In this document: positions 1 through 64,000 of the stretch, in pieces | Layout: every line of letters starts with the position of its first letter | Position numbering within the stretch: position 1 is the first letter of the stretch | Assembly (NCBI GenBank): GCA_934130325.1 | Contig: CAKOYA010000001.1 | Location: forward strand, 33,725-97,724 | Reading direction: 5' to 3' | DNA length: 64,000 bases | Source of the DNA: an uncultured Clostridia bacterium | Lineage (GTDB): Bacteria; Bacillota; Clostridia; TANB77; CAG-465 | Notes under the pieces: generated by a model | Seen by the model: the letters and a program-made list of their open reading frames with translations, nothing else | The model's database searches: none | What the model was told of the DNA's origin: nothing | Program-made: the position numbers and the translations under genes

Positions 1-57
1 AGTTTCTTCTACCTCCAAAGACTTTAAAATCACTCTATCTCCTAATGGTTTTAACAT
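1..57 (-). CDS. groES: co-chaperonin GroES, 5' part (3' end beyond window start)
   Basis: rc of 1-57 translates MLKPLGDRVILKSLEVEET, the typical GroES N-terminus; GGAGGTG RBS lies upstream (top 64-70). Confidence 0.75.
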   Translation of the reverse strand, partial: MLKPLGDRVILKSLEVEET

Positions 58-72
58 AATTTACACCTCCAT

Positions 73-99
73 TTAGCACTCTTCTTTCTTAAGTGCTAA
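73..99. promoter_or_regulatory. CIRCE inverted repeat (HrcA operator) TTAGCACTC-N9-AAGTGCTAA
   Basis: Read directly: ttagcactc ttctttctt aagtgctaa; one mismatch to consensus TTAGCACTC-N9-GAGTGCTAA; immediately upstream of groES. Confidence 0.85.
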
Positions 100-102
100 T
101 TA

Positions 103-131
103 ATTATATCACAATAAATATATATATTCAA
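103..131 (-). promoter_or_regulatory. sigma-A type promoter for groES (TTGAAT-17-TATAAT on minus strand)
   Basis: rc gives TTGAAT atatatatttattgtga TATAAT just upstream of CIRCE. Confidence 0.55.
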
Positions 132-297
132 GAATTAATTAAAAAATGATTATTTTTTTATAGGATTTAAAAATAATACATATAAAATATATATTTATAT
201 ACATATTTTATATGATAAAATTCATATTTTTAGACAAATTAATTCCATACTAGACAAAAAAATAGTTACTAAAAAATAATAGTAACCATTAAACAGA

Positions 298-1095
298 TTA
301 TTCCTTAAAAATTGATAAATCTAATTCTATATTATCGTGTGTTTTAGTTATATTAATATCGGAAAACAAGTAATTTTGCTCTAATTCAACTTGCTTTAAC
401 TTACTAAGTTCCAATGCACCTAAAAATGCTGTAACTACTTCTACGTTATTACAAGTATCTAAACTAAAAACCTCATTAAAAACCATTTGAGTATTTGAAT
501 TTAAATAGTTGACAATTTGAGTAACTTTATCCTTTACAGTAACTTTTTCATAAATAGCAATCTTTTTTATCTCATCAGATTTGTTATTTATTTTTCTAGT
601 ATTTCTATTTATAACATCCATATATATATCATGAATTTGAGATTTATTAAATTTTTCACCTGTATATTCTACTCTTTTATTAAATTTTATCTTTTCCATA
701 GATTTAGAGAAACTTCCAAAATTCTTAGAATACATGTTTAAAATTTCATTTGAAACTTCCTTATACTTTTTATATTCAATTATTCTATTTATTATATCTT
801 CTTCAGTTACTTCTTCTTCCTCCTCATTTTTCTCTTCTAATTTAGGTAATAATTTTCTTGCCTTGATATCTAAAAGAGTAGAAGCCATAACTATAAATTC
901 ACTTGCTATTTCTATATTTTTTTCACTTAATTCATTTATATACTCTATATATTCATCTGTGAGTTTGCTAAGAGAGATATCAAATATATTCATTTTATTT
1001 TTTGCTATAAGATGCAACAAAAGATCAAGTGGGCCTTCAAAGTTTTCTAAAGTAAACTTGTACTTAGGCATATTTTTTAATATTATTTGCGACAT
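298..1095 (-). CDS. scpA: segregation and condensation protein A
   Basis: N-terminal FEGPLDLLLHLIAKNKMNIFDISLSKLTDEYIEYI matches the ScpA signature; 265 aa. Confidence 0.75.
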   Translation of the reverse strand: MSQIILKNMPKYKFTLENFEGPLDLLLHLIAKNKMNIFDISLSKLTDEYIEYINELSEKNIEIASEFIVMASTLLDIKARKLLPKLEEKNEEEEEVTEEDIINRIIEYKKYKEVSNEILNMYSKNFGSFSKSMEKIKFNKRVEYTGEKFNKSQIHDIYMDVINRNTRKINNKSDEIKKIAIYEKVTVKDKVTQIVNYLNSNTQMVFNEVFSLDTCNNVEVVTAFLGALELSKLKQVELEQNYLFSDINITKTHDNIELDLSIFKE

Positions 1096-1112
1096 AATCT
1101 TTCCCTTCTATA

Positions 1113-1832
1113 TTATATATTTTTTGCTAAATCCAAAGCTACCTTTATCATTTTATCGAAAGATACTTCTCTTTGTTTAGAAGACAACCTTTCACCTGTT
1201 ATTATATTATCTGATATTGTAAATAAACTTAATGCCCTCTTTTGAGCCAATTTAGCATTTGCATATAAAGCTAAAGTTTCCATTTCAACAGCAAGATACC
1301 CTTGCTCTTTAAGTTTATTTATATGATCTTTAGTATCATAAAAAACTATTGATGAGAAAGTTTTTCCAAATACCACATTCGATATATCATTTTCGCACAA
1401 GTAGTTTTTCAAATTTTCTACTAATTTATTATCTGCAGTTATCAAAGAGTCCTCTTTAATCCCAACAGCGTTCAAATAATTTGAATCTGACCCTACAAAC
1501 TCAGATACAACTATGTCATTTATATTTATTTTACTACTTACAGTTCCAGCACTACCAATACGTATAATCGTATCAACTCCATAGCCTTCAAATAATTCCT
1601 TTGAATATATCCCCATAGATGGAATTCCCATTCCACTTGCTTGAATAGATACTTTTACACCATTATAATATCCTGTAAATCCAAACATATTTCTTATTTT
1701 GTTGTAACAAACAACATCAGTTAAATATTTTTCTGCTATATATTTTGCTCTTAATGGATCTCCAGGCATTATTACAACTTTTGCTATTTGACCACTTTCT
1801 GCTTCATTATGTGGTGTTGGTATTTTAATCAC
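1113..1832 (-). CDS. deoD: purine nucleoside phosphorylase DeoD-type
   Basis: MPGDPLRAKYIAE..., GMGIPS, SAGT motifs; 239 aa. Confidence 0.85.
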   Translation of the reverse strand: MIKIPTPHNEAESGQIAKVVIMPGDPLRAKYIAEKYLTDVVCYNKIRNMFGFTGYYNGVKVSIQASGMGIPSMGIYSKELFEGYGVDTIIRIGSAGTVSSKININDIVVSEFVGSDSNYLNAVGIKEDSLITADNKLVENLKNYLCENDISNVVFGKTFSSIVFYDTKDHINKLKEQGYLAVEMETLALYANAKLAQKRALSLFTISDNIITGERLSSKQREVSFDKMIKVALDLAKNI

Positions 1833-2241
1833 AGTAATTCCCCCTTAAAAAGCCTCTTCTAAATAAATATTGCTTTTTTTTAATATCTTCCATATTTTTT
1901 AACTTTCCTGCCAAAAGTTTATTTACTATTTCTTTTTCATAATCTGATTCAGCTAAAATTTGAATCTTTTCTTCAATTATATATTTTTTTATTCCTTTTT
2001 GCAATAATTTATTTTTTATTTCATATATTGAGTAATTTTGTAGACGCATACATTGTCTAATATATGCGTCTACGTATTCATAATCATTTATATAATTTAA
2101 ATCTTTTAGATAGCAAATAACGTCATCTATTACGTCATCTTCTACTTTACTTTTTTTTAGTTTCTGCTTTACTTCAAATTCTGTTTTTTTAGCTGTTAAT
2201 AAAAACCTTACAGCTTTCTCTTTAGCAAATTCAAAGTTCAT
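1825..2241 (-). CDS. recX: recombination regulator RecX (likely start MNFEF at 2241 with AGAGGAG RBS, 4 nt after recA stop)
   Basis: position immediately downstream of recA; helical-repeat protein of RecX size. Confidence 0.7.
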   Translation of the reverse strand: MNFEFAKEKAVRFLLTAKKTEFEVKQKLKKSKVEDDVIDDVICYLKDLNYINDYEYVDAYIRQCMRLQNYSIYEIKNKLLQKGIKKYIIEEKIQILAESDYEKEIVNKLLAGKLKNMEDIKKKQYLFRRGFLRGNYCD

Positions 2242-2245
2242 TATA

Positions 2246-3298
2246 TTACTCCTCTTCTTCAGTATTATTTGAATCAGCTTCTGGAATCTCTCCCATACTT
2301 TTTTCAAAAGCTTGATTAAATTTTTCTCTTACCTTAGATTCAATTTCAGCCATAATATCAGTATTTTCTTTTAAGAATGTCTTTGCATTTTCCCTTCCTT
2401 GACCAATTTTTTGACCATTATAAGCAAACCAAGCACCACTTTTATCAACAATATCTAAATCTACTGCTAAATCAAGTATACATCCTTCATTTGATATTCC
2501 TTCACCATAAACAATATCAAATACAGCTTCCCTAAAAGGTGGAGCAACTTTATTTTTTACAACCTTAACCTTTGTTCTAGATCCTACTACTTCACCGTTA
2601 ATCTTTATTGCCTCTTGCTTTCTAACATCAAGCCTTACTGATGAATAAAATTTTAATGCTCTTCCACCAGGTGTGGTTTCTGGATTTCCAAACATAACCC
2701 CAACTTTTTCTCTTAATTGATTTATAAATATTGCTACTGTCTTAGATTTATTTAATACGCCAGTCAATTTTCTTAATGCTTGAGACATAAGTCTTGCTTG
2801 CAATCCTATATGTGAATCTCCCATTTCTCCATCTATTTCAGCTTTTGGCACAAGAGCTGCTACTGAGTCTACGGTTATAATGTCAACCGCACCACTTCTA
2901 ACAAGTTGCTCAGCAATTTCAAGTGCTTGTTCACCAGTATCAGGCTGAGCAACTATTAAGTTATCTATATCAACGCCAAGTTTTTTAGCATATACAGGAT
3001 CAAGTGCATGTTCTGCATCAATAAATGCAGCTATACCACCTTGTTTTTGTGCCTCAGCAATTGCATGTAATGCAACAGTAGTTTTACCAGATGATTCTGG
3101 CCCAAAAATTTCAATTATTCTTCCTCTTGGAAATCCTCCAATTCCCAATGCTATATCTAAACTTAGTGCACCACTTGGTATTGAATCAACACTTACATTT
3201 CCAACTTCTCCTAATTTCATTACAGAACCTTTACCAAAATTCTTCTCTATTTGAGCCATAGCTATATCTAAGGCTTTTTTTCTTTCTTCAGATATCAT
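2246..3298 (-). CDS. recA: recombinase RecA
   Basis: GPESSGKTT Walker [18 protein letters not shown], full-length 350 aa. Confidence 0.97.
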
Positions 3299-3381
3299 AA
3301 ATCTTTCCTCCTATTATAGAACATTTGTTTATACGAATTATACTACTAAAATTTTTGTTTGTCAACAGCTTTTATAAAATT

Positions 3382-5007
3382 TTATGAAATTGACTCATTA
3401 GAATTATTAACAAGAATTTCTCTTAGTTTTTTATTTATATCTTTTATTAATTCAATGGGTTTTGAAAAATAATATCCTTGTACGTATTTAACACCAAGTC
3501 TAGCAACTAGCTCCAATGTATCATTATCTTCAATTCCAAGTGCAATTATTTCACATCCCTTTGATATAGAATATGTAACTAAATTAGATAAGAATCTTTG
3601 CTTTTCAACGTCATCTCCAATATCCTTTATTAATGAAATATCTGGAACTATATAATCAATATCGAGTAAATTTAATTCATCTATTGTGAATGTTCCTATA
3701 CCAAAATTATCAAAAGCTACCAAGCCATTTTTTTGATGTATTGAAGAAATTATTTTTTGTAATTCTGTTAAGTCCTTTTTCTCATAGTTTTGAAATTCCA
3801 TAACTATTTTATTCCTTCCCATCATATCATATAATCTTGGTTTATTAATATATTTGGAGTAACTATTTAAATCACAATTTACAAATAATAAGTTAGAATC
3901 CTTCTCGTGTAGATTCTCAAAAGACTCTATTGAATTAATCATCATTACCTGTTGTATTTTTTCATACTTTCCTATTTGGTTTGTATAATTAATAAAATCT
4001 AATATTCTTATTGATTTAGTATTTTCTATTCTAGTAAATACTTCATATCCCAATACCTTTTTTTCATCTATATTTATAATTGGTTGATATACAGGTTTTA
4101 TTCTCCTTCTATTTAATACATCCTCTATTAACATATCTAATTCAGGTTTAGAAATTGTACTAATTGTATCAACATTACCGTTAGGACCTATAGGTGTATC
4201 CTCATTTTCATCAACTGCATCATTTTCGTAATTCATGTATTTGTTTATAAACTCAATATATTTTGTCTTAACTAATTTGAATTTATTATACACGTCAACA
4301 TTTTTAGCCCTAGCATCTGAATCTTTCACGTCTAACAATAAGTAGAATAATTCTTTACTATTATCTAATTCACTTGCTAAAAACTTCATATTATCATACG
4401 TTATCTCACCTTCATTTAAGTATTTATCATGATACTTAATTAAAGTTAAAATAATCTTTTTCTCTTCTTCACTGAAATAAAATCTATCTAAAATTCCCTT
4501 AGCAAGTTCTACTGATTTATCATCGTGAGTTGCAAAACTATCTGTACCATCATCTAAAATCACCTTTACATAAGGCTTACCTATATCATGTAACAACATA
4601 GTCCATTTTAATAATTTTTTTTGCCATTTTCCTATAGGAATTTGTGGATTTCCAACACACTCAATTGTTGTAAGAATATGCTTAAATACCCCATACTTAT
4701 GATAAGAAGAATTTTGTTGACAATTGATAACGTCTTCACCATATTGATTTTTTACATAAAATTCAGGAAAATCTCTTACAAAAATTCTTGTTTGACTTAA
4801 TTTAAGTAATAAATATGCCACATTATCATCTTCTAAGACAGAAGTATATATATTAGTCTTTTCCTGTGGATTAGAATCATACATTTTTAGCCTATTAATC
4901 AAAGATTCTACTCTTGCTTTTTCTTTAATATCCATTAAATCTGCAGCAATATTTTGTGTATCCATCTCATCCATAAAATCTTCAAACTCTTCCATAATAA
5001 ACCTCAC
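3382..5007 (-). CDS. HD-domain + EAL-domain protein (putative c-di-GMP phosphodiesterase, EVF variant of EAL motif)
   Basis: N-terminal H...HD...H..D (HKYGVFKH / LLHDIGKP / ATHDDKS / KYHDKYL); C-terminal YQPIINIDEKKVLGYEVFTRIE...DNFGIGTFTIDELNLLDIDYIVPD...IALGIED...QGYYFSKP typical of EAL. Confidence 0.7.
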   Translation of the reverse strand: MRFIMEEFEDFMDEMDTQNIAADLMDIKEKARVESLINRLKMYDSNPQEKTNIYTSVLEDDNVAYLLLKLSQTRIFVRDFPEFYVKNQYGEDVINCQQNSSYHKYGVFKHILTTIECVGNPQIPIGKWQKKLLKWTMLLHDIGKPYVKVILDDGTDSFATHDDKSVELAKGILDRFYFSEEEKKIILTLIKYHDKYLNEGEITYDNMKFLASELDNSKELFYLLLDVKDSDARAKNVDVYNKFKLVKTKYIEFINKYMNYENDAVDENEDTPIGPNGNVDTISTISKPELDMLIEDVLNRRRIKPVYQPIINIDEKKVLGYEVFTRIENTKSIRILDFINYTNQIGKYEKIQQVMMINSIESFENLHEKDSNLLFVNCDLNSYSKYINKPRLYDMMGRNKIVMEFQNYEKKDLTELQKIISSIHQKNGLVAFDNFGIGTFTIDELNLLDIDYIVPDISLIKDIGDDVEKQRFLSNLVTYSISKGCEIIALGIEDNDTLELVARLGVKYVQGYYFSKPIELIKDINKKLREILVNNSNESIS

Positions 5008-5121
5008 TTTTAACTAAGTATAATATTACTATAAAATATATAAAATTGCAATATTTTAAATTTAATTATAACTTTATTTTTCCAAGTACTACATTATTTT
5101 ATTAAATTTCTACCATATTAT

Positions 5122-5156
5122 TGACTTTTTTTGTTTTTTTATGTATAATGTACTAG
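5122..5156 (+). promoter_or_regulatory. sigma-A promoter TTGACT-17-TATAAT for rplM-rpsI; ~70-nt leader follows
   Basis: ttgact ttttttgtttttttatg tataat read directly. Confidence 0.65.
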
Positions 5157-5231
5157 TATTAATAGTTACTTAAACTAAACCCCGGAAAGTTTTACGTAGC
5201 TAAATTTTATATTTAGGAGGAAATTTTAGTT

Positions 5232-5666
5232 ATGAATAATACTACACATAGTGTAAAAGCTAAAGAAATTGTAAAAAAATGGTACATAATAGATGCAGCA
5301 AACAAACCTCTAGGAAGAGTTGCAAGTGAAGTTGCTAAATTACTAAAAGGTAAACATAAACCTACTTACACTACAAATTTAGATTGTGGTGACAATGTTA
5401 TAGTAATAAATTCTGATAAGATAGTTTTAACTGGTAACAAATTAAATCAAAAAGTTTACAGACACCACTCTGGTTATGTTGGTGGAATGAAAGAAATTAA
5501 ATATAGTGACCTTATGGCAAATAAATCAGATAAAGCTTTAATGGTTGCAATAAAAGGAATGCTACCAAAAAATTCTTTAGGTAGAAAAATGCTTACAAAT
5601 GTAAGAATATATAAAGGTAGTGAGCATAAAAATGAAGCTCAAAAACCAGAAGTATGGGAATTTTAG
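5232..5666 (+). CDS. rplM: 50S ribosomal protein L13
   Basis: WYIIDAANKPLGRVAS...; AGGAGG RBS. Confidence 0.95.
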   Translation: MNNTTHSVKAKEIVKKWYIIDAANKPLGRVASEVAKLLKGKHKPTYTTNLDCGDNVIVINSDKIVLTGNKLNQKVYRHHSGYVGGMKEIKYSDLMANKSDKALMVAIKGMLPKNSLGRKMLTNVRIYKGSEHKNEAQKPEVWEF

Positions 5667-5678
5667 GAGGATGTAAAA

Positions 5679-6074
5679 ATGGCAAAGAAAGAATATATAT
5701 ATGCAACAGGTAAAAGAAAATCATCTATAGCTAGAGTTAATATAATACCTGGTACAGGTAAAATAACTATAAACAAAAAAGATATGGATGAAGTTTACAC
5801 TTTAGATACATTAAAGGCAATTGTTTTAAAACCTTTTAAAGTAGCTAATATGATGGAAAAATATGATGTTATTGCTACAGTAAATGGTGGTGGATTCTCT
5901 GGTCAAGCTGGTGCTATTGCACATGGTATTGCTAAAGCTCTTGCAACAACTGATCCAGAAGTTCGTACAATATTAAAGAGAAATGGTCTTCTTACTAGAG
6001 ATTCTAGAGTAAAAGAAAGAAGAAAATATGGTCTTAAAAAGGCAAGAAAAGCACCACAATTCTCAAAGAGATAA
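5679..6074 (+). CDS. rpsI: 30S ribosomal protein S9
   Basis: [19 protein letters not shown]...[17 protein letters not shown]. Confidence 0.95.
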
Positions 6075-6146
6075 AAAAAGCTTTTATCAAAAGCAATTTA
6101 ACCTCAGAAGTTTCAAGGCTTCCGAGGTTTTTTGTTGCTGCTTGGT
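6075..6146. repeat. direct repeat copy A (attL-like): rpsI 3' end and terminator
   Basis: aagagataaaaaaagcttttatcaaaagcaatttaacctcagaagtttcaaggcttccgaggtttttt is ~88% identical to 16318-16390. Confidence 0.8.
6101..6135 (+). terminator. rho-independent terminator of rplM-rpsI (cctcagaag...cttccgagg + T-run)
   Basis: stem-loop followed by ttttttg. Confidence 0.7.
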
Positions 6147-6537
6147 AATTTTTACTATACAATGTCTGCAAATATTGATATTTCAACACTTCTATTTTTT
6201 ATTTGTTTGCCATTTAAATTTGTAATATACAAGTAATATGCTAGTAATATACAAATTTATATTTCAACTTTCTATAATTGTTAATATATCTATATCACAA
6301 AAAAGCTAACTATGCTCCACTATTATTTTTCGCATAATTAGCTTTGTATTTTATTAATACAACGAATCGTTATTTAAATAAATTGTAATTTGTCGAGATG
6401 ATTATAATATAAAAAATTATAAGTTTTTTGAAATTATTTATATTCTTATATAATGGTCCTCAACGTATATTTAATCATTTGATTTAATAGCCTCCATTTT
6501 TCACTATTAAAAAACACTATTATTATAGCAATATTTT

Positions 6538-7149
6538 TTAAATTTCTAAATTTATTAATTCACAAATATCCTTAATTTTTTTATAAAATTTATCGCATTT
6601 TCCAAATCCATATCCTGCCCAAATAAAAGGTAATCCATTTATTTTTGCTGATTCATAATCTTTTATAGTATCTCCAACATACACAGATTTCAAAATATTA
6701 TTTCTTTCTAATACTATCTTAATATTTTTTTCTTTACTAAAACCTGTATTTCCAGAACATTCATAATCTTTAAAATATTTTTCAATATCATAATATTTCA
6801 AAAATGCTTCTATATATCCTGACTGACAATTACTTACAATATACAAATCATAACTTAATGATAATTTTTTTATAGTTTCTAATGTATTTTTATAGATATG
6901 ACCGCCATTCTTTATTAAATATTCGTTTTCTTTTTCTTGACATTCTGTAATAAATTCATTTCCTAGACTATTATTTCCTTTAAATAAATATTTAATTATT
7001 TCAATTTTAGTATATCCCATTATTTTCTTAATTGTATCTTCATCAATCTGAATTTTATAATTTTGAGCAATATCTTTCCAAACTTGTTCAATCTCTTTTG
7101 ATGTATCCAATAGTGTACCATCCAAATCAAATATTATAGCTTTTTTCAA
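6538..7149 (-). CDS. HAD-superfamily hydrolase (beta-phosphoglucomutase/phosphatase-like)
   Basis: MKKAIIFDLDGTLLDT motif I; 203 aa. Confidence 0.75.
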   Translation of the reverse strand: MKKAIIFDLDGTLLDTSKEIEQVWKDIAQNYKIQIDEDTIKKIMGYTKIEIIKYLFKGNNSLGNEFITECQEKENEYLIKNGGHIYKNTLETIKKLSLSYDLYIVSNCQSGYIEAFLKYYDIEKYFKDYECSGNTGFSKEKNIKIVLERNNILKSVYVGDTIKDYESAKINGLPFIWAGYGFGKCDKFYKKIKDICELINLEI

Positions 7150-7153
7150 CTTT

Positions 7154-8093
7154 TTATTTCTCCTTTACTAAACATGTGCTTATTATTTCCAAATCGCCTA
7201 TAATCTTATATTTTCCCAATGTTGCAGGAATTATAAATGTATCTCCCTTACTTAATATATATTCATTATTTGAATCATATATTTTCCCAGATCCTTTTAT
7301 AACATTCATTATTAACAATGTATTTATATTACTACTAGACGAAAATTTATATTCTATAACAATTTTTTTTACATCCAAAAATTTATTTTTTATTACTCGA
7401 TTAGTTCCTTTAAAATTATTTGTTTGATATTTTTTTGCTTTCCTAAAAAACTTTATATTTTCAATAGCCTTTTCAATGTGTAATTCTCTACTTTTACCAC
7501 ATTTATCAACTCTATTCCAATCAAATATTCTATATGTAATATTACTATTTTGTTGAATTTCTAGTATTAGTATATTTTTTAATATTGAGTGTATTGTGCC
7601 AGAAGGAATATATAGCTTCTCCTTCATTAATATCTATGTAATTCAATTGTTCTGCTATTTGAGTATCTTTTAATAATTCAACAAATTCTCCTTTTGTTAG
7701 ATTATTTTTAAATCCTGCTATGACTTGTGATTCATTTGAGCTTTCAACTATATACCATAATTCATTTTTTTCATTAATAATATCACTTGGGTGTACTTGA
7801 ATTGATAAATTTTCTTCAGCGTCTATAAATTTTATTATAATTGGAAAATCTTTTCTATTAATAGCATACCTTCCAAATATTTTTTCTTTTAAATAAATAT
7901 TTGGAAAAAGTTCAAATAAAGTTTTTCCTTTAAATTCTCCATTTTTTACTTTAACAGATTCATCTTTATTAATTGCAATCTCAATACTTTCAGCAATATT
8001 TCTATTTTCATTTTCCTTATTATATTCTTTTTCTAATCTAGTTCCACCCCATATGTATTCTTTATATATAGAATCAACAAACATCACTTCCAT
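7154..8093 (-). pseudogene. manA: mannose-6-phosphate isomerase class I, frameshifted in a (TA)n tract near 7598-7605
   Basis: ORF 7545-8093 carries IWGGTRL...QVHP...INEGEAIY, and ORF 7154-7627 continues YIPSGTIHSI...ITYRIFDWNRVD in another frame; the junction gctatatattcc is one TA unit short of the expected gctatatatattcc. Confidence 0.7.
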
Positions 8094-8108
8094 TTTTTTG
8101 CCTTTCTA

Positions 8109-8603
8109 TTATTTATTAGCATTCAAATATTTTAAGCAATATTCAAAAAATTCTTTATGGCTATTTGAAAATTTTTCTTCTTGTATCATTTTTTGTATTT
8201 CCTCAATTGTCGCCCATTTCACATCTTCTACTTCTTCTTTTTGAATTTTTATTCTATTTATATCTACATCTTCTTTCAAATAATAAATATCAACAAAATC
8301 ATCTTCTGTTTTTATTGTTTTAAATAATATTACATTTTCTTCTACTACATTAATGCCTAGTTCTTCTTTAATTTCCGTTATAATCCCTTGCTTACTTGTT
8401 TCTCCTGATACAGGATGTCCTCCTGTTGTTGCCCACTTTCCATCTTTCTTTTTTACTCTTTTTTGAAGTAAAAATTCTTTTTTACCATTTTGTATAAAAA
8501 CAACTACTGTTATATAATAACGTCCTTTTGGTACATCCTGTCCTTTATAAATTGTTTCTCCTGTTAATTTTTTATTTTCATCATACAAATCTCTTAATTC
8601 CAT
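8109..8603 (-). CDS. NUDIX hydrolase
   Basis: Nudix box GGHPVSGETSKQGIITEIKEELGI. Confidence 0.8.
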   Translation of the reverse strand: MELRDLYDENKKLTGETIYKGQDVPKGRYYITVVVFIQNGKKEFLLQKRVKKKDGKWATTGGHPVSGETSKQGIITEIKEELGINVVEENVILFKTIKTEDDFVDIYYLKEDVDINRIKIQKEEVEDVKWATIEEIQKMIQEEKFSNSHKEFFEYCLKYLNANK

Positions 8604-8627
8604 GTTTTTATCTCCTTATAAAATTTA

Positions 8628-9770
8628 TTATTTTATCATATCAATATACGAATTTTTAAATGTATTTATATCATATTGTATTTGCCATTCTTTAAGAGGC
8701 TCTTTTCTTTCAATATATTCTTTATTTTTTATAGTTTCCAATATTTTATTTTTTAATTCTTCACTATTATTTTTAAATATATAATTATAATCATTTCCAT
8801 TTACTAATTCATTAAATGTTGGTATATCATTTAATATTGTATATATTCCCAATGATAATGATTCTAACGCAGAATATCCAAAACTCTCTGATCTACTTGG
8901 TAATACGCATATGTCTGCGATCTTATACACTTCTGACATATAATCAAATCTTATTATTTTTATAGTTATATTATTTATACTTGCTTGTCTTTTTAATGAA
9001 TCTAAAAATTTTTCATACTGTTTATCTAATCCAGTATAAATAATCTCAATTTTTGCTTTTTCAGCATTTTCCATTAAACAACAAGCATCCAGTAATAATT
9101 GAGGCTGTTTTTGATTTGGCTCTAACCTTTGAGGAACAATTATCTTAATTTTTTTCTTATCTATATTATATTTCTCACAAATTTCATCCTTATTCTTTTC
9201 TGTTTTTAACCTTTCTTTATCTATTGCGTGAGGAATAAAATTTATTTTACATTCAGTTAATTTGCTATATTCATTAGCATAGAACTTTGATGGAGCTACA
9301 AATATTGTTTTATCATCGTCATTGTATCTTTTCATTATATCAATTACTCTTTCAAAAGATTTCTCGCCCCAAGCAAGAATATATTCAAATGGATTAGTAT
9401 GTATTGTGAATATTCTTTTTTTATCCTTCCAAGCTTCTAAAACCAATAAAGAATTTAATTGTATAAAATCATATTTTTCCATATTAATTTTATTTTCAAG
9501 TTTTCTTGCCAAGTTTGAATATGATGTATCTGTTTCAAAATTTCCAAAAGCTTCTTGAACTATATATTCATCTGCTTCTCCCTTTATATTAAACAGGTCT
9601 ATATTTATATAATTTACACCATCTTCTCTATGTGTATTTCCTGAAAACATATATACGTCTACTTCATTTCCGTTGTCTGCAAAAGCTTTCGCAATATCCA
9701 TTACAAATCTTTCTGTTCCTCCAACTGCTTTTTTAGATATCGCCCAAGTATTTACTATCGCTATTTTCAT
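8628..9770 (-). CDS. glycosyltransferase family 1/4 (GT-B)
   Basis: MKIAIVNTWAISKKAVGGTERFV... N-domain; C-domain ...VLPSRSESFGYSALESLSLG; ~380 aa. Confidence 0.75.
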   Translation of the reverse strand: MKIAIVNTWAISKKAVGGTERFVMDIAKAFADNGNEVDVYMFSGNTHREDGVNYINIDLFNIKGEADEYIVQEAFGNFETDTSYSNLARKLENKINMEKYDFIQLNSLLVLEAWKDKKRIFTIHTNPFEYILAWGEKSFERVIDIMKRYNDDDKTIFVAPSKFYANEYSKLTECKINFIPHAIDKERLKTEKNKDEICEKYNIDKKKIKIIVPQRLEPNQKQPQLLLDACCLMENAEKAKIEIIYTGLDKQYEKFLDSLKRQASINNITIKIIRFDYMSEVYKIADICVLPSRSESFGYSALESLSLGIYTILNDIPTFNELVNGNDYNYIFKNNSEELKNKILETIKNKEYIERKEPLKEWQIQYDINTFKNSYIDMIK

Positions 9771-9801
9771 TTTTTTCACCCTCATCTCTTTTTACTTCAT
9801 T

Positions 9802-10899
9802 TTATTTTTTAGGTAATTGCCTATTGCCTTTTTTCGGATCAATTTTTATTCTATCTTTTAAATTCTTTTCTTTTTTCTTCAAATCGTATGAATTTTGAAT
9901 TATACTTAAGTAATTCTCATTAGAGTTTCTTTCAGAATATTCATAAGCTCTCTTGCTTAACTCTCTATATGTTTCTTTATCTATATTAATTCTTTTTGCT
10001 TTTTCTCCTCCTGGTATAACTATTCCCATTCCATATTGTTTTACCTCTTGTGAAAAATCTATAACATCTGATATTATTACAGGTTTTCCACGAACTAATC
10101 CGTCTATTAATGAATTTGGCACATCTTTTACTACCCTTTTCTGTGGCACAAATGCAACAAAATCAGAATCATCAAATAATTGTGTTAAAATTTGAGTATT
10201 ATTATGTATTTCTAATAGTTTAACTCTATCATATACTCCCTTCTCTTTCGCGATTGCATTAAAATTTTTTGTATCATTATCTCTTAATGGAATAGTTAAT
10301 GTGTAATTAGGATTTTCTTTTAATAATTCTAGTAAATATTCTAATCCTCTTTCTTTTATTGCATCTCCCTCTTTATTATTCCAACTTGCAAATAATATAT
10401 TTACATTATCGCTACTATATTCTTTATTGCTTTTTTTTCTTTCTATTTTAGATGGTGTTGGAGTAACTTCAATCTTTTCTTCATCAATTCCACATTCAAT
10501 TAATAACTGTTTATGCTGTGGTAATTCAACAAAAACTTTTTTTAAATTTTTATATTTTTTTAAATGTTTCGCATACTGTTCAGTAGGTCTTCTATACATT
10601 GATACATATAACTGATTTCCTGCTTTATTAAATAAAACTCTTTTCCATAAACATGGTTCTTCTTCAAAAACATGAACTTTTTCTTTTTTTGCATTATATG
10701 TTTCTTTTATCGCTTGAAAAACATATTTTATTGGGGAATACACATAAATATTATCTTCTATATCTTATTTTTGCATAGCTTGTTGTCCCATAAATCTTGT
10801 TGCTGAAATAATCTTAGCATTATTAGCTTTTGAAATCAACTCCATTTGATTTGACACAGCCTCTTTATATCTTACAAAAAAATCATTAATTACTAACAT
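9802..10899 (-). pseudogene. glycosyltransferase-like (GT-B C-terminal domain) interrupted by an in-frame TAA at 10765-10767
   Basis: 44 codons from ATG 10899 (MLVINDFF...GQQAMQK) then TAA, then the same frame continues DIEDNIYV-YSPIKY... to 9802; C-terminal region FVPQKRVVKDVPNSLIDGLVRGKPVIISDV resembles the GT1 family. Confidence 0.5.
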
Positions 10900-11888
10900 A
10901 ATTCTATTTCTCCATCTATTATACTATATAATTTTTTTAAAATCATTTGTTTTTCTTCAAATTTATTTTCATATCTATTTACTATACTATAGCGATCTTC
11001 TCTCGGTTTTAAATCTATAAAACTTTTTTCAATTATGTTTTTATTCAATCCATATTTATCAGCTTTTTCAAAAATATTTAATTTTTTTATAGCTTTTACT
11101 ATTTCTGAAACATCTCTATTCTGCATTAATCCCATTGCTAATATTCCAATTGAAACAGACATTCCGTGTGGTACATTTATTATTCTTTCTATTTCCTTTG
11201 CCATTATATGTTCAGAGCCACTTTCTGGTCTTCCTGTTCCATACAAATTAGTTATATATCCTGCTATACCAATAAATTCAAATAATTTAATATTATTTTT
11301 TACTATATCCTCAAATTCATTATTGTTTACAAACTTAATAACATCTTGCAATAATTTTTCTGCCATATTATATATATTGTAATCAATTTTTTCATCTATA
11401 TCTTTTTGAGCAATTTTCCAATCATAAAGAGCTGTATATATTGAGAAAACATCAGCTAGTCCATATATATTTTCTTCTTTTGACAAATTTAACAATTCAT
11501 CATCAATTATTATTGTTTCAGGAATTTTTGCCTCCAAAGTTACTTTTTTGTTTTCTTTTATTAATGCAACTTTATTTGTTGCATATGAATTTGTTGATAA
11601 CATTGTTAGAATACAAGTAAATTTAACATTTAATTTATATGCTATATATTTTCCAATATCAATTGTACTTCCTCCACCATAACTAGTTACTGTTGTTATG
11701 TTTTTATTTTCTTTAATAAACTTTTCTATCTTATCAATGTTTTTGGTAAGATTATGCCAATTAACCATTAAACATTTATTATTATCTATATTATTTTTTT
11801 CAATAGATGTTGGCGAATATATGACTAACTCATTTGGTTTCAAATTTTCAATATATTTTTTACTATTATATTTTTGAATAACCTCCAT
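10893..11888 (-). CDS. iron-containing alcohol dehydrogenase family (glycerol / sn-glycerol-1-phosphate dehydrogenase-like)
   Basis: GGGSTIDIGKYIA nucleotide-binding motif, His-rich metal site HIMAKEIERIINVPHG; 331 aa. Confidence 0.6.
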   Translation of the reverse strand: MEVIQKYNSKKYIENLKPNELVIYSPTSIEKNNIDNNKCLMVNWHNLTKNIDKIEKFIKENKNITTVTSYGGGSTIDIGKYIAYKLNVKFTCILTMLSTNSYATNKVALIKENKKVTLEAKIPETIIIDDELLNLSKEENIYGLADVFSIYTALYDWKIAQKDIDEKIDYNIYNMAEKLLQDVIKFVNNNEFEDIVKNNIKLFEFIGIAGYITNLYGTGRPESGSEHIMAKEIERIINVPHGMSVSIGILAMGLMQNRDVSEIVKAIKKLNIFEKADKYGLNKNIIEKSFIDLKPREDRYSIVNRYENKFEEKQMILKKLYSIIDGEIELC

Positions 11889-11917
11889 AAAATTATTGTT
11901 TTTGATTATATTTCTCC

Positions 11918-13003
11918 TTATAAATATTTTTCTAACTCCTTATTTTCTTGTACCTTTTTTATTAAACTTGGTAATTCTATCATCTTTTCTTGTTCTACTA
12001 TAAGCAAAACATTATTACTTTTTACTATATTTAATCCTCGTGTTCCCGCAATTGCAAAAATCGTATTGTCATCATCATTATATATATTACAAGATTCTAC
12101 ATCTTCTATTACAGAATTACCTTTTATAGTATTATTGTTCTGATCTTTTTCTTGAATTTTAAAAAAATCATTAATACTACCTATATCAAGCCATTCAAAT
12201 TCTCCTTTTATCATTTTTATATTACTTGCTTTTTCAAGTATCCCTTTATCAATAGAAATAGCATCTACTTTTTGATATACTTCTTTCAAGGTATTAATAT
12301 TATTTTTTAAACCATTTATTATTACATCTTTATATTTATATATTTGTGGCAAAAATTTTTGAAAATTATTTAATATTGTAGAAATTTCCCATATAAACAT
12401 TCCACTATTCCAATAGTATTTTCCACTTTCTAAATATTCTTGTGCTTTTATATATATTGGTTTTTCTTTAAATTCTTCTACAATATTGCATTTTAGATTA
12501 TCATCATAATGATATTTTATATATCCAAATCCAGTTGCAGGATATGTAGGCTTTATTCCTATTGTAACCAAATTTTCGTGGCTATTTGCTAAACTAATTC
12601 CTTCTTCGATATTTTTTATTAGTTTTTCTGATTGTTTTATATAATGATCCGAAGCTAAAATGGTCATTGTTCCATTTCCTTTTTGGTTTAATATTTTTAT
12701 AGAAGTATAAAAAATACACATTGCCGTGCTTTTTGACATAGGCTCATAAATAATATTTTCTCTTGGTATTCTATAGTCAATATATCTTTCAGCAAGTTCC
12801 TTTTGTTCTATACTTGTTATTACAAAAATATCATCATATTCAAATAAATTTTCTATTCTTTTTATTGTTTCATTTATCATTATATTATCAGAATATAAAT
12901 TCAAATATTGTTTAGGCTTATTAGTGGTACTAATAGGCCACAAACGACTTCCTTTTCCTCCTGCTAATATTAAAGCGTATCTTTTTTCATTATTATCTTT
13001 CAT
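11918..13003 (-). CDS. manC: mannose-1-phosphate guanylyltransferase (nucleotidyltransferase, no PMI domain)
   Basis: LAGGKGSRLWPISTTNKPKQYL N-terminal signature; 361 aa. Confidence 0.7.
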   Translation of the reverse strand: MKDNNEKRYALILAGGKGSRLWPISTTNKPKQYLNLYSDNIMINETIKRIENLFEYDDIFVITSIEQKELAERYIDYRIPRENIIYEPMSKSTAMCIFYTSIKILNQKGNGTMTILASDHYIKQSEKLIKNIEEGISLANSHENLVTIGIKPTYPATGFGYIKYHYDDNLKCNIVEEFKEKPIYIKAQEYLESGKYYWNSGMFIWEISTILNNFQKFLPQIYKYKDVIINGLKNNINTLKEVYQKVDAISIDKGILEKASNIKMIKGEFEWLDIGSINDFFKIQEKDQNNNTIKGNSVIEDVESCNIYNDDDNTIFAIAGTRGLNIVKSNNVLLIVEQEKMIELPSLIKKVQENKELEKYL

Positions 13004-13574
13004 TATTATCCTCTTTCAACTCTTTTAAGAAATTAACATAAGATTTACTTTGTTTCTTATTTTCCTCTTTTATTATAGCATTATAACCTTTTCTAACATA
13101 ATCATTTATTGTATATTTTTCATAGTTATTTATTGTTTCTAATGTTCTTTTTGATTCCTCAATATTATCAGAAATATGTATTAAATTATCAAAAAAATAG
13201 CCTTCTATTTTAGGTGCATATTCAGTTCTAATTCTTTGTTTTACTTTTCTTGCTTCGATACATTGAATTTTCCCATCAGCACTCTTTTGATACGTTGGAT
13301 TATCTATCTTAAAAACAAATACCACAATTTTTTTATTATCGGTATTCATATTTTTAATTTTGTCATATATATATCCACCCTCGTAAGCCTCTTCATCTCC
13401 TTTATAACAATCTAATACAAATTGTTCATATTTTTCTCCTAGATCCAATACTTTTACTTGTATAACATCTTCCATAATAGCTATTTTTAACATCATTTCT
13501 CTAGCATATTTATTTCCCATATTCCACAATATTCCAATAGGATATTCACTATCATAATTTTTTATTATTTGCAT
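12993..13574 (-). CDS. hypothetical protein (193 aa), translationally coupled upstream of manC
   Basis: ORF only; overlaps manC start by 11 nt; no recognisable motif. Confidence 0.4.
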   Translation of the reverse strand: MQIIKNYDSEYPIGILWNMGNKYAREMMLKIAIMEDVIQVKVLDLGEKYEQFVLDCYKGDEEAYEGGYIYDKIKNMNTDNKKIVVFVFKIDNPTYQKSADGKIQCIEARKVKQRIRTEYAPKIEGYFFDNLIHISDNIEESKRTLETINNYEKYTINDYVRKGYNAIIKEENKKQSKSYVNFLKELKEDNNER

Positions 13575-13741
13575 AGTTTCGCTCCTTTTCTCATTTCACA
13601 TAATATTGTATCATTTTGTTATTGCTTTGTCAATTTTTTCCTGTCCAACTTTATACTGTCGTATAAAAAATTTGTAGACATTCTTTCTATTTTATATTAT
13701 AGTTATTTTTTGTTATCATAACTTTATATTTAAAAATAACA

Positions 13742-14737
13742 TCATGTTATATACTTTCTATGTGAATTTTTCACATTATTCTGATTTACCATTGCATATT
13801 CCATTGTCGTATCTATTTTTATGTGCCCTAATAATTTTTGAACTTGTTCTATTGGCATACCTTTATCAATAGCCATCGTTGCCATTGTTCTTCTAAATTT
13901 ATGTGGATGCACCTTGTTTATGTTTACTTGTTTTCCTAAATTTCTAATAGCAATTTCAATCCTTGATATTCCTAATCTATTATAAGGTTTTATTAATGAC
14001 ACAAATAATGCTTCATTGTTATCCATCCTTGTTTCTAAATATTTCTTTATATACATTTTACTCTTTGCACTAAAATAAACTTCTCTTTCACTATTACCTT
14101 TACCTAAAACAATACAGCTTCTTTATTGAAAATTTATATCAGCTATATTTAATCTAGTAAGTTCTCCAACTCTCATACCAGTTGAAATTAATAGTTCTAA
14201 TATTGCTAAATCTCTTACATTTGAGCAAGTATCTCTTAACCTTTCTAAATTCTCATCTGTTAATGTTTCTTTAACTCTTCTAGTCGTTTTTACTTTGTGA
14301 ATCCTTCTAACTGGACTTTTTACAATATAATCTTCGTTTTCTAACCAGCCAAAGAAACTTGATAATGTTCTTCTTATATTATCTGTTGTTACCATACCTG
14401 CATTTGAATTACTTTTATACTCGGATAAATAGTTTCTTAACGTTTCGGTAGTAATCTCATCTATTGGAAGATTTACAGTATCAAGCATTTTATTTATATT
14501 ATCTCTGTAATAATTTAAAGTTCTTATCGAACAACCTTCAATGTCTTTAGATGATATAAATCTATTCAAAAGTTCTTTATTATTCTTTTGTATTTCTTCC
14601 TTTTGACTTTGTTCTAGTACTTCAATTCTATAATATATGCATATTTCTGTAAGTTTTTCTTTTAGTTTTATTCTTTGGTTGTTGTCTAAAAAATCTGTAG
14701 TTTCATCAACTACTTTTTCAACAAATAACTCTTTCAA
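13742..14737 (-). pseudogene. tyrosine site-specific integrase (XerC/D-like) with an in-frame TAA at 14123-14125
   Basis: N-part ...ISTGMRVGELTRLNIADINFQ then TAA, then the same frame continues RSCIVLGKGNSEREV...HPHKFRRTMAT...LLGHIKIDTTMEYAMVN (R..HxxR..Y catalytic set). Confidence 0.8.
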
Positions 14738-15134
14738 AAAACTCCCCTCCTTCTAAATTTAAATTACTTCTAATTTTGCAATATACAGAACTATACTTAT
14801 ATTATACTATGTTTTTATCGTTTTACATAACTTCTTAAAATGAACAACAAAAATGAGTATATTTAAAGTATATATACCCATTTTTTCATCTATTCCATTC
14901 TATATTTCATTTAAATCCAGAAACACAACCTCAGCGACAACTTACTATTTATTTATTATAATTTTATCTTTTTTCTTGACTTTTTATCTTTAAATAGCTT
15001 ATAATAAATATAGGAAATGACAAATCCACAAACGTGGTTTTGCCGAATTAAGTTTGAAAAAACTCACACCTAACTCGCCAAAGTTACAGATGTGAGCTTT
15101 TTTATTTTTACAGTATATTTTTATCAAATATTTT

Positions 15135-15536
15135 TTAATGCTTATATGCACTATAATTCCAATCATCCCCAATCACATATAAAAGTGATGGACATTTCTT
15201 GGACGGTACTAAAAGCATTCTACATTTTTGTTTATTAAATCTAAATACTATAATTTTACTATCATTTGTTAACCCTAATTCTTTTCTTATTCTTTCATCT
15301 ATTACTACATTTAATTCATATAATGGTAACATCTCATATCCTACTGATTTAGGCTTATTTTGAAAGTCTACCAATCTTACATTTGAAAGTTCCTTAAAGT
15401 TTTCGTATAATTCATATATTATTTCGTTACATTTTTCTTTTGTCTTTTTTATTATTTTTTCTATTGTATATTCTTTTGAATTAACAGAATACTTAAATGA
15501 AAGAATTATATTTTCATCATGTCTACATTCTAGCAT
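15135..15536 (-). CDS. uncharacterised 133-aa protein, candidate PanT-type toxin paired with Panacea antitoxin
   Basis: start overlaps the stop of the DUF4065 gene (15536); no known domain recognised. Confidence 0.45.
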   Translation of the reverse strand: MLECRHDENIILSFKYSVNSKEYTIEKIIKKTKEKCNEIIYELYENFKELSNVRLVDFQNKPKSVGYEMLPLYELNVVIDERIRKELGLTNDSKIIVFRFNKQKCRMLLVPSKKCPSLLYVIGDDWNYSAYKH

Positions 15537-15997
15537 TATATATTGCTATAGTTCTCCTTGAAATAATTTTGTATTGCTCTTTTGTCTATAACATGGTTTC
15601 TGTCTGTTTCTCTCCATGGTGTTTCTTGGTGTGTCATATCTCTTAGTTTCCATGCTGTATATTGTCCAAACCTATCATAAACTTTTTTTAATAATACTTT
15701 AGTATCTTCATCTAATTTATCATCATAATCTTCTTCATATTGTATTCCATTTGATCCAAATATTCTAAATTTATCATATATTTTTCTGATTACTGGTCCA
15801 TGTTCCCATGCTAAAAAATTTTCTTTTATTAAGCTCTCATCATTTTGGGCTAAATAACATCCTTGTGCATAATATAATAACTTTTGCAATTTTAAGTTTG
15901 TTATAAATTCAGAATCTCCAAAATTCATTTGTTTTCTATTTTCATTTAAAAACCAATTTGCAATGTCTATTGCACTATATTTTCCTTTATTGAACAT
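15536..15997 (-). CDS. Panacea-domain (DUF4065, SocA/GepA-like) antitoxin
   Basis: AIDIANWFLNE...ITNLKLQKLLYYAQGCYLA...FLAWEHGPVIRKIYDKF matches the DUF4065 pattern. Confidence 0.8.
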   Translation of the reverse strand: MFNKGKYSAIDIANWFLNENRKQMNFGDSEFITNLKLQKLLYYAQGCYLAQNDESLIKENFLAWEHGPVIRKIYDKFRIFGSNGIQYEEDYDDKLDEDTKVLLKKVYDRFGQYTAWKLRDMTHQETPWRETDRNHVIDKRAIQNYFKENYSNI

Positions 15998-16317
15998 AGA
16001 ATTCCCTACTTCTTTTAGATTTATAATATATTTTTTAACAATAATATATTATATAATAAATTTAGCATTTATTTTCATACATTATAAAACTTTTGTTTGC
16101 TTTTGTCAATAATTTCTATCTTTTTCTTATATATTCTTTATAATATGGTCTGTTTCCTATTACATTATAACATAATGCTTCATAAAATCAATAATTCTTA
16201 ACTAAATTTTTATATAATTTATATTCTTTTAACCATTACTTACATCTAAAATATAATAATCTTATAATATACAAAAATGTCATTTTTTATTGATAAATCA
16301 ACCTTTGTAATTTAGTA

Positions 16318-16390
16318 AGAGATAAGAAGAGCTTTTATCAAAATCAATTCAACCTCAGAAGTTTCAATACTTCCGAGGTTTTTATTTTTG
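16318..16390. repeat. direct repeat copy B (attR-like) of the rpsI 3' end/terminator
   Basis: aagagataagaagagcttttatcaaaatcaattcaacctcagaagtttcaatacttccgaggttttta; even keeps the K-R-stop codons of rpsI. Confidence 0.8.
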
Positions 16391-16493
16391 CTTGCCCTTT
16401 AAATTTAGTAAAAGGTACTATTTTATTATTGTATTATTCAAAACCTCGAAAATTTTAATATTTTACTTAAAATATTAGATTTATATACAAAAT

Positions 16494-16517
16494 ATCCAGT
16501 TCAACTATGAACTGGAT
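16494..16517 (-). terminator. perfect 10-bp inverted repeat atccagttca-acta-tgaactggat with T-run on minus strand (terminator of the 170-aa gene); second copy at 18355-18378
   Basis: palindrome read directly; lies at the duplication boundaries. Confidence 0.6.
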
Positions 16518-16529
16518 ATTTTCCGTTAC

Positions 16530-17042
16530 TTAATTAAGTAAATATTTTTTTACTAGCGCCTTAGAAAGCGCCATTTGAGATTTTTTTGTAAACACAAATT
16601 TGTTTTTTATATCTCCTCCGGTTTCAAATTCCATACCAATCAAAATTTCAACGATTTTAGCATTTATCATTTTCATACCCATTGGATCTTCTGGGTACTG
16701 ATTTATGACCATGTACGGAGTTATATTAAAATCGTCATATATATGATGGTTGTCAATTTTACAAAACGCAAATCCTGCCATCACAATGTCCTCAAGAGTA
16801 TTGTTATAAGTAGGATCAATATCCTTTATGTCAAGCACATCAAATGCTATTCGTACCTGACACCTATTAAGTGAATAATGCGGATCATAGCATACCCTCA
16901 TTGTTCCTATTAATTCCCTTGATTCTTTGCTAAATATCTCCAAATAAACTACAGGTGGAACGTCCTTTGGACGATCGATACACTCTACTGATAAGTAGAT
17001 TTTTCCGAAGTGGTTTAACATTGCAATCCACTCTCCTTTCAA
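16530..17042 (-). CDS. hypothetical protein (170 aa), copy 1
   Basis: ORF; identical copy at 18391-18903. Confidence 0.5.
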   Translation of the reverse strand: MKGEWIAMLNHFGKIYLSVECIDRPKDVPPVVYLEIFSKESRELIGTMRVCYDPHYSLNRCQVRIAFDVLDIKDIDPTYNNTLEDIVMAGFAFCKIDNHHIYDDFNITPYMVINQYPEDPMGMKMINAKIVEILIGMEFETGGDIKNKFVFTKKSQMALSKALVKKYLLN

Positions 17043-17173
17043 AAATAATAATTATATTATATTACGGTAAACTATTTTTGTCAAGTATTTTTAAAAAGAT
17101 CACTAATATTACTGAATTTTTTATAAATAATAAATAGACACTAATTATATAATATAATTAATGTCTACTAATA

Positions 17174-18334
17174 TTATTGTTTATTTTGGGTAGTTGTATT
17201 AGTAATTGTAGAATCATTTCCAAGTGTAACTTCAATTTCTTGTTCCTTAGACGCTCTAACTATCTTTAATTTTATCTTATCACCGATTTTTTTAGTATTT
17301 TTATACTCATTTAATTTTTCCATAGTTTTTGATTCTTGACCATCAATGGCTATGATAATATCACCCTTTTGAATTCCTGCTACTGCTGCAGGTGAATTAG
17401 CATATATCTGTGCCACATAAACACCTTCTGTTAAATTATTTCTCTTAGCAGTAGTTTCATCAATATCAATTCCACCTATACCAATATATGGTCTTTCTAT
17501 CTTTCCTTTTGATATTAATTCGTCAATTACAGTCAGTGCATCATCTGTAGGAATCGCAAATCCTAAGCCTTCAACTTCTGTAGCTCCAATTTTTACTGTA
17601 TTTATTCCAATTACCTCACCTGAAGAATTAACTAATGCACCACCACTGTTTCCTGGATTTATAGCGGCATCTGTTTGTATTAACTTATATGTTCTTCCAT
17701 CAGTTGTAATCTTCCTATTTAAAGCTGATATATATCCAACTGTTACACTACCAGCAAACTCTTGACCTAATGGATTACCTATTGCTACAGCTAATTCTCC
17801 AACTTTTAAATCTGAGGATTTACCAATTTTTGCTGCCTTTAATCCTGTTTTATCTATCTTTATAACTGCTAGATCTGTAGTTTGATCCCCACCAACTATT
17901 GTTGCCTCTACTTCCTCATCCGAATTTGGGAAAGTAACAATAACTTTAGCAGTTGAATTGTTAATAGCAGACTCTATAACATGATAGTTTGTTATTATAT
18001 ACCCATCTTCCTTATATATTATGCCAGATCCTTCTTCATCAGATTCTGAAAGTGAGCCTAAGATATTTTGTGAAATATAATTTACTTTTACACCCACGAT
18101 TGATGGGCCTACATTTTCTGCTATTGCTACTACTGGATTTTCTACACTAGCAAATTCATATGATTTTGTTACTGACCCATCACTAGTTATCTGATTGGTA
18201 TTATTGGTTATTTTATTATCAATAGCAACATATGTAACTAAACTACCAAATACTCCTCCTATTAAAGCTATAATCAATATGACAACAACACTAGGTCCAG
18301 ATTTCTTTTCTTTAAACATAATTTTTTCATCCAT
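17174..18334 (-). CDS. htrA: HtrA/DegP-family serine protease with N-terminal TM anchor and C-terminal PDZ, copy 1
   Basis: catalytic H (ITNYHVIE), D (TDLAVIKID), S (GNSGGALVN); PDZ region GVYVAQIYANSPAAVAGIQKGDIIIAIDG. Confidence 0.9.
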   Translation of the reverse strand: MDEKIMFKEKKSGPSVVVILIIALIGGVFGSLVTYVAIDNKITNNTNQITSDGSVTKSYEFASVENPVVAIAENVGPSIVGVKVNYISQNILGSLSESDEEGSGIIYKEDGYIITNYHVIESAINNSTAKVIVTFPNSDEEVEATIVGGDQTTDLAVIKIDKTGLKAAKIGKSSDLKVGELAVAIGNPLGQEFAGSVTVGYISALNRKITTDGRTYKLIQTDAAINPGNSGGALVNSSGEVIGINTVKIGATEVEGLGFAIPTDDALTVIDELISKGKIERPYIGIGGIDIDETTAKRNNLTEGVYVAQIYANSPAAVAGIQKGDIIIAIDGQESKTMEKLNEYKNTKKIGDKIKLKIVRASKEQEIEVTLGNDSTITNTTTQNKQ

Positions 18335-18390
18335 AAAATTATCCCCTCCTACATATCCAGTTCAACTATGAACTGGATATGTTCTGTTAC

Positions 18391-18903
18391 TTAATTAAGT
18401 AAATATTTTTTTACTAGCGCCTTAGAAAGCGCCATTTGAGATTTTTTTGTAAACACAAATTTGTTTTTTATATCTCCTCCGGTTTCAAATTCCATACCAA
18501 TCAAAATTTCAACGATTTTAGCATTTATCATTTTCATACCCATTGGATCTTCTGGGTACTGATTTATGACCATGTACGGAGTTATATTAAAATCGTCATA
18601 TATATGATGGTTGTCAATTTTACAAAACGCAAATCCTGCCATCACAATGTCCTCAAGAGTATTGTTATAAGTAGGATCAATATCCTTTATGTCAAGCACA
18701 TCAAATGCTATTCGTACCTGACACCTATTAAGTGAATAATGCGGATCATAGCATACCCTCATTGTTCCTATTAATTCCCTTGATTCTTTGCTAAATATCT
18801 CCAAATAAACTACAGGTGGAACGTCCTTTGGACGATCGATACACTCTACTGATAAGTAGATTTTTCCGAAGTGGTTTAACATTGCAATCCACTCTCCTTT
18901 CAA
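18391..18903 (-). CDS. hypothetical protein (170 aa), copy 2
   Basis: identical to 16530-17042. Confidence 0.5.
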   Translation of the reverse strand: MKGEWIAMLNHFGKIYLSVECIDRPKDVPPVVYLEIFSKESRELIGTMRVCYDPHYSLNRCQVRIAFDVLDIKDIDPTYNNTLEDIVMAGFAFCKIDNHHIYDDFNITPYMVINQYPEDPMGMKMINAKIVEILIGMEFETGGDIKNKFVFTKKSQMALSKALVKKYLLN

Positions 18904-19034
18904 AAATAATAATTATATTATATTACGGTAAACTATTTTTGTCAAGTATTTTTAAAAAGATCACTAATATTACTGAATTTTTTATAAATAATAAATAGAC
19001 ACTAATTATATAATATAATTAATGTCTACTAATA

Positions 19035-20195
19035 TTATTGTTTATTTTGGGTAGTTGTATTAGTAATTGTAGAATCATTTCCAAGTGTAACTTCAATTTC
19101 TTGTTCCTTAGACGCTCTAACTATCTTTAATTTTATCTTATCACCGATTTTTTTAGTATTTTTATACTCATTTAATTTTTCCATAGTTTTTGATTCTTGA
19201 CCATCAATGGCTATGATAATATCACCCTTTTGAATTCCTGCTACTGCTGCAGGTGAATTAGCATATATCTGTGCCACATAAACACCTTCTGTTAAATTAT
19301 TTCTCTTAGCAGTAGTTTCATCAATATCAATTCCACCTATACCAATATATGGTCTTTCTATCTTTCCTTTTGATATTAATTCGTCAATTACAGTCAGTGC
19401 ATCATCTGTAGGAATCGCAAATCCTAAGCCTTCAACTTCTGTAGCTCCAATTTTTACTGTATTTATTCCAATTACCTCACCTGAAGAATTAACTAATGCA
19501 CCACCACTGTTTCCTGGATTTATAGCGGCATCTGTTTGTATTAACTTATATGTTCTTCCATCAGTTGTAATCTTCCTATTTAAAGCTGATATATATCCAA
19601 CTGTTACACTACCAGCAAACTCTTGACCTAATGGATTACCTATTGCTACAGCTAATTCTCCAACTTTTAAATCTGAGGATTTACCAATTTTTGCTGCCTT
19701 TAATCCTGTTTTATCTATCTTTATAACTGCTAGATCTGTAGTTTGATCCCCACCAACTATTGTTGCCTCTACTTCCTCATCCGAATTTGGGAAAGTAACA
19801 ATAACTTTAGCAGTTGAATTGTTAATAGCAGACTCTATAACATGATAGTTTGTTATTATATACCCATCTTCCTTATATATTATGCCAGATCCTTCTTCAT
19901 CAGATTCTGAAAGTGAGCCTAAGATATTTTGTGAAATATAATTTACTTTTACACCCACGATTGATGGGCCTACATTTTCTGCTATTGCTACTACTGGATT
20001 TTCTACACTAGCAAATTCATATGATTTTGTTACTGACCCATCACTAGTTATCTGATTGGTATTATTGGTTATTTTATTATCAATAGCAACATATGTAACT
20101 AAACTACCAAATACTCCTCCTATTAAAGCTATAATTAATATGACAACAACACTAGGTACAGACTTCTTTTCTTTAAACATAATTTTTTCATCCAT
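19035..20195 (-). CDS. htrA: HtrA/DegP-family serine protease, copy 2 (G12V relative to copy 1)
   Basis: identical to copy 1 except KKSVPS vs KKSGPS. Confidence 0.9.
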   Translation of the reverse strand: MDEKIMFKEKKSVPSVVVILIIALIGGVFGSLVTYVAIDNKITNNTNQITSDGSVTKSYEFASVENPVVAIAENVGPSIVGVKVNYISQNILGSLSESDEEGSGIIYKEDGYIITNYHVIESAINNSTAKVIVTFPNSDEEVEATIVGGDQTTDLAVIKIDKTGLKAAKIGKSSDLKVGELAVAIGNPLGQEFAGSVTVGYISALNRKITTDGRTYKLIQTDAAINPGNSGGALVNSSGEVIGINTVKIGATEVEGLGFAIPTDDALTVIDELISKGKIERPYIGIGGIDIDETTAKRNNLTEGVYVAQIYANSPAAVAGIQKGDIIIAIDGQESKTMEKLNEYKNTKKIGDKIKLKIVRASKEQEIEVTLGNDSTITNTTTQNKQ

Positions 20196-20209
20196 AAAAT
20201 TATCCCCTC

Positions 20210-21463
20210 CTACATTTCATTATTACTACCTGCAGCCACAGCTGTAGAGAATGCTATTTGCAGATTATATCCACCTGTATAGGCATCAATGTCTAAAACC
20301 TCTCCTGCAAAATATAAATTTTTTATAATCTTCGATTCCATCGTCTTAGGATTTACTTCCTTAACATTAATACCTCCACATGTTATAATTGCAAATTCTA
20401 GTGGCATTAAGTTATTTATCTTAATTGTTAAACTTTTTATACATTTTACTAACCTTTTTCTTTCTTCTTTAGTTATTTGATGCACTTTCTTATTTTCCTC
20501 AATACCAGACATAATTATAATTTGCGGTATAAGTTTTTGAGGTAGCAAATCATTTAAACTATTTTTAAATTCCTTATTTGAATTCTTATCAAAATCCCTG
20601 CAAATTCTCTTATCTAACGTTTTTTCATCTAAAGCTGGTTTTAAATCTATAATCGCACATATTTTACCCTGCTTTAATTTTTCAGAAACATTATCATACC
20701 TATTTAATATACTACTTGAACTCAAAACAACAGGTCCAGTTATTCCAAAATGTGCAAACATTAATTCACCAAAATCTTCATAAATATTCTTTTTTATATC
20801 CAAATCAAACAAACTGTATCTTATATTTTTAAGAGTCAAGCCTTGTAATTTTTTACATATACTATCACTACTTTTTAAAGGTACTAACCCTGGCAATAAT
20901 TTTTCAATACTATGCCCAACATTCTTAGAAATTGTATATCCATCACCTGTACTACCAGTTGTAGAATAACTCATACCACCAGTCGCTAATATACATTTTT
21001 CACAATATATTTTTTCACCATTATCAAGTTTTACTCCAATCAAAGAATTTTCGTTTAAAATAATGTTAGCAACACTAGAATTAAATAAAATTTTGACTCT
21101 TTGTTGTTTTAATTTTTCTTTTAGAGCGCTTACTACCTCATTTGCATCATCTGATACTGGAAATACCCTATTTCCACGTTCAATTTTAGTTTTTACACCA
21201 AGTTTCTCGAAAAAATCTATAGTATCGTTGTTATCAAAATTATTAAAGCTACTATATAAAAATCTATAGTTCTTAACAACATTATTTTTAAAATCTTCTG
21301 AATCACCAGCAAAAGTTAAATTACAACGACCTTTTCCAGTTATTTTTAACTTATTTCCAAGACTATCTGTTTTTTCTATTAACAATACATCATTTCCTTG
21401 GGTAGAAGCAGTAATAGCTGCCATCATCCCAGCTGCTCCACCCCCTATTACAATAACTTTCAT
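20210..21463 (-). CDS. HI0933/BaiN-family FAD-dependent flavoprotein
   Basis: MKVIVIGGGAAGMMAAITA...GKGRCNLT dinucleotide-binding N-terminus; 417 aa. Confidence 0.7.
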   Translation of the reverse strand: MKVIVIGGGAAGMMAAITASTQGNDVLLIEKTDSLGNKLKITGKGRCNLTFAGDSEDFKNNVVKNYRFLYSSFNNFDNNDTIDFFEKLGVKTKIERGNRVFPVSDDANEVVSALKEKLKQQRVKILFNSSVANIILNENSLIGVKLDNGEKIYCEKCILATGGMSYSTTGSTGDGYTISKNVGHSIEKLLPGLVPLKSSDSICKKLQGLTLKNIRYSLFDLDIKKNIYEDFGELMFAHFGITGPVVLSSSSILNRYDNVSEKLKQGKICAIIDLKPALDEKTLDKRICRDFDKNSNKEFKNSLNDLLPQKLIPQIIIMSGIEENKKVHQITKEERKRLVKCIKSLTIKINNLMPLEFAIITCGGINVKEVNPKTMESKIIKNLYFAGEVLDIDAYTGGYNLQIAFSTAVAAGSNNEM

Positions 21464-22729
21464 TTACATATCACCTAGTATTTTATTAGCTGCAACACAA
21501 ATAGCAATTTTTGCTGATTCATAAGTAAGACCTCCCTGCATATATGCTACATAGGGCTCTCTTATAGGGCTATCAGCAGAAAGTTCAATTGATGCACCAT
21601 CAATAAATGTACCTGCAGCCATTATTATTTGATCAGAATAACCTGGCATATCCCATGGATACGGCGTTACATGACTATCTACTGGGCTAGCAGCTTGTAT
21701 TCCCTGTATAAATTTAATGAGTAATTCTTTATTATTTAATTTCACAGCTTGAATTATATCACCACGTTTTTCACTAAATTTTGGATATACTTCAAAACCA
21801 AGTTTAGACAATAAACTTGAAGCAAATATTGCAGACTTTAAAGCATTTTTTACAATACTTGGAGCCATAAACAAACCTTGTAAAATATTCCTGTTTTGTC
21901 CCAAAGTAGCTCCACATTCTTTTCCAATTCCTGGACAAGTTAAAGTCTCAGCACACAATTTTATTAGTTCCTTTTTTCCGCAAATATATGCTCCTGTTTC
22001 ACAAAGTCCTCCACCTATATTTTTTATCAAACTTCCACATACAATATCTGCACCCACTTCAGTTGGTTCTTTTTTTTCTACAAACTCCCCATAACAATTA
22101 TCTACCATAATTATTACAGATTTATCCACTTTTCTAATTTCATTTATTATATCTTCTATATCTTCTATATATAGTGACTTTCTTAATGCATATCCCTTAG
22201 AACGCTGAATGTGAATTAATTTTACATTGTTATTTTTTAAATATTTAATTATATTTTCGGTATCAAAGTTTCCATCTTGATTTAAATCTATTTGACTATA
22301 TTTAACACCAAAATTTTTTAAAGATAAACTACTTTCATTTATCCCGATAACTTCACATAAAGTGTCATACGGTTTACCAGATATTGCCAATAACTCGTCT
22401 CCAGGCATAAGTAATGCTTTAAGAACTGTTGCTATTGCATGGGTACCATTTACAAATTGTACTCTTACTAAGCTATCCTCAGTATCAAAAATTCTTGAAT
22501 ATATTTTTTCAATAACTTCTCTCCCTGGATCATCATATCCATATCCAGTTGTTTTACCAAAATGCATTCCTGACACCTGGAATTCATTAAAAGCCTTCAT
22601 AACTTTAGCCTGATTATATAATGATATGTTATCAATATTATAGAAAGTATCTTTTATTTCAACCTCAGCATACTTAGCATTTAAAACAATGTTATCTGAT
22701 AAATTATATAATTTAGAAACTTCATCCAT
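21464..22729 (-). CDS. PLP-dependent methionine gamma-lyase family / aluminium-resistance (YnbB-like) protein
   Basis: ~420 aa; ...GKTTGYGYDDPGREVIEKIY...SLIKNIGGG pattern typical of the YnbB family. Confidence 0.6.
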   Translation of the reverse strand: MDEVSKLYNLSDNIVLNAKYAEVEIKDTFYNIDNISLYNQAKVMKAFNEFQVSGMHFGKTTGYGYDDPGREVIEKIYSRIFDTEDSLVRVQFVNGTHAIATVLKALLMPGDELLAISGKPYDTLCEVIGINESSLSLKNFGVKYSQIDLNQDGNFDTENIIKYLKNNNVKLIHIQRSKGYALRKSLYIEDIEDIINEIRKVDKSVIIMVDNCYGEFVEKKEPTEVGADIVCGSLIKNIGGGLCETGAYICGKKELIKLCAETLTCPGIGKECGATLGQNRNILQGLFMAPSIVKNALKSAIFASSLLSKLGFEVYPKFSEKRGDIIQAVKLNNKELLIKFIQGIQAASPVDSHVTPYPWDMPGYSDQIIMAAGTFIDGASIELSADSPIREPYVAYMQGGLTYESAKIAICVAANKILGDM

Positions 22730-22914
22730 ACCAAATCACCAGTTATATTATAGCACAATATTTACACTTTTTGAATAAAATGTATTTAATTTCACTAAAT
22801 TTTCACTCCTATCTTATTTTTAACATAATTATATATACATTACAAATTATACTAGAAAAATTTAATATATTATTTTTTTATACCATATTGTAAAATTATA
22901 TTGGGGGTATTTTT

Positions 22915-23100
22915 ATGGCAATAAGTCTTAATTACAAAAAGCAAAAAGTTAAAGCTAGTTATAAATCACTATACTTAAAAGATGAATTAATTGAAAAAGT
23001 AGACAAAATTGCTAAAATAAATGATTCAACTTTTAATGGAGTAGTAACAAATATGATAGAGTATTGTGTTGAAAATGAAACTAAGCTTAAAGAGAAATAA
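22915..23100 (+). CDS. small ribbon-helix-helix-like protein (61 aa), paralogue of 61779-61949
   Basis: GGGGGT RBS; beta-strand/helix pattern KASYKSLYLKDELIEKVDKIAK; aligns with the 56-aa ORF at 61779. Confidence 0.5.
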   Translation: MAISLNYKKQKVKASYKSLYLKDELIEKVDKIAKINDSTFNGVVTNMIEYCVENETKLKEK

Positions 23101-23144
23101 GAAAAAGATGCCTAGTAAACTAATCTAGACATCTTTCTTATTTT

Positions 23145-23513
23145 TTACTCTTCATCTAAAGAATCTAATTCTTGTTGTTGTTTTACAAATCTATCAAATA
23201 CAGCTTTACCAACTTCATCATCAGTTACTGTATCGTAAACTTCTTCGCCATTTTCTTGTTTTATTTCAAGAATAACAACTTCAACGTCCTCTTTTTCCTC
23301 TTCAGAAGCCTCACTTACGATTAAATACTCTTTTTCGTCATCCATAACAACAATATCAACTATCTCAAATTGAACATCGTTGCCATCTTCATCAGTAAGA
23401 GTAATTACTGGACTAAAGTCATCAGGTAATTCAAAATCTCCGTGATCATGACCGCATCCTGCACAACTAGCACAATTTGATGCACAATCATTTATTTCAT
23501 GTTTATTATCCAT
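23145..23513 (-). CDS. DUF1292 (YrzB-like) acidic protein with Cys/His-rich N-terminal extension
   Basis: VITLTDEDGNDVQFEIVDIVVMDDEKEYLIV core; N-terminal CASNCASCAGCGHDHGD. Confidence 0.65.
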   Translation of the reverse strand: MDNKHEINDCASNCASCAGCGHDHGDFELPDDFSPVITLTDEDGNDVQFEIVDIVVMDDEKEYLIVSEASEEEKEDVEVVILEIKQENGEEVYDTVTDDEVGKAVFDRFVKQQQELDSLDEE

Positions 23514-23587
23514 TTTTTTCCTCCTAAACTTATTATGCTATATATTATACACTAATAATCAAAATTTGTATATAGCTTTTCTTAAAT

Positions 23588-24022
23588 TCATACATTATTC
23601 CTTTTAATTTTTTCTAAATATCCTTCTAATATATAAACAGCTGCTAATTTATCTGCATAAGTATTTTTTTTCTTCTGAGATATATTTAACTCTCTCATTG
23701 TTCTATAAGCAGACACTGTAGTAAGTCTTTCATCCCACTTTTCCACATTTTCCACAAATTCATTTAATTTTGGTATAAGAGTATCTACAGTTTGTGCTTT
23801 TAAAGATAAACTACCATCCATATTTTTAGGATACCCAATCACTATAGTACCGATATTATACTTTGATACTACATCTTTTATTCCCCTAAAAAAGTTTTTT
23901 ATGCTATTATTTATCACCAATGTATCTAAACCTTGGGCAGTTATTCCTAAAGAATCAGATACAGCCAATCCTACCCTAACTTCCCCATAATCAATCGCCA
24001 ATATTCTTTTCATATTTTCCAC
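23588..24022 (-). CDS. ruvX: Holliday-junction resolvase-like / pre-16S rRNA nuclease RuvX (YqgF)
   Basis: RILAIDYGEVRVGLAVSD N-terminus; 144 aa. Confidence 0.85.
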   Translation of the reverse strand: MENMKRILAIDYGEVRVGLAVSDSLGITAQGLDTLVINNSIKNFFRGIKDVVSKYNIGTIVIGYPKNMDGSLSLKAQTVDTLIPKLNEFVENVEKWDERLTTVSAYRTMRELNISQKKKNTYADKLAAVYILEGYLEKIKRNNV

Positions 24023-24276
24023 TAAATATCCAAATATTTTTTTATCATTTCTTGTAATAAATCATCTCTTTCAATTTTACAAATCATTGCTCTTGCATTT
24101 TGATGAGATGTTATATACGTAGGGTCACCAGATAATATATATCCAATAATTTGGCTTACAGGTTCATATCCTTTATCTTTAAGAGCAGAAACAACCTGTT
24201 CCATTATTTCCTTCACTCTTTTTGATTCATCTTTTTGTGGTGTAAAAACAGTTGTATTTTGATCCATTAAAATCAC
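24022..24276 (-). CDS. ireB: IreB-family regulatory phosphoprotein (UPF0297/YrzL)
   Basis: 84 aa, VVSALKDKGYEPVSQIIGYILSGDPTYITSHQNAR; conserved DUF1292-ruvX-ireB synteny. Confidence 0.7.
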   Translation of the reverse strand: MILMDQNTTVFTPQKDESKRVKEIMEQVVSALKDKGYEPVSQIIGYILSGDPTYITSHQNARAMICKIERDDLLQEMIKKYLDI

Positions 24277-24307
24277 TCCTTTTTTTATAAAATTACTATA
24301 TAATATT

Positions 24308-25378
24308 TTAAACTATTTTTATTGTATTTACATTTTTCATCCAATCCATTTGTGACATAGTTTTTTGAATTTCTTTTTCTAAGTTATTTTGTTTCCTTAA
24401 AGTATGTATTAAAATTTTTGTATCTACCTTAACCTTTTTATCGCTTTCATATTCATATATTTTCTTATATTTTGACAGTAATCTTTCAATATTAGGTTGA
24501 ATAGTTTCTGCAGTTTGATTTTTTACAAATATTATAAAACGTAAACCACTAAATCTAACATAAATATTGTCCTCACCTAATATTTCCTTAGTAGCATTTG
24601 CTAATTTTACTAATAATAAATTTCCAATATTTCTTCCATATTTTTCATTAATTTCTGGTAAATTATCTAGCCTTACAACTATCATAGCTGAATTTTTATA
24701 TGGCATTAATAGTTTTCTAACATTTGCATACAAATATACGTTATTATAGAAATCAGTTTGTGAATCAATTATATTAGCAGTTTCAAATGTATGTTGAAAC
24801 TCAATATTTTCTATAAAATTAGCTATATTACTTTTTAATTCAATTAAATCATCATTTGCGATCTTTTCTAAGTTGTTTTCACTTGTTTCCTCAAAAAGTA
24901 TAAATCCCAAAAAATTACTTTCAAAATATATCGGGATAAATAAAGCAGAAGTAATACCTCTTTCTATCGCGCTTTTATAAAGTAAATTTTTTCCTCTTTC
25001 TGCAACTATATACTTACTATTATCTTTTGATACATTATTTTTAAATACCTTATCATAAGCTACTTCTTTTATAGAATTTACATATTCTTTTTCCACATTA
25101 CTTGCCTTAACTTCAAAATTATATCCATCATATATACATATACTTGAATACTTTATTTTTAATTTCGAAATAAATGTATTGTTAAGAGCAACTATTTTAT
25201 CGCTAGCTTTTACATCTAAACTCATTATATTAATCATATCTTTTAAAATAAAATTATATACTTCATCAAAATGATTTGTACACTTTCCCAATTTTTTCTT
25301 GTAATCAAAATCTACAAGAAGAATTAATATAATAAGAACTAAAATTAGAAGTAATAAAATACATACTAAATAATTCAT
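24308..25378 (-). CDS. membrane-anchored protein with degenerate GGDEF-like domain (SGLRF in place of GGDEF)
   Basis: N-terminal TM; C-terminal DSQTDFYNNVYL...IVVRLDNLPEINEKYGRNIGNLLL...YVRFSGLRFIIFV matches GGDEF topology with an inactive signature. Confidence 0.55.
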   Translation of the reverse strand: MNYLVCILLLLILVLIILILLVDFDYKKKLGKCTNHFDEVYNFILKDMINIMSLDVKASDKIVALNNTFISKLKIKYSSICIYDGYNFEVKASNVEKEYVNSIKEVAYDKVFKNNVSKDNSKYIVAERGKNLLYKSAIERGITSALFIPIYFESNFLGFILFEETSENNLEKIANDDLIELKSNIANFIENIEFQHTFETANIIDSQTDFYNNVYLYANVRKLLMPYKNSAMIVVRLDNLPEINEKYGRNIGNLLLVKLANATKEILGEDNIYVRFSGLRFIIFVKNQTAETIQPNIERLLSKYKKIYEYESDKKVKVDTKILIHTLRKQNNLEKEIQKTMSQMDWMKNVNTIKIV

Positions 25379-25404
25379 TCTTAATTCCTTTCATCATTTG
25401 TTGT

Positions 25405-27093
25405 TTATTTTTTAAAAAATCCTCTTGATCTAGAACTTCCTTGTGACCTTGTGCTACTAGTTCTACTAGAAACAGGATAAATCGAATTAATAATGTTCTC
25501 AAGATTAAATTTAAAATCATCCGTAAATGTTGCAAATTTATTAGAGTACTTATATACCATTTCTACATATTTTCTATAGTTATCTATATCAAAAGGTAAA
25601 ATATAATATGAAATATTTGATGAGTTAAACAATTCATCATACATTTTTAGATCATAACTAGTATATGTAGCAATTCCATCTAATATATCTCTAGCAGTAA
25701 GAACACACTTTACGTGTTTATTAATAATTACCCTAAGCTTATTCATAGGAATTCCTTTAGATTTTAAACTTCTTAAAAACATTGTAAGTTGATTTATATT
25801 TAATATATCCATATCCTGTACAATATATATCTCTTGACACAATCTAAAGTAATCAACTGGCGTCGTAAAATCTGCATCTATTAAAATTACATTATTATTT
25901 TGAGATATAGTCTCTAAGGCTACACTAGCATTATATAATTTTCTATCTTCTCCTGGCATACCAGTATAAATGCTTAATCTGTCATATATTAATGGTTCAT
26001 TTAAACCGTTTGATGCATATTTTAAGCTCTCAGCTGCTATATGCCTTTTTCCTTCATTATCATATGTATAGATTGTATAAGTATCTCTTTTTCTAGTCAT
26101 ATCTACAATAGCTGTTTTAACCTTATTTCTAGCTAAATATGTACCTATAGCATTAATACAAAAAGTAGTTCCTACCTTAGGTGCTCCTACAAAACACACA
26201 GTTTTTTTATAATCTTTAGGAACCTCATAAACATTCCTTACTACCTCTTTTTCAACTACTTGAGTTACAACTTCTTTTTGAGGTACTTTTTGAACAACTA
26301 TTTTTTCAACTATTTCTGGTTCTTTTTTTATTTGAACACTATTAGAATTCTGATTATTATTCAATATCTCTCTAGGTTTATATTCTGCGGCTTGTGGTTC
26401 AATAACCCTAACACTAACATTATCTGGTAATGAATTTATTGCTTTAAATTTTTCACTATTTAAAGCTAAAAATTGTTTTACATCTGCAGGTAAAAAATTA
26501 CATATAACTTTTAATTGTTCATTCGTATATTGAGTAGATATTCTATCAAATATTTCATTATATTTATCAGTATTACCATTCTGATTTTTATAATATGAAA
26601 TTATTCTTTGAATTTCAATTTCTGAAACTTCAGCTGATTTATATACATTCTCTCCTACTACATTTTCATAATACTTTTTTACGTCCTTTTTTAATAATGG
26701 CTTATGTATAGCCTCACAAACTTTTCCTTTCGTTCTATCTTGACCAGTTAAAACTGTATACATTCCCAAATTAAATAGCTTTGATAAAAACTCATCACCA
26801 TGTTTTCTTCTATCAGATGCAATGTATACTATACTTTTTGAATCAAACACATCCGTCATATTATCAATATTCTTAAAAAGATAATCATCTATTTGAGCAT
26901 AATTAGTAGTTGGAAATTTTTCTAATTCTTCTAATAAAACTGCTCTATCATATCCACCAATTGCAAGCTCATGTATAAATTGTTTAAAATAATAAACATT
27001 TTTATATTCAATTTTCTCATTATATTTTTCATTATAAAATTTAACAATACCTTTTACAGTATCATCATTATTTATACCAAAAAGTACCTTCAT
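25405..27093 (-). CDS. hypothetical 562-aa protein: receiver-like N-terminal region + degenerate MinD/ParA-like P-loop
   Basis: KKTVCFVGAPKVGTTFCINAIGTYLARNKVKTAIVDMT deviant Walker-A-like segment; function unknown. Confidence 0.35.
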   Translation of the reverse strand: MKVLFGINNDDTVKGIVKFYNEKYNEKIEYKNVYYFKQFIHELAIGGYDRAVLLEELEKFPTTNYAQIDDYLFKNIDNMTDVFDSKSIVYIASDRRKHGDEFLSKLFNLGMYTVLTGQDRTKGKVCEAIHKPLLKKDVKKYYENVVGENVYKSAEVSEIEIQRIISYYKNQNGNTDKYNEIFDRISTQYTNEQLKVICNFLPADVKQFLALNSEKFKAINSLPDNVSVRVIEPQAAEYKPREILNNNQNSNSVQIKKEPEIVEKIVVQKVPQKEVVTQVVEKEVVRNVYEVPKDYKKTVCFVGAPKVGTTFCINAIGTYLARNKVKTAIVDMTRKRDTYTIYTYDNEGKRHIAAESLKYASNGLNEPLIYDRLSIYTGMPGEDRKLYNASVALETISQNNNVILIDADFTTPVDYFRLCQEIYIVQDMDILNINQLTMFLRSLKSKGIPMNKLRVIINKHVKCVLTARDILDGIATYTSYDLKMYDELFNSSNISYYILPFDIDNYRKYVEMVYKYSNKFATFTDDFKFNLENIINSIYPVSSRTSSTRSQGSSRSRGFFKK

Positions 27094-27117
27094 ATATTTA
27101 TCCTCTCCATTTGTTTT

Positions 27118-27441
27118 CTACTTAACGGTTAAAAAGGCATATATTAATGGTAAACACTGAATTATAACCATAAACAATGCTATGCCAACTATTAATCTTT
27201 GTCCTAATATTTTACTTTCTAAAATTTCAGCTCCAGCAACATAAAATTGATATAATGCATATACAAAAATAAGTGTAACCACTGGCCAAGAATATTTTTG
27301 TAAAAATACTAAAACATTAAGTGTTGTATCCATTATCTTATCATTAGTTGTTATATTAGTTGCAGCAAATGTAAAATTACTTACTATTGCAGCTATTATT
27401 GCTATCACTATTGCAGTTATTGTTAATTTTTTATAAACCAT
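27118..27441 (-). CDS. small integral membrane protein (107 aa)
   Basis: three hydrophobic helices; ORF only. Confidence 0.4.
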   Translation of the reverse strand: MVYKKLTITAIVIAIIAAIVSNFTFAATNITTNDKIMDTTLNVLVFLQKYSWPVVTLIFVYALYQFYVAGAEILESKILGQRLIVGIALFMVIIQCLPLIYAFLTVK

Positions 27442-27980
27442 ATTAATCCCTCGCTAAATTCCATATCATTTATCATATTTTACTATAAAGATAAAAAAAT
27501 ATCAAGTAATCTTACATAAAAAAAGTAAAAATCATACTATTATATCCAATTTTAAAAAAACTAACTGATTTAAATAATATTTTCGACTACTTTTTACATA
27601 ATTCAAACTTAATTTTTTTGAATATTTTGAATATTTAATCCCATTTTACACAATATATTTTTAGGTGATTATTTTGAATATATATCATAAAATTACAGAA
27701 AATAATCGGGATAAAACAAATTGCTATATATGTTGATTATCCAGATGAATATGAATTTTCTTTAGATTTCAATTCGTTTAAAAAAAATGTAATAAAAGTA
27801 AGTGATAAAATAAGAGAATATATATTAAAAAACTTAGGAGGAATATCAGATAATACTGCATTAATAATTCTTAATGGTGTAGTTGTTGGTACCTTAGTTT
27901 TAACAAATATATATTCAAAAAATAATTCAACAAATTTAGATACTAATATACCTACAATTATTTCTGAAGACAGTTCAGAT

Positions 27981-29054
27981 ATGATTAATACTAATACCAC
28001 TAATGACGCCTCCATTTCTGAGACTATTGAAACAAATGAATTAGAAAAAGAAGAAAAAACAGAACAGGAAAATTCAATTTCAGAAGAAACACAAAATGTA
28101 AAAAATGATAGTTCTACTCAGGTTCAAACCTCTAATACCAAAACAAATAATAATAATAATAACACTAAAACTAATACTAACGTTAACAACAACAATAATA
28201 ATAACAGCAATAATAGTAACAATAATAACAATAGTACTAGCAATAATACTACTGTAGAATCCAATGAAAAGAAAATAAATGTTAAGTTATCCTCGGGAAA
28301 AACTATAACTATACCTTTAGAAGAATATGTTATTGGAGTAGTGGGTGCAGAAATGCCTGCTGAATTTCATATAGAAGCTCTCAAAGCGCAGGCAGTGGCT
28401 TCAAGAACATATGCATTAAAGAAGACCTTATCAGGTGGTGCAATATCTGCTTCTACATCTGATCAAACATTTTATACTACTGATCAATTAAAATCACAAT
28501 GGGGAAGTTCTTTTAACAAATATTATGAAAAAGTTAAAAACGCTGTTAATGCTACTAAAGGTCAAACCATAAAATACAATGGTTCCTATATAGAAGCTTT
28601 ATTTTTTTCAACAAGTAATGGTAAAACAGAAGCATCTGAAAATGTATGGGGAAATTCTTATCCATATCTGAAAAGTGTAGACAGCCAATGGGATACTTCT
28701 GTTAGAAGTTTTTCGAGTACTAAAACCATATCTATAGATGAAGTTTCTAAAAAACTCGGAGTAAATTTAACATCTCTTTCTCAAATAAAGGTTATAAATA
28801 AAACTATAGGAGATAGAGTTGGAAATATCAGCATATGTGATAAAGTTTTTACTGGGGTTAAAATAAGACAGCTATTAGGACTACGTTCCGCTGATTTTGA
28901 AATATCACAAGATGGAAATAATTTAATATTTACAACCAAAGGTTATGGTCACGGCGTAGGAATGAGCCAATATGGCTCGAATGGTATGGCAAAATCTGGT
29001 TATTCCTATCAACAAATATTAAAACATTATTATACAAACGTTACAATATCATAA
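27981..29054 (+). CDS. spoIID: stage II sporulation protein D (SpoIID/LytB domain) with N/T-rich low-complexity linker; reading frame is open upstream to 27678 and encodes a TM helix without canonical start
   Basis: IPLEEYVIGVVGAEMPAEFHIEALKAQAVASRTYAL signature; AGGAGG at 27836-27841 precedes in-frame TALIILNGVVVGTLVL. Confidence 0.8.
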   Translation: MINTNTTNDASISETIETNELEKEEKTEQENSISEETQNVKNDSSTQVQTSNTKTNNNNNNTKTNTNVNNNNNNNSNNSNNNNNSTSNNTTVESNEKKINVKLSSGKTITIPLEEYVIGVVGAEMPAEFHIEALKAQAVASRTYALKKTLSGGAISASTSDQTFYTTDQLKSQWGSSFNKYYEKVKNAVNATKGQTIKYNGSYIEALFFSTSNGKTEASENVWGNSYPYLKSVDSQWDTSVRSFSSTKTISIDEVSKKLGVNLTSLSQIKVINKTIGDRVGNISICDKVFTGVKIRQLLGLRSADFEISQDGNNLIFTTKGYGHGVGMSQYGSNGMAKSGYSYQQILKHYYTNVTIS

Positions 29055-29103
29055 ATAAAACGTGCTATATGAATATTTAATTAATATCCATATAGCATAT
29101 TTT

Positions 29104-30096
29104 TTATTTTACTTCATTTTCACATGAGCCATTTTCAAATATTTGTTTGATATTGGAAAATGTATCACTGGCTATTTTGTTTAGAGCTTCTTTTGTGAAA
29201 AAAGCTTGATGAGATGTAATAAGAACATTCGGCATAGACAATAATGTAGACAGGTCTTTATCTCTAATATATGAATTAGACATATCATTAAGGAAAAATT
29301 CAGCCTCCTCTTCATAAACATCTAAACATAGTCCACCTATTTTTCCCTCTTCCAATTTTTCAATTAAACTATTTGTATCTATTAATTTACCTCTACTTGT
29401 ATTAATAATATACACTCCATTTTTCATTTTTGAAATACTTTCTGCATTAATCATTTTATTATTATCATCTGTTAATGGACAATGTAATGATATTATATCA
29501 GATTTGCTATACAATTCATCTAATGGTACATATTCAAAATCTAATTCATTACTAGCTTTTTCATCTTTATATATATCATATGCAATAACGTTTGCTCCAA
29601 ATCCTTTCATTATTTTTATGAAACATTTTCCTATTTTACCTGTACCGATTACTCCAACTGTTTTGCCATGTATATCAAACCCTAATAGTCCATTTAATGT
29701 AAAATTATACTTTTTTGTTCTTTGATATGCCTTATATATTTTTCTATCTACGGCCAAAAGTAACGCTACTGCATGTTCTGCTACAGCATACGGTGAATAC
29801 GCTGGTACTCTAACAACTTTAAGACTTTTATTCATATTTTTTATATCTACATTATTATATCCTGCACATCTTAGTGCGATTAATTTAACTCCACATTCTG
29901 TTAGAATATCTATAGTTTTTTTATCTACGATATCATTAACAAAAATGCATACTACATCGTATCCCTTAGCTAGAGGTGCAGTTTCACCATTTAATTTTGA
30001 TTCAAAATATGTTATGTCATATCCATAATTTTCATTGTACCTCTCAAATAATTTTTTATCATATTCCTTTGTATCAAAAAATGCTATTTTTATCAT
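29104..30096 (-). CDS. ldhA: D-isomer-specific 2-hydroxyacid (D-lactate) dehydrogenase
   Basis: MIKIAFFDTKEYDK..., GVIGTGKIGKCF NAD-binding motif, catalytic R/E/H region. Confidence 0.75.
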   Translation of the reverse strand: MIKIAFFDTKEYDKKLFERYNENYGYDITYFESKLNGETAPLAKGYDVVCIFVNDIVDKKTIDILTECGVKLIALRCAGYNNVDIKNMNKSLKVVRVPAYSPYAVAEHAVALLLAVDRKIYKAYQRTKKYNFTLNGLLGFDIHGKTVGVIGTGKIGKCFIKIMKGFGANVIAYDIYKDEKASNELDFEYVPLDELYSKSDIISLHCPLTDDNNKMINAESISKMKNGVYIINTSRGKLIDTNSLIEKLEEGKIGGLCLDVYEEEAEFFLNDMSNSYIRDKDLSTLLSMPNVLITSHQAFFTKEALNKIASDTFSNIKQIFENGSCENEVK

Positions 30097-30266
30097 ATAT
30101 ACCTCCATTACTTAACTATCTAAACATTATATCATATATAATTTAGATAACAATATTTTTTAATAGATTTTACAATATTTTTCCATATTATTATTATCAT
30201 AATGTCTAATTATTATGATAATTTTTGTTCAAAAATCTAAGAAAGATTCTACAATAGTATTTCATA

Positions 30267-31523
30267 CTACTTTAACTTTTTTCTCCTTATAATAGTATTT
30301 TTAGAAATATCATCATAAGGAATGTATAATTTTACCATCTGTCCTTTAATTCCAGGATTAATCGTATCTATTTTCTTACCAGTTTTTACATCAAACAATT
30401 TTTCGATTTTAAAACTCAAATTTTCAATACTCTTTGGTTTTAAAACTTCCATATTATCATTTATACTTAATTTATTTTTTATTTCAACTGTATATATATT
30501 ATTTTCATTTTTATCAATAACTTTAGCTCCGTATTCATAATCTAGATTGTCACTCTTACCATCAAAATCATGTATATCTTGATTTTTTTCATCAGAGAAA
30601 TAAAATTCAGATAACCCTCTAGTCTTAACTTTCAATAATTCGGGTAAATATTTGTTATAATCAAATTCATTAACCCTACTATTCTCCTTTAAAGCTATAT
30701 AATCATCAATTGCTTGTCTATAAGTTCTTACAACAGTAGCTAAATAGTAATCAGTTTTTAGTCTTCCTTCTATTTTTAGGCTATCTACCCCCATATCTAT
30801 AATGGCTGGAATTTGTTTAATCAAACACATATCCTTGGACGAAAAAATGTAAGTTCCCTTTTCATCGTAATCTAAATTAATAACACTATTTGGATTATTT
30901 ACTTCACTTGCTGTCAAATTGTACTGCCATCTACAACTTTGAGCACAATCTCCCAAATTTGCACATCTACCATTTAAATATTTACTTAAATAACAACGTC
31001 CAGAATATGCAAAACATATTGCACCGTGTATAAACATTTCTACCTGTAACTCCTTAGGTTTATTATCCATTATGTACTTAATTTTTTCTTTACTAAGTTC
31101 CCTTGCTAATATAACTCTTCTAGCTCCATATTTATACCAGAAATTAGCTGAATGTAAACTTACGGTATTTGCTTGAGTACTAATATGTATTTCCATACCT
31201 TGTGCGATTTCTTTTATTTTTTCAATTACTCCTACATCACTTGCTATTATAGCATCTGCATTTAATTCTTGTAATCTTTTAATTTCTCTTTCTATTTCAT
31301 CATAATGTTCATCATGAGCATAGATATTTAATGCTACATACACTTTTTTACCAATACTATGTGCGTATTTTATAGTATCACCTAATGTATCAGAATTCAT
31401 TTCGGCTCTTGTTCTAAGTGAAAGCTTAGATGTACCAGCATAAACAGCGTCAGCTCCATACTTAAATGCTATTTTGGCTTTTTCTAAACTTCCAGCAGGC
31501 GCTAATAATTCAGGCTTATTCAT
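30267..31523 (-). CDS. peptidase U32 family protein
   Basis: MNKPELLAPAGSLEKAKIAFKYGADAVYAG... typical U32 N-terminus; 418 aa. Confidence 0.8.
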   Translation of the reverse strand: MNKPELLAPAGSLEKAKIAFKYGADAVYAGTSKLSLRTRAEMNSDTLGDTIKYAHSIGKKVYVALNIYAHDEHYDEIEREIKRLQELNADAIIASDVGVIEKIKEIAQGMEIHISTQANTVSLHSANFWYKYGARRVILARELSKEKIKYIMDNKPKELQVEMFIHGAICFAYSGRCYLSKYLNGRCANLGDCAQSCRWQYNLTASEVNNPNSVINLDYDEKGTYIFSSKDMCLIKQIPAIIDMGVDSLKIEGRLKTDYYLATVVRTYRQAIDDYIALKENSRVNEFDYNKYLPELLKVKTRGLSEFYFSDEKNQDIHDFDGKSDNLDYEYGAKVIDKNENNIYTVEIKNKLSINDNMEVLKPKSIENLSFKIEKLFDVKTGKKIDTINPGIKGQMVKLYIPYDDISKNTIIRRKKLK

Positions 31524-31695
31524 ATTAATCTCTCCTATCTACTATAAACTATATTATACCATAATAGTTTACATATGTAAATTATTCTACAATATTTTGA
31601 ATTAAATTTTAAATTTGCTTTACAGTATATAAAATAATTGATATAATTACTTTATGTAAAATTTAACCAAATTAATATTTTAAGGAGGGATTAAT

Positions 31696-31938
31696 ATGTC
31701 TATACAACATTTCAAAAAGAACTCAGAAGTCTGTATTGGTAGTATAAAAGTAATAACTATATCAAAAATTGGTTATTACAGTAGTGTGGAAAAAGCCTTA
31801 TTAGATAAGGTCTTAAAGATTATATCAAGCGAAAAGAAAAAATCGTATAAACTAATAAACTATAATATCTTTAAAATACGTGATTTTCCTAATACACAAA
31901 CACAAGAGTATATTGCTCAAATACTACTCACTTTATAA
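31696..31938 (+). CDS. hypothetical small protein (80 aa)
   Basis: AAGGAGGG RBS 7 nt upstream of ATG. Confidence 0.4.
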   Translation: MSIQHFKKNSEVCIGSIKVITISKIGYYSSVEKALLDKVLKIISSEKKKSYKLINYNIFKIRDFPNTQTQEYIAQILLTL

Positions 31939-32000
31939 CTATAAGCTAAAAAAGGAATAGTTAAGAATATTAACTGTTCCTTTTTCATATTAATATAAAA

Positions 32001-33770
32001 TTAATTGTCTATATATACTTCCTGTTTGTTATAACTAGTATGTAAATATTTATGTGCCTTTTTTGAATTTGGAGTTTTAAAAACTTTATCATATATTTCA
32101 ATAACAGCGGGATTTTGGTATGATTTTCTATATTTACTATTTTTATCCGCTTTATATAACGCACTTGATCTTAGCTTTATGACATCTTCAGTCGAAAATT
32201 TACTTTCATCAACTATTGGTTGACCACCCCCATTTACACATCCCCCTGGGCACGTCATAATCTCTATAAAACTGTATTTTGATTTTCCATCTTTTATTTC
32301 GTCCAATACCATAGAAACATTTTTAAGACCTTGAACAATTGCAACAATATGTTTCCTATTACCAATTTGAATCTCAGCCTCTTTTATCCCATTATTTTTC
32401 CTTAAATTCTTAAAATCTATTCTTTCAATTTCTGTACCATCTATTATATAAGACATGCTCCTTAAAGCAGATTCCATAACCCCTCCAGTATTTCCAAATA
32501 TATGTCCAGCACCACTTGCAATTCCAAATGGATTATCATATTTTTCTGGAGCTAGCAAAGCTAAATTAATATTAGAAATCTTAAGTAATTTTGCTAATTC
32601 CCTTGTAGTAATAACATTATCTACAGCCTGTAACCCATTTTCTAATTTTAAATTTTCTCTTTTTATTTCAGCTTTCTTAGCAGAGCATGGCATAAGCGCA
32701 ACAGAGTATATATCTTTAGGATCAATATTGTATTCCTTAGCATAATATGTTTTTATCAGTGTTCCCATAATTTCCATTGGAGACTTTGTAGTCGACAGAT
32801 GATTTAAACACTCTGGATAGAATTTTTCAGCAAATGTTATCCATCCACTACTACATGAAGTAATCATTGGTAAATTCTTATTTTCTTTTACTCTAGAGAT
32901 AAATTCAGTCGCTTCCTCCATTATAGTTATATCTGCTGCAAGATCTGTGTCAAATACTTTATCAAATCCTAAGCTTCTCAACGCAGCTACCATTTCTCCT
33001 TGAACTAGCGTACCAATAGGAAGACCAAATTCTTCCCCAATTGCTACTCTTACAGCTGGCGCCGTTTGTATAACAACGTGTTTTTGTGGGTCAAGAAGTG
33101 CTTCTCTTAATTCAGTGATATTACTTTTTTCAGTAAGGGCCCCCACTGGACAATGTATAACGCACTGACCACATCCTACACAAGTTGAATGTTTTATTTT
33201 CATATCTAATGCTACTCCAATTTTAGAGTTAAATCCTCTATTTAAATTAGTAATAGCACACACATTTTGTACATTTTTACATATGTTTACACATCTTCTA
33301 CATAAAACACACTTTGCCATGTTTCTTACAATACATTCAGATGAACTATCCATTTCAAACTCTGGCATTTCACCCTCATACTCTAAGTCGTCTATGTTAA
33401 ATTTTTTACATAATTCTTGTAATCTGCAATTTGTATTCCTTTCACATGTAAGACATTTTTTTTCATGGCTTGAAAGTATTAACTGAAGGATAGTCTTCTT
33501 TATTTCTATTAATTCTTTAGTATTTGTTCTTACAACCATGTTATTTTCAACTGGATACACACACGCTGCTTTAAACCCTTTTATGCCATCTATTTCAACT
33601 AAGCACATTCTACAATTTCCAACTTCATTTATCCCTTTTAAATAACAAAGTGTTGGTATATCTACATTTATCTTTTTTGCAGCTTCTAAAATTGTTGTTC
33701 CTTTTTCAACAACAACATCTTTTCCATCAATAGTAAGTTTTACTTCTTCTAATTTCATAGTCTCCTCCAT
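32001..33770 (-). CDS. hydA: [FeFe]-hydrogenase catalytic subunit HydA (2Fe-2S + 4Fe-4S + H-cluster)
   Basis: N-terminal 2Fe-2S CYLKGINEVGNCRMC, ferredoxin-like CxxCxxCxxxCP motifs, H-cluster motifs TSCSSGW / MPCSAKK / CPGGC. Confidence 0.9.
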   Translation of the reverse strand: MEETMKLEEVKLTIDGKDVVVEKGTTILEAAKKINVDIPTLCYLKGINEVGNCRMCLVEIDGIKGFKAACVYPVENNMVVRTNTKELIEIKKTILQLILSSHEKKCLTCERNTNCRLQELCKKFNIDDLEYEGEMPEFEMDSSSECIVRNMAKCVLCRRCVNICKNVQNVCAITNLNRGFNSKIGVALDMKIKHSTCVGCGQCVIHCPVGALTEKSNITELREALLDPQKHVVIQTAPAVRVAIGEEFGLPIGTLVQGEMVAALRSLGFDKVFDTDLAADITIMEEATEFISRVKENKNLPMITSCSSGWITFAEKFYPECLNHLSTTKSPMEIMGTLIKTYYAKEYNIDPKDIYSVALMPCSAKKAEIKRENLKLENGLQAVDNVITTRELAKLLKISNINLALLAPEKYDNPFGIASGAGHIFGNTGGVMESALRSMSYIIDGTEIERIDFKNLRKNNGIKEAEIQIGNRKHIVAIVQGLKNVSMVLDEIKDGKSKYSFIEIMTCPGGCVNGGGQPIVDESKFSTEDVIKLRSSALYKADKNSKYRKSYQNPAVIEIYDKVFKTPNSKKAHKYLHTSYNKQEVYIDN

Positions 33771-33787
33771 AATTACAAGAGTTAAAT

Positions 33788-35614
33788 TTAATTACTAATT
33801 GCTTTAAATGGGCATTTTGTAATACATACCCCACATTTTATACATTTTTCTTGGTTTATAACAAAAGGGGTTATTCTTAATTCACCATCTATTGCACCTA
33901 CCGGGCAATTTTTTGCACATATTCCACATTTTTTACACTTTTGTGCTTCTATGTGCATATGCGTCAATGACTTGCACTCTCCTGCAGGACATTTCTTATC
34001 TTTTATATGTGCCTCATATTCTTCTCTAAAATATTTTAACGTACTAAGTACTGGATTAGGTGCTGTTTGACCAAGACCACAAAGAGATGACTTTTTTATA
34101 TTTTCAGCTAAATGCTCAAGTTTTTCAATATCCTCAATTTTTCCCCTTCCCTCCGTAATCCTAGTAAGTATTTCTAACATCCTTTTAGTACCAATTCTAC
34201 ATGGAGGACATTTTCCACACGATTCGTCTACTGTAAATTCTAAGAAAAATTTTGCTAAATTCACCATACACTTGCTTTCATCCATTATAATGAGTCCACC
34301 AGATCCCATCATAGAACCAATATTATTTAAAGTTTCATAGTCAATTTTAATATCCAAATATTTTTCTGGAATACATCCTCCACTGGGACCACCAGTTTGA
34401 GCAGCTTTAAATCTTTTTCCACCTGGTATACCACCGCCTATATCATACACAATTTCTCTTAGAGTTGTACCCATTGGAACTTCTACTAGCCCAACATTAT
34501 TAATACTTCCACCTAAAGCAAATACTTTTGTTCCCTTAGAGTTATCTGTACCTATATCATTATACCATTTTGAACCATTTAATATTATTCTTGGGATATT
34601 AGCATATGTTTATACATTATTTAAAAGTGTAGGTCTACCAAACAATCCTTTCACTGCAGGGAAAGGTGGTCTTGGCCTAGGTTCACCTCTTTTACCTTCT
34701 ATAGAATTCATTAATGCTGTTTCTTCACCACAAACAAAAGCTCCTGCCCCTAATCTTAGTTCTAAATCAAAATCTAAGCCTTTATCCAATATATTTTTTC
34801 CAAGTAGTCCTAATTTTTTAGCTTGAAGTATTGCTATTTTTAATCTTTTTACTGCTATTGGATATTCTGCACGTACATAAATATATCCTTGGTTTGCCCC
34901 AACTGCATATCCTGCAATTATCATAGCTTCAATTACAGAATGCGGATCACCTTCTAAAATACTTCTATCCATAAACGCACCTGGATCACCTTCATCTGCA
35001 TTACAACATACATATTTTATGTCTGAAACAGCATTCTTAGTAAATTCCCACTTGCGTCCAGTTGGGAATCCTGCTCCGCCTCTTCCTCTTAATCCAGATT
35101 GCCTAATTTGTTCTATTACATCATCTCTTGACATATTAAGCGCTTTATATAACGCTTGATAACCATCAACAGCTATATATTCTTGAATTTTTTCCGGGTT
35201 AATTTTCCCACAATTTCTTAAAGCAATACGTTTTTGTTTCTTATAAAAATTTAATTCTTTCCACTTTTTTATTAATTTTTCATTTTCATTTGCAAGTAAT
35301 CTTTCAATAATTTTATTTTCTAAAACTGAATTAATAATTTCTTCTGCATCTGTAGGTTTTACCATTTCATAAAATATTTCATCTGGATCTATTACTACAA
35401 TAGGTCCTTTTGCACAAAAGCCAAAGCACCCTGATTTTTCAACATAAATGTTTTTTATATTTTTAGAATAAATTATATCTTTTAAAACTTCAAACAATTC
35501 ATTACTCTTGGAAGAAGTACATCCTGTTCCACAGCAAACTAAAATCCTTTTTTGTTTTAATACATTGATATACCTTTTCTTAATATTTTCTAACTTTAAT
35601 ATATCCATACACAC
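33788..35614 (-). pseudogene. hydB: NuoF-like flavoprotein subunit HydB of bifurcating hydrogenase, interrupted by an in-frame TAA (34610-34612) at the conserved NNVET glutamate
   Basis: ORF1 ends ...GLFGRPTLLNNV, then TAA, then the same frame reads [54 protein letters not shown]...; expected GAA became TAA. Confidence 0.8.
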
Positions 35615-35620
35615 CTCTTA

Positions 35621-36109
35621 TCACTTACTATTATACTTTTCTATTAGTTCATCTACCTTTTTTACATCCATTTTTCCGTATACTTCTTTATTTATTACAA
35701 TAGCAGGTGCTAATCCACATGCGCCTATACATCTTACCGATTCCAAAGAAAATAATCCATCTTTAGTTGTCTCTCCCTCATTGATTCCAAGTCTTTCTCT
35801 AAATCTGTTTAATACCTTTTCTGCTCCCTTTACGTAACATGCTGTTCCCATGCATACTTGGATATTATATTTTCCTTTAGGTTTAAGTGAGAACCTAGAA
35901 TAAAAGGTAATTATTCCATATATTTCAGAAAGCGGTATATTTAACTCTTTTGATAAGTATTTTTGGGCATTTTCAGAAATATATCCATAATTTTCCTGAA
36001 CTTCATGTAATGCTTCAATTATACCTCCATCCATGTTTTTATACTTAATGGCAATATTTTTTAATTTATCATCTACATTACAACAAGTACACTTCTTACA
36101 TTGTTTCAT
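35621..36109 (-). CDS. hydC: NuoE-like 2Fe-2S thioredoxin-fold subunit HydC
   Basis: 162 aa; CxxxxC...CxxxC pattern CMGTACYVKGA...CIGACGLAP. Confidence 0.8.
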   Translation of the reverse strand: MKQCKKCTCCNVDDKLKNIAIKYKNMDGGIIEALHEVQENYGYISENAQKYLSKELNIPLSEIYGIITFYSRFSLKPKGKYNIQVCMGTACYVKGAEKVLNRFRERLGINEGETTKDGLFSLESVRCIGACGLAPAIVINKEVYGKMDVKKVDELIEKYNSK

Positions 36110-36119
36110 AAGCCCTCCC

Positions 36120-37133
36120 TTAATTAATCTTTTTCTTTTTTAACCTTATATCTTCACCTATAAATTTGCAAATTGTAAAATTTCCTATTAGTCTAGATAT
36201 CACCCTTTCATCATATTGTTTATATAGCTCATTAAGAGTTAGATTAGTAGATATAAGTATTTTTTTATTTTTCAAAAGTCTAGTATTAATTATATTAAAC
36301 AGCTCTGTAAATTTATTATTACTCATTGTTTCAGTTCCAAGATCATCTATAATAAGTAAATCTACATCAAATATTCTATTGTACTGTTCTTTTTGTTCAC
36401 CAGTTTTATCATATGAAAACTTATACTCAATTACCTTATCCATTAATACAGGAGCTGTTTGATATACCACAGTTTTACCACTTTCAATAACATCTTTAGC
36501 AATGCAATTTGCTAAGAACGTTTTTCCAAGACCAGTATTACCAGTAAATAACAGATTTTTTTGTTCTATATCATCTATATTTTTAACAAATTCAATTGAA
36601 ATATCTTTAATACATTTTATATTTTCTAGTGGAGATTTGTCAATTCCATATTTCTCCTTATTACTTTTATTAGAATAAAAGCCTATATCAAAAGTTTCAA
36701 AGTTTTCCTCATCTAATTTATTAATATTTGCTTGTTTATATGTTTCATTTATCAATTTCTGTTTAAAACATTTACATACCTTTAAGATATCTCCATCTTT
36801 TTCCATACCAGTATCATTACATATTTGACAATCAAACTTAGGTTCTAAATCAGATTTATTTAATCCCATTTTTCCTAATTCATTTTCATATTTTTTTTCC
36901 AGTTTTTCAATATTTAATTTCATATTCTCTTCTTCAATATCACGAGATACAGAGTCAGAATTTAAAATTTTCCTTGTTATCTTCAAAGCTTGAATGTTTA
37001 TATTTTGTTCCAATTCTGATAATTTAGGATTTTTAGAATATATTTCTTCTTTCCTTCTTTTTGCTTCATCAATCTTTATATTCCTCTTTATATCATACTC
37101 CCTCTTTATCTTTCTAAATACTTCATTATTCAA
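36120..37133 (-). CDS. dnaI: primosomal helicase-loader DnaI/DnaC-like ATPase
   Basis: LLFTGNTGLGKTFLANCIAKDV Walker A, DDLGTE Walker B, N-terminal Zn-ribbon CQICNDTG. Confidence 0.75.
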   Translation of the reverse strand: MNNEVFRKIKREYDIKRNIKIDEAKRRKEEIYSKNPKLSELEQNINIQALKITRKILNSDSVSRDIEEENMKLNIEKLEKKYENELGKMGLNKSDLEPKFDCQICNDTGMEKDGDILKVCKCFKQKLINETYKQANINKLDEENFETFDIGFYSNKSNKEKYGIDKSPLENIKCIKDISIEFVKNIDDIEQKNLLFTGNTGLGKTFLANCIAKDVIESGKTVVYQTAPVLMDKVIEYKFSYDKTGEQKEQYNRIFDVDLLIIDDLGTETMSNNKFTELFNIINTRLLKNKKILISTNLTLNELYKQYDERVISRLIGNFTICKFIGEDIRLKKKKIN

Positions 37134-37157
37134 GTATATTCACCCACTTTATAATTT

Positions 37158-38180
37158 TTACATATTATCATAAAAAGATTCTAAATCTAGGTAATCTCTT
37201 TGTTCATAATTTTGATATTTATTTTTATTATCAACGCTACGTTTAGTATAGTTCCTGGTCTTTACTGACTGCATCTCATTTTCAGATTCTTCAACATCTT
37301 TTACATCTTTAAATCCTTTTTTATGCCAATTACTCAATATTCCATTCACATAATTTAATGTAGGATTAGGTTTATTTACTGTCCTTTTTAATGCTTCTTC
37401 TATCATTGGAAAATCATAATTAAAATCTTTTATCCAAATATCAATATACTGCTCTTCATACTTTGTAAAATTACGATTAATCCTTAAACTCTTTGCAATT
37501 TTTTGCTTTATTTTTTGTACATTATCATAATTTTCTAAAAAGTCCTCTAGTTCTTCAAAAGTTTTTACGCCACCTTTATACCATGTTTCAGCTACTGCAT
37601 GAACATATTTTTTATTCAAAGCTTTCCTTTCTTGACAATAATGAAAAAGTGCTATCATTACTTCTTCCGAAAAAGAATAATTTTCAAACATTGAACCAAT
37701 ATCTGTATACCAACTAAGCGACATTACCCCTTGGAAAAAACTTTCATTTATAGCGGATGCTGCTGCTATTCTTTTACGTTCCTTTTCTGTTTGAGCCTTA
37801 TTTCTTCTTGGTTCAACCTTTGGAATATATGATTTATTTATTTCCATGTCTTTTAAATCAACTATATTATATCCAGCAGTAGTTCTTGTTATTAAATCTT
37901 CTCCTTGCAATCTTTCTATAGCAAATCCAATTTCCTGTTCAGTAACATTTAATTTTTTTGCAATATCTGCTTTATCTGCTTCTTTACCAATCTTTGATAA
38001 GAAAATCATATATATATATAATTTTAAATCAATCCCCTCAAGTGATGACATATTATTTAGTATAAACAAATCTGGTATCAAAGTATCGCCCAATTCCATC
38101 TTATTTTTCTGCACAAATTTCATATTTTTTTCTCCTAATAAATATATACGTATTATATCATTAGTTTCTTTTTTTGACAA
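37158..38180 (-). CDS. DnaD-domain replication initiation/membrane attachment protein (DnaB_2/DnaD)
   Basis: two DnaD-like repeats (...ETWYKGGVKTFEE..., ...ILSNWHKKGFKDV). Confidence 0.65.
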   Translation of the reverse strand: MSKKETNDIIRIYLLGEKNMKFVQKNKMELGDTLIPDLFILNNMSSLEGIDLKLYIYMIFLSKIGKEADKADIAKKLNVTEQEIGFAIERLQGEDLITRTTAGYNIVDLKDMEINKSYIPKVEPRRNKAQTEKERKRIAAASAINESFFQGVMSLSWYTDIGSMFENYSFSEEVMIALFHYCQERKALNKKYVHAVAETWYKGGVKTFEELEDFLENYDNVQKIKQKIAKSLRINRNFTKYEEQYIDIWIKDFNYDFPMIEEALKRTVNKPNPTLNYVNGILSNWHKKGFKDVKDVEESENEMQSVKTRNYTKRSVDNKNKYQNYEQRDYLDLESFYDNM

Positions 38181-38357
38181 TAAAATACTTTTAAAATTAC
38201 TAACAAAATCCGAGTATATATTAATTAGTTAGTTTTACAAAAATTATAACAAACTTATTTATAAATTAATACTGTTTTTTATTTTCATTTTAACAAAAAT
38301 ATTTTTCCATACAATAAATATAACAACTAGCATTATTTGTATAATGCTAGTTGTATA

Positions 38358-38702
38358 CTAACTATAAAATTTAATTTTTTTATTGAATCTTACATTCTCT
38401 AAGTTTACAAAACATTTTTTGTTTAGCATAAATTTAATAACGTTTAATAACATTTCTACCGTGCTATCATTGTTAATATTTATAGTAAATACTGCCAAAA
38501 TAGGGATAACAAAGAATAAAAATGTGCACAATTTTATATACATATTAAAGGGAGTTATTTTTACAAAGTTTAAAATAATCATTGCATATACAACTATTAC
38601 TATTAATGATTTATAGTCTATAATTCCTAAGAATTTAGCATTTCTTTTATAGTTTGAATATATTGGCTGTTCATTTACATTTTTAATATCTATTCTTTTC
38701 AC
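38358..38702 (-). CDS. small membrane protein (114 aa), last gene of VirD4-like operon
   Basis: start overlaps upstream stop; two TM helices. Confidence 0.45.
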   Translation of the reverse strand: MKRIDIKNVNEQPIYSNYKRNAKFLGIIDYKSLIVIVVYAMIILNFVKITPFNMYIKLCTFLFFVIPILAVFTININNDSTVEMLLNVIKFMLNKKCFVNLENVRFNKKIKFYS

Positions 38703-39517
38703 GCCTTTCTTTGAAGTACAACCTGAGAAATAATCTCTTTTACAAAATTATTTATTCTTAATAGTAAATATATACTTCCTAACAAAATAATTCTATAAAT
38801 AGTATCATTGCTTTTATATGCCAAAGGAATCATTATTATTAATCTTACAAAAATTTCAATAATTAAGTTAATAAATAACATCTTTCCCCACGTTTTTGAA
38901 ATCCCTCTTGTTATATTACTAAATAAACACATTACTGTAAGTGGGGAAATTATAATTAAAAAAATTATTGTAACATACCTTATAGAAAATACTATCATTA
39001 ATGAAATTGATGAAAAATTAGTTACACTTTTAATGATGCTTTCTATAGTAAATCCATCAGTTTTTACAATTTCTTCTAAATTTGTAACCTCTTTTTGTAA
39101 ATTTTCAAAGCTTGCATCATTACTAATTATATCTTTTGAAAATTCTGAAATAGTTTTATTAAAAAGCTCACTCATATTTAAAATTTCTTCACAAAGATAA
39201 TAACTATTATTTACAAGCAAAATTATAACAATAAGTTTTAATATGAAATGGCCAATATTTTCTTTCGTGCCGCCATTATACATACTAACAATTCTTAAAA
39301 ATATGTAATGGCATGCATAAAATAATATTAACGAGTTAGCTATTATAATTATTCCACTTTTACTTACATCAAGCATATCTTTTAGAGGTTGCTCTTTAAT
39401 AATATTTGAACTAATAACTAATATTTTGTCCAGTAATTTAAAAAAATCTTGTCCAAAATTTAAATTTAACTTTTCTATAGCTCCATTTAATGTATTTAAC
39501 ACATTTGTTGTTTCCAT
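38699..39517 (-). CDS. polytopic membrane protein (272 aa, VirB6/TrbL-like topology?)
   Basis: 5-6 hydrophobic helices; overlaps neighbours; no motif recognised. Confidence 0.4.
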   Translation of the reverse strand: METTNVLNTLNGAIEKLNLNFGQDFFKLLDKILVISSNIIKEQPLKDMLDVSKSGIIIIANSLILFYACHYIFLRIVSMYNGGTKENIGHFILKLIVIILLVNNSYYLCEEILNMSELFNKTISEFSKDIISNDASFENLQKEVTNLEEIVKTDGFTIESIIKSVTNFSSISLMIVFSIRYVTIIFLIIISPLTVMCLFSNITRGISKTWGKMLFINLIIEIFVRLIIMIPLAYKSNDTIYRIILLGSIYLLLRINNFVKEIISQVVLQRKA

Positions 39518-39870
39518 ATTATATAATTGAATCTACAAATTTTAAAATCATATCTATTGAAATAATTATCGCATATCCGTAGAATTGCATTTATAATTAT
39601 CTTTTTTCCTATAACCATTTTTTCTTCATTTCCCATACTAAATTTTCTTATAAGGACTCCACTTGCAATAGCAACACCAGCTGCTGGCAATGAAATTTTT
39701 ACAAGGTACCCCTGTATCTTTTTTAATGCCGAATTTACTTTAGTTACTAATGTAGGATCTGTTGCACCAAAACAACATGATAAACTAATCATAAATATTG
39801 CAACTGCAATAAGTATTATATTAAACTTTTTTAATTTTATATTTTTAACTATTTTCTCTATAATTTTCAT
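39496..39870 (-). CDS. small secreted/membrane protein (124 aa, signal peptide + C-proximal TM; pilin/VirB2-like topology?)
   Basis: IILIAVAIFMISLSCCFGA signal-like N-terminus, second hydrophobic helix AAGVAIASGVLI. Confidence 0.4.
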   Translation of the reverse strand: MKIIEKIVKNIKLKKFNIILIAVAIFMISLSCCFGATDPTLVTKVNSALKKIQGYLVKISLPAAGVAIASGVLIRKFSMGNEEKMVIGKKIIINAILRICDNYFNRYDFKICRFNYIIWKQQMC

Positions 39871-41701
39871 CCCACCTTTTTAATTTTACTTTTTCTATAA
39901 ACTTCATTTTATTTCCATCTGAAATAATCATAGCACTCTCAAAAGTGTCAAGATTCTGAGTAAAATATTTTTCATTTAGTATATACTCTTGCCTTTGTGA
40001 AAATGATATGCTTTTTGAAAGTCCAGATTTATAATTTTTAAAATTATTTATAAGAAAATTATATTTACTATTTTGAGAACTTTCAGAGTAATTAACAGTT
40101 TCATATTTTTTAATTTCTTTTCCTATTTGTTTAATAATTTCACCTACTGTATATGTATCATCATTTCTAAACCATATTTTATTTACCAAATTTTGTATTA
40201 TTACCCTTGATGTGCTATCATTCTTTAGTGTATTATTCAGTGAACTATAACTTTGCATACTAATAACATTTATACATTGATATTCTCTAGATAGTGAAAA
40301 AAATCTAGCGTCCTTTTCATTAGCAATTTCTTGATACTCATCACATATGAAAAATGTAGGGGAAATTTTTGATGAATATGATAAAATCTGGGATTCAAAT
40401 TCGAGTTTCATATAAGTAGAAATTATTTTTGCAAGTTCCATATTTTGACCTATATCCATTGATAGAACATAAACATTATTACTTTTGAAATCTATTGTTT
40501 GACTAGATGTACAAAATTTTTGATATATTTTCATATCACTTACAAATACTCCAGTTATTCTAGTAATTTCAGATCTTATTATTCCCCTTGTACGTTCGTC
40601 AAGTTTCAAGAATTCATTTTTTATATTTGATATGGCAGAATTAACATTAAATAACTTTTCGTCTGAATATTCGTATGATAAAATTTTTTGTTTAACCAAA
40701 TTTAATTTTTCACACAAATATTCTTTACTTATAACTAACATATGTAACTCATAAAAATTAGGATTAGTTGTATATATATTCATCAATGTTAAAAAATCTC
40801 TTATATAACTTTCTGCCTTATCCAACCAATATGAATCAGTATTATTATTATTACCAGATATAACAAGTAATATGTTTTTTAGTCTGCTTGCCATCTCAAA
40901 ATTTGAAACATTCGATTTTAAAGGGTTATAACTATACTTGCTGTCTAACGAAATTTCTATAATTCTTTCTTTTTGTTTTTTATTATTTAACATCTTATAT
41001 ATAGTGTTTATATAATTGCCTTTTACATCAATTAATAATCCTCCAATATTCATATTAAATAATTGTAAAAATATATTAGAAATAGCGCTACTTGTTTTAC
41101 CGCTTCCTATACTTCCAGTTATAAGAATATTTTGAAAAAGTCCATATTTATTTATCACTATATTTTTATTACAATCATTATAAAAAGTTATATATGGAAT
41201 TTCTTTTATTTTTTCTTTTGTATTTAATTTGTTAAAAGTGATTTTTTTATAAATATTATAATAAAAATTATATACCAAATCATATATAGCAATTGAATAA
41301 AGAAATATATATATTAATTTTATTTTTGAAATATTCTCTCCAAATAAAGAAACTATATCAATATTTTTATTTAAAATATTGATATATAAAAAATTAGAAG
41401 CAAAAAAGCTATAATGAATACAAGTTTTTAATAATATAAACGTAAAAGAAATTAAATTTATAATAAAAAATCTTTTAATAATTTCAACATCAGGTGGTTT
41501 TATATATTGAAAAAAATTTTTTATAGAATTTTTTTTAATTGCATTAACAAAGCTGCAGACTATATTTTGCTGATTTTCACTTATCATATATTTTTTCAAT
41601 TTACCTCCATTTATAGAAAAAATATATTTTTTATCAACTAGATAATATAGCCTAAAGATAAAATAAATTAATAAGATAAAAAATTCAATAATATGAAACA
41701 A
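39845..41701 (-). CDS. membrane-anchored P-loop ATPase, VirD4/TraG (type IV coupling protein)-like
   Basis: three N-terminal TM helices, Walker A ILITGSIGSGKTSS at ~aa 195, Walker-B-like FFICDEYQE, arginine-finger-like INVISMQSYSSL; 618 aa. Confidence 0.5.
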   Translation of the reverse strand: MFHIIEFFILLIYFIFRLYYLVDKKYIFSINGGKLKKYMISENQQNIVCSFVNAIKKNSIKNFFQYIKPPDVEIIKRFFIINLISFTFILLKTCIHYSFFASNFLYINILNKNIDIVSLFGENISKIKLIYIFLYSIAIYDLVYNFYYNIYKKITFNKLNTKEKIKEIPYITFYNDCNKNIVINKYGLFQNILITGSIGSGKTSSAISNIFLQLFNMNIGGLLIDVKGNYINTIYKMLNNKKQKERIIEISLDSKYSYNPLKSNVSNFEMASRLKNILLVISGNNNNTDSYWLDKAESYIRDFLTLMNIYTTNPNFYELHMLVISKEYLCEKLNLVKQKILSYEYSDEKLFNVNSAISNIKNEFLKLDERTRGIIRSEITRITGVFVSDMKIYQKFCTSSQTIDFKSNNVYVLSMDIGQNMELAKIISTYMKLEFESQILSYSSKISPTFFICDEYQEIANEKDARFFSLSREYQCINVISMQSYSSLNNTLKNDSTSRVIIQNLVNKIWFRNDDTYTVGEIIKQIGKEIKKYETVNYSESSQNSKYNFLINNFKNYKSGLSKSISFSQRQEYILNEKYFTQNLDTFESAMIISDGNKMKFIEKVKLKRWDENYRENS

Positions 41702-42455
41702 AATTTACCACCTAAAACAATTTTATCAGTTTTTCTATTTATAATCAAATTTTTTTACAAGTTTATACATTATTTGATAAAACTAGTTAAAATTTGACAT
41801 AAAATATACTATTTTTATATAGTATATAAATAAAACTTTAATAAAAAAATTGAATTTGTTAAATTAACCTCTACTTTCAAGTAATAAAGAAAATACTTAA
41901 ACAGCATACCTATTTTTATTCTTGCAATTAAATTTCTATCAGATAAATTTGTAGTAATTTTTATTTCTACTATGAAAAAATAAATAAATTATATAATTTT
42001 TTGAAAAAAATAGTATAGATGGTAACGAGCAAGTTAAATAAGTTAATTTATCAAGTAAATTGACACCATTTGTAAATCAATATATTAATAAAAATAAAGG
42101 TTCAAATAATGGTACTTGTAGTGTAGTTGAAAATTATTCATATAATTGATGTGAATAATTAAGTTGCTTTTAAAGTTTATTATAGACGTGTTGATGGGAA
42201 TATAGAGACAAGTATGGGTTCTGAAATATATACTTATAATATAAAAACGGATACAATACGTAATTAGGTAGTATAAATTAAAAACTAAAATAAAATAATT
42301 TGTATTATAAAAAAGTCTACCGAAAAATGAGTGAATTTTTTCATGAGTATGTAGAAAAATTTGTGTAAACTAAGAATAGTAAAAATTACCTTTCCATGAT
42401 AACCATAGGGAGGATTTTTTATAAAAATAAATCATAGTTAGCAACAGAATATAAA

Positions 42456-42500
42456 ATAAAATCCTTGAAACTGCTATTTTTAAGCACTTTTCAAGGATTC
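42456..42500 (-). terminator. terminator hairpin (atccttgaaa ... tttcaaggat) downstream of tRNA cluster
   Basis: 10-bp stem, T-run on minus strand. Confidence 0.55.
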
Positions 42501-42505
42501 TTAAT

Positions 42506-42581
42506 TGGAGCTGGAAGTCAGATTTGAACTGACGACCTGCGGTTTACAAGACCGCTGCTCTACCAACTGAGCTATTCCAGC
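42506..42581 (-). tRNA. tRNA-Thr (anticodon UGU)
   Basis: rc gives GCTGGAATAGCTCAGTTGGTAGAGC...ggtCTTGTAAaccg...GGTTCAAATCT...CCA; cloverleaf motifs present. Confidence 0.85.
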
Positions 42582-42590
42582 AGAACATCA

Positions 42591-42667
42591 TGGTGACCCG
42601 TAGGAGAGTCGAACTCCTCACTCCGCCGTGAAAGGGCGATGTCTTAACCGATTGACCAACGGGCCGC
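42591..42667 (-). tRNA. tRNA-Glu (anticodon UUC)
   Basis: rc GCGGCCCGTTGGTCAATCGGTTAAGAC...ccCTTTCACgg...GGTTCGACTCTCCTACGGGTCACCA. Confidence 0.8.
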
Positions 42668-42670
42668 TTG

Positions 42671-42746
42671 TGGTGAGCCATCGCAGATTCGAACTGCGGA
42701 CAACTTGATTAAAAGTCAAGTGCTCTGCCAACTGAGCTAATGGCCC
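42671..42746 (-). tRNA. tRNA-Lys (anticodon UUU)
   Basis: rc GGGCCATTAGCTCAGTTGGCAGAGC...gaCTTTTAAtc...GGTTCGAATCTGCGATGGCTCACCA. Confidence 0.85.
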
Positions 42747-42842
42747 ACGTACATGATGCTCTTATATAATACACTAATTTTTATAAAATGTCAATACATT
42801 TTGTAAAAAAATATATTTTTTTGTAAAAATTATTATTATTTC

Positions 42843-43535
42843 TTAATATATAGTTATTATTCCATCATCTGATGTAGTATTACTGTTATTCTTTTTTGTA
42901 TCATTATTAGTATTTTTATTTTGTTCAACGTTTTTAATATCATCTTCTAATTCTTCATTCTTTATTACTTGATCTGTATAACTACTACTGTTATTATCAT
43001 TTACTTCATCTTTATCATAACTTTCAATAACCTTTTCAGTAAACTTGCTATCATTATCGTCCTTTTTTGAATCTTTGTTGACTCTCTCAACATTTTCTTC
43101 TTGTTTTTGTATGCTAGATTCTTTATTTAAATCAACTGGATTATTTAAAATTGATACTACCAAGAATGTAGATAAACTAATAAATACGAAAACTATTACT
43201 ATTACAAATATTATTACCATTTTCTTTTTCTTAGGACTCAATGTTTCATCTATATCCTCTTCCTCAAGCTGTTCTTCTACTTTTTCTACATATTCATTTT
43301 CTGTTTCTTGTAGTTGCTCATCATACTGTTTTCTTTTTTCAGGATTACTTAAAACCTCATATGCTATATTAATTTGTCTTATCTTTTCCTGAACTACTTC
43401 ATCATCTACATTATTTATATCTGGATGATATTTCTTAGCAAGAGCACGATAAGCATTTTTTACCACCTCATCAGATGCTTCTCTACTAATTTCTAAAAGT
43501 TCATAATAATCTTTATCGTTACCATTTTTTTCCAT
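42843..43535 (-). CDS. J-domain (DnaJ-like) membrane protein with acidic/low-complexity tail
   Basis: [33 protein letters not shown]-domain with HPD; central TM helix. Confidence 0.75.
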
Positions 43536-43648
43536 ACACTTCTCTCCTCATGCATGAACATTTTATCATAAACTTAGAATTAGTTCAATAGCTAATAATA
43601 CGAAAAAATACTTAGACACCATTTTATGCCTAAGTATTATAATATTAA

Positions 43649-43786
43649 TTAGATGGCATATTTTTTTGCCATTTTTTTTACTTCTTTTGAGCTTTTATTA
43701 AACATTTTCATAATACTATCACTATTCATTACTCCAACTATAGTTCCTGCAACCACACCAAACATTGCACCTTTTACAAAATTCAT
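43649..43786 (-). CDS. small protein (45 aa) MNFVKGAMFGVVAGTIVGVMNSDSIMKMFNKSSKEVKKMAKKYAI
   Basis: AAAGGAGTG RBS 5 nt upstream; not in >=60-aa track. Confidence 0.45.
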   Translation of the reverse strand: MNFVKGAMFGVVAGTIVGVMNSDSIMKMFNKSSKEVKKMAKKYAI

Positions 43787-43800
43787 ATAAATCACTCCTT

Positions 43801-44181
43801 TCATTTATTATTTTTTGTTTTAATTATATTCCTTAAACTTGTAATTATTTCATAAATTCCAATGATTACCATAAAACTATAAAATATATATCTTAAGATA
43901 TTTTCATTTATTATTTTAACAAGTAATATCCCACAAATACTACCAATGCAAATAGGAATTATCAATTTTTTAAACATATTTTTATCAATATTATTATTTT
44001 TGAAGTTAAAAATAGTTGATGATATTCCAACTAAAATAAACATTATCAAATTATAACCTTGTGCCTCTTTATGTTTAAAAATATTAAATATTGTTGTAAG
44101 TAATATAAAAATACTTCCTCCACCAATTCCCATACTAGATATTATTCCACTTATAAATGAGATAATTAAAAATTTTATCAT
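43801..44181 (-). CDS. TauE/SafE (DUF81) half-transporter, C-terminal half
   Basis: 4 TM, GIGGGSIFILLTTIF motif; overlaps upstream half by ATGA. Confidence 0.6.
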   Translation of the reverse strand: MIKFLIISFISGIISSMGIGGGSIFILLTTIFNIFKHKEAQGYNLIMFILVGISSTIFNFKNNNIDKNMFKKLIIPICIGSICGILLVKIINENILRYIFYSFMVIIGIYEIITSLRNIIKTKNNK

Positions 44182-44531
44182 TTCAAACCTCCTGATAAAA
44201 TCTTATATAACGTAAGACTGACAATTAAAATTCCAGAAATTAAATTTAAAAAATCTGCTGGAATTTTTTTCATAACTTTTGAGCCTATAATACCAGAAAT
44301 TATGGCAATAATAACTAATAATATTACTTTTGATAATTCAAATTTAATAATTCCACCATACCCAAATACGGCAAATATACTAGAAATTGAAAGAAGTGAA
44401 ACGCTTAACGCTCTGGATATATACGTATCTTTTTTTAAAATAAAAATTAAATAAAAAACTAATATTTGTCCTGCTCCTGAAGCAAACAAACCATTTAATA
44501 AACCAACTAATACCCCTATAATGTATATCAT
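44178..44531 (-). CDS. TauE/SafE (DUF81) half-transporter, N-terminal half
   Basis: 4 TM, LLNGLFASGAGQILVFYLIFIL. Confidence 0.6.
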   Translation of the reverse strand: MIYIIGVLVGLLNGLFASGAGQILVFYLIFILKKDTYISRALSVSLLSISSIFAVFGYGGIIKFELSKVILLVIIAIISGIIGSKVMKKIPADFLNLISGILIVSLTLYKILSGGLK

Positions 44532-44549
44532 ACTAATATTATTAGCATT

Positions 44550-45371
44550 TTATATTATTTTATGTGTTCTAAATCTTTCCTTATAGCATATATAATATCT
44601 TTTCTTTTTACCATACGAGCTAGAATATACTATTTTACACAATATTTCATCTTTTTTATTGTAAAAAAAGTCATTTACCATATAGAAAATATTATCTACA
44701 TATTTTGAATATCCAAACTCAAATGGAATATTTTCTCCAAAATTGAAACTATTTATTCTCATCCTTAAATCAAAATAATTAATATTAAATTCAAAAACCT
44801 CGTTGCTACATATCACGTCTTTTTTTAATATAACTGGCTTATCGATTGAATCTTCTACGATTACGTTTAAATTATAAAGTTGATTACTTCCAGAGTTAAC
44901 TAACTTAAAAGTCCAATTAGAATTAGTAATATAAGTGTCATAGATTTTAATAAAGTACATAAAATTATAATCGTCTTTAAAGTAATTTATCATATCTGAA
45001 ATTTCTTTTTCCTCGTTTGATTGATTTATACATTTACTTAAATATGTTTTTTTACTATAGTTAATATACGTCTTATGTAATAAAGATTTTATATAGTATG
45101 AAATATTATACGACTGTAATTGTAAATATTTTTTAAATTCCTTTTCTAATTCAATATTCTTTTTATATTTTCCAAAAATAACGCTATTACCTATATTTTT
45201 ATTTAATTTATTATACATAAATAAAATTTTTCCTCTTTTTGCTTTCTCACTAAGATATACTGTAATAACTGCTGTAATTAATGTTGTAATTAGTGGCAAT
45301 ATAATACTTGAAATAATATATTGAAAATCCATTTTTCCCCCAATCATAAAAATAAATTGTCGATATAACAC
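44550..45371 (-). CDS. hypothetical membrane-anchored protein (273 aa)
   Basis: ORF only; N-terminal TM helix IISSIILPLITTLITAVITVYL. Confidence 0.4.
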   Translation of the reverse strand: MLYRQFIFMIGGKMDFQYIISSIILPLITTLITAVITVYLSEKAKRGKILFMYNKLNKNIGNSVIFGKYKKNIELEKEFKKYLQLQSYNISYYIKSLLHKTYINYSKKTYLSKCINQSNEEKEISDMINYFKDDYNFMYFIKIYDTYITNSNWTFKLVNSGSNQLYNLNVIVEDSIDKPVILKKDVICSNEVFEFNINYFDLRMRINSFNFGENIPFEFGYSKYVDNIFYMVNDFFYNKKDEILCKIVYSSSYGKKKRYYICYKERFRTHKII

Positions 45372-45562
45372 GACAATTTAAAATTTTATTTAAATTAAAA
45401 GTTTACTTTTCTCATTTTTATTTTATCATAAACAAATTTTAAAATATACTATCGGTCAACTTATTTTTACAAACATTTAATACAGTATAACATAACATAT
45501 ATTTTTTAACAATACAATTTAAATATCAAAAAGGATTACCAAAATAGGTAATCCTTTTAGTT

Positions 45563-45826
45563 TCACGCGTTTACAGCGACCTCGTACGTCACTTGCTCTG
45601 TAAGCATCTTCACATTCGTTTTAAATAGCTGAATCTCCTTAAGAGGCGCTGTTATGACTTTTCTTGGCAAACCATAATAGTCAATCCAGCAAACAGCCTT
45701 AACTTCATGACCATCCTCCAACAAATTCAATGCTTCCGAAATATTAATTTCACTCTCTTCACCATCAATTCTAAAATTGACTAGGCTGCTTTTCTTAGTT
45801 TTTTTGTTCATATATTTACCCTCCAA
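45563..45826 (-). CDS. hypothetical 87-aa protein in a compositionally distinct (GC-richer) ~270-bp patch
   Basis: ORF; local GC visibly higher than surroundings (gcgtttacagcgacctcgtacgtcacttgctctg...). Confidence 0.35.
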   Translation of the reverse strand: MEGKYMNKKTKKSSLVNFRIDGEESEINISEALNLLEDGHEVKAVCWIDYYGLPRKVITAPLKEIQLFKTNVKMLTEQVTYEVAVNA

Positions 45827-45908
45827 AAAAATTTTTTTAGATATTTAATAATCCATATTTATATTATAACATAGATTACATAATTTGTAAATAGTTTTAT
45901 TGATATTT

Positions 45909-48038
45909 TTAAATACCAGTATTTGGTAATTTTTTAATGTATTTTATACAATTATTACTTATATTTGCACTTATTTGCTTTTCATTCTCACTAATTGTTA
46001 CTTCGTATAAATCTGAACTCAAAATATATTTATTATTCGATTTTGTCTCTTTTATGTAATAGATGCCTTTTGGCAATTCTTTTGTTATCGCTACCCCCTC
46101 TTTATTTGTCACTATTCTTTCAATAATATTTTTATCTTTATCCAAAATTTCAAATTCAGTATCAGGTATTACATCACCTTTTTTTATTCCTAATTCTTCA
46201 TTATTTTCATTACTTGTTTTTATAATCTTTATTTTTCCCTTTATTAATTTATTCTGTACATTAAGCTCAACTACTTCTTTATGATTAACTATATTTACTA
46301 TATTTATCGTCTCATCTAATACATATAGTTCATTTGATTTTACCTCCTTAACAAAATATTGTCCCTTTGGTAAATCTCTTGTTATTGCTACTCCATCCTT
46401 ATCTGTCGTAACTTCATCAACTATTTGATTTTTATTATTTAATATTTCAAATTTAGTATTAGGTATTGCATCACCTCTTTTCATTCCTAAAATTTGATTT
46501 TCTTCACTACTTGTCTTTATAATTTTTATTTTTCCTTTTATTAAAGTATTTTCAACATTTAACGTTATTTGTTGATTATGATCCTTTATTTCTATAACAT
46601 ATATATTTTCACTTAAAACATATTTATCATTTGCCTTTACCTCTTTTATATAATAAATCCCTTTAGGTAAATCCTTTGTTATTGCCACTCCTTCTTCATT
46701 TGTTACTATTTTATCAACAACTTTTCCATTTGAATCTAAAATTTCAAACTCTGTATTTGGAATAAATACACTATTATTAAAGTTAAAATTTTCATCATCT
46801 TGACTACTCTTTTTTATTAGTTTTATATTCCCTTTTATCTTCTCATTTTCTATAACTATGGAATTTTCTTGTCCGGACTTCAATTTTAAATTATAACTAT
46901 TATTTGTAGTATCTAAAAAATACTCGTCATTTGTTTCTACCTCTTGAATAATAACATTCTTATCGATAAAATAGTTAAATTCTTTTTGCGTATCTATAGT
47001 TATTTTTCCATCTTTATCTGTAGTATACTCTCCTAATTTTTTCCCAGTATTTTTATCCAATATTCTAAACTTTACTCCTGGTATCTTTAGTTCCTTATTT
47101 TCCATATCTACCTTTGTTATTTTTAAAGTGGTTGGAATATATTTAATATTTAAATTTAAATTAACTATGTCATTTCTTATTGGCTTCAAAGCCAATGCTG
47201 TATTTTGTTTGTTTGAATCTGTGGATAATCCAAACATAACTAAATTTTCTTTTACATCACATGAAAATTTAATATTTATATTTCTATCTTCTAATATTTT
47301 TTCTCTTAATATTAATACTTTTACTTCTTTTTGATTAGTAATATTTTCAATTACATTATTATTTAGATCGGATATTTTTACTAAATTATCCGTACTTGTA
47401 TAATTAATATTTTTAACATTATTGTTATAATCAAGCTTTATTTTTTTACTATAATATTCTGGATTTTTATCATCAATTTTAAATTCATTATCAATACTTA
47501 CTATATTTACCTTATTACTTAAAATACTGCTATTCATTCCATTATAATATATATTTTTTATTGCTTCAACCACCCTTATACAATCATTATTTAACGGTTC
47601 AATTAAAGAAAAATCTAAGTTACTTATATATGTCCAAACTGCAAATTGTGTTGAAAATCTTGCCTCTTCCTTAGTGTTTAATCCTAACTCTTCAACAGAT
47701 CTATACGGATAACCGTTCAAAATAATATTTGAAAGTTTCTCGTCATCAATTTTTTTTAGTACATCAACATCATACTCTCCCTTTTCAGCTCCATCCATTC
47801 CTAAATTTATACAATAAGCTGGATAACTATTTCCATTATTATCCAAATAATAATAATCAAAAAATTTTTGAGATACAGAATTATACTTTATGTACCTATT
47901 TTCATTTTTGTTGTAATAAATCCTATACTTTTTTAAATCAATATTTGTATTTTCATATGATGCAAATATATTACTAATATTTACAAATAGCATCATAAAT
48001 ACAATCACTATACTATACAATTTTAAAATTTTTCTCAT
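45909..48038 (-). CDS. Cna-B/SpaA-type repeat surface protein with signal peptide and C-terminal LPNTG, but no hydrophobic anchor or charged tail
   Basis: MRKILKLYSIVIVFMMLFV signal; three ~95-aa repeats IKGKIKIIKTS...ELPKGIYYIKE; ends ...KKLPNTGI-stop. Confidence 0.75.
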   Translation of the reverse strand: MRKILKLYSIVIVFMMLFVNISNIFASYENTNIDLKKYRIYYNKNENRYIKYNSVSQKFFDYYYLDNNGNSYPAYCINLGMDGAEKGEYDVDVLKKIDDEKLSNIILNGYPYRSVEELGLNTKEEARFSTQFAVWTYISNLDFSLIEPLNNDCIRVVEAIKNIYYNGMNSSILSNKVNIVSIDNEFKIDDKNPEYYSKKIKLDYNNNVKNINYTSTDNLVKISDLNNNVIENITNQKEVKVLILREKILEDRNINIKFSCDVKENLVMFGLSTDSNKQNTALALKPIRNDIVNLNLNIKYIPTTLKITKVDMENKELKIPGVKFRILDKNTGKKLGEYTTDKDGKITIDTQKEFNYFIDKNVIIQEVETNDEYFLDTTNNSYNLKLKSGQENSIVIENEKIKGNIKLIKKSSQDDENFNFNNSVFIPNTEFEILDSNGKVVDKIVTNEEGVAITKDLPKGIYYIKEVKANDKYVLSENIYVIEIKDHNQQITLNVENTLIKGKIKIIKTSSEENQILGMKRGDAIPNTKFEILNNKNQIVDEVTTDKDGVAITRDLPKGQYFVKEVKSNELYVLDETINIVNIVNHKEVVELNVQNKLIKGKIKIIKTSNENNEELGIKKGDVIPDTEFEILDKDKNIIERIVTNKEGVAITKELPKGIYYIKETKSNNKYILSSDLYEVTISENEKQISANISNNCIKYIKKLPNTGI
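46000..47100. repeat. ~290-bp coding tandem repeats (Cna-B domain repeats) inside the surface-protein gene
   Basis: recurring cctttggtaaatctcttgttattgctactcc-type segments at ~46060, 46360, 46660. Confidence 0.7.
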
Positions 48039-48610
48039 TATTCCTCCTTTATTTCTATGGCCTTCACACATAATCTTATGTCTTTTCTATCATTTACACA
48101 TGTAATCATAGTAATAATATTTTCACTTGTATTCTCTAAAACTGAAAGATCAGTTTCACTTATTTTATCAATATATGAAACTTTATATTTTCTACTTGCA
48201 TATTCATTTTTATATTCAATAATAGAACCTATATGAATATTTTGTAAATTTTTAAATAAATCAGAACTTGGTATTGAATAATTATGCGCTGCAATGCATA
48301 TATTACCATTAAAAGTTGCTGTATTAGGGAAGTGACAAATATTTGATTTTAAATCATTGTCACTTATTCCTTCAATTATATCATTATCAAAAATCCCTAT
48401 ATCCTCTATTGTCAATTTTCCAATAGATTTTTTTATACTTTTTGTTTTCTTGAAATTTTGTGAGTTAATTACATTATCATCTTGAATTTTATTAGAATTT
48501 AAAACCTTAATTTCTTTATTTACTGATACTTTTAAAAAAATACGATAAAAAATAATTAGAATTAAAAAAAACATAACAACAAATGCTAATAAGATATATT
48601 TTTTCTTCAT
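48038..48610 (-). CDS. sortase family transpeptidase
   Basis: N-terminal TM, ICIAAHNY region and ITMITCV (TLxTC) catalytic Cys motif; stop overlaps pilin ATG (TAATG). Confidence 0.7.
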   Translation of the reverse strand: MKKKYILLAFVVMFFLILIIFYRIFLKVSVNKEIKVLNSNKIQDDNVINSQNFKKTKSIKKSIGKLTIEDIGIFDNDIIEGISDNDLKSNICHFPNTATFNGNICIAAHNYSIPSSDLFKNLQNIHIGSIIEYKNEYASRKYKVSYIDKISETDLSVLENTSENIITMITCVNDRKDIRLCVKAIEIKEE

Positions 48611-48842
48611 AGACCTCCTTAAATTAGAATTAGAATTAAAATATAATAGAATTAAAATATTAAATACATAAAAATTATATTCTGGAATTTCTATTATGTC
48701 AAGTTTTTTTCATCGCAATATTCGACAATAATTAAAAAATAATATAATTTTTAATTAAGCTATCATCTCTATTTCAGCCTTAAAAAACAGATTTTATATA
48801 CTAAAAAACAGGTAAATAAATATATTTACCTGCAAAATTAAA

Positions 48843-49109
48843 TTATATCCAAATATCTTTTATAAGATCATCAATTTCTTTTTTTCTTTCTCTTGTTTTC
48901 TCTATATCTAAAACATATTTTTGACCATCAAAAATAATTATATCTCCCTCTTTTATATTTTTTGGTAACATTTTTAATTCAATATTAACAAAATTCAAAT
49001 CATCAGTTTCACACACAGCAAATTTTTCTTCAATTCTATCCACAATGTAAACTCTATTTTCCATAATTATATGTTCCCTCCTTAACATTTGATGATATAT
49101 TTTCTCCAT
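48843..49109 (-). CDS. DUF3006-like small protein
   Basis: 88 aa; coupled downstream of the MBL hydrolase gene. Confidence 0.4.
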   Translation of the reverse strand: MEKIYHQMLRREHIIMENRVYIVDRIEEKFAVCETDDLNFVNIELKMLPKNIKEGDIIIFDGQKYVLDIEKTRERKKEIDDLIKDIWI

Positions 49110-50007
49110 CGGTACTTAAAACTATTGTACCACTTTCATCTGTTCTAAAAACTTTTATATCATTTGCTTTTAATTTTAGCATGGTTGTCTTAGCTGGATG
49201 AGAATAATCATTATTTTTACCGCATGATAAAACAGCATATTGTGGTGATACTTTCTCCAAAAATTGACTTGATGTTGAAGTTTTAGAACCATGATGTCCT
49301 AATTTTAACACATTACAATCTATATCAAGATTATTATCTAAAATTTCCCTTTCAGACAATTCCTCTGCATCTCCCATAAATAAAAATTTAATTTTTTTAT
49401 ATGTTAACTTTATACAGATAGAATAATTATTCAAATCATCATATTTCGAAGAATTTGGTGCAATTATTTCAAGTTCAGCATCACCAAATTTAAATTTTTC
49501 ACCAGATTTTGGTGAATATATTTTTTTGTTTTTTAATTTCACTGCACTAATAAAATTCTCGAATGTTTTTGTATTGGAAGTAGATTTTGGAAAAAAAATA
49601 TTATCTATATCAAAATTTTTTACTATCATATCCATACCACCAATATGGTCTTCATGTACATGAGTTCCTACCACATATTCAAATTTTGTTATATTTTTAT
49701 CTATAATATAATTATTTAAATAGTCCTTAGTAGTATTTTTCCCAGCATCTATTAACATTGAATGTTCACCCTGTTTTATTAAAATAGCATCTGCCTGACC
49801 AACATCTATGTAATGGACTTCTAGTAATGGTTCAACAGTTTCGGCTAAGTAATCATTACTATTGTCATTAATTAAACTATCAGTTGATACTAATTTCATA
49901 TCTTTAAAATCTAGAAAATAACTAACAGTAGCAGCTAAAATTAATATAATTAAAAAAAATGTTAATTTACCTATTTTATTTTTATATTTTTTCTTCATAT
50001 GTATCAC
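49054..50007 (-). CDS. MBL-fold metallo-hydrolase (ComEC/Rec2-related beta-lactamase-like), secreted/anchored
   Basis: HxHxDH motif VGTHVHEDHIGG; N-terminal TM/signal. Confidence 0.75.
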   Translation of the reverse strand: MIHMKKKYKNKIGKLTFFLIILILAATVSYFLDFKDMKLVSTDSLINDNSNDYLAETVEPLLEVHYIDVGQADAILIKQGEHSMLIDAGKNTTKDYLNNYIIDKNITKFEYVVGTHVHEDHIGGMDMIVKNFDIDNIFFPKSTSNTKTFENFISAVKLKNKKIYSPKSGEKFKFGDAELEIIAPNSSKYDDLNNYSICIKLTYKKIKFLFMGDAEELSEREILDNNLDIDCNVLKLGHHGSKTSTSSQFLEKVSPQYAVLSCGKNNDYSHPAKTTMLKLKANDIKVFRTDESGTIVLSTDGENISSNVKEGTYNYGK

Positions 50008-50080
50008 CTTTTTTACTTTAGTATACTTTGGAAAATTAACTTTGTCAATATATTTTCATCGCACATTTTTACAAAAAAAA

Positions 50081-50246
50081 GTAGATAGAGATGATTATAT
50101 AATGATAAAACCCTTTTGTTAAAGGTGGGCATCCCGTTATATTTATTAGGATTCTCTAAAATTAAAGAGCATTCAACACAAAATATAATTCCCGATTCCC
50201 TATCATATGCTTGTAGATTTTCATATAATTAATCTTCTCTATCTAC
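50081..50246. repeat. ~25-bp imperfect inverted repeats (gtagatagagatgatta... / ...taatcttctctatctac) flanking ~115 bp between sigK 3' end and the MBL gene
   Basis: read directly. Confidence 0.5.
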
Positions 50247-50320
50247 ATACATTTTATCATTAATAATACAATATGTAAATATTTTATTTAGATTTTATTT
50301 ATTTTTTGTTATTTTAGTTT

Positions 50321-51013
50321 TTAATCATCCCATCGTATGTATTTTCTTAATTTGTTTTGTACTTTTGTTTCTATACGTGATACATATGAACGTGAAATAC
50401 CTAATTCATCAGCTATCTCCTGCTGAGTTTTAACCTTATTTCCATCAATTCCATATCTTAATTTCATTATATAACTTTCTCTTTGAGGTAATTTGTATTT
50501 TATATATTTTATAACTTCCTCAGAAATCACTTTATCATATATAGTATCTATAGTATCTTTTTCATTAGAATCCAATGTTTCTAATAATTCCATATCATTT
50601 CCATCTTTATCAGTACCTATTATAGTATTAAATGAAACTTCCGCTTTTTGCTTTTTTGTAGCTCTAATATTCATTAATATTTCATTTTCTACACATTTAC
50701 TTGCATATGTACTTATTTTATACCCCTTATCCACACTAAAGCTATTTATAGCTTTTATAAGTCCTATTGTTCCAATAGATATCATTTCTTCAAGTTCTTG
50801 TTCATTAGAAGCATATCTTTTTGCAATATGTGCAACTAACCTTAAATTATGCTCAATTAATTTGTTTTTTGCTTCCTTATCTCCATCAAAATATTTTTTC
50901 AAATAATACTCTTCCTCACTTTTACTAAGAGGTTCTGGAAATAAATTATTATTTGAAATATATCCAAAAAGGAAAAAAATATATGATAGAATATTAGTAA
51001 TAAATGAAATCAT
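50321..51013 (-). CDS. sigK: sporulation sigma factor pro-sigma-K
   Basis: hydrophobic pro-sequence then FPEPLSKSEEEYYL...LIEHNLRLVAHIAKRY; region 4.2 QQEIADELGISRSYVSRIE. Confidence 0.75.
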   Translation of the reverse strand: MISFITNILSYIFFLFGYISNNNLFPEPLSKSEEEYYLKKYFDGDKEAKNKLIEHNLRLVAHIAKRYASNEQELEEMISIGTIGLIKAINSFSVDKGYKISTYASKCVENEILMNIRATKKQKAEVSFNTIIGTDKDGNDMELLETLDSNEKDTIDTIYDKVISEEVIKYIKYKLPQRESYIMKLRYGIDGNKVKTQQEIADELGISRSYVSRIETKVQNKLRKYIRWDD

Positions 51014-51148
51014 ATTAATACCTCCACACTATAATTTATATAATATCTATGCTAATATGAAATAATATTGCATGTCATTCTTGTACTTATCATTTATAGG
51101 CAAAAAAAAGATGCTCTGAATAATACAAAGCATCTTTTTTATTATATC

Positions 51149-51796
51149 TTATCCTTTAACTTGTTTCATTACTTCTTCAGCGAAATTAACTTCTTCCTTT
51201 TCTATTCCTTCGCCTCTTTCAAATCTTGCAAATCTCCTTATTACTATGTTTTCTCCAATTTTAGCAATTAAATTAGTAAGTAATTCCCCAACAGTAATAT
51301 CTGGATCTTTAACGAATTTTTGGTCAAGTAAACAAATTTCTTCAAAGAATTTATTTAATCTTCCTTCAACCATTTTTTCTACCACTGCTTCTGGTTTACC
51401 TTCATTTAATGCTTGAGCTTTTAAAGTTTCTCTTTCTGCTTCTACAACAGATGCAGGTACTTCTTCACGTCTTACATACTTTGGACCTACAGCTGCAATA
51501 TGCATAGCAACATCTTTAACAAAATTTTTGAAATCTTCATTATTTGCAACAAAATCAGTTTCTGAATTTACCTCTACTAATGCGCCATATTTTCCATTAT
51601 GGATATATGCCTCTACTAATCCTTCAGCTGCAATTCTTCCAGCTTTTTTAGCTGCTTTTGCAATTCCTCTTTCTCTCAAAAGTTCAATTGCTTTTTCTAT
51701 ATTTCCATCAGTTTCTACTAAAACTTTTTTACAATCCATTATTCCAGCATTAGTTCTATCTCTTAATTCTTTAACTTGTTCAGCAGTTATTGCCAT
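51149..51796 (-). CDS. tsf: elongation factor Ts (short form)
   Basis: [26 protein letters not shown]...; GGAGGTG RBS. Confidence 0.9.
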
Positions 51797-51812
51797 AAGG
51801 CCACCTCCAAAA

Positions 51813-52673
51813 TTATTCTTCACTATTTACATTTTCTTCAACTTTTTCAGTTTTCTTTACTCTATCCTTCTTTTGATAGTTTCTATTTCTATTATTTTGT
51901 CTTGGTTTTCTTTCTATTTTGTCTACTCCCTCTTTACGCACTAATTCTTCCATTGTCTCTTCAACATCATCAGTATCAACTTCTGTTAAATTTCCTTCTT
52001 TTGCCTCAATGATAGCATCAGCTATTTTTCCAGCTATAAGACCAACTGATCTAACAGCATCATCATTTCCAGGAATTACATAATCAACATCTTCTGGATT
52101 ACAATTAGAATCAATAAGACCAATTGTTGGTATATTTAATCTTCTAGCTTCCTTTGTACAAATGTATTCTTTTTTAGAGTCTGCTAAGAAAATTAATGAT
52201 GGAATTTTTTCCATAGTTTTGATACCACCAAGATTAGTATTTAATATTTCCATTTCTTTCTTTAACTTAATAACTTCTTTTTTTGGTAAAACATCAAAAG
52301 TTCCATCTTGTTCCATTTTTTCCAAATCTAAAAGTCTAGCAATTCTTTTTTTAATAGTTTCAAAATTTGTAAGAGTTCCTCCAAGCCATCTACTATTAAT
52401 ATAATACATACCACATCTTTCTGCTTCTGATTTTATTGTTTCTTGGATTTGTTTTTTAGTTCCAACAAATAATACAGTTCCACCGTCTGCTACAACTCTT
52501 TTTGTTAAGTTATACGCTTCTTGTACTTTCTTTAAAGTTTTTTGTAAGTCTAATATATATATACCATTTCTTGCAGTAAATATATATGGAGCCATTCTAG
52601 GATCCCATCTTTTTGTTTGGTGTCCAAAGTGTACACCTGCTTCTAGTAATGATTTCATAGGTATAATTGCCAT
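51813..52673 (-). CDS. rpsB: 30S ribosomal protein S2 with basic C-terminal extension
   Basis: [32 protein letters not shown]. Confidence 0.95.
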
Positions 52674-52867
52674 TTAAAATTCCTCCTTCTTTTATACCTC
52701 CATAAACATCCACGCTATGCTTAGTCCTTAAAAGGAAGAAGTGCAAAGCTACGTTTATGTGTGTGATTATATCATACGATATATAAGCTAAAAAATATTA
52801 GCATATACATTATAACATAAAAACGTCAAAAGTACAATACTTTTGACGTTTTTTATATTTATTTGAT

Positions 52868-53176
52868 TTAAGCTGGAAGCTGCAAACCATTCTCAACTGC
52901 ATATTTTACCAGCGCCGATTTTATTATGTTCACCTTATTATCAATTGTTAGACTTTTATTATCCAACACAGGAGAGCATATATTATATTTTATAAGATCA
53001 TATATTAATTCGGACTTCACCCATTCAGGGCAAACAGCCTCAAGATGAGATCTTGAAATAAATTCAATATTATCATCCGGATCACCGATTTTGACTTCAT
53101 CCTCCCTGTACCGTTGGCTACACTTCAATAATGCAGCCATAAATATCTCCTTATTATTACCGTTTCGCAAAAACAT
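52868..53176 (-). CDS. hypothetical protein (~90 aa) in GC-richer patch
   Basis: ORF only; composition differs from flanks. Confidence 0.3.
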   Translation of the reverse strand: MFLRNGNNKEIFMAALLKCSQRYREDEVKIGDPDDNIEFISRSHLEAVCPEWVKSELIYDLIKYNICSPVLDNKSLTIDNKVNIIKSALVKYAVENGLQLPA

Positions 53177-53292
53177 ACCAAAAACCTCCTTAAAAATTTT
53201 TAAGTTTTTATTATTTTTATAAAGTGTACATATTATATCATCATTTATTTTTTATGTCAATACATTTTATAATTTTTTGTATTATTTTGTCG

Positions 53293-53491
53293 AATTAATC
53301 GTTACTATTCAGACTATAGTCAATTGAAAGCGCAAAATTAATATCTATTAGCACTATAATATACATAATAAATTCAATTTTGTGGTTTTTATAAATTAGC
53401 AATATTTGCTTTAAAGTGACTTATACCAATATTTTAACACGATTATTTTAATCTTTGACTTTTACCTAGTCTGAATAGTAACAATTAATCT
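53293..53491. repeat. ~23-bp terminal inverted repeats (aattaatcgttactattcagacta / tagtctgaatagtaacaattaat) flanking ~150 bp; MITE-like
   Basis: read directly; one mismatch. Confidence 0.55.
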
Positions 53492-53530
53492 GATTCTTTT
53501 TTTATTTTTTAAAAAAAAGAGTAGATTTGA

Positions 53531-55360
53531 CTACTCTTTTTCAAAATTATTTCCTTCCATAACCGCTTCAAATTCTTCTGCTGTAACTTTCTCTTTTTCT
53601 AGTAATATTTCAGCTATTTTATGTAATTTATCAATATTTTCTTTTAAAATTCTTTCAGCAAAACTATATGCTCTTGAAATTATATCTTTTACTTCATCAT
53701 CTATTTGAGAAGCTATTTTTTCACTATAATTTCTTTGAGTATTCATTTCTTTACCCAAAAACACTTCTTCTTGAGTAGAACCAAAAGTTATAGGGCCAAG
53801 TTTCTCAGACATACCATACTTAGTTACCATATCTCTTGCAATCTTACTAGCTCTTTCTATATCATTTGAAGCTCCCGTACTTATATCATCTAGTACTAAT
53901 TGCTCTGCTACTCTTCCTCCAAGAAGTGATACTATATGCTCTTTCATCTCTGATTTAGAATGATAACTCTTGTCTTCATTTGGTTTGTACATAGTGTATC
54001 CACCAGCCATTCCTCTAGGTATAATTGAGATTTGGTGAACTGTATCATGTGTAGGCAAGAATTTAGAGACAACTGCATGACCAGCTTCATGATATGCTGT
54101 AAGTTTTCTTTCCTTATCTGATATTACTTTGCTCTTCTTTTCTGGTCCCATCATAACTTTTACCATAGCTTCTTCTACATCTGCAATATCTACATTTTTC
54201 TTATTTTTCCTTGTAGCAAGTAAAGTTGCTTCATTTATCATATTTTCTAAGTCTGCTCCAGTAAAACCTGCTGTGTTTTTAGCTATAACTTTAAAATCAA
54301 TCCCTTTTACAAATGGTTTGTTTTTGGCATGTAATTTTAATATCTCTTCTCTTGCGCCAACATCAGGTACACCAACCACAATTTGTCTATCAAATCTACC
54401 AGGTCTTAACAAAGCTGGATCTAATATATCAGGTCTATTTGTTGCAGCCATTACAATTATACTTTCATGTGTAGCAAAACCATCCATTTCAACTAAGAGT
54501 TGGTTTAACGTTTGTTCTCTTTCATCATGTCCACCGCCAACGCCAGCGCCTCTATGTCTTCCTACAGCATCAATTTCATCAATAAATACTATACAAGGTG
54601 AATTTGCCTTTGCCTCAGCAAATAGATCCCTTACACGTGATGCACCTACACCAACAAACATTTCAACAAAATCGGATCCACTTATGGAGAAAAATGGTAC
54701 ATTCGCTTCACCAGCAACAGCCTTTGCAAGTAATGTTTTACCTGTACCAGGTCTTCCTACAAGTAATATACCTTTTGGAATTCTTGCTCCCATTTCTTGA
54801 TATTTTTTAGGATTTTTTAAAAATTCTACTTCTTCCTCTAATTCTTCTTTTTCCTCTTTTAGCCCCGCAACCTGTTCAAATGTTACTTTTTTCTTATCAT
54901 CTTTTCCAATCATTTTGGCTCTATTTTTACCAAAACTCATAGCCTTAGTATTTCCATCAGTGGTTTTCCTTATCATATATATAAATATGAAAAGTGTACC
55001 TAAAAGAAGTAATAAATTTGGCAATAGCGGTGCTAGAGTTTCAAGTGCTGACTCATCTGCTACAGTCATTTCAAAATCACCCGCTGCAACTTTAGGCTGT
55101 ACTGTATCCATAAATGAATTAGTAGACGGTATCTTTACAATCCTTGTTATATCTGTTTCATCTTTTAATACAACTTCTGCTTTTTGCCTATCATTACTAA
55201 GTTTTACACTAGCAACACTAGAATCTTCAATTTTTTGCATCAATTCAGTATAAGACATTTCCTTTGTTTTTGTAGAACTAAGCAATGAAATCATATACAT
55301 TGCTAATACTATAATTACCAAATATGTAAGTAATGTACCTATAATTCCTTTTTTCTTCAT
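53531..55360 (-). CDS. ftsH: ATP-dependent zinc metalloprotease FtsH
   Basis: [23 protein letters not shown] zinc site, two N-terminal TM. Confidence 0.95.
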
Positions 55361-55372
55361 AAATCCTCCCTA

Positions 55373-56380
55373 TCAATAAATCATAGCAATATGTTTTTTT
55401 AATATTTTTATTCTAAATTTTTTTCCAAATATATACATTTTACCGGTAATTCCACTATCTAATAGTTTTAATATATCTTTGATATGTATATTTCCAATAC
55501 CATCAATACTACCAATTTTTAGCCCTATTATTTTTATTATAAATCTTCTTTTTATACTTTCATGTTCACATACCAAAGTAGAAAAATCAAATATTATTTT
55601 ATCGTCAGTTATTTCAATTATGCTATCATTTGCAACTTTTTGCACATATTCTTCTAAAAATTCATTATCCAATTCTAATATATGTTTCATTCTTATTATA
55701 CTTTCCATTATATTAGGATTATATTCATTTTTTAACACAGGTAATAAATTTAATCTTACTTTATTCCTTGTATATATATCCATTGTATTAGTTACGTCAA
55801 AGCAAGAATAAATATTCCTTTTAGTATTATACTCTAAAATATCTTTTTTTTCAATATCAAGTAGCGGTCTTATAATATTATTATTAGTATATTTTATACC
55901 TGTAAGTCCATTTAAACCACACCCTCTAATTAAATTTAAAATAATAGTTTCAACATCATCATTTAAATTATGTGCTACTGCTATTTTAGAATTTTTACTT
56001 TTTTTTGAAATTTCATTAAAAAACTCATATCTAATATTTCTTCCACAAGTCTCTTCAGAAATATGCTCGTGCATAGCAATGCTTTTTACATCTACCTCTT
56101 TATAATAAAAAGGAATATCTAGGCTTTTACAAACCCTTTCTACATATTCTTTTTCGTCATAAGATTCAGGTCTAATCATATGATTAACATGTGCTACCAC
56201 AATGTGAAAATTCATATTTTCATTTTTTTGTAAATAATATAATATATCTAACAAACACATCGAATCAGGGCCACCGGATACTCCAACAACTACTGTTTCA
56301 TCATCATTTATAAGTTTATTTTCTAATACAACTTCTCTTACTTTTTCCCTTATTTTTAAAACTACATCATAATTTTTCAT
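55373..56380 (-). CDS. tilS: tRNA(Ile)-lysidine synthetase
   Basis: VVVGVSGGPDSMCLLDIL PP-loop. Confidence 0.85.
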   Translation of the reverse strand: MKNYDVVLKIREKVREVVLENKLINDDETVVVGVSGGPDSMCLLDILYYLQKNENMNFHIVVAHVNHMIRPESYDEKEYVERVCKSLDIPFYYKEVDVKSIAMHEHISEETCGRNIRYEFFNEISKKSKNSKIAVAHNLNDDVETIILNLIRGCGLNGLTGIKYTNNNIIRPLLDIEKKDILEYNTKRNIYSCFDVTNTMDIYTRNKVRLNLLPVLKNEYNPNIMESIIRMKHILELDNEFLEEYVQKVANDSIIEITDDKIIFDFSTLVCEHESIKRRFIIKIIGLKIGSIDGIGNIHIKDILKLLDSGITGKMYIFGKKFRIKILKKHIAMIY

Positions 56381-57729
56381 TCAGCATCAGGTCCCCTATA
56401 TAAATTTGCAAATTTTGTATACTGTCCAAGCCAAGCAAGTTCCACAGTTCCAGTAGAACCACTTCTATTTTTTGCAAGTATAATTTCTGCTACATTCTTC
56501 TTTTCAGTTTCTGGATCATAATAATCTTCTCTATGAATAAACATAACAATATCTGCATCTTGTTCTATAGCTCCAGATTCCCTTAAATCACTAAGCATTG
56601 GTCTATGATCAGTACGAGATTCTGTAGCACGACTAAGCTGTGAAAGTGCGATTACTGGAACTTTTAACTCTTTTGCAAGAATCTTTAGAGATCTACTAAT
56701 TTCTGATATTTCTTGCTGTCTTGAAGGACTCTTAGATTTAGACTCCATAAGCTGTAAATAATCAATTATTACCAAACCTATTCCCTTTTCAAGCTTCGCC
56801 TTTCTACATTTAGCTCTTAATTCACTCGAAGAAAGTCCAGGCGTATCATCAATATATAGTGGTATCTCAGAAAGTTTGCCACTAGCAGTTCCAAGTTTTA
56901 ACCAATCCTCACTAGTTAAATCGGCATTTCTTAATTTCATACTGTCAACTTCACTTTCACTTGCTAAAATTCTATTTACCATCTGTTCTTTAGACATTTC
57001 CAAACTAAATATCATTACCGGGATATTATCATGCATAGCAACATAATTTGCAATATTTAAGACAAATGCAGATTTTCCCATAGCAGGACGTGCAGCTATA
57101 ATTATTAAATCAGAAGGATTTAGTCCGGAAGTTTTATTATCTAAATCTATAAATCCACTAGAAATTCCAGAAATTTTATTTTTATTTTGATACATATTTT
57201 CAATATTATCAAAAGCTGTTATTAATATTTCTTTTATACTTGCATAATTCTTAGAATTCCTATTCTGTAAAACATCGAAAACTTTTTTCTCAGTCTGCTC
57301 TATTATAGTATCTACTTCCTCAGTTTGAGCATATCCCATTCGCAATATATCTTGTGCTGTTTTTATAAGTTGCCTTATAACAGATTTTTCTTCCACTATT
57401 TTTACGTAATTTTCAACATTAGAAGTAGTTGGGACTTGATCTATTAGAGTAGCTATGTATTGGGTTCCGCCAACCTTTTCAAAAGTTCCTCTTAGTTTTA
57501 ACTGGTCACTTAATGTTATAACATCTATATGGTTACCTAATCCATAAATTTCAATCATAGCAGCATATATTTCCTTATGATCTTCCCTATAAAAATCTTC
57601 AGGTTTTAATAATTCTGCTGCTGCGATTACAGCATCTGTATCTGTAAGCATTGACCCTAATACAGCTTGCTCTGCTAATGTATCGTTTGGTTGTACTTTA
57701 TTTAAAATTTCATTTTCCATGAAAAACAC
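56377..57729 (-). CDS. dnaB: replicative DNA helicase
   Basis: 450 aa; DnaB N-domain, Walker A ARPAMGKSAFVLN, RecA-like C-domain. Confidence 0.95.
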   Translation of the reverse strand: MFFMENEILNKVQPNDTLAEQAVLGSMLTDTDAVIAAAELLKPEDFYREDHKEIYAAMIEIYGLGNHIDVITLSDQLKLRGTFEKVGGTQYIATLIDQVPTTSNVENYVKIVEEKSVIRQLIKTAQDILRMGYAQTEEVDTIIEQTEKKVFDVLQNRNSKNYASIKEILITAFDNIENMYQNKNKISGISSGFIDLDNKTSGLNPSDLIIIAARPAMGKSAFVLNIANYVAMHDNIPVMIFSLEMSKEQMVNRILASESEVDSMKLRNADLTSEDWLKLGTASGKLSEIPLYIDDTPGLSSSELRAKCRKAKLEKGIGLVIIDYLQLMESKSKSPSRQQEISEISRSLKILAKELKVPVIALSQLSRATESRTDHRPMLSDLRESGAIEQDADIVMFIHREDYYDPETEKKNVAEIILAKNRSGSTGTVELAWLGQYTKFANLYRGPDAE

Positions 57730-58176
57730 CTATACTCCAATTACAACTATTTTTAGTTTTGCTATAATTCCCTCATATAACTTAATTTCTGCATTATAAT
57801 TTCCTAGCTGCTTTATTGGGCAGTCTATCACAATTTTCTTTTTGTTTACTTTTATGCCCAATTTTTCAAATAATTTATCAGCTATTTCTTTTTCTGTTAC
57901 GCTGCCAAATATTTTGCCAGCTTTACCAGTTTTTTCTTTAAACTCTATGTATATTTTTTCTATCTCTTCCTTTTGTCTTTTGGCAAATTCAATTTCTTCG
58001 CCTTTTTTAAAGTTGATAGCAGCCTGTTTTGTCTTAGCCTCATTTACATTCTTACCATCGGCAATTTTTGCTATATTCTTTGGAAATAAAAAATTTCTTG
58101 CATATCCTTCGCTTACTTCAACAATTTGAAGTTTTTTACCAAGCCCCTTTATATCTTGATTTAATACAACTTTCAA
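57730..58176 (-). CDS. rplI: 50S ribosomal protein L9
   Basis: MKVVLNQDIKGLGKKLQIVEVSEGYARNFL. Confidence 0.95.
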   Translation of the reverse strand: MKVVLNQDIKGLGKKLQIVEVSEGYARNFLFPKNIAKIADGKNVNEAKTKQAAINFKKGEEIEFAKRQKEEIEKIYIEFKEKTGKAGKIFGSVTEKEIADKLFEKLGIKVNKKKIVIDCPIKQLGNYNAEIKLYEGIIAKLKIVVIGV

Positions 58177-58190
58177 ACTTATTCCCCCTA

Positions 58191-60164
58191 TTATTCCTTA
58201 CCATAATATTCATCTATACTTTCAATTAATCTTTTTTTTGCCTCTTCAACTGTAACACCAGCAATTTGAGCTCCAGCAAATGTAAGATGGCCACCGCCTC
58301 CCATTGTTTCAAGAATTGATTGGACATTAATGTCGCCCATTGATCTTCCAGATATCATAACAACATCTTCTACTTTACATAGAACAAATGAAGCAAGCAC
58401 ACCAGATATAGAAAGTAGTTCATCCGCAGCCTGTGCTGCTATAATTGGCATGTCATTATACTCTTCTTGTGATGTAGAAATTGCAATTTGACCTTTTATT
58501 ATTTCTGCATCCTTAACAATATTTACTCTAGCTATATAAGTTTCAAAATCACTTTGAAATAATTGCTTTACCTCTGTTAAATCAATACTATAACGTTTTA
58601 AATATGCAGCAACTTCAAAAGTTCTTACGCCAGTTTTAAACATAAAATTCTTAGTATCTACCACAATTCCAGCATATAAACATTCAGCCTCAACTGCTGT
58701 TAATTTTATTTCATCTAAATACATTAGTAATTCTGTAACTAATTCACAAGTAGAAGAAGCATATATCTCATGATAAGTTAATAATGTATTTTCAATAAAT
58801 TCTGGACCTCTTCTATGATGATCTATTATAACAACTTTTTCAAATTCATCTACAAAATCCGGTGAAACAACATAAGATTTTTTATGCGTATCAACAACTA
58901 TTAAAATTGCGTTATTTACATCTTGTTTTTTTAAATCAGCTTGTGAAATAAATATATCTTTATATTCTTCCTGAGTTTTTAACTTATCCATAACAAGTTT
59001 AGTACTACTATTACATTTATTATCAACGACGATATTAACGTCTTTTGACAAAGACTTTGCTATTTTATATACACCAATTGCAGCACCGATACAATCAATA
59101 TCTGTGTTCTTATGTCCTATTATATATACTTTATCAGATTTTTGAATAACTTCACGCAATGCTTGTGCAATAGTTCTTGCACGTACTCTACTAGTTTTTT
59201 CAAGCCCTATATTTGATCCTCCGTAAAAGTCAAATTTTTTATCTTTTTTTACTACTACTTGATCTCCACCTCTACCAAGTGCAATATCTAATGCAGAGGA
59301 ACTAGCATTATATCTTTCATCTAAAGTATTTTCAGAATATGACAATCCTATTGAAATAGTAATTGGAAGTTTAGTTTTATCAGATATACTTTTAACCCTT
59401 TCCAAAATACCAAATGAATTTTTCTCCATTTCTTCAACATATTGTTTCTCTATAAAAATCACGAATCTATCTTTATCCATTTTTGTCATAACACCATGGT
59501 TATCTACTACCCAAGTATTTAATTCTTTTGCTATCTTAGAAGAGATTTCCGCTTTTTGTATTTCATCCAATCCCTGCATTGTTTCTTCATAATTATCTAC
59601 AAATATCACACCTACTGATAGCCTAGTATTATCAAGAGACTTTTTTAATAAATTTTCTTCAGTTTTATTCAAAAAGGATATTAATAGGCATTCTGAATTA
59701 GAAAAATGTATATAATTTCCTATCGCACTATATAGTTCTCCATTTCCAATATCTGTAGCTGATACCATAATTTCATTTTTTAATTTTTGTTTTTCAAGCC
59801 TTATTGCAACATCATGTATAAATTCCTTTGGAATAATATGTTGAGCCTTATTATTTTGCCAAATAATTTGTGTAGGTGAACTCAACATAACCATGGGGAT
59901 ATCTATAACATTAAGGCTATCTTTTAATACAACATCTACACTTTTTGAAAGTTCTTCTATTCTATGTTTCCTATTTTTTATTTCTCTAATACAAGTATAA
60001 ATACAGAATATAGTAGTAATTGCAATTATTATTAAATCTATATATAAAGTAATTGGTTTTATTATACATACTAAAACAGAAATTAATACTATTATAGCTA
60101 AATATGCAATTTGAACAGAAAACACGTTTAAATCTAACCACTTGCTCTTTTTAATTTTTTTCAT
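58191..60164 (-). CDS. gdpP: c-di-AMP phosphodiesterase GdpP (TM-PAS-degenerate GGDEF-DHH-DHHA1)
   Basis: two N-terminal TM helices, DHH motif IIGHKNTDIDCIGAAIG, C-terminal GGGH; conserved position next to rplI/dnaB. Confidence 0.85.
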   Translation of the reverse strand: MKKIKKSKWLDLNVFSVQIAYLAIIVLISVLVCIIKPITLYIDLIIIAITTIFCIYTCIREIKNRKHRIEELSKSVDVVLKDSLNVIDIPMVMLSSPTQIIWQNNKAQHIIPKEFIHDVAIRLEKQKLKNEIMVSATDIGNGELYSAIGNYIHFSNSECLLISFLNKTEENLLKKSLDNTRLSVGVIFVDNYEETMQGLDEIQKAEISSKIAKELNTWVVDNHGVMTKMDKDRFVIFIEKQYVEEMEKNSFGILERVKSISDKTKLPITISIGLSYSENTLDERYNASSSALDIALGRGGDQVVVKKDKKFDFYGGSNIGLEKTSRVRARTIAQALREVIQKSDKVYIIGHKNTDIDCIGAAIGVYKIAKSLSKDVNIVVDNKCNSSTKLVMDKLKTQEEYKDIFISQADLKKQDVNNAILIVVDTHKKSYVVSPDFVDEFEKVVIIDHHRRGPEFIENTLLTYHEIYASSTCELVTELLMYLDEIKLTAVEAECLYAGIVVDTKNFMFKTGVRTFEVAAYLKRYSIDLTEVKQLFQSDFETYIARVNIVKDAEIIKGQIAISTSQEEYNDMPIIAAQAADELLSISGVLASFVLCKVEDVVMISGRSMGDINVQSILETMGGGGHLTFAGAQIAGVTVEEAKKRLIESIDEYYGKE

Positions 60165-60322
60165 TTTAGTTCCTTCTTAAATTATAATTATACTAGTATA
60201 TTTTACTATTTTTCTTTACATTTGTCAAGGAAGATTACTGTACATAAAAATGACCCAAAATTATTAAACTTTTTATTAATAATTTGGATCCATTTTATAA
60301 ACATAAGTTAAATTACTCTAAC

Positions 60323-61390
60323 TTAATTATATTTTTCAAAATCATCTTCAATATTTCCAACCATAACTTCAAATATGTCCTCCATTGTTATAATTCCAAT
60401 TGCAATATTTTTCTCTTTTGTGACAATTACAATATGTTCCTTATTATTCTTCATTTCATTAAATAATAAATCTATTCTTTTACCAGCTGAAATTTTCATG
60501 CATGGTTTAACATATTTTGTAACATCTAATTTGCTACCACTTCTTTCTTGTAACATATTCTTTAAAACATTTTTTACATTAACAATTCCAACAATATTTC
60601 TCTTATCTTTATCACAAATTGGTATTCTTGTATATCCATAATTTAATATAACATTTTTTATCTGCTCTTTATTGCTATTTAAATCAAGCACTGTTACTTC
60701 TTCTATATTTCTCATAACATCTTTTGCTACCATTTTATCAAGTTTTAAAAATTTAACTAATACTTCACTCTCATATTTACTCAAATTTCCTTGTTCTTTT
60801 GCAATTTCAACTGACTCTCTTACTTCAGAATCATTATATTCTATTTTAGCTTTTCTGTCTATTTTAAATAATCTCATGATTAATTCTTCTGTTTTACTAG
60901 TAATTTTAGTAATCGGAGAAAAAAATTTTGAAACATAATATAGAAAATTAATATTAGATAAAACTATATTTTTTCTGTTCTTTATAGCGTATGCTTTCGG
61001 CATAACATCTGCAAATATATATAATACATAAGTAAACATTATAACCGTAACTAGAATAACTACATATTTTAAAAAATAGTTTGTTCCCAAAAAATTAAAT
61101 CTAAAATCTCTATATATTGGCACAGCAACTATTTCTACTATTAAAGCTCCAATCCATAAATTCAAAAAAGACACTCCTGAAGTCACTGAAGATACCAAAA
61201 CACTAGAATTTTTTAAGATGTATCTTAATTTTTTTATTTTTTCTTTATCTTTTACTTCATTAAATGATAACTCATCTTTTGAAGTTGCAAGATATGCGGT
61301 AGATATGGCACTCATATATATCATTACTAAAAAAAGTATGATTAGTGTAGTTATTTCTAAATATATCATATAATACCTCTTTAAAATCAT
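60323..61390 (-). CDS. DUF21-CBS (CNNM/TlyC/CorC-family) membrane protein
   Basis: N-terminal 4 TM, CBS pair (VLDLNSNKEQIKNVILNYGYTRIPI). Confidence 0.65.
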   Translation of the reverse strand: MILKRYYMIYLEITTLIILFLVMIYMSAISTAYLATSKDELSFNEVKDKEKIKKLRYILKNSSVLVSSVTSGVSFLNLWIGALIVEIVAVPIYRDFRFNFLGTNYFLKYVVILVTVIMFTYVLYIFADVMPKAYAIKNRKNIVLSNINFLYYVSKFFSPITKITSKTEELIMRLFKIDRKAKIEYNDSEVRESVEIAKEQGNLSKYESEVLVKFLKLDKMVAKDVMRNIEEVTVLDLNSNKEQIKNVILNYGYTRIPICDKDKRNIVGIVNVKNVLKNMLQERSGSKLDVTKYVKPCMKISAGKRIDLLFNEMKNNKEHIVIVTKEKNIAIGIITMEDIFEVMVGNIEDDFEKYN

Positions 61391-61472
61391 TAAAAAATTT
61401 ATACTATATATTATACAATATGCTTACAACTTTTTTCAATAAATATAATTTAATACTTACATAAATAAAATA

Positions 61473-61664
61473 TTAAGAATTTAAAATTTGATAAAACGTT
61501 TTCTCTAAATTTTCGCTAATTTGTTTTTGAAGTTCCAATTCATATTCTATTTCTTTCAATTCTTTTAAGCTATTTAAATATAAAGAATAAAATATAATAA
61601 TTGGAACCACTACCACAAGAATTGACAACACTAAATACAACATAACAGCCTCCCAACAATACAT
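61473..61664 (-). CDS. small membrane protein (63 aa)
   Basis: ORF; one TM. Confidence 0.3.
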   Translation of the reverse strand: MYCWEAVMLYLVLSILVVVVPIIIFYSLYLNSLKELKEIEYELELQKQISENLEKTFYQILNS

Positions 61665-61778
61665 TAAATATTGTTTGAATTATATCATAACACGGTATGT
61701 ATTGCAATACATACATTAGAAATTTTTGTTGTATTATTTTAATATATTTTATTATAAAATATTCTAGGGTGACTTAGC

Positions 61779-61949
61779 ATGAAAATAAACATTAATTTTG
61801 AAAAAGAAAAAATTTCTTCTAGCTATAAAACTATATATTTAAAAGATTATATAATTGATGATATAAATAAACTTTCTTGTAAATACAATACATCTTTTAA
61901 TAATATAGTCGTAAAAATGCTTGAATATTGTTTAAAAAATGGATTTTAG
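61779..61949 (+). CDS. small RHH-like protein (56 aa), paralogue of 22915-23100
   Basis: GGGTG RBS; MKININFEKEKISSSYKTIYLKDYIIDDINKLSCKYNTSFNNIVVKMLEYCLKNGF aligns with the 22915 product. Confidence 0.5.
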   Translation: MKININFEKEKISSSYKTIYLKDYIIDDINKLSCKYNTSFNNIVVKMLEYCLKNGF

Positions 61950-62046
61950 AAGTATATATATTATTTTATAGCATATATTATTAATATATATGCTTTTTTT
62001 ACAAAAAAATAGAAGTGATTTTTGTTCACTCCCATCTCTCCAATAT

Positions 62047-62856
62047 TTAATTAATAGTAGCTTTATCCTCCAATCTTAATCTATCTGCTATCATTGCAAT
62101 AAATTCAGAATTAGTAGGTTTGCCTTTATTTGAATTTACAGTATATCCAAATATTTTATCATGTACCTCTATTTGTCCCCTATTCCATGCCACTTCTATC
62201 GCGTGTCTTATTGCTCTTTCAACTCTGGATGGAGTAGTACTAAACATAGATGCAAGCGTAGGATATAACGTTTTTGTTATTGCATTAATAATATCTTCAT
62301 CCTTAACAGCCAAAAGTATAGCTTCCCTTATATACTGATAACCTTTAATATGGGCTGGTACTCCAACATCATGAATTATATTTGTAACTCTAACCTCAAT
62401 AGGTGTACCGTGCTTAGACTTTAAATTTTGTGTAGAATTAGGGTAACACATATTAAATCCTGTGCCTTCATACCCAACAGGATTGTCAAGTAAATCTCTT
62501 AATCTATCTACTAGAATCTCCATATCAAAAGGTTTAACTACATAATAAGTTGCACCTAATGCTATTGCTTTTTGAGTTATCTTCTCCTGACCTATAGCCG
62601 ACATTACAACTGTTGTGGGACGTTTTAAATTTTCCTCATTTGAAATTTCTTCTAAAACAGTTAAACCGTCTTTTTCTGGCATTATTACATCAAGCAACAG
62701 AACATCTGGATTATGTTTCTTTATTAAATTTACTACATTTTTCCCATCATAACTAGAATCTACAACTTCCATGTCATTTTGAGAATTAATATAAACAGTC
62801 AATAATTTCACAAATTCCTTGTTATCATCGACTATTAATATTTTGGTTTTACTCAT
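62047..62856 (-). CDS. spo0A: sporulation master regulator Spo0A (start at MSKTKIL with AAGGAGG RBS)
   Basis: receiver domain ILIVDDN...[10 protein letters not shown]; C-terminal 0A-box HTH ...[14 protein letters not shown]. Confidence 0.95.
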
Positions 62857-63088
62857 ACTATCCTCCTTGTTACCCAACCAACGCAAGACTATTATATATA
62901 AATTTTTTAAAAAAATCAAGCTTATTTGTCACTTTTTTAGGACGAGTTTTGTCGAATAAATCAATAAATCTTATTTTTTTATTATTCCTAATTTTACCAG
63001 TATTTTTTCGACAAATAAACACAAATTAATAGTATAAATGTAATAGTTAAATATTCATTTATAATTCTTATTTTAGGAGGTGAATTAA

Positions 63089-63277
63089 ATGGCAAGAGGA
63101 GCTAAAAGTAATCCACAAGCTAGAGAAAATCTAAACAAATTTAAATATGAAGTTGCAAACCAAATTGGTGTTAATTTAAAAGAAGGTTACAATGGTGATT
63201 TAACTTCTAAACAAGCTGGTTCTATCGGTGGTGAAATGGTTAAAAGAATGATAGAAAAAGCTGCTGGTCAAATGTAA
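63089..63277 (+). CDS. ssp: small acid-soluble spore protein, alpha/beta type
   Basis: ANQIGVNLKEGYNGDLTSKQAGSIGGEMVKRMIE. Confidence 0.95.
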   Translation: MARGAKSNPQARENLNKFKYEVANQIGVNLKEGYNGDLTSKQAGSIGGEMVKRMIEKAAGQM

Positions 63278-63423
63278 TTTTAATGAAAATTTTATAATAA
63301 TTAATTTTTTCATGAATAATTAGACCATAAAAATACTTAAAAAATTAAATTTTTGCATTAAATGTGTATAATTATAAAAATATAGTTAAAACTATTAATG
63401 AAAACGATGGAGGTGAATAAACA

Positions 63424-63606
63424 ATGGCAAGTTCAAAGAACAAACAAGCACAAGAAAACTTAAACAAGTTAAAAATGGAAGTTGCTAGCCAAATAGGTGT
63501 TAACCTAAAAAATGGTTATAATGGTGATTTAACTTCTAAACAAGCTGGTTCTGTTGGTGGTGAAATGGTTAAAAGAATGATAGAAAAAGCTGCTGGTCAA
63601 ATGTAA
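63424..63606 (+). CDS. ssp: small acid-soluble spore protein, alpha/beta type (second copy)
   Basis: ASQIGVNLKNGYNGDLTSKQAGSVGGEMVKRMIE. Confidence 0.95.
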   Translation: MASSKNKQAQENLNKLKMEVASQIGVNLKNGYNGDLTSKQAGSVGGEMVKRMIEKAAGQM

Positions 63607-63633
63607 TTTAACTTATTTTAAACTTTAGAACAT

Positions 63634-63666
63634 ATATTAGGGTATTAAGAATTCTCATCTTAATAC
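63634..63666. terminator. bidirectional terminator hairpin agggtattaag-N9-cttaataccct
   Basis: 11-bp perfect stem between convergent ssp and mtnN. Confidence 0.7.
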
Positions 63667-63673
63667 CCTATTT

Positions 63674-64000
63674 TTAACATATAATTTTAGAAATTATTGA
63701 TACACAATCACTCGACACACCACTACTAAGACTATTATAACTTGATATTGGCTCTTTATCATTTAAGATATTTGATATGCCCCTTATTATAACATAAGGT
63801 ACATTACAAGAATTACATACAATTGCTATTGCCACACTTTCCATATCTGCACACACAACATTAAATTGTTTTACTAAATCATCATTAAATTTTTTATTAA
63901 TAATAAACTGGTCAAATGTAGCTACATTTTCAATATATACTCTATATCCAGATTCACCTAATTTATCTTTAATTTTAAGAAGATAATCTTCATTACATTT
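63674..64000 (-). CDS. mtnN: 5'-methylthioadenosine/S-adenosylhomocysteine nucleosidase, C-terminal part (gene continues beyond window end)
   Basis: ...CADMESVAIAIVCNSCNVPYVIIRGISN matches the Pfs/MtnN C-terminal motif; the frame stays open to position 64000. Confidence 0.75.
   Translation of the reverse strand, partial: KCNEDYLLKIKDKLGESGYRVYIENVATFDQFIINKKFNDDLVKQFNVVCADMESVAIAIVCNSCNVPYVIIRGISNILNDKEPISSYNSLSSGVSSDCVSIISKIIC

Follow-up and report, generated by a model that had tools for sequence, protein, structure and literature searches.

The rpsI-linked direct repeat and the genes it encloses

The window, a 64-kb stretch of DNA from an uncultured gut Clostridia bacterium akin to Clostridium sp. 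CAG:465, carries rplM (5232-5666) and rpsI (5679-6074) on the plus strand, whose products match Pfam Ribosomal_L13 and Ribosomal_S9 at E values of 1e-46 to 1e-48; the exact RpsI sequence is present on 9 metagenome contigs. Beginning with the last 9 nt of rpsI and taking in its terminator hairpin, a 67-nt segment at 6066-6132 recurs in direct orientation at 16317-16383 (both plus strand; 61/67 = 91% identical), and the pair stands out in a blastn search within the window (E=4.4e-22, next-best match E=0.004). The first-pass annotation had described this pair as ~70-bp repeats at 6075-6146 and 16318-16390 with ~88% identity, limits that we revise to those given here, and had correctly placed the last rpsI codons and the terminator hairpin in both: AAGAGATAA opens each copy, in the left one constituting the last two rpsI codons and the stop, and each copy folds as a hairpin with a trailing U-run (-24.3 kcal/mol, z -4.2 for the left; -17.5 kcal/mol, z -3.6 for the right). 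The longest exact stretch common to both is 17 nt at most, and past the 67 nt any similarity is marginal (p about 0.02-0.06 against shuffles). Because the repeats duplicate the rpsI end together with the terminator, the 3′ end of rpsI is undamaged and still followed by a terminator, a role that the left copy now fills.

Next to the left copy lies a 250-nt non-coding tail (6133-6382, plus strand), in which AATATGCA-type direct repeats occur in three degenerate copies and a hairpin lies at about 6302-6345 (z -3.9); it has no match in Rfam. In four relatives (L037, L025, L015 and L035; 77% mean column identity in the alignment) the DNA beyond the rpsI terminator is collinear with it, and in L025 the tail opens a 6.7-kb insert, as seen by comparison with L011, where conserved genes lie directly 3′ of rpsI. 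The tail was found in none of 95 loci of 58-96% identical integrases related to the recombinase described below, and it probably derives from an rpsI-targeting element family. At its variant positions (GATAAGAAG, loop AATAC), the right repeat copy agrees with the rpsI terminators native to relatives, among them L026, which has no tail.

The 10.2 kb of minus-strand genes enclosed by the repeat pair include one for a tyrosine recombinase, one for a SocA/Panacea-domain protein, accompanied by a partner ORF, and a set for sugar-nucleotide and glycosyltransferase functions. This set forms a glycosylation cargo (6538-13574), assigned from Pfam and from NCBIfam matches below equivalog cut-offs, that encodes a HAD phosphatase (6538-7149), a phosphomannose isomerase (PMI) pseudogene (7154-8093) with a frameshift near 7600, a Nudix protein (8109-8603), a GT4 glycosyltransferase (8628-9785), a GT1-like protein (9802-10743), a glycerol-1-phosphate-dehydrogenase-like Fe-ADH (10893-11888), a mannose-1-P guanylyltransferase-like NTP transferase (11918-13003) and a 193-aa protein with no assigned family (12993-13574). 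Its product is probably a mannose/glycerol-phosphate-containing glycoconjugate. The PMI frameshift had gone unremarked in the first-pass annotation. The cargo is collinear at 81-85% nucleotide identity with four contigs (L148, L171, L122 and L119), two of which, L148 and L171, have no PMI gene; recombinase and cargo together recur as a unit at 81-85% on six other contigs in unrelated contexts, and this unit is mobile. The integrase-linked sugar cargo recognised earlier is thus borne out as a collinear unit, within an island that is composite and not one coherent element.

Toward the right repeat, a putative toxin-antitoxin pair (15135-15997, minus strand) consists of a SocA/Panacea-domain protein (15536-15997) and a 133-aa partner ORF (15135-15536) that overlaps its gene by 1 nt. 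The first member carries a Panacea antitoxin domain (PF13274, 84.3 bits against a cut-off of 25.7), its match to the NCBIfam SocA equivalog falling below cut-off (76 against 190), and the partner had no match in Pfam, NCBIfam, PHROGs or PADLOC. What had been called a toxin-antitoxin module therefore comprises one antitoxin-type domain and a partner without a recognisable family, and no such SocA/Panacea pair occurs in the other 95 integrase loci. Beside it lies the 3′ remnant of a mini-cassette (14952-15107, minus strand), consisting of a terminator hairpin plus spacer; L161 and L112, in both of which the cassette is intact, match it at 97% and 83% identity.

A XerA-like recombinase pseudogene and the short sites of its family

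The recombinase gene (13742-14737, minus strand), identified by NCBIfam NF040815 and by alignment to P0002, an intact homolog with 96% identity, is a pseudogene: an in-frame TAA at 14120-14122 stands in place of the invariant Glu205 (E205), with the catalytic residues R189, K213, H279, R282, H305 and Y314 all intact. It appears to have been inactivated recently, by this one nonsense codon. The stop, too, had been overlooked earlier. Stop codon and frameshift could in principle be assembly errors; the same split genes (recombinase and PMI) are seen on scaffold_640.

P0002 belongs to the XerA-like family, scoring 243.6 bits against NF040815 (cut-off 220). An identity as integron integrase (IntI) was rejected, since the recombinase scores far below the cut-offs of the integron models (TIGR02249, 83 bits against 265; NF011946, 37 against 435) and matches XerA far better among PDB entries (E=1e-25 to 1e-27, with IntI4 weak at E=2e-7). 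Nor does a chromosomal Xer/dif dimer-resolution role fit, which would entail a single housekeeping copy and one dif site: the identical protein is found in many contexts with differing flanks, in regions rich in mobile elements. Homologs number more than 8000, and the hundreds that are intact at 87-96% identity are very abundant in gut metagenomes. The closest annotated relatives (57-61% identity) are recombinases of hsdS-shuffling type I R-M loci (pRV500, pW142), which are simple invertases acting on short sites.

Loci of this family likewise recombine at short sites, and long repeats are not part of them. AAATTACAA is common to their module junctions, the motif falling at 29 of 149 synteny breakpoints against 1.06 expected (27-fold enrichment), and intergenic sites number 109 on the integrase strand and 16 on the opposite one. 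Clean insertion polymorphisms separate L099 from L101 and L098/L102 from L099, and co-oriented units of about 0.7-2.6 kb are gained, lost and reshuffled exactly at the short sites; 37 unique units have a median length of 1.45 kb, with ORFs co-oriented 78:6. Units start with a hairpin and a TATAAT-like box, a putative promoter, and the same queH/GNAT gene is followed, past its stop codon, by units that differ in cargo. The integrase gene is co-oriented with the array and itself bounded by sites; no attI/Pc platform was identified.

Within the window, a canonical cassette-end site (6377-6413, minus strand; core 6383-6391) reads ATAATCATCTCGAC-AAATTACAA. Scoring 31.0 bits where the training sites reached 31.5 at most, it is the only PWM match in the 64 kb, and BLAST aligns it with cassette ends in about 19 other loci; it marks the end of the recombinase-and-cargo unit. 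The array boundary sites lie at 6383-6405 and 16305-16313, the latter a minus-strand AAATTACAA core that lies 3 nt from the right repeat, on its island side, lacks the extended consensus and marks the upstream array boundary. The 9-mer core occurs in the window at chance level (4 observed, 5.6 expected), yet the probability of a correctly oriented core within a few nt of the repeat edge is about 1e-3, as estimated from the window frequency. Between these sites, an array-unit junction (14929-14965, minus strand) presents a degenerate cassette end, AAAATTATAA (14965 to 14956), and then an integrase-unit start, TAGTAAGTTGTCGCTGAGG (14947 to 14929), whose sequence imperfectly repeats the cassette-end arm in inverted form. 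DNA homology with other integrase loci starts at this junction, and in L112 the corresponding position is occupied by a canonical site.

Insertion at a recurrent landing site

Island genes were found within 10 kb of rpsI in 0 of 43 related species, and the left-flank order recA-EAL-rplM-rpsI is conserved among them, which together identify the segment as an insertion at the rpsI 3′ end, as had been proposed. Close relatives that all carry the same genes, the pattern named earlier as speaking against insertion, did not emerge. The right-flank order HtrA-w20210-w21464 is retained in L020. No empty site of the same species was found among the contigs searched, nor was an excised or circular form or a circular junction, and all contigs of the species with sufficient length carry the cluster. 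A skew in GC content or codon usage, also put forward as a check, is not seen: by neither measure is the island set apart from its flanks, and GC content and GC3 of its genes lie within 1 sd of them.

The first-pass annotation regarded a ribosomal-protein gene end as an unusual attachment site. It is a documented one: in streptococcal ICEs/IMEs, three families of tyrosine integrases are known to target the rpsI 3′ end, some of them in association with long direct repeats, and tandem accretion is frequent there (PMC5357655, PMC4701971). Our comparison adds repeat-bounded inserts at the same rpsI point (L029, L054, L089, L035 and L015), whose repeats start at identical rpsI codons in four unrelated lineages; in other lineages, repeats of this kind also accompany rpsI inserts that lack an integrase. 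With the window's recombinase, the integrases adjacent to rpsI in L070, L085 and L088 share only 23-24% identity, and the family of that recombinase lies near rpsI in 0 of the 95 loci. The tyrosine integrase proposed to have inserted the island is therefore present as a gene, but one that is broken and that belongs to a family with short AAATTACAA-type sites and no specificity for rpsI. An integrase able to explain the rpsI repeats is absent here and was not found in the tail-bearing relatives either.

A probable composite island and its relation to known systems

We take the locus, with a probability of about 60%, for a horizontally acquired, now immobilised composite island at the rpsI 3′ end. 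The rpsI end and terminator would have been a repeated landing site for integrative DNA, insertion yielding the two diverged copies of the segment while rpsI kept its last codons and terminator. One layer would be the 250-nt tail beside the left copy, common to rpsI-adjacent inserts of other species; the other would be a two-unit cassette array filling the remainder between the copies, with the toxin-antitoxin-like pair as one unit and the XerA-like simple tyrosine recombinase gene and glycosylation operon as the other, of 8.6 kb. Its limits would be the family's short sites, TAGTAAGTTGTCGCTGAG at a unit start, ATAATCATCTCGAC-AAATTACAA at a unit end and the bare core beside the right repeat. 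The array may have inserted into, or replaced the interior of, an older rpsI element. XerA-type sites show no enrichment downstream of rpsI in relatives, so this nested step is read from a single locus. The recombinase nonsense codon and the PMI frameshift suggest that the island is fixed and decaying.

A simpler history would have the island's own integrase insert a circular element in a single step, through an attP sharing ~67 nt with the rpsI end and terminator, so that 6133-16316 is one element. An integrase gene does lie between the repeats, which restore the rpsI 3′ end; the family core AAATTACAA falls 3 nt from the right repeat, and there is a loose likeness between the family-site arm (GAGATGA) and the rpsI stop region (AAGAGAT.A). 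Yet we consider this unlikely, given that none of the 95 loci, spanning integrases of 58-96% identity, is near rpsI, that the family uses short sites in place of long repeats and has simple invertases as its closest annotated relatives, that the toxin-antitoxin segment and tail fall outside the conserved integrase unit, and that other lineages have integrase-less rpsI inserts with such repeats. Still less credence goes to a Campbell-type event, in which a circular molecule, either a plasmid or an array that had been excised, brought a copy of a related strain's rpsI-downstream region, entered by a single RecA crossover and so duplicated the homologous segment. The divergence of the two copies (91% identity), the weak collinear similarity past the 67 nt into tail and right flank, and the likeness of the tail to rpsI-downstream DNA of other species would accord with it; that extension is marginal, however (p about 0.02-0.06), 67 nt at 91% identity is a poor RecA substrate, and the start of the repeat at identical rpsI codons in four unrelated lineages points to a site-specific process.

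The remaining readings do without an insertion. Had the cluster been ancestral and vertically inherited, with the terminator duplicated locally and independently, the flank-like GC and GC3 of its genes and its presence on every long-enough contig of the species would be expected, but this is already contradicted and very improbable: the cluster is missing at this position in 43/43 related species, the integrase and cargo unit occurs in other genomic contexts, and the second repeat copy includes rpsI coding bases. Least credible of all is an assembly artefact in which metagenome contigs were falsely joined through a terminator-like repeat that they share. The source is indeed metagenomic and the ends of several contigs coincide exactly with the repeat copies, but the left junction (rpsI-repeat-tail-HAD) recurs in at least 3 assemblies from different samples (L001, L002 and L003), the 78-kb scaffold L186 holds the right junction with the entire island, and exact shared stretches of ≤17 nt are too short for collapse at usual k-mer sizes.

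The composite island shares its target, the last rpsI codons, with the streptococcal rpsI ICEs/IMEs (IMESag-rpsI; Tyr_4, Tyr_5 and Tyr_7; PMC5357655, PMC4701971), as well as preservation of the target-gene 3′ end, long direct repeats as in some of those families, and a site where decayed remnants without an integrase are common, as is tandem accretion. It differs in its host, an uncultured Clostridia bacterium, in having no relaxase or conjugation genes, and in that its sole integrase is XerA-like and not rpsI-linked elsewhere, a contrast with Tyr_4, Tyr_5 and Tyr_7 drawn from the descriptions of those families. With genomic islands at large it has in common flanking repeats that include the rpsI 3′ end and absence from related genomes, but not a functional integrase acting on the repeats, given the in-frame stop and the 0/95 count at rpsI.

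The island itself is ordinary and decaying; the more interesting lead is the cassette-array system, for which, widespread as it is, we found no description in the literature. As in integrons, a tyrosine recombinase accompanies arrays of small co-oriented units (here about 0.7-2.6 kb), whose gain, loss and reshuffling take place precisely at a conserved short site at the end of each unit, and hairpins adjoin the sites in both. Unlike in integrons, the recombinase is not IntI and the core is AAATTACAA, not GTTRRRY; the units seem to carry promoter-like sequences and a 5′ hairpin of their own, and the recombinase gene is a co-oriented unit, whereas integrons have a divergent intI and promoterless cassettes read from Pc. 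CIME/ICE accretion and tycheposon-like arrays likewise set integrase-less units bounded by the same att-type sites in tandem with a recombinase-encoding unit, an arrangement that implies mobilisation in trans; the present units are much smaller and have no conjugation functions, and their sites are short and dif-like and not tRNA- or gene-end repeats. Xer/dif, pdif modules and hsdS-shuffling recombinases share the protein family (NF040815, XerA-like) and a site layout in which two inverted arms flank a short central region, but this recombinase is no single housekeeping copy with a dif site at the terminus, and no hsdS genes lie nearby. The mostly direct orientation of its sites (109 against 16) implies excision and integration rather than inversion.

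The 3′ end of rpsI as an insertion site

Downstream of the target operon, formed by rplM (5232-5666) and rpsI (5679-6074) on the plus strand, we identified a 67-nt direct repeat at 6066-6132 and 16317-16383 with 61/67 identical bases (E=4.4e-22 within the window; next-best match, E=0.004). Both copies open with AAGAGATAA, which in the left copy comprises the final two rpsI codons and the stop, and both contain a hairpin followed by a U-run (-24.3 kcal/mol, z -4.2 on the left; -17.5 kcal/mol, z -3.6 on the right, versus shuffled controls). The first-pass annotation had described such a repeat bounding the island, carrying the rpsI end and terminator hairpin; both points hold, its coordinates being a few bases out. 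The stop codon of rpsI sits within a short palindrome, GATAAAA-AAAGC-TTTTATC (6069-6088 and 16320-16339), that is retained in both repeat copies with a G-U-compatible change and resembles palindromes in three relatives (L015, L025, L037). An rpsI-specific recombinase might use it as its core site. Rfam searches of 5000-17200 returned nothing credible, the sole match being a spurious mir-9 (E=0.24).

A one-genome-per-species scan yielded 43 close relatives, all uncultured Clostridia MAGs or Clostridium sp. CAG:465 / CAG:1219, with RpsI 77-96% identical. The order recA-EAL-rplM-rpsI was kept in most of them, and island genes were found within 10 kb downstream of rpsI in none (0/43), supporting the earlier proposal that the block was inserted after rpsI. 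The closest relative (L011) has conserved convergent genes directly 3′ of rpsI (a YunB-like gene, a 511-aa gene and veg), and a further relative (L020) retains the right-flank order of the window, HtrA-w20210-w21464, ~4 kb from rpsI. When RpsI, both HtrA copies and the 163-aa right-flank protein were looked up as exact proteins, no same-species empty site emerged; the same-species contigs either carry the island or end inside a repeat copy. The comparison of GC and codon usage suggested at first pass did not separate the island from its flanks: island GC is 0.241 versus 0.269, and gene GC and GC3 fall within 1 sd of the flanks, so that composition is uninformative in this 25% GC genome.

Beginning 109 nt right of the right repeat, the 163-aa gene and an HtrA-like protease gene are tandemly duplicated (16492-18354 and 18353-20215; 1863 nt, 99.7% identity, 5 mismatches). 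Two copies are present in the window and in scaffold_4490 (L187) and one in scaffold_640 (L186, with a 335-nt gap) and in L010, a locus from another sample; the duplication is therefore strain-variable or assembly-collapsed. In three relatives (L013, L015, L018), EAL and recA come after rpsI in the same orientation, the rplM-rpsI operon being inverted relative to EAL-recA when compared with the window and most other relatives, indicating a rearrangement-prone neighbourhood.

Although the first pass had considered rpsI an unusual attachment site, its 3′ end is a documented target of three distinct tyrosine-integrase families in streptococcal ICEs and IMEs, two of which produce long direct repeats; the site often holds tandem accretions and decayed elements (PMC5357655, PMC4701971). 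Our own loci likewise show small, integrase-less rpsI inserts flanked by a second copy of the host's own rpsI end and terminator: 1.5 kb with a 59-nt repeat (L029), 2.3 kb with 90 nt (L054), 1.0 kb with 65 nt (L089), 1.8 kb with about 29 nt (L035) and 0.5 kb with 43 nt (L015), the repeat starting at the same rpsI codons in L029, L054 and L089. Integrases adjoining rpsI were recovered by iterative HMM search only in three distant lineages (L070, L085, L088), where they lie just downstream of the gene and are unrelated to the window recombinase family. The hotspot known in streptococci is thereby extended to uncultured gut Clostridia; as an rpsI island, the block adds little. One further mini-element with other arm repeats occupies the hotspot in L027 (10460-11080): a ~700-nt insert after rpsI, flanked by ~70-nt terminator-region repeats, with three AAGTAAnTAAC direct repeats beside the proximal copy and one small (~55-aa) ORF.

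Contents and decay of the island

Every gene between the repeat copies lies on the minus strand. They encode, from left to right, a HAD phosphatase (6538-7149), a phosphomannose isomerase (PMI; 7154-8093) disrupted near 7600 by a frameshift within an (AT)n tract, a Nudix hydrolase (8109-8603), a GT4 glycosyltransferase (8628-9785), a GT1-like glycosyltransferase (9802-10743), a glycerol-1-phosphate-dehydrogenase-like Fe-ADH (10893-11888), a mannose-1-phosphate guanylyltransferase-like NTP transferase (11918-13003), a 193-aa protein of no assigned family (12993-13574), a tyrosine recombinase (13742-14737), and a TA-like pair in which a 133-aa ORF of no assigned family (15135-15536) overlaps a SocA/Panacea-domain protein (15536-15997) by 1 nt. 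Neither the 133-aa nor the 193-aa protein had a match in PHROGs or PADLOC. The recombinase is a single reading frame broken by one TAA (14120-14122) at the position of an invariant glutamate (GAA) in intact homologs; its inactivation is recent, since the catalytic residues are all kept and identity to an intact homolog (P0002) is 96%. A 78-kb metagenome scaffold shows identical split gene calls. The integrase and sugar cargo listed at first pass are present between the repeats, as is a TA-like pair, but the integrase is not a working one and the PMI is frameshifted. The island represents a typical end-state: its integrase is dead, one cargo gene is decaying, and the TA-like pair may stabilize it.

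A XerA-like recombinase family and its cassettes

The repaired recombinase has >8000 database relatives, hundreds of them intact, 331 aa long and 87-96% identical, and human and animal gut metagenomes contain thousands of copies of this highly conserved family. NCBIfam places it in the XerA-like family (243.6 bits versus a cut-off of 220) and far below the integron-integrase cut-off (83 bits versus 265). Its closest annotated relatives (57-61%) come from type I restriction-modification loci on plasmids of lactic acid bacteria, where inverted hsdS genes flank them; they are simple recombinases working on short sites. One 378-aa homolog (P0001) contains an internal 47-aa tandem duplication over the first catalytic Arg region and GKG motif (columns 168-214 of recombinase alignment A2). 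Plasmid hits H11/H12 place a recombinase 61% identical to the window family on a replicon of the archaeal rumen methanogen Methanosphaera sp. ISO3-F5 (NZ_CP118754), which hints at cross-domain spread.

We assembled 95 integrase loci by exact-protein look-ups (L091-L105) and a metagenome scan (L106-L185). None contained rpsI (0/95), and the window integrase appears not to be an rpsI integrase. DNA homology to the window is limited to the gene and ~200 nt upstream, ending at the stop codon, except in six contigs with the same glycosylation cargo, collinear at 81-85%; PMI is missing from L148 and L171, the two contigs spanning that position. The window TA pair was absent from 95/95 loci. 

Loci with an identical integrase differ by whole modules, with junctions at a common motif. 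Units close with ATAATC(A)TCnCnAC-AAATTACAA. The integrase unit opens with TAGTAAGTTGTCGCTGAGAT, which matches the unit-end arm as an inverted repeat at 18/20 positions, and many other units begin with TAAGTTG, after which come a hairpin and a TATAAT-like box. In intergenic DNA the core AAATTACAA occurs 109 times on the integrase strand versus 16 on the other. A raw count (227 versus 40) was dropped because conserved intragenic copies inflate it, and intergenic counts and a breakpoint test were used instead: among ends of HSPs shared between loci at >=95% identity, 29/149 fell <=12 nt from a core, versus 1.06 expected. L099 and L101 differ by a clean insertion polymorphism at a site of this type, one cassette start is found behind four different upstream units, and units with unlike cargo lie directly 3′ of the stop codon of the same queH/GNAT gene. 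The 37 unique inter-site units have a median length of 1.45 kb, and their ORFs run with rather than against the integrase by 78:6.

Across L091-L185, small co-oriented units bounded by AAATTACAA-type sites form arrays (for example L099, 9806-14741; L101, 144-9217; L112, 14488-14975) whose cargo includes radical-SAM/TehB, cupin/DUF6512, ASCH/MazG-like and glycosylation genes. Many large contigs start ~250-330 nt ahead of the recombinase gene, a pattern suggestive of repeats or heterogeneity at that point. In L091 (6463-16881), an ahpC-like gene is apparently split (51-aa fragment, 195-aa gene) around a ~9.7-kb segment that ends in a large serine recombinase and holds a 96%-identical XerA-like recombinase unit, and so looks like a nested mobile element.

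Our tentative joint reading, to which we give a probability of about 0.3, is that the island core may exemplify a gene-capture system of gut Clostridia that is integron-like and apparently undescribed. The 331-aa recombinase would insert, excise and reshuffle small self-promoted cassettes at dif-like sites (arm-AAATTACAA|TAAGTT-arm), and the arrays, carrying defence, metabolic and glycosylation genes, would land in varied chromosomal and mobile-element sites. This architecture resembles integrons and CIMEs, yet it is neither. Integrons are reported to be essentially absent from the host phylum; if the reading is true, the system would be their functional analogue there. A literature search on integron-like systems in Clostridia and on the motif found no description of such a cassette system. 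The rpsI island belongs to a known kind and is in decay; the underlying architecture of recombinase and cassettes appears new and merits follow-up, and an abundant, conserved recombinase with site-exchanged units matters more than the island itself. Confirmation would establish an integron-like gene-capture route in Firmicutes-type gut bacteria, help to annotate many accessory gene blocks that are 'orphan' in gut MAGs, and provide a compact recombinase/site pair that could serve as a tool.

Proposed nested assembly of the island

Across the 64-kb window, a PWM built from 77 unique sites detected one strong minus-strand site (6377-6413), with 31.0 bits against a training maximum of 31.5; it closes the integrase and cargo unit starting at 14947. 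Moving upstream from 14947, one meets a degenerate unit end (AAAATTATAA, 14965->14956) and the 3′ remnant of a mini-cassette, complete in L112, then the TA-like pair, and finally a bare AAATTACAA core (16313->16305) 3 nt from the right repeat. The 9-mer itself occurs in the window at chance level, without enrichment; by our own estimate, a correctly oriented core at exactly this place has p about 1e-3. In relatives, neither XerA-type sites nor the 9-mer show enrichment downstream of rpsI, so that support for the nested step comes from this single locus.

The 250-nt tail beside the left repeat copy (6133-6382) is not array DNA. It is absent from every integrase locus and collinear with DNA behind the rpsI terminator in L037, L025 and L015 (alignment A1, 77% column identity), and it holds three repeats of the AATATGCA type along with a significant hairpin. 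In L025 it forms the start of an integrase-less insert of 6.7 kb relative to L011, and in L015 and L035 it is followed by a distal repeat copy. Its absence from integrase loci, its collinearity in relatives, the L025 insert and the distal repeats lead us to read it as the arm next to rpsI in a family of rpsI-targeting elements, the integrase of which is absent here. An assignment of the right copy as the ancestral terminator and of the left copy as element-supplied is weakened by the collinearity of the left copy and tail with relatives.

An element with its own copy of the rpsI end and terminator would have integrated site-specifically at the last rpsI codons, duplicating that segment and leaving rpsI intact; the enzyme responsible was probably not the window recombinase. 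A XerA-type cassette array bounded by its own sites would then have filled the interior, by inserting there or by replacing earlier content. A nonsense codon in the recombinase and the PMI frameshift would finally have locked the island in place, with the TA-like pair perhaps helping retention. The data show the repeats, the lack of the island genes in relatives, a mobile unit, its recombination sites and the pseudogenes; the succession of steps, the enzyme behind the rpsI repeats and what the cargo makes are inferred.

Other histories keep some probability. A classical island made in a single step by its own integrase would place repeats, integrase and cargo in one event, but the absence of rpsI from the integrase loci speaks against this enzyme acting there. 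The first-pass account is confirmed as an observation and partly supported as an interpretation: the insertion is upheld, the rarity of the site and the role of the integrase are not. Campbell-type homologous integration draws on weak similarity beyond the 67 nt of the repeat, which is marginal against shuffles. Some weight also stays with a local duplication and with an assembly artefact.

Two smaller features were also noted. The mini-cassette (~480 nt; L112, 14497-14975; L161, 9480-9840), of which the window keeps the 3′ part alone (14952-15107), codes for a small hydrophobic peptide (MFMVKVILFLILSLMFSLTLNVALTAVLYKN...) with a strong terminator hairpin behind it, and resembles a type I toxin-antitoxin module. 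In L037 (10670-10812), a tandem array of ~22-nt units (CTATCAAGCTTTATCAAAC...) directly follows the tail hairpin, and the contig ends inside the array.

Follow-up and report, generated by a model that had tools for sequence, protein, structure and literature searches.

The window, as we call the whole 64-kb stretch of DNA analysed here, comes from an uncultured gut Clostridia bacterium that is very AT-rich (about 25% GC). Three genes on its minus strand each carry an in-frame TAA: a glycosyltransferase gene (ancestral extent 9733-10899, TAA at 10765-10767), a tyrosine recombinase (integrase) gene (13742-14737, TAA at 14123-14125), and hydB (33788-35608, TAA at 34610-34612), which encodes the NuoF-like subunit of the HydABC [FeFe]-hydrogenase. 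The translations and a six-frame scan confirm the observation, made earlier in a sequence-only reading, that each of these codons breaks an otherwise continuous frame. The scan looked for same-frame ORF pairs split by one stop, and found true one-stop interruptions at these three TAA sites only. The accompanying inference that GAA became TAA also holds at all three sites, where orthologues have a Glu codon. The other same-frame ORF pairs, at 21464, 27118, 44550 and 57730, are ordinary neighbouring genes (for example L9/DnaB and Met-gamma-lyase/HI0933-like). Two TauE half-genes were considered as a further lesion and rejected, as conspecific contigs keep the same halves.

The glycosyltransferase is of the GT-B type, with a weak Pfam match to Glycos_transf_1, and the start of its gene overlaps the stop of the upstream gene. 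Its orthologues are 382-388 aa long. The TAA at 10765-10767 occupies codon 45, ancestrally GAA: of the 13 orthologues that cover the site, 11 have GAA or GAG and the other two, which are distant, encode Gln, and the change from GAA to TAA is polarised to the window lineage. The sequence-only reading had described the interrupted genes as free of other lesions. This is wrong for the glycosyltransferase, as its apparent terminal stop at 9802-9804 is itself a premature terminator that was once GAA and that costs the protein its last 23 residues. Beyond this codon the translated frame of the window is open as far as the ancestral stop at 9733-9735, and P0241 and other orthologues continue past the site (...LPKKENEVKRDEGEKDENSDSKYLGNI). 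The second GAA->TAA change is also polarised to the window lineage, and the gene now has two nonsense codons. An intact glycosyltransferase of 388 aa (P0241) is encoded by the strain represented by L036/L037, which has 98.2% nucleotide identity to the window, and the gene is also intact at nine of 13 loci of other species.

The same operon includes a mannose-6-phosphate isomerase (PMI) gene (7154-8093, minus strand) that is frameshifted and matches its Pfam family in halves. One TA unit has been lost from a (TA)n run at about 7608-7621, visible as a 2-bp gap in comparison with L036, and the frameshift leaves ORFs at 7545-8093 and 7154-7627. The intact 313-aa PMI of L036 matches the window in two frames (tblastn), and the 182-aa PMI call is found likewise in L032, L033 and L039. 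The TAA codons of the glycosyltransferase and the integrase fall within a 7.6-kb block, composed of this surface-glycan operon and the adjoining tyrosine recombinase. Changes in the operon on the window lineage comprise 16 synonymous, 20 non-synonymous and two nonsense substitutions, compared with 27 synonymous and 17 non-synonymous substitutions on the sister lineage. The ratio of non-synonymous plus nonsense to synonymous changes is therefore 22:16 in the window lineage versus 17:27 in the sister lineage, a contrast that is suggestive of relaxed selection on the operon and is not significant (about p = 0.08, an estimate).

The integrase pseudogene retains Pfam matches to a SAM-like domain (residues 56-137) and to Phage_integrase (residues 158-319). 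Its TAA replaces Glu205, a codon that is GAA in the closest orthologue and a position that is Glu in 119 of 119 homologues. From the usual placement of catalytic residues, we take the stop to separate the box I Arg (TGMRVGE) from the GKG Lys, HxxR and Tyr that follow it, and neither fragment is predicted to hold a complete active site. The integrase family is abundant and highly conserved in the clade. An intact member (P0122/L005) has 95% DNA identity to the window copy; we found no intact integrase at the same locus, and the intact copies lie elsewhere. The locus-associated integrase has been broken independently in two other species (L017 and L013). In L017, a sister species, it carries TCA->TAA and GAA->TAA changes at codons other than that of the window, and in L013 it is a remnant with a deletion and a frameshift. 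At the integrase, neither attachment sites nor an invertible segment could be made out. The idea of an invertible promoter was dropped, as the inverted repeats are weak and merely AT-rich.

The lesions of this block are shared among conspecific contigs. At least five of these, namely L032/L038, L033, L034, L039 and L040, have 99.95-100% identity to the window and the same glycosyltransferase stops, as well as the integrase stop where it is covered. No near-identical conspecific metagenome contig that spans the TAA at 10765-10767 or at 14123-14125 lacks it. L033 and L034 show the plus-strand TTA directly at the codon-45 site of the glycosyltransferase, and L033 also shows it at the integrase stop. 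Gene calls reflect the interruptions: the glycosyltransferase is split into proteins of 44 and 313 aa in L032, L033, L034, L039 and L040, and the integrase is called as 204 and 104 aa in L032/L038/L041, L033/L042 and L039, with the truncated integrase product on record in at least five contigs. Several samples are represented among these contigs, and the assemblies are of the scaffold, NODE, k141 and Logan types. The names of many of the contigs hint at one cohort, and they may represent separate samples and assemblies and perhaps not separate populations. Because the glycosyltransferase and integrase TAA codons recur across several samples and three kinds of assembly, they are real and inherited. 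Given the positions of the lesions relative to the protein domains, the functions of the glycosyltransferase, the PMI and the integrase were probably lost in one strain lineage. Pseudogenisation, one of the possibilities offered by the sequence-only reading, is supported for the glycosyltransferase and the integrase (at least five contigs, further lesions and a non-synonymous excess), but not as a set of independent events in otherwise intact genes. Of the findings which that reading held would count against its view, further decay among orthologues is present, at the glycosyltransferase/integrase locus.

The third site is different. The hydB gene has 606 codons and was identified by Pfam matches and synteny: its product has a Complex1_51K domain (168-340), an NADH_4Fe-4S domain (451-534) and ferredoxin domains (550-605), and it lies between hydC (35621-36109) and hydA (32001-33770), an arrangement shared with L001 and L026. 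The TAA at codon 333 replaces the invariant Glu of the NNVET motif (Glu in 120 of 120 homologues), and is located within the FMN-binding domain, upstream of every C-terminal Fe-S domain. Base 34612 is A in the window and C in all six conspecific contigs (L026-L031), where the codon is GAA. One of these, L027, matches the window over 17,045 bases except for this base; across about 44 kb, the window has just one other private difference. No record of a truncated 332-aa HydB product was found. A 37-mer spanning the site had no match for either allele in the JGI metagenome scan, a result that is uninformative on the allele. An exact look-up of the neighbouring HydA at 589 aa (first ATG) also gave no match, and gene callers probably use a later start (585 aa).

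It could be argued that all three TAA codons arise from one systematic sequencing or assembly error, such as G->T damage by oxidation or a miscall in a specific context. The same change is seen three times (C->A on the plus strand, G->T in the codon, each after an A), other clade assemblies also have G->T singletons, a GAG->TAG among them, and the hydB base is private to the window. However, the glycosyltransferase and integrase TAA codons are found in at least five contigs from several samples and different assemblers, and the same contigs also carry the PMI frameshift and the second glycosyltransferase stop. Furthermore, the window differs from these contigs by no indels and by only one to four mismatches per 15-20 kb, and its sequence is therefore accurate. 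The only context common to the three sites is A-G-A-A, judged by eye, and no methylation-like motif was seen. We consider a shared error very improbable, and the recurrence of the stops at 10765 and 14123 refutes the earlier suggestion that it was the single cause of all three. The proposal of an error or a recent mutation survives for hydB, where the base is private relative to six of six conspecific contigs, and not for the other two sites. Either the hydB C->A change (plus strand) is an error of the consensus, or the sampled population acquired it by a very recent and probably deleterious mutation.

That the hydB stop is a genuine recent loss of function is a credible reading that we hold only tentatively. 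It would have been produced by the same G:C->T:A-prone process as the other lesions, for example through weak or missing 8-oxoG (MutM/MutY) repair in a reduced, AT-rich lineage. The change is identical in kind to the inherited lesions, and the rest of the window sequence is very accurate. In addition, all seven nonsense lesions of the clade with an assignable source codon are G:C->T:A changes; the source codon of an eighth, in L019, could be either AAA or GAA. An orthologue-bridged stop scan of all loci returned mostly antisense 'shadow ORF' noise, and its sense-strand cases alone were used. The seven assignable cases, a number of which share one locus, suggest a G:C->T:A transversion bias. 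On the other hand, among the fixed substitutions polarised to the window lineage there is no strong excess of this class (5 of 42), the hydB base is one of just two private differences and alters an invariant position in an enzyme of core energy metabolism, and the gene is intact in every other contig. A heavy damage or mutator signature was also sought at the invariant positions of HydB and the integrase and rejected: besides the two stops, the window-specific changes there are mixed and conservative, with only one G->T (V->L).

All four nonsense lesions in the window are GAA->TAA, which generic substitution models make improbable (about 0.0002-0.001). This coincidence of four TAA lesions at Glu codons, together with frames that are otherwise open and conserved, is what would be expected if a suppressor tRNA-Glu(UUA), or readthrough in particular contexts, partly decoded UAA as Glu and left the three genes functional. 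Several observations weigh against this explanation. About two in three genes of the window end in TAA: this is the stop of 44 of the 63 listed ORFs, or of 41 of 60 when the three interruptions are set aside, and the others have TAG (10) or TGA (9). In-frame TAA at Glu positions is confined to four sites in about 16,400 codons, of which roughly 1,050 are GAA; three of the four are in the decaying block and one is private. An Rfam scan of the window detected only tRNAs Thr-UGU, Glu-UUC and Lys-UUU, and no recoding element. We found no tRNA with a UUA anticodon in the 64-kb window or in 24 related loci. A search with the tRNA-Glu anticodon arm mutated to UUA gave 53 + 2 collection matches, none of them a tRNA, and we estimate that this is close to the chance count for a 17-mer in collections so large. 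The frameshift in the same block is beyond rescue by any suppressor, the L017 integrase has a TAA derived from TCA (Ser) and not from a Glu codon, and the hydB TAA is missing from all other conspecific contigs. Known bacterial stop reassignments all involve UGA (PMC8629427). Decoding of UAA as Glu with retention of function is, in our judgement, extremely unlikely, and the readthrough or suppression that the sequence-only reading had listed is without support. Hardly any likelier is low-level decoding by an undetected suppressor or readthrough that would keep some full-length protein, HydB included, or the weaker form of this idea, in which an unusually strong G:C->T:A bias would reflect defective 8-oxoG repair and make GAA->TAA the main way in which pseudogenes arise in the lineage.

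The earlier reading also considered three TAA codons in 64 kb to be more than expected from random decay. This claim fails on three counts: two of the three sites were inherited together within one decaying block, TAA accounts for 54-65% of the possible nonsense substitutions in this codon usage, and the third site, in hydB, is a private singleton. The three TAA codons do not have a common origin; two are inherited pseudogene lesions and one is an assembly-private base. Two separate origins, namely the decay of the glycan block (glycosyltransferase and integrase) and a base private to this assembly in hydB, are in our view very probable as the explanation of the whole set, and take in the sharing pattern, the extra lesions and the intact sister-strain alleles, all of which are observed. 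The nonsense mutations of the glycosyltransferase and the integrase were fixed in one strain lineage, inside the decaying block. That every stop is TAA may reflect the fact that most nonsense substitutions end in TAA, with GAA by far the largest G:C->T:A target (48-60% of nonsense targets if only G:C->T:A acts). Overall, ordinary nonsense mutations and the decay of genes, with one possible error besides, explain the stops in the window; no new genetic code is involved.

A widely sampled strain lineage of uncultured gut Clostridia would thus have lost a surface-glycan glycosyltransferase, a PMI and the adjacent recombinase. Annotation pipelines will split the interrupted genes. The hydB call in particular would falsely imply the loss of a bifurcating hydrogenase, and a single-base call of this kind is not to be trusted without reads. 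More generally, a series of TAA nonsense codons is expected from ordinary mutation in very AT-rich genomes, and alone is no evidence of recoding.

In short-read libraries, oxidative damage (8-oxoG) gives rise to G>T / C>A artefacts (Costello et al. 2013, PMC3616734). The private C->A change in hydB (plus strand) resembles these artefacts, as do the G->T singletons that separate otherwise identical assemblies of a related organism. However, artefacts of this class mostly stay at low frequency, entering the consensus only when coverage is low, and they cannot account for the two shared TAA codons. The likeness to stop codon reassignment (UGA to Trp or Gly in bacteria, UAA/UAG to Glu in some ciliates) is superficial and consists of in-frame stops at positions of one amino acid. 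Unlike in reassigned codes, TAA is here the dominant terminator, the window and the related loci yielded no cognate tRNA, the stops are accompanied by a frameshift, and one site is not shared by conspecifics. The integrase is similar to degenerate integrase relics beside variable loci, with the copies of the window, L017 and L013 disrupted independently. The window copy, however, still has 95% DNA identity to intact copies elsewhere, and its inactivation would therefore be recent, or the copy recently acquired. The closest likeness is to bacterial pseudogenes in variable surface-polysaccharide loci: two stops and a slippage frameshift are found in one glycan operon, the sister-strain alleles are intact, and the non-synonymous share is raised in the affected lineage. 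As biology, the finding is of minor importance. The block described here does not differ from such loci in any essential respect, its sole oddity being that every nonsense lesion is GAA->TAA.

The window has a GC content of about 25% and carries nearly all of its genes on the minus strand; its relatives are without exception uncultured gut Clostridia MAGs and metagenome contigs. Minus-strand translation confirms the three in-frame TAA codons where the sequence-only reading had placed them. They lie at 10765-10767 in a GT-B glycosyltransferase (...QQAMQK-stop-DIEDNIY...), whose ATG overlaps the stop codon of the gene upstream, at 14123-14125 in a tyrosine recombinase (integrase, ...DINFQ-stop-RSCIVLGKGNSER...), and at 34610-34612 in hydB, a gene of 606 codons that lies between hydC and hydA and has a NuoF-like product. 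Comparison with homologues shows that glutamate is the residue replaced at all three sites. The column at the stop is E in 120 of 120 HydB homologues and 119 of 119 integrase homologues, and the closest integrase orthologue (95% DNA identity) has GAA at this site. At the glycosyltransferase site, 11 of the 13 orthologous loci that extend across it have GAA or GAG, and the other two, both distant, have Gln. Each event is thus a G to T change in the codon, C to A on the plus strand.

A six-frame scan of the window for same-frame ORF pairs with one stop between them detected no additional true interruptions, and the remaining pairs were rejected as ordinary adjacent genes. At 43801-44531, two TauE/SafE genes of half size (117 and 126 aa) lie next to each other with a 4-nt overlap; they stay two genes in conspecific contigs, indicating a normal split architecture, not a lesion.

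The glycosyltransferase and integrase stops are common to several near-identical conspecific contigs, the opposite of the pattern at hydB. These comprise L032/L038 (a scaffold, its record shared with L026), L033/L042 (a k141 assembly from another sample), L034 and L040 (Logan assemblies), and L039 (a NODE contig with 2 mismatches to the window over 15,015 bases). Their gene calls split the glycosyltransferase into 44 and 313 aa and the integrase into 204 and 104 aa. Given this recurrence, both TAAs are real in the DNA and inherited within one strain lineage. Judging by record names, several of these samples may come from one cohort, so the samples and assemblies are independent but the populations not necessarily.

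Further lesions accompany these stops. The conspecific strain L036/L037 (98.2% nucleotide identity) has an intact 388-aa glycosyltransferase (P0241, 97% amino acid identity) and an intact 313-aa mannose-6-phosphate isomerase (PMI); relative to it, the window has two additional lesions, both also present in the near-identical contigs. The apparent terminal TAA of the glycosyltransferase (9802-9804) is itself a GAA to TAA change, the fourth such lesion in the window: orthologues extend 23 residues past this site (ENEVKRDEGEKDENSDSKYLGNI), and the window frame is open from there down to the ancestral stop at 9733-9735. As this tail has been shortened independently in three other species (L015, L019, and L024), its loss may be mild. 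The PMI gene (7154-8093) is frameshifted because its (TA)n run at about 7608-7621 is one TA unit short, leaving ORFs at 7545-8093 and 7154-7627. When substitutions between the window and L036 were polarised with three outgroups, the window lineage had 16 synonymous, 20 non-synonymous, and 2 nonsense changes across the whole operon, and the sister lineage 27 synonymous and 17 non-synonymous. These counts suggest relaxed selection on the window-lineage operon, the difference being not significant.

Given the usual placement of catalytic residues in tyrosine recombinases, the integrase stop would leave the box I arginine on one fragment and the Lys, His-x-x-Arg, and Tyr that follow it on the other, so that neither would have a complete active site. 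The integrase adjoining this glycan locus is damaged in other species too: in L017 (1084-2079) it has TCA to TAA at codon 62 and GAA to TAA at codon 219, and in L013 (1-340) it is a remnant with a deletion and a frameshift. This recombinase is highly conserved, and its intact copies are located in other genomic contexts.

Several observations concern the surroundings of these integrases. Directly upstream of the broken gene, window positions 15135-15997 encode an antitoxin-like protein of 153 aa with a SocA/Panacea domain and, as its partner, a protein of 133 aa that matches no family; the two may be a toxin-antitoxin pair of the integrase's mobile remnant. In the related locus L005, an AhpC/peroxiredoxin gene is apparently split into a 51-aa N-terminal part (6463-6618) and a 195-aa remainder (16294-16881) by an insert of about 9.7 kb in which a large serine recombinase accompanies integrase P0122, itself intact, suggesting an intervening mobile or excisable element. 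At L005 6886-9493, the gene calls for a P-type cation ATPase are 696 and 155 aa long and, judging by where they start, in two different frames, suggesting a frameshift there. Another member of the integrase family, P0121 (378 aa, on an NCBI contig of 147,689 bases), contains a 47-residue internal tandem duplication (RDTCSNVRDLAILELLISTGMRVGELTRLNISDMNFQERSCIVLGKG, twice).

The hydB stop is of a different kind. Contigs of the same strain or species, retrieved by exact-protein look-ups, have GAA at this site in six of six cases, and the collection has no record of an equal gene product for the truncated 332-aa HydB, so the TAA is private to the window. L026 differs from the window at 2 positions over 20,489 bases, the sole difference of L027 over 17,045 bases is position 34612, and L028-L031 (99.8% identity) carry C there. 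If real, the stop, at codon 333 within the FMN-binding domain (168-340) and before the NADH_4Fe-4S (451-534) and ferredoxin (550-605) domains, would be expected to abolish the subunit. The window sequence is otherwise very accurate: alignment to conspecific contigs shows 1-4 mismatched bases per 15-20 kb and not one indel. Its only private differences in about 44 kb are at 6239 and 34612; as a stop results from about 4-6% of random substitutions in these genes, one nonsense change among two is unlucky, not extraordinary. On balance, an error or the capture of a minority variant seems slightly more likely to us than a real mutation that has become fixed. Between near-identical metagenome assemblies of a related organism (L011 versus L010, and L007), most differences are G to T singletons; in L011 two lie 16 nt apart (3274 and 3290), one of them making GAG to TAG in a 359-aa gene. 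These singletons are likely library damage or low-coverage consensus error, showing that such calls do reach consensus sequences.

Suppression or readthrough of UAA is very improbable. Of the 63 listed ORFs, 44 end in TAA (41 of 60 without the three interruptions), and the window encodes only tRNAs Thr-UGU, Glu-UUC, and Lys-UUU. No UUA anticodon was found in 24 related loci, and a scan of the collection for a tRNA-Glu anticodon arm mutated to UUA gave about as many matches as expected by chance (our own estimate), none of them a tRNA. The PMI frameshift in the same block and the replacement of Ser by one L017 integrase lesion also argue against it, as do the bacterial stop reassignments known so far, which involve UGA in every case (PMC8629427).

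Three TAAs are unremarkable, as TAA accounts for 54-65% of possible nonsense outcomes under the window's codon usage (GAA 6.4%, AAA 8.3%, TTA 4.9%, TAT 4.2%). GAA as the source of all four window lesions is less expected: its probability is 0.11-0.18 each under generic models (about 0.0002-0.001 for four), and 0.48-0.60 each if G:C to T:A transversions act alone. In the clade loci that could be scored, a source codon can be assigned to seven nonsense lesions, and all seven are G:C to T:A: four from the window, two from L017, and the private GAG to TAG of L011. An eighth, in L019, could have come from either AAA or GAA. A bias of such strength is absent from fixed window-lineage substitutions (5 of 42), which are filtered by selection and by G/C-site scarcity. 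It is reasonable, if unproven, that a G:C to T:A-prone process contributes to the excess. Such a process could have a biological origin (8-oxoG repair); in the case of private singletons, it could instead be damage to the library of the type that PMC3616734 describes.

Two other features of the window were noted. A tandem duplication of 1,863 nt (16492-18354 and 18353-20215) consists of copies that are 99.73% identical, with 5 mismatches between them, and includes the gene for a 386-aa HtrA-like serine protease as well as an ORF of 170 aa. There is one copy in the conspecific scaffold L032, so that either the window holds a recent duplication or assembler-concatenated strain variants, or the repeat collapsed in this short-read scaffold. 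The region 38358-42746, bounded by a Lys-Glu-Thr tRNA cluster and DnaD/DnaI-like genes, contains small ORFs together with the gene (39845-41701) for a coupling protein of the TraG/VirD4 type, 618 aa long. Its layout is kept in L001 (75% identical), where the ORF adjoining TraG has a weak T4SS-pilin match, and the region could be what is left of a conjugative element that integrated long ago.

The three stops had been read as equivalent events in otherwise intact genes. That description does not hold: two of them are part of a pseudogene block that is inherited and carries several lesions, and the third is a single-base call private to the window. Together they amount to gene decay of an ordinary kind and, possibly, one error in the consensus. 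This is already-known biology, with the excess of GAA to TAA (G:C to T:A) changes as one small loose end.

Follow-up and report, generated by a model that had tools for sequence, protein, structure and literature searches.

A mobile two-gene cassette pairing a standalone Panacea protein with a partner of predicted RelE/ParE-superfamily fold

We analyzed a stretch of DNA of 64,000 nucleotides (hereafter, the window). The region at 15057-16109 on its minus strand is quite probably a self-contained, horizontally mobile type II PanAT cassette, in which a Panacea antitoxin, PanA, is paired with a toxin, PanT, of the RelE/ParE fold. The following features were assigned to the cassette.

15536-15997, minus strand: panA, encoding a standalone Panacea (DUF4065) antitoxin of 153 aa (Pfam PF13274)
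15135-15536, minus strand: panT, encoding a predicted RelE/ParE-superfamily (HigB-like) toxin of 133 aa
16081-16109, minus strand: putative sigma-70-type promoter (TTGACA, 17 nt, TATAAT)
15998-16080, minus strand: AT-rich 5' leader, conserved in the alignment of upstream regions
15057-15102, minus strand: intrinsic-terminator-like hairpin and U-run, found by RNA folding

Organization of the panA-panT cassette

The first-pass annotation had placed two open reading frames at 15536-15997 and 15135-15536, with the stop codon of the former overlapping the start codon of the latter. Both coordinates proved to be exact, and the frames lie on the minus strand. The TAA of panA and the ATG of panT have base 15536 in common, and the junction reads ...ATATAATGCTAG... 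(a TAATG overlap of 1 nt).

Upstream of panA, at a distance of approximately 84 nt from its start, TTGACA and TATAAT with a spacing of 17 nt were observed at 16109-16081 as the sole 12/12 consensus match in the promoter scan. Of nine related upstream regions, seven have the -35 hexamer and six the -10 hexamer, which is TATACT in locus L015. Alignment of the upstream regions showed that the leader of approximately 84 nt contains repeated AT-rich motifs of the ATATATTAT type and the Shine-Dalgarno sequence of panA; a role of these motifs as an operator is speculation. The Shine-Dalgarno sequence (16003-16012, minus strand) is GTAGG in the window versus GGAGG in seven of nine related loci. On the other side of the cassette, the terminator-like hairpin (15102-15057) starts 33 nt past the stop codon of panT and folds with -21.7 kcal/mol (z = -3.84); none of 200 shuffled sequences folded equally well. 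This hairpin was not picked up by a simple terminator scan, and no RNA family was found when 13-21 kb of the window was scanned with Rfam. The strong consensus promoter would give a single bicistronic panA-panT transcript. On this transcript, panA would be translated first and panT next by termination-reinitiation at TAATG, and the synthesis of PanT would thus be tied to that of PanA.

PanA is a standalone Panacea protein

The product of 15536-15997 was confirmed to be a DUF4065/Panacea protein, as had been claimed. It matched Pfam SocA_Panacea (PF13274) at residues 37-128 with an E-value of 1.5e-23 and a score of 84.3 bits, the gathering cut-off being 25.7, and it also matched phrog_1281 and phrog_10390. 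In Pfam, PanA consists of Panacea alone, with no N-terminal HTH, PAD1, or ZBD domain. SocAB of Caulobacter is a type VI toxin-antitoxin system, and its SocA is the founding Panacea protein and a ClpXP adaptor. PanA has a Panacea domain like SocA; its score against the SocA equivalog model (NCBIfam NF047745) was 76.2 bits, below the cut-off of 190, and, unlike in SocAB, the partner is a protein of predicted RelE fold instead of SocB.

Kurata 2022 reported that PanA antitoxins form complexes with their toxins and that neutralization is independent of ClpXP and Lon (PMC8832971). Furthermore, a standalone Panacea domain neutralizes the toxin directly, whereas multidomain PanAs rely on accessory domains (Ernits 2023, PMC10440598). 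By analogy, PanA would neutralize PanT by direct binding via the Panacea domain itself. PanA has no recognizable DNA-binding domain and autoregulation is unaccounted for, which is a point against our best explanation.

Predicted structure of PanT

PanT had been described as a partner with no recognizable domain. This description holds for sequence searches, in which the 133-aa protein gave no match above threshold in Pfam, NCBIfam, PADLOC, or PHROGs, but not for structure. The AlphaFold2 model obtained with an alignment of 24 sequences had a pLDDT of 85.7, and that obtained with an alignment of 149 sequences had a pLDDT of 93.0 and a pTM of 0.86, all five models being at least 88.9. The order of the secondary-structure elements was identical between the shallow and the deep models, and the predicted structure shows the alpha/beta fold of the RelE/ParE superfamily (microbial-RNase type). 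The best structural matches of PanT were the RNases HigB and RelE; the top two matches in a Foldseek search were also HigB, although weak. The top 26 structural neighbors were all toxin-antitoxin toxins except for two larger proteins (Txp40 and Cami1), and the sequence identity of PanT to its structural neighbors was 9-14%. No significant match was obtained by Foldseek against viral structures.

At the level of sequence profiles, the most recurrent sub-threshold match was Pfam HigB_toxin (PF09907), which was found for 5 of 149 relatives with a best E-value of 0.003. Comparison by hhalign with a thin alignment of E. coli-type HigB gave a probability of 16% over 23 columns covering the beta-hairpin only, and this same low-probability alignment puts R106 of the family on the invariant R68 of HigB; we read it as compatible with a HigB relationship and did not count it as support. 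PanT gave no match by hhalign to a single approximate YoeB sequence, and profile searches of PDB sequences with the 24- and 149-sequence alignments returned only noise. No significant sequence or profile match of PanT to the curated RelE/ParE family models (PF09907 and relatives) was found; accordingly, PanT is assigned to the structural superfamily and to no existing sequence family. Weak matches to CdiA_C, KwaB, and CcmS were rejected as chance, being sub-threshold, of short coverage, and not recurrent among relatives.

Taken together, the models predict that PanT folds like the RelE/HigB ribosome-dependent mRNA-cutting toxins. The first-pass annotation had stated that confident homology to a non-toxin family would refute its proposal. 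No such homology was found, and the remote-homology and structural evidence points to toxins.

PanT also differs from HigB, YoeB, and RelE in several respects. It is approximately 30-50 residues longer; in the model, its N terminus bears an additional strand and helices, and a strand-helix is inserted at 67-87. Its partner is Panacea, not HigA, YefM, or RelB, and, in contrast to classical higBA, the antitoxin gene comes first.

Conservation, synteny, and mobility of the cassette

For the 133-aa protein, 28 clusters of close homologues (51-91% identity) were found, all of which are metagenomic. When species-representative genomes were scanned, PanT was found in MAGs of uncultured Clostridia of the human and rabbit gut, with an identity of 96% for the best match. 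A PanA homologue was located directly upstream of panT in 14 of 14 distinct close loci, including all 11 genome loci, and the identities dropped in parallel across loci, from 98 to 57% for PanA and from 96 to 51% for PanT. The two genes are adjacent and uninterrupted in all of these 14 loci. At the junction, 12 loci retain the TAATG overlap, L021 shows TAGTG, which is equivalent, and in L001 the genes overlap by 8 nt. The dN/dS was 0.07-0.2 over both genes in the comparisons with unsaturated dS, and that of panA was 0.09-0.22 versus close relatives, which indicates purifying selection. Since the genes are intact and adjacent, the junction is kept, and dN/dS is low, the pair is more than chance open reading frames.

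The association with Panacea extends to distant members with 24-35% identity. All five of those checked directly follow a Panacea gene with a spacing of -8 to +10 nt. Consequently, a Panacea gene precedes panT in 19 of 19 distinct contexts checked, over a range of 24-96% identity, and the synteny is obligate among these contexts. Kurata 2022 assigned PanAT loci by a partner within 100 nt, an architecture present in at least two species, and no conserved operon of more than three genes. In the present case, the two genes overlap by 1 nt, the architecture is found in 14 close and five of five distant loci, and the flanks are not shared.

The genomic contexts are diverse. In close relatives, the cassette was found between infC-rplT and rpsI-rplM, near sporulation and MMPL genes, and in an HK97-type prophage. 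Among the distant members, one adjoins AbiEi/AbiEii, another is on a TrbL-bearing conjugative element in Leptotrichia, a third is in an AntA/terminase prophage, and the context of a fourth, with holin and amidase neighbors, was counted as a prophage; these comprise four contexts beside which one other, the fifth, is unrelated. At the DNA level, the window resembles each of its relatives only over approximately 15095-16220, a stretch of approximately 1.1 kb with the promoter, panA, panT, and the terminator, and the homology stops just past the terminator-like hairpin. The flanks differ between all contexts examined. Such unrelated genomic contexts are as expected for a mobile toxin-antitoxin module, and, from the synteny and contexts of the distant members, the whole PanT family looks like a mobile-element-borne dedicated partner of Panacea. 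When the window PanT and two of the distant members were used as tblastn queries, the phage and plasmid collections gave no match.

These contexts bear on the biological role of the cassette. The prophage, conjugative-element, and AbiE-adjoining sites fit either addiction or abortive-infection defence. We regard as tentative the reading that the pair is mainly an abortive-infection or phage-defence module, in which Panacea would sense a phage cue and release the RelE-like effector, rather than an addiction module of an island. The presence of family members in prophages, beside AbiEi/AbiEii, and on a conjugative element is in line with such a role, and Ernits 2023 proposes Panacea sensing and a link of the toxin-antitoxin network to defence (PMC10440598). 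However, PADLOC gave no significant match, and several copies are located among housekeeping genes, e.g., infC-rplT and rpsI. The question is one of biological role, and a defence function is compatible with the mechanism proposed for PanT below.

Genomic neighborhood in the window

The first-pass annotation had put the pair on an island next to an integrase. Indeed, a gene for an XerC/D-type tyrosine recombinase (13742-14737, minus strand) adjoins the cassette. However, its 332-codon frame contains an in-frame TAA at 14123-14125, in the context ...DINFQ*RSCIVLGKGNSERE... (INFQ*RSCIVLGKG). [quoted passage not shown] The G+C content is approximately 25% throughout the region without a compositional shift, and the integrase flank was absent from all related loci compared. 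The integrase-island context is thus weak, given an integrase gene that is either decayed or affected by a sequencing error and that is not inherited together with the cassette. With no G+C shift, no common flanks, no flanking att-like repeat pair, and a broken integrase, the island reading was not adopted.

Several other features were observed around the cassette. A head-to-tail tandem duplication of 1861 bp (16492-18352 and 18353-20213) shows 99-100% identity. Each copy encodes an HtrA-like Trypsin_2/PDZ protease of 386 aa, the two differing by G13V, and a 170-aa open reading frame without a Pfam or NCBIfam match; the duplication may be a real recent event or an assembly artefact. A dispersed intergenic element of approximately 110 nt, containing a hairpin with a 12-bp stem (AACCTCGGAAGTATTGAAACTTCTGAGGTT), is present at 16290-16430 and 6040-6180 (both minus strand) in the window and at L011:1200-1340, L012:5070-5220, and L013:3220-3370. 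It is located downstream of panT in the related Clostridia MAGs and upstream of panA in the window. The element had no match in Rfam; it may be a repeat of the REP-like or the terminator type. Beyond the broken integrase, 8628-13574 (minus strand) contains polysaccharide-biosynthesis-like genes, namely those for a GT4 glycosyltransferase, an Fe-ADH-like protein, and an NTP_transferase, together with 193-aa and 313-aa open reading frames without a Pfam match. This stretch could be the actual variable region once served by the recombinase.

The panT allele of the window

Compared with its nearest relative (96% identical), PanT of the window carries five substitutions: T29I, M40I, K46N, Q111P, and Y124D. 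Of these, T29I, K46N, Q111P, and Y124D are at otherwise invariant or nearly invariant positions, and three of the five are at positions invariant in 23 other close relatives. Position 124 is Asp in the window PanT and F, Y, L, or I in 148 of 148 other members. Both Q111P and Y124D lie within predicted beta-strands of the PanT model. Because Y124D and Q111P are radical changes at conserved positions, attenuation is suspected; judged from its sequence, the window allele may be attenuated and is possibly inactive.

It is possible, although we consider it doubtful, that the PanAT family is genuine and the window copy is a decaying remnant, in which the toxin is weakened or inactive, the antitoxin is kept, and the integrase is dead. 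In addition to the substitutions in panT, the conservative nature of the changes in panA, the GTAGG Shine-Dalgarno sequence described above, and the in-frame TAA that interrupts the neighboring integrase fit this reading. On the other hand, both open reading frames are intact and dN/dS versus L011 is low (0.15). Invariant columns make up approximately 27% of the positions, and the placement of three of five changes on them gives an estimated p of approximately 0.13 under random placement; the substitution pattern is thus no more than suggestive. Errors of assembly or sequencing at single bases are also possible, the sequence being probably metagenome-derived.

The PanT family and its conserved residues

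An exhaustive profile search yielded 283 clusters (at 50% identity) with an E-value of 0.001 or less and 150 with 1e-10 or less. Most members of the family are 140-157 aa in length. A Lys-rich N-terminal extension of approximately 20 residues is present in most members of the wider family (P0031-P0176; e.g., MSKIKDNKKKPKIS...), a further difference from HigB, YoeB, and RelE, and is absent from the 133-aa subfamily of the window; it could be an rRNA-binding tail. Relatives of the window PanT match phrog_8366, which is annotated as "unknown function". One close homologue of the 133-aa protein, P0012, carries the JGI name "DNA-directed RNA polymerase beta' subunit", an evident mis-annotation in view of its size and family.

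Y131 and H133 occur in every sequence of the 149-sequence alignment of PanT. R106 is conserved in 148, E68 and D125 in 145 each, G66 in 143, R99 in 141, and F100 in 137 of the 149. For related toxins, mutagenesis has shown the catalytic residues to be the C-terminal Asp90-Tyr91-His92 and Arg73 in HigB, Glu46 and His83 in YoeB, and His50 and His87 in YafQ (PMC5027501). Compared by sequence rather than by superposition, the conserved Glu, the two Arg, the Asp, and the C-terminal Tyr-x-His of PanT resemble the HigB and YoeB sets. As the conserved set of PanT is comparable to the published catalytic residues, we favor, with moderate confidence, the view that PanT is a ribosome-dependent mRNA endonuclease like HigB and YoeB. 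Its active site would comprise Glu68, Arg99/Arg106, Asp125, and the C-terminal Tyr131-x-His133, and free PanT would cut mRNA and thereby arrest translation.

The main mechanistic alternative is a ParE-like activity, in which PanT would have the same fold but poison DNA gyrase or another non-RNA target. We consider this improbable. The best structural matches are the RNases HigB and RelE, the sole recurrent near-match in Pfam is HigB_toxin, and the invariant C-terminal Tyr-x-His together with Glu, Arg, and Asp resembles the acid-base residues of HigB, YoeB, and YafQ; to our knowledge, ParE toxins do not have such residues. Several predicted PanTs were non-toxic in E. coli (Kurata 2022 SI Table S1, PMC8832971), but the idea that the 133-aa protein is a non-toxic RNA-binding or regulatory partner of RelE fold, and the pair no toxin-antitoxin system, is highly improbable in light of the strict coupling to Panacea over 24-96% identity, the mobile two-gene cassette, the conserved polar residues of catalytic type, and structural neighbors that are mostly toxin-antitoxin toxins.

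Discussion

The first-pass annotation had proposed a new PanA-PanT pair. The assignment as PanA-PanT is borne out by the Panacea domain and by the synteny over 24-96% identity. The novelty of the toxin domain is not, since the predicted fold is RelE-like and such combinations have been catalogued. In Kurata 2022, 1,268 PanAT pairs were predicted, among which the toxin-domain combinations numbered at least 88 (PMC8832971). In the part of its Dataset S1 compared here, cluster T14 is related by HHpred to HigB-2, YoeB, and RelE (99.7%), T28 to YoeB/ParE (89%), T59 to ParE_toxin, T76 to RelB/HigB, and T2 to MqsR, of the RelE superfamily. These entries show that the combination of Panacea with a RelE-superfamily toxin was already catalogued. 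The panA-panT pair adds to this kind and is not a new type of toxin.

The pair has the features of PanAT systems. A standalone Panacea antitoxin gene lies directly upstream of that for a small partner, in the A|T order with a -1 overlap; the two-gene architecture recurs across species without a larger conserved operon; and copies of the cassette are found on chromosomes, within prophages, and on conjugative elements. The sole RefSeq accessions recovered for the family, WP_021769915.1 and WP_021744862.1 of Leptotrichia, do not occur in the part of the Kurata dataset compared. Mapping of accessions of the PanT family, whose members are mostly metagenome-only, to the clusters of Kurata 2022 or NetFlax gave no match in the parts of these sources compared. 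In the compared part of the former, the largest cluster, T1, is described as "hypothetical protein" with the A|T order, and a member from Clostridium cadaveris, WP_074844970.1, has a -1 gap and carries the entry "toxic, failed to neutralise, mRNase" (PMC8832971). Going by these entries, the PanT family might belong to T1.

We also raise, as a rather doubtful proposal, that the PanT family represents a sequence-orphan, undescribed clade of the RelE superfamily that evolved with Panacea as its obligate partner and with structural additions of its own, namely the additional N-terminal strand and helices and, in most members, the Lys-rich tail. Such a clade could also be set apart by its substrate preference.

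The panA-panT pair leaves the general view of toxin-antitoxin biology as it is. The results show how a protein without sequence-based annotation came to be placed in a classical toxin fold once its structure was predicted. With PanT, a widespread and mostly metagenomic family of predicted toxins joins the Panacea network, ranging over gut and oral Firmicutes and Fusobacteria and over prophages and conjugative elements. None of the ten validated PanAT pairs contains a toxin of RelE/HigB fold, the validated RNases being MazF-like (Kurata 2022, PMC8832971); the PanT family could thus provide a model of the neutralization of such an enzyme by Panacea alone. If the proposal of an orphan clade is true, PanT would be the first Panacea-neutralized toxin of RelE/HigB fold available for experiments on how a ribosome-dependent RNase is blocked by a globular Panacea domain.

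Follow-up and report, generated by a model that had tools for sequence, protein, structure and literature searches.

Among bacterial mutations, tandem duplications are generally regarded as the most frequent and the most short-lived, and they have almost always been studied in the laboratory. In Salmonella and E. coli, short-junction duplications that do not need RecA form at hairpins or palindromes, and tufA/tufB and the rRNA operons are examples of bacterial duplicates that evolve in concert by gene conversion. The Cit+ rnk-citT duplication of E. coli, which Blount et al. are said to have described in 2012 in the long-term evolution experiment, is reportedly a case of promoter capture. Microhomology-joined amplification that captures a promoter is documented in E. 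coli as well (PMC6614815).

Here we describe a small duplication, with a joint resolved to the base pair, that can be traced across strains and human hosts. It lies in a window of 64,000 nucleotides (the whole stretch of DNA analysed) from an uncultured, low-GC human-gut Clostridia species, and all data are short-read metagenome assemblies. As in the PMC6614815 amplifications and, reportedly, in rnk-citT, a few kilobases are duplicated head to tail and an apparently promoterless copy lies behind the promoter of another gene, and as in the former the joint falls at a microhomology. The present locus differs in being found in wild gut bacteria without laboratory selection, in that the captured gene already has an expressed native copy, and in that a hairpin still separates the promoter from the gene, any change in expression being a prediction. 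With the RecA-independent duplications it shares the lack of long end repeats, a 2-bp overlap and one breakpoint at the base of a palindrome, whereas a single old joint and no visible inverted-duplication remnant set it apart. Finally, as in tufA/tufB and the rRNA operons, copies of one lineage resemble each other more than they resemble those of another lineage, with differences surviving at the tract borders, but here the copies are adjacent, so that unequal exchange and collapse are possible, and the evidence comes from short-read assemblies rather than phased genomes. Across strains and hosts the array has persisted, its copies have evolved in concert, and it has probably collapsed in places to a single copy.

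Structure of the duplication

When the window was compared with itself at an offset of 1861, positions 16492-18354 matched 18353-20215, which corresponds to two 1861-bp units arranged head to tail plus two shared bases, 'AT', at the joint (Table 1). Adjacent direct copies with a novel joint make this a tandem segmental duplication and, judging from the sequence, the duplication of htrA together with a gene for a 170-aa protein is real, as originally predicted. Copy 1, hereafter J, contains the junction-side htrA and a 170-aa gene that retains its native terminator and left flank; copy 2, hereafter N, contains htrA in its native place after a flavoprotein gene, and a 170-aa gene whose hairpin abuts the joint.

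The copies are 99.73% identical and differ at exactly five positions (copy 1/copy 2: 16520 T/G, 16524 C/T, 18275 C/T, 18297 C/A and 18302 T/C), none of which lies more than 33 nt from the unit start or 78 nt from the unit end. Such clustering is improbable under a uniform model (P ~7.5e-7; Fisher 7e-7), in line with the earlier remark that the differences gather at the unit ends, and the intervening 1750 bp (16525-18274) are 100% identical as assembled. The predicted products agree with what had been noted from the letters, the 170-aa proteins being identical and the HtrA proteins differing by G12V only.

Table 1 Features of the duplicated region (window coordinates)
Feature	Position	Strand	Remarks
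Unit copy 1 (J)	16492..18352	-	Offset-1861 comparison; repeat family D1
Unit copy 2 (N)	18353..20213	-	Offset-1861 comparison; repeat family
New joint	18351..18382	-	'AT' microhomology and hairpin with 14-bp arms across the joint
Native hairpin	16489..16522	-	15-bp arms including A/U extension; 10 nt past the 170-aa gene stop
170-aa gene, copy 1	16530..17042	-	Translation
170-aa gene, copy 2	18391..18903	-	Product identical to that of copy 1
Consensus sigma-70-type promoter, 170-aa gene copy 1	17056..17084	-	TTGACA, 17 nt, TATAAT; 12/12
Consensus sigma-70-type promoter, 170-aa gene copy 2	18917..18945	-	Same 12/12 match
AT-rich palindrome	17130..17172	-	Directly past htrA stop; repeats I9, I10; same element at 18991-19033
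htrA copy J (G12)	17174..18334	-	Trypsin_2 and PDZ, N-terminal membrane helix
Three-SNP haplotype, htrA 5' end	18275..18302	-	Two synonymous changes and G12V; copy 2 partners 20136, 20158, 20163
htrA copy N (V12)	19035..20195	-	Starts 14 nt after the flavoprotein gene
HI0933-like flavoprotein gene	20210..21463	-	Upstream of htrA copy N

At the joint, the 'AT' occupies 18353-18354 and the same bases stand at 16492-16493 and 20214-20215. Outside the unit the two flanks have no similarity to each other beyond this 'AT', so the joint is of the kind left by illegitimate recombination at microhomology, and the earlier observation that it shares only 'at' holds. A palindrome had also been noted at the start of each unit, and it is there, though its perfect arms measure 12 bp (ATATCCAGTTCA / TGAACTGGATAT) rather than 10 bp; the native left context lengthens them to 15 bp and the joint to 14 bp. 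Within the window the motif occurs at these two places alone, with 0 expected by chance.

Distribution of the joint and evolution of the copies

An identical 51-nt joint is present in five independent gut-metagenome samples spanning several human hosts: SAMEA4765921 (the window biosample; L001/L007), L005 (SRR26844679), L008 (Hadza-Nepal A_14_1640), L071 (Hadza F_17_1567) and L072 (SAMEA4765857). In L001/L007, L006 and L008, too, the right flank is followed by copy 2, the joint and copy 1, and contigs L009, L010 and L011 end exactly at repeat ends or SNPs, as expected of a repeat. Every joint carries the same joint-side alleles, with AACAGAACAT before the hairpin and the G12 haplotype after it. 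This is true even of the L071 lineage, which is ~1.7% diverged from the window strain, has a different left flank from 16484 onwards (the strain-variable flank begins 8 bp from the breakpoint), and reads AATACAAAAT in its own left copy, yet has the joint-side alleles of the other joints.

The joint was absent from the single-copy contigs L002, L070 and L074, and these three carry the 'outer' alleles, namely the V12 haplotype and G at 16524. Duplicated and single-copy forms are mixed among close strains, and the single-copy contigs would fit either collapse of the array or the ancestral state. They could also stem from genomes with two copies whose loop was lost in assembly. About 35 related species keep the order flavoprotein gene then htrA; each has one htrA and lacks the 170-aa gene, and a single htrA after the flavoprotein gene would be the ancestral state.

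Comparison of the unit interiors points to concerted evolution. Copies J and N of the window have 0/1731 interior differences, and L071 copy J and L072 copy N have 0/1639, the latter identity being read across two samples of one lineage; each of these L071/L072 copies differs from both window copies at 28-29 interior sites. Sites 16569/16570, for which phasing to both the joint and the left flank is possible, read AT in both L071 copies and CG in both window copies. Paralogues are therefore closer within a lineage than orthologues between lineages, as far as collapsed short-read interiors can tell. A common joint in diverged lineages, with copies that carry the alleles of their own lineage, suggests one origin followed by concerted evolution, and taken as a whole an old, real tandem duplication of this history is probably the best explanation. 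The original prediction had counted two diverged copies in relatives against itself; relatives do have two copies, but these appear homogenised rather than diverged.

According to this explanation, the array would have arisen once by illegitimate joining at the level of a 2-bp microhomology, with one breakpoint at the foot of the terminator hairpin of the 170-aa gene and the other in the final codon of the gene that precedes htrA. The hairpin could plausibly have triggered the event by stalling replication or prompting a template switch, and the palindrome-stimulated template switching put forward from the sequence remains a plausible origin. As far as short reads can show, the array is old relative to strain divergence and has been inherited in at least two lineages, J and N evolving in concert through gene conversion or unequal exchange. 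Differences would persist at the unit ends because the outermost 33-78 nt escape homogenisation, and single-copy strains would be collapsed or ancestral forms.

The strongest competitor, which we nevertheless consider less likely, also accepts a real old duplication, but attributes the edge-only differences to the phasing limit of short reads and to bubble popping, together with homologous imports that overwrote the flanks and outer edges. A short-read metagenome assembly reveals how the copies of a repeat differ only up to roughly one k-mer or one read length from unique sequence, and all five SNPs lie within this phasing range, none more than 78 nt from a unit end. Both interiors are the same assembly-graph path walked twice, which makes their identity partly true by construction; copy number two and interior identity alike are the assembler's inferences. 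L008 stops 157 nt into copy J, approximately at the last SNP plus k = 77, and the 1750-bp unitig L011 spans exactly the distance between two SNPs. The identical interior described originally stands for the window as assembled, but another assembly of the window biosample reads differently at four interior positions (17579, 17541, 17116 and 17065), which occur in mosaic combinations in other samples, and the copies may differ in their interior or strains may coexist. Import is further suggested by the match of the outer alleles to single-copy contigs and by the divergent left edge of L071, which travels with a different left flank. Against this, the edges remain 16-fold enriched for differences even if five hidden interior differences are allowed (P = 1.4e-4), and homogenisation of the core is still needed because divergence between lineages far exceeds any difference within one. 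Core homogenisation, which the original prediction had suggested, is thus the best reading of lineages that share a joint, differ at 28-29 interior sites and show no such difference between their own copies, while the pattern of identical core and divergent edges needs a long-read check, since short reads resolve the copies only near unique sequence.

Breakpoints and possible regulation of the inner htrA

Both breakpoints fall exactly on gene-expression signals, one cutting a predicted terminator hairpin from its U tract and the other lying in the last codon of the upstream gene. On the minus strand the native hairpin is followed by a U-rich tail, UUUGUAUAU, and folds as RNA with -20.3 kcal/mol (z = -5.3). 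Hairpin and TTTT are retained in strains whose left flank is otherwise different, and the hairpin is probably the intrinsic terminator of the 170-aa gene, although a consensus terminator scan left it uncalled on the minus strand. The AT-rich palindrome behind htrA (RNA fold -19 kcal/mol, z = -6.4) is a probable htrA terminator. The left breakpoint splits the hairpin from the U tract, so that at the joint the hairpin is followed by GUAGGAGGGG, in contrast to the U-rich tail of both native left-flank variants. The right breakpoint (20213|20214) is inside the last sense codon of the flavoprotein gene, whose TAG stop codon (20210-20212) is included in the duplicated unit.

A junction-specific SNP, G at 18381, adds a C-G pair to the joint hairpin, lengthening the stem from 12 to 14 bp and shifting the fold energy from -18.3 to -21.4 kcal/mol. 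Each of the three native contexts, the divergent L075 among them, has A at the equivalent position. On the gene strand the change is A-to-C and pairs with the G of AUGUAGG, and it plausibly perfected the hairpin in the manner of a quasipalindrome-templated change. In quasipalindrome-associated template switching (PMC7202029), too, a base of one arm becomes the complement of the opposite arm, although here one base was corrected and the next outward mismatch was not. Selection for a stable stem, or chance, may also account for the SNP. The joint hairpin might still impede transcription.

Of its native upstream sequence the inner htrA (copy J) retains just 18 nt, in which the ribosome-binding site GGAGGGG (18343-18349) is found, and the gene lies behind the 12/12 promoter of the co-oriented 170-aa gene; between that promoter and the inner htrA the U tract is gone and the hairpin is retained and strengthened. 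The joint would thus have stripped the terminator of its U tract and left the inner htrA without a promoter of its own, so that, we propose, the gene is transcribed by read-through: the promoter of the second 170-aa gene copy would drive that gene and, beyond it, htrA copy J. We advance this case of promoter capture tentatively, giving it somewhat less than an even chance. It would add a differently regulated dose of HtrA, and such a dose is our proposed reason for the persistence of an unstable array. Should the adjacent consensus promoter really drive the inner htrA, the locus would be a natural counterpart of the promoter-capture duplications of the laboratory and would suggest that HtrA dose is under selection in this uncultured lineage of gut Clostridia.

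A neutral, unexpressed extra copy, with the joint hairpin blocking transcription, the inner htrA silent and the array kept by drift or hitch-hiking, seems rather unlikely. Tandem duplications are usually lost fast without selection, as Salmonella and E. coli genetics has shown, and this counts against such a copy, as do the spread of the array over lineages and hosts, the intact state of both reading frames and the loss of the U tract needed for intrinsic termination; in its favour, the joint hairpin is intact and even stronger. An extension of promoter capture strikes us as improbable: the array would be a selectively maintained natural module in a wild gut commensal, whose hairpin-bounded htrA unit grows and shrinks inside populations (1, 2 or more copies) as a contingency locus for the dose of an envelope-stress protease, the joint hairpin having been tuned after the event by the perfecting SNP to pass transcription and free the ribosome-binding site.

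Other possible origins of the array

An assembly artefact, in which every genome lacks the second copy and the joint stems from chimeric reads, a circular by-product of 1.86 kb or the haplotypes of two strains joined end to end in the same orientation, is very unlikely. It would explain why in one assembly the duplication sits at the very contig end (scaffold_4490 stops at window 16327), and the identical interior is what a graph loop would give; the disagreement of assemblies at four interior sites also speaks for it. However, a 2-bp overlap cannot arise from k-mer overlap, the joint was recovered in five samples by at least three pipelines, and L006, a second scaffold of the window biosample, independently places the joint, copy 1 and the left flank after the right flank and a gap by paired-end scaffolding; on these grounds we rejected a joint invented by the assembler. 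Moreover, joint-side and outer alleles differ on both sides, which they would not if a circle had been excised from the same chromosome.

We give a similarly slight chance to recurrent, hairpin-triggered formation at a hotspot in separate lineages, the locus then being an expandable contingency locus. A strong hairpin has its foot exactly at the left breakpoint, the strain-variable flank starts close by, and the intermixing of duplicated and single-copy forms would also fit. Yet the joint-side end of L071 copy N differs at 3/10 bases from the left copy of its own genome and is identical to window copy N, which disfavours a hotspot because a fresh duplication in L071 would have copied its own sequence; just 2 bp of homology would guide recurrence, and no recombinase site was recognised. 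Least credible of all, and already contradicted, is the recent duplication originally proposed, confined to this strain and with the five SNPs arising by mutation or faulty repair during the event or shortly afterwards, since, for all the near-identity of the copies and the position of the SNPs near the joint and outer ends, the same joint and joint-side SNPs occur in five samples and in strains ~1.7% apart, one with another left flank, both htrA 5' haplotypes are found in native position elsewhere (V12 in L002; G12 in L004, beside the flavoprotein gene), and the 16524 allele is common to single-copy contigs.

We also considered an integron cassette with an attC site and rejected it: the nearby recombinase gene, co-oriented and 1.8 kb downstream, is split and scores 34-38 bits against a cut-off of 265 for the integron-integrase model, and the hairpin, a palindrome perfect over 12 bp with 4 nt in its loop, is restricted to the unit.

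Encoded proteins

The htrA product is a serine protease of the HtrA/DegP type, with Pfam matches to Trypsin_2 (7e-33) and PDZ_2 (5.5e-17) and the triad motifs NYHV (His), DLAV (Asp) and GNSGG (Ser) in its translation; matches to the NCBIfam HtrA models fall below the equivalog cut-offs. The G12V difference had been taken for a variant of the membrane anchor, but the hydrophobic stretch (about residues 16-38) begins shortly after residue 12, a position at which orthologues vary (S/T/M/I/G).

The 170-aa protein, for which public gene calls start copy 1 at ATG 17021 to give 163 aa, belongs to a small uncharacterised family. It has no Pfam, NCBIfam, PHROG or PADLOC match, none of the 17 family members matches Pfam or NCBIfam, and a PDB sequence search returned no match. 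By eye, the acetyl-CoA pyrophosphate-binding motif Q/R-x-x-G-x-G/A is absent from the family alignment A1. An AlphaFold2 model of the protein has a pLDDT of 91, and its top Foldseek matches in the PDB are nearly all GNATs, but with TM-scores of 0.35-0.54 and a best E-value of 5e-4, from which a GNAT-like fold is possible for the family.

Structure of the tandem duplication

Self-comparison of the window with a shift of 1861 bp bore out the tandem duplication of htrA and a 170-aa gene described in the original prediction: positions 16492-18354 match 18353-20215 without a break and with only five mismatches (copy 1/copy 2: 16520 T/G, 16524 C/T, 18275 C/T, 18297 C/A and 18302 T/C). The sole homology common to the parental breakpoints is the two extra matching bases, AT, their flanks being otherwise unrelated. 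The mismatches cluster at the unit ends, as had also been claimed, with all five lying no more than 33 nt from the unit start or 78 nt from the unit end (P ~ 7.5e-7). The palindrome at the unit border was likewise confirmed, with perfect arms of 12 bp rather than 10 bp; at the native left end they reach 15 bp, at the joint between the copies 14 bp, and no further copies of the palindrome occur elsewhere in the window. A reading of the unit as an integron cassette was rejected.

Features of the duplicated array and its surroundings (window positions; every gene of the array is on the minus strand; copy 1 is designated J and copy 2 N)
Feature	Position	Strand	Remark
HI0933-like flavoprotein gene	20210-21463	minus	first in gene order
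Flavoprotein stop/htrA ribosome-binding site	20204-20215		ATG-TAG-GAGGGG
htrA N, V12	19035-20195	minus	second
170-aa gene, copy 2	18391-18903	minus	third, then hairpin
Hybrid promoter-like site	18338-18365	minus	made by the joint
htrA J, G12	17174-18334	minus	after joint hairpin
170-aa gene, copy 1	16530-17042	minus	last gene, then hairpin
67-bp direct repeat, right copy	16317-16383		109 bp from duplication
Terminator-like hairpin	16351-16380		in right 67-bp copy
SocA/Panacea gene and 133-aa gene	15135-15997	minus	
Recombinase ORFs	13742-14056; 14123-14737	minus	
67-bp direct repeat, left copy	6066-6132		overlaps 3' end of ORF 5679-6074
Local direct repeat	46006-46244; 46600-46838		
Local direct repeat	63076-63280; 63409-63609		

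The joint in independent samples

Contigs from other samples were retrieved by exact-protein look-ups. An identical 51-nt joint was present in five samples: the window's own biosample SAMEA4765921 (contigs L001/L007), SRR26844679 (L005), Hadza-Nepal A_14_1640 (L008, an 85-kb contig 99.94% identical), Hadza F_17_1567 (L071) and SAMEA4765857 (L072). In a second assembly of the window's biosample, contig L006 runs from the right flank into a 100-N gap and, beyond it, through the joint and copy J into 8 kb of left flank. The original prediction had offered an assembly repeat as the alternative; as an account of the joint, this explanation fails on the recurrence of the joint in five samples and on the 2-bp overlap, which excludes a k-mer overlap as its source. 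The joint is thus not an artefact. Contigs L009 and L010 break off where the repeat stops, and L011 is a 1750-bp unitig spanning exactly SNP 16524 to SNP 18275, which together are the signature of a repeat in the assembly graph. It is very likely that the duplication is real and common to several samples. Scans of JGI metagenomes, one with the joint and one with the hairpin alone, gave 0 matches each.

Three contigs (L002, L070 and L074) run from right flank to left flank through a single copy. Their alleles are the outer ones, those at the native unit ends, and they could be assembly walks that missed the loop. In L074, gene calling splits the flavoprotein gene that precedes htrA into two ORFs (1225-2478; 242 + 171 aa), which suggests that this strain has a frameshift or stop codon there, or that the assembly is in error.

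A probable single origin and concerted evolution of the copies

The alleles on the joint side are alike at every joint: the hairpin is preceded by AACAGAACAT and followed by the G12 haplotype. Contigs L071, L072 and L073 form one lineage, which differs from the window at 28-29 of ~1700 interior sites and, in L071, has a left flank unrelated to the window's from 16484 leftwards. The left copy of L071 itself carries AATACAAAAT before the hairpin; had the duplication arisen anew in that lineage, its joint would carry this sequence, yet the L071 joint is identical to the window's, which argues for one origin predating the split of the lineages. The recent date that had been proposed is accordingly not supported, and a single old origin followed by homogenisation is likely.

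Within the L071/L072 lineage, comparison of L071 copy J with L072 copy N gave 0/1639 interior differences as assembled, and both differ from the two window copies at the same 28-29 sites. At sites 16569/16570, which can be phased through nearby unique sequence, L071 reads AT in each copy and the window CG in each, whereas the last 33 nt of the unit are unlike between copies in both lineages. The core has thus been homogenised, as originally suggested, while the extreme edges escape; homogenisation would proceed by conversion or unequal exchange.

All of this holds for interior identity and copy number as short-read assembly shows them, and all five SNPs lie within short-read/k-mer linking distance of unique sequence. 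Contig L008 breaks off after 157 nt of copy J, roughly one k-mer (77) past the last SNP. L006 and the window, from two assemblies of SAMEA4765921 (S001 and S002), disagree at four sites within the repeat (17579, 17541, 17116 and 17065); copy N of L008 has the same four alleles as L006, and mosaic combinations of these sites occur in related contigs. The disagreement reflects either coexisting strains or a few true interior differences between copies that were collapsed in assembly. With five hidden interior differences allowed for, enrichment at the edges is still 16-fold (P = 1.4e-4).

Ancestral arrangement

The window's genome has a GC content of 25-30%. Its own species was absent among the GTDB species representatives in the HtrA scan, where the closest HtrA proteins came from human- and animal-gut MAGs of uncultured Clostridia; these best matches share only 80-83% amino acid identity, which makes polarisation at the DNA level by outgroup species impossible. 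In ~35 related species, a single htrA directly follows the flavoprotein gene and synteny stops right after htrA; neither the 170-aa gene nor the toxin-antitoxin-like pair left of the window's copy was found in any of them, indicating that one htrA is ancestral and that the 170-aa gene is accessory, bordering on a variable region. To the left of the hairpin and TTTT, the sequences of L071 (1980-2404), L073 (1163-1565) and L075 (761-1306) are wholly unlike the window's, and homology stops at 16484, 8 bp from the left breakpoint, which places that breakpoint at the border of a strain-variable region. Tandem htrA paralogues occur in a distant relative: a cattle-rectum Clostridia MAG (L057, 738-1658 and 2271-2732) has an adjacent diverged pair 47% and 55% identical to the query.

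Breakpoints on regulatory signals

The 170-aa gene has a perfect promoter (TTGACA-17-TATAAT), and 10 nt past its stop codon stands a hairpin followed by a U-rich tail that is kept even where the left flank is replaced; natively, hairpin and tail probably form an intrinsic terminator. At the left breakpoint the hairpin is parted exactly from its U tract, and the right breakpoint interrupts the final sense codon of the flavoprotein gene, so that copy J of htrA keeps upstream of it only G-TAG-GAGGGG-8 nt-ATG. Native htrA starts 14 nt past the flavoprotein gene and has no space within the unit for a promoter of its own; the overlap of the flavoprotein stop codon TAG with its ribosome-binding site suggests translational coupling to that gene.

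Transcription of a new operon would run from the promoter of the 170-aa gene through that gene and a hairpin without its U tract into htrA J. Judged from these sequence signals, a promoter-capture duplication is a reading to which we give slightly less than even chances, and the joint hairpin may still impede transcription. The array, with its putative capture, can be likened to the Cit+ rnk-citT module, said to be a promoter-capture duplication and reportedly described by Blount et al. 2012. It also resembles laboratory promoter-capture duplications, which were joined at microhomologies (PMC6614815), in its microhomology joint and proposed capture, although here the capture is one that we infer; for Salmonella short-junction duplications, a literature search returned no matching paper. 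The joint also creates a hybrid promoter-like site (TTGAAC, 16 nt, GATAAT; 9/12). Its -35 is part of the hairpin arm; its -10 follows the ribosome-binding site and stops 4 nt short of the ATG. We set this site aside as probably irrelevant, since its transcript would be without a ribosome-binding site.

The 10-mer before the hairpin takes four forms: L075 has CAGA..A, the joints have CAGA..C, and the left copies of the window and of L071 have CGGA..A and TACA..A, respectively. From these it follows that A at 18385 is ancestral and C (gene strand) at 18381 is a change specific to the joint copy. This C pairs with a G of the new downstream sequence, so that the hairpin at the joint grows from 12 to 14 bp and its fold energy shifts from -18.3 to -21.4 kcal/mol. 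The change has the same pattern as quasipalindrome template-switch mutation (PMC7202029), and may also have come about through selection or chance.

Taken as a whole, the case belongs to known kinds of event (microhomology duplication, promoter capture, gene conversion), with breakpoints on regulatory signals. It is a neat natural instance found in several hosts and would not surprise a specialist; its most interesting part is the putative expression of the captured copy.

The encoded proteins

HtrA has Trypsin_2 and PDZ domains with the catalytic motifs present. The original prediction regarded G12V as a variant of the transmembrane anchor, a view at odds with the position of residue 12, which precedes the hydrophobic helix and is S/T/M/I/G in orthologues, too variable for them to polarise G/V. 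Both haplotypes were found at the native position in other samples, and an effect on localisation is unlikely.

The exact 170-aa product (TTG start) has no database record, and the 163-aa form given by public gene callers (ATG start) is on record. Searches against Pfam, NCBIfam, PHROGs, PADLOC and PDB sequences gave no family match, a contig scan of GTDB species representatives no relatives, and an indexed search only its own cluster; exhaustive HMMER searching recovered ~17 true relatives of ~160 aa each. P0008, a repetitive protein of 2299 aa with 40 'stretches', was discarded as a spurious match. AlphaFold gave an unusable model from the single sequence (pLDDT 37), and a confident alignment-based model (pLDDT 91) showed weak likeness to GNAT acetyltransferases (TM 0.35-0.54), with no acetyl-CoA-binding motif seen in the family alignment. 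The homologue P0025 lies in a genomic context unrelated to htrA, and no functional link between the two genes was found there or otherwise; the 170-aa gene probably matters here for its promoter.

Left-hand neighbourhood and other repeats

Two 67-bp direct repeats, 91% identical, bracket ~10.2 kb containing a split tyrosine recombinase, a SocA/Panacea pair and glycosyltransferase/NDP-sugar genes, and look like the att sites of an integrated island; one public assembly has a contig end inside the right repeat, at 16327. The XerC/D-like recombinase, in two ORFs (204 aa N-terminal, 104 aa C-terminal), is probably a pseudogene. The stop codon of the SocA/Panacea-domain gene (153 aa) overlaps the start of the 133-aa gene, whose product has no family, its sole match being a weak one to KwaB/DUF4868 (E = 0.003); the two make up a toxin-antitoxin-like pair. 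The two local direct repeats farther right are 72% identical over 239 bp (starting at 46006) and 84% identical over 207 bp (starting at 63076).
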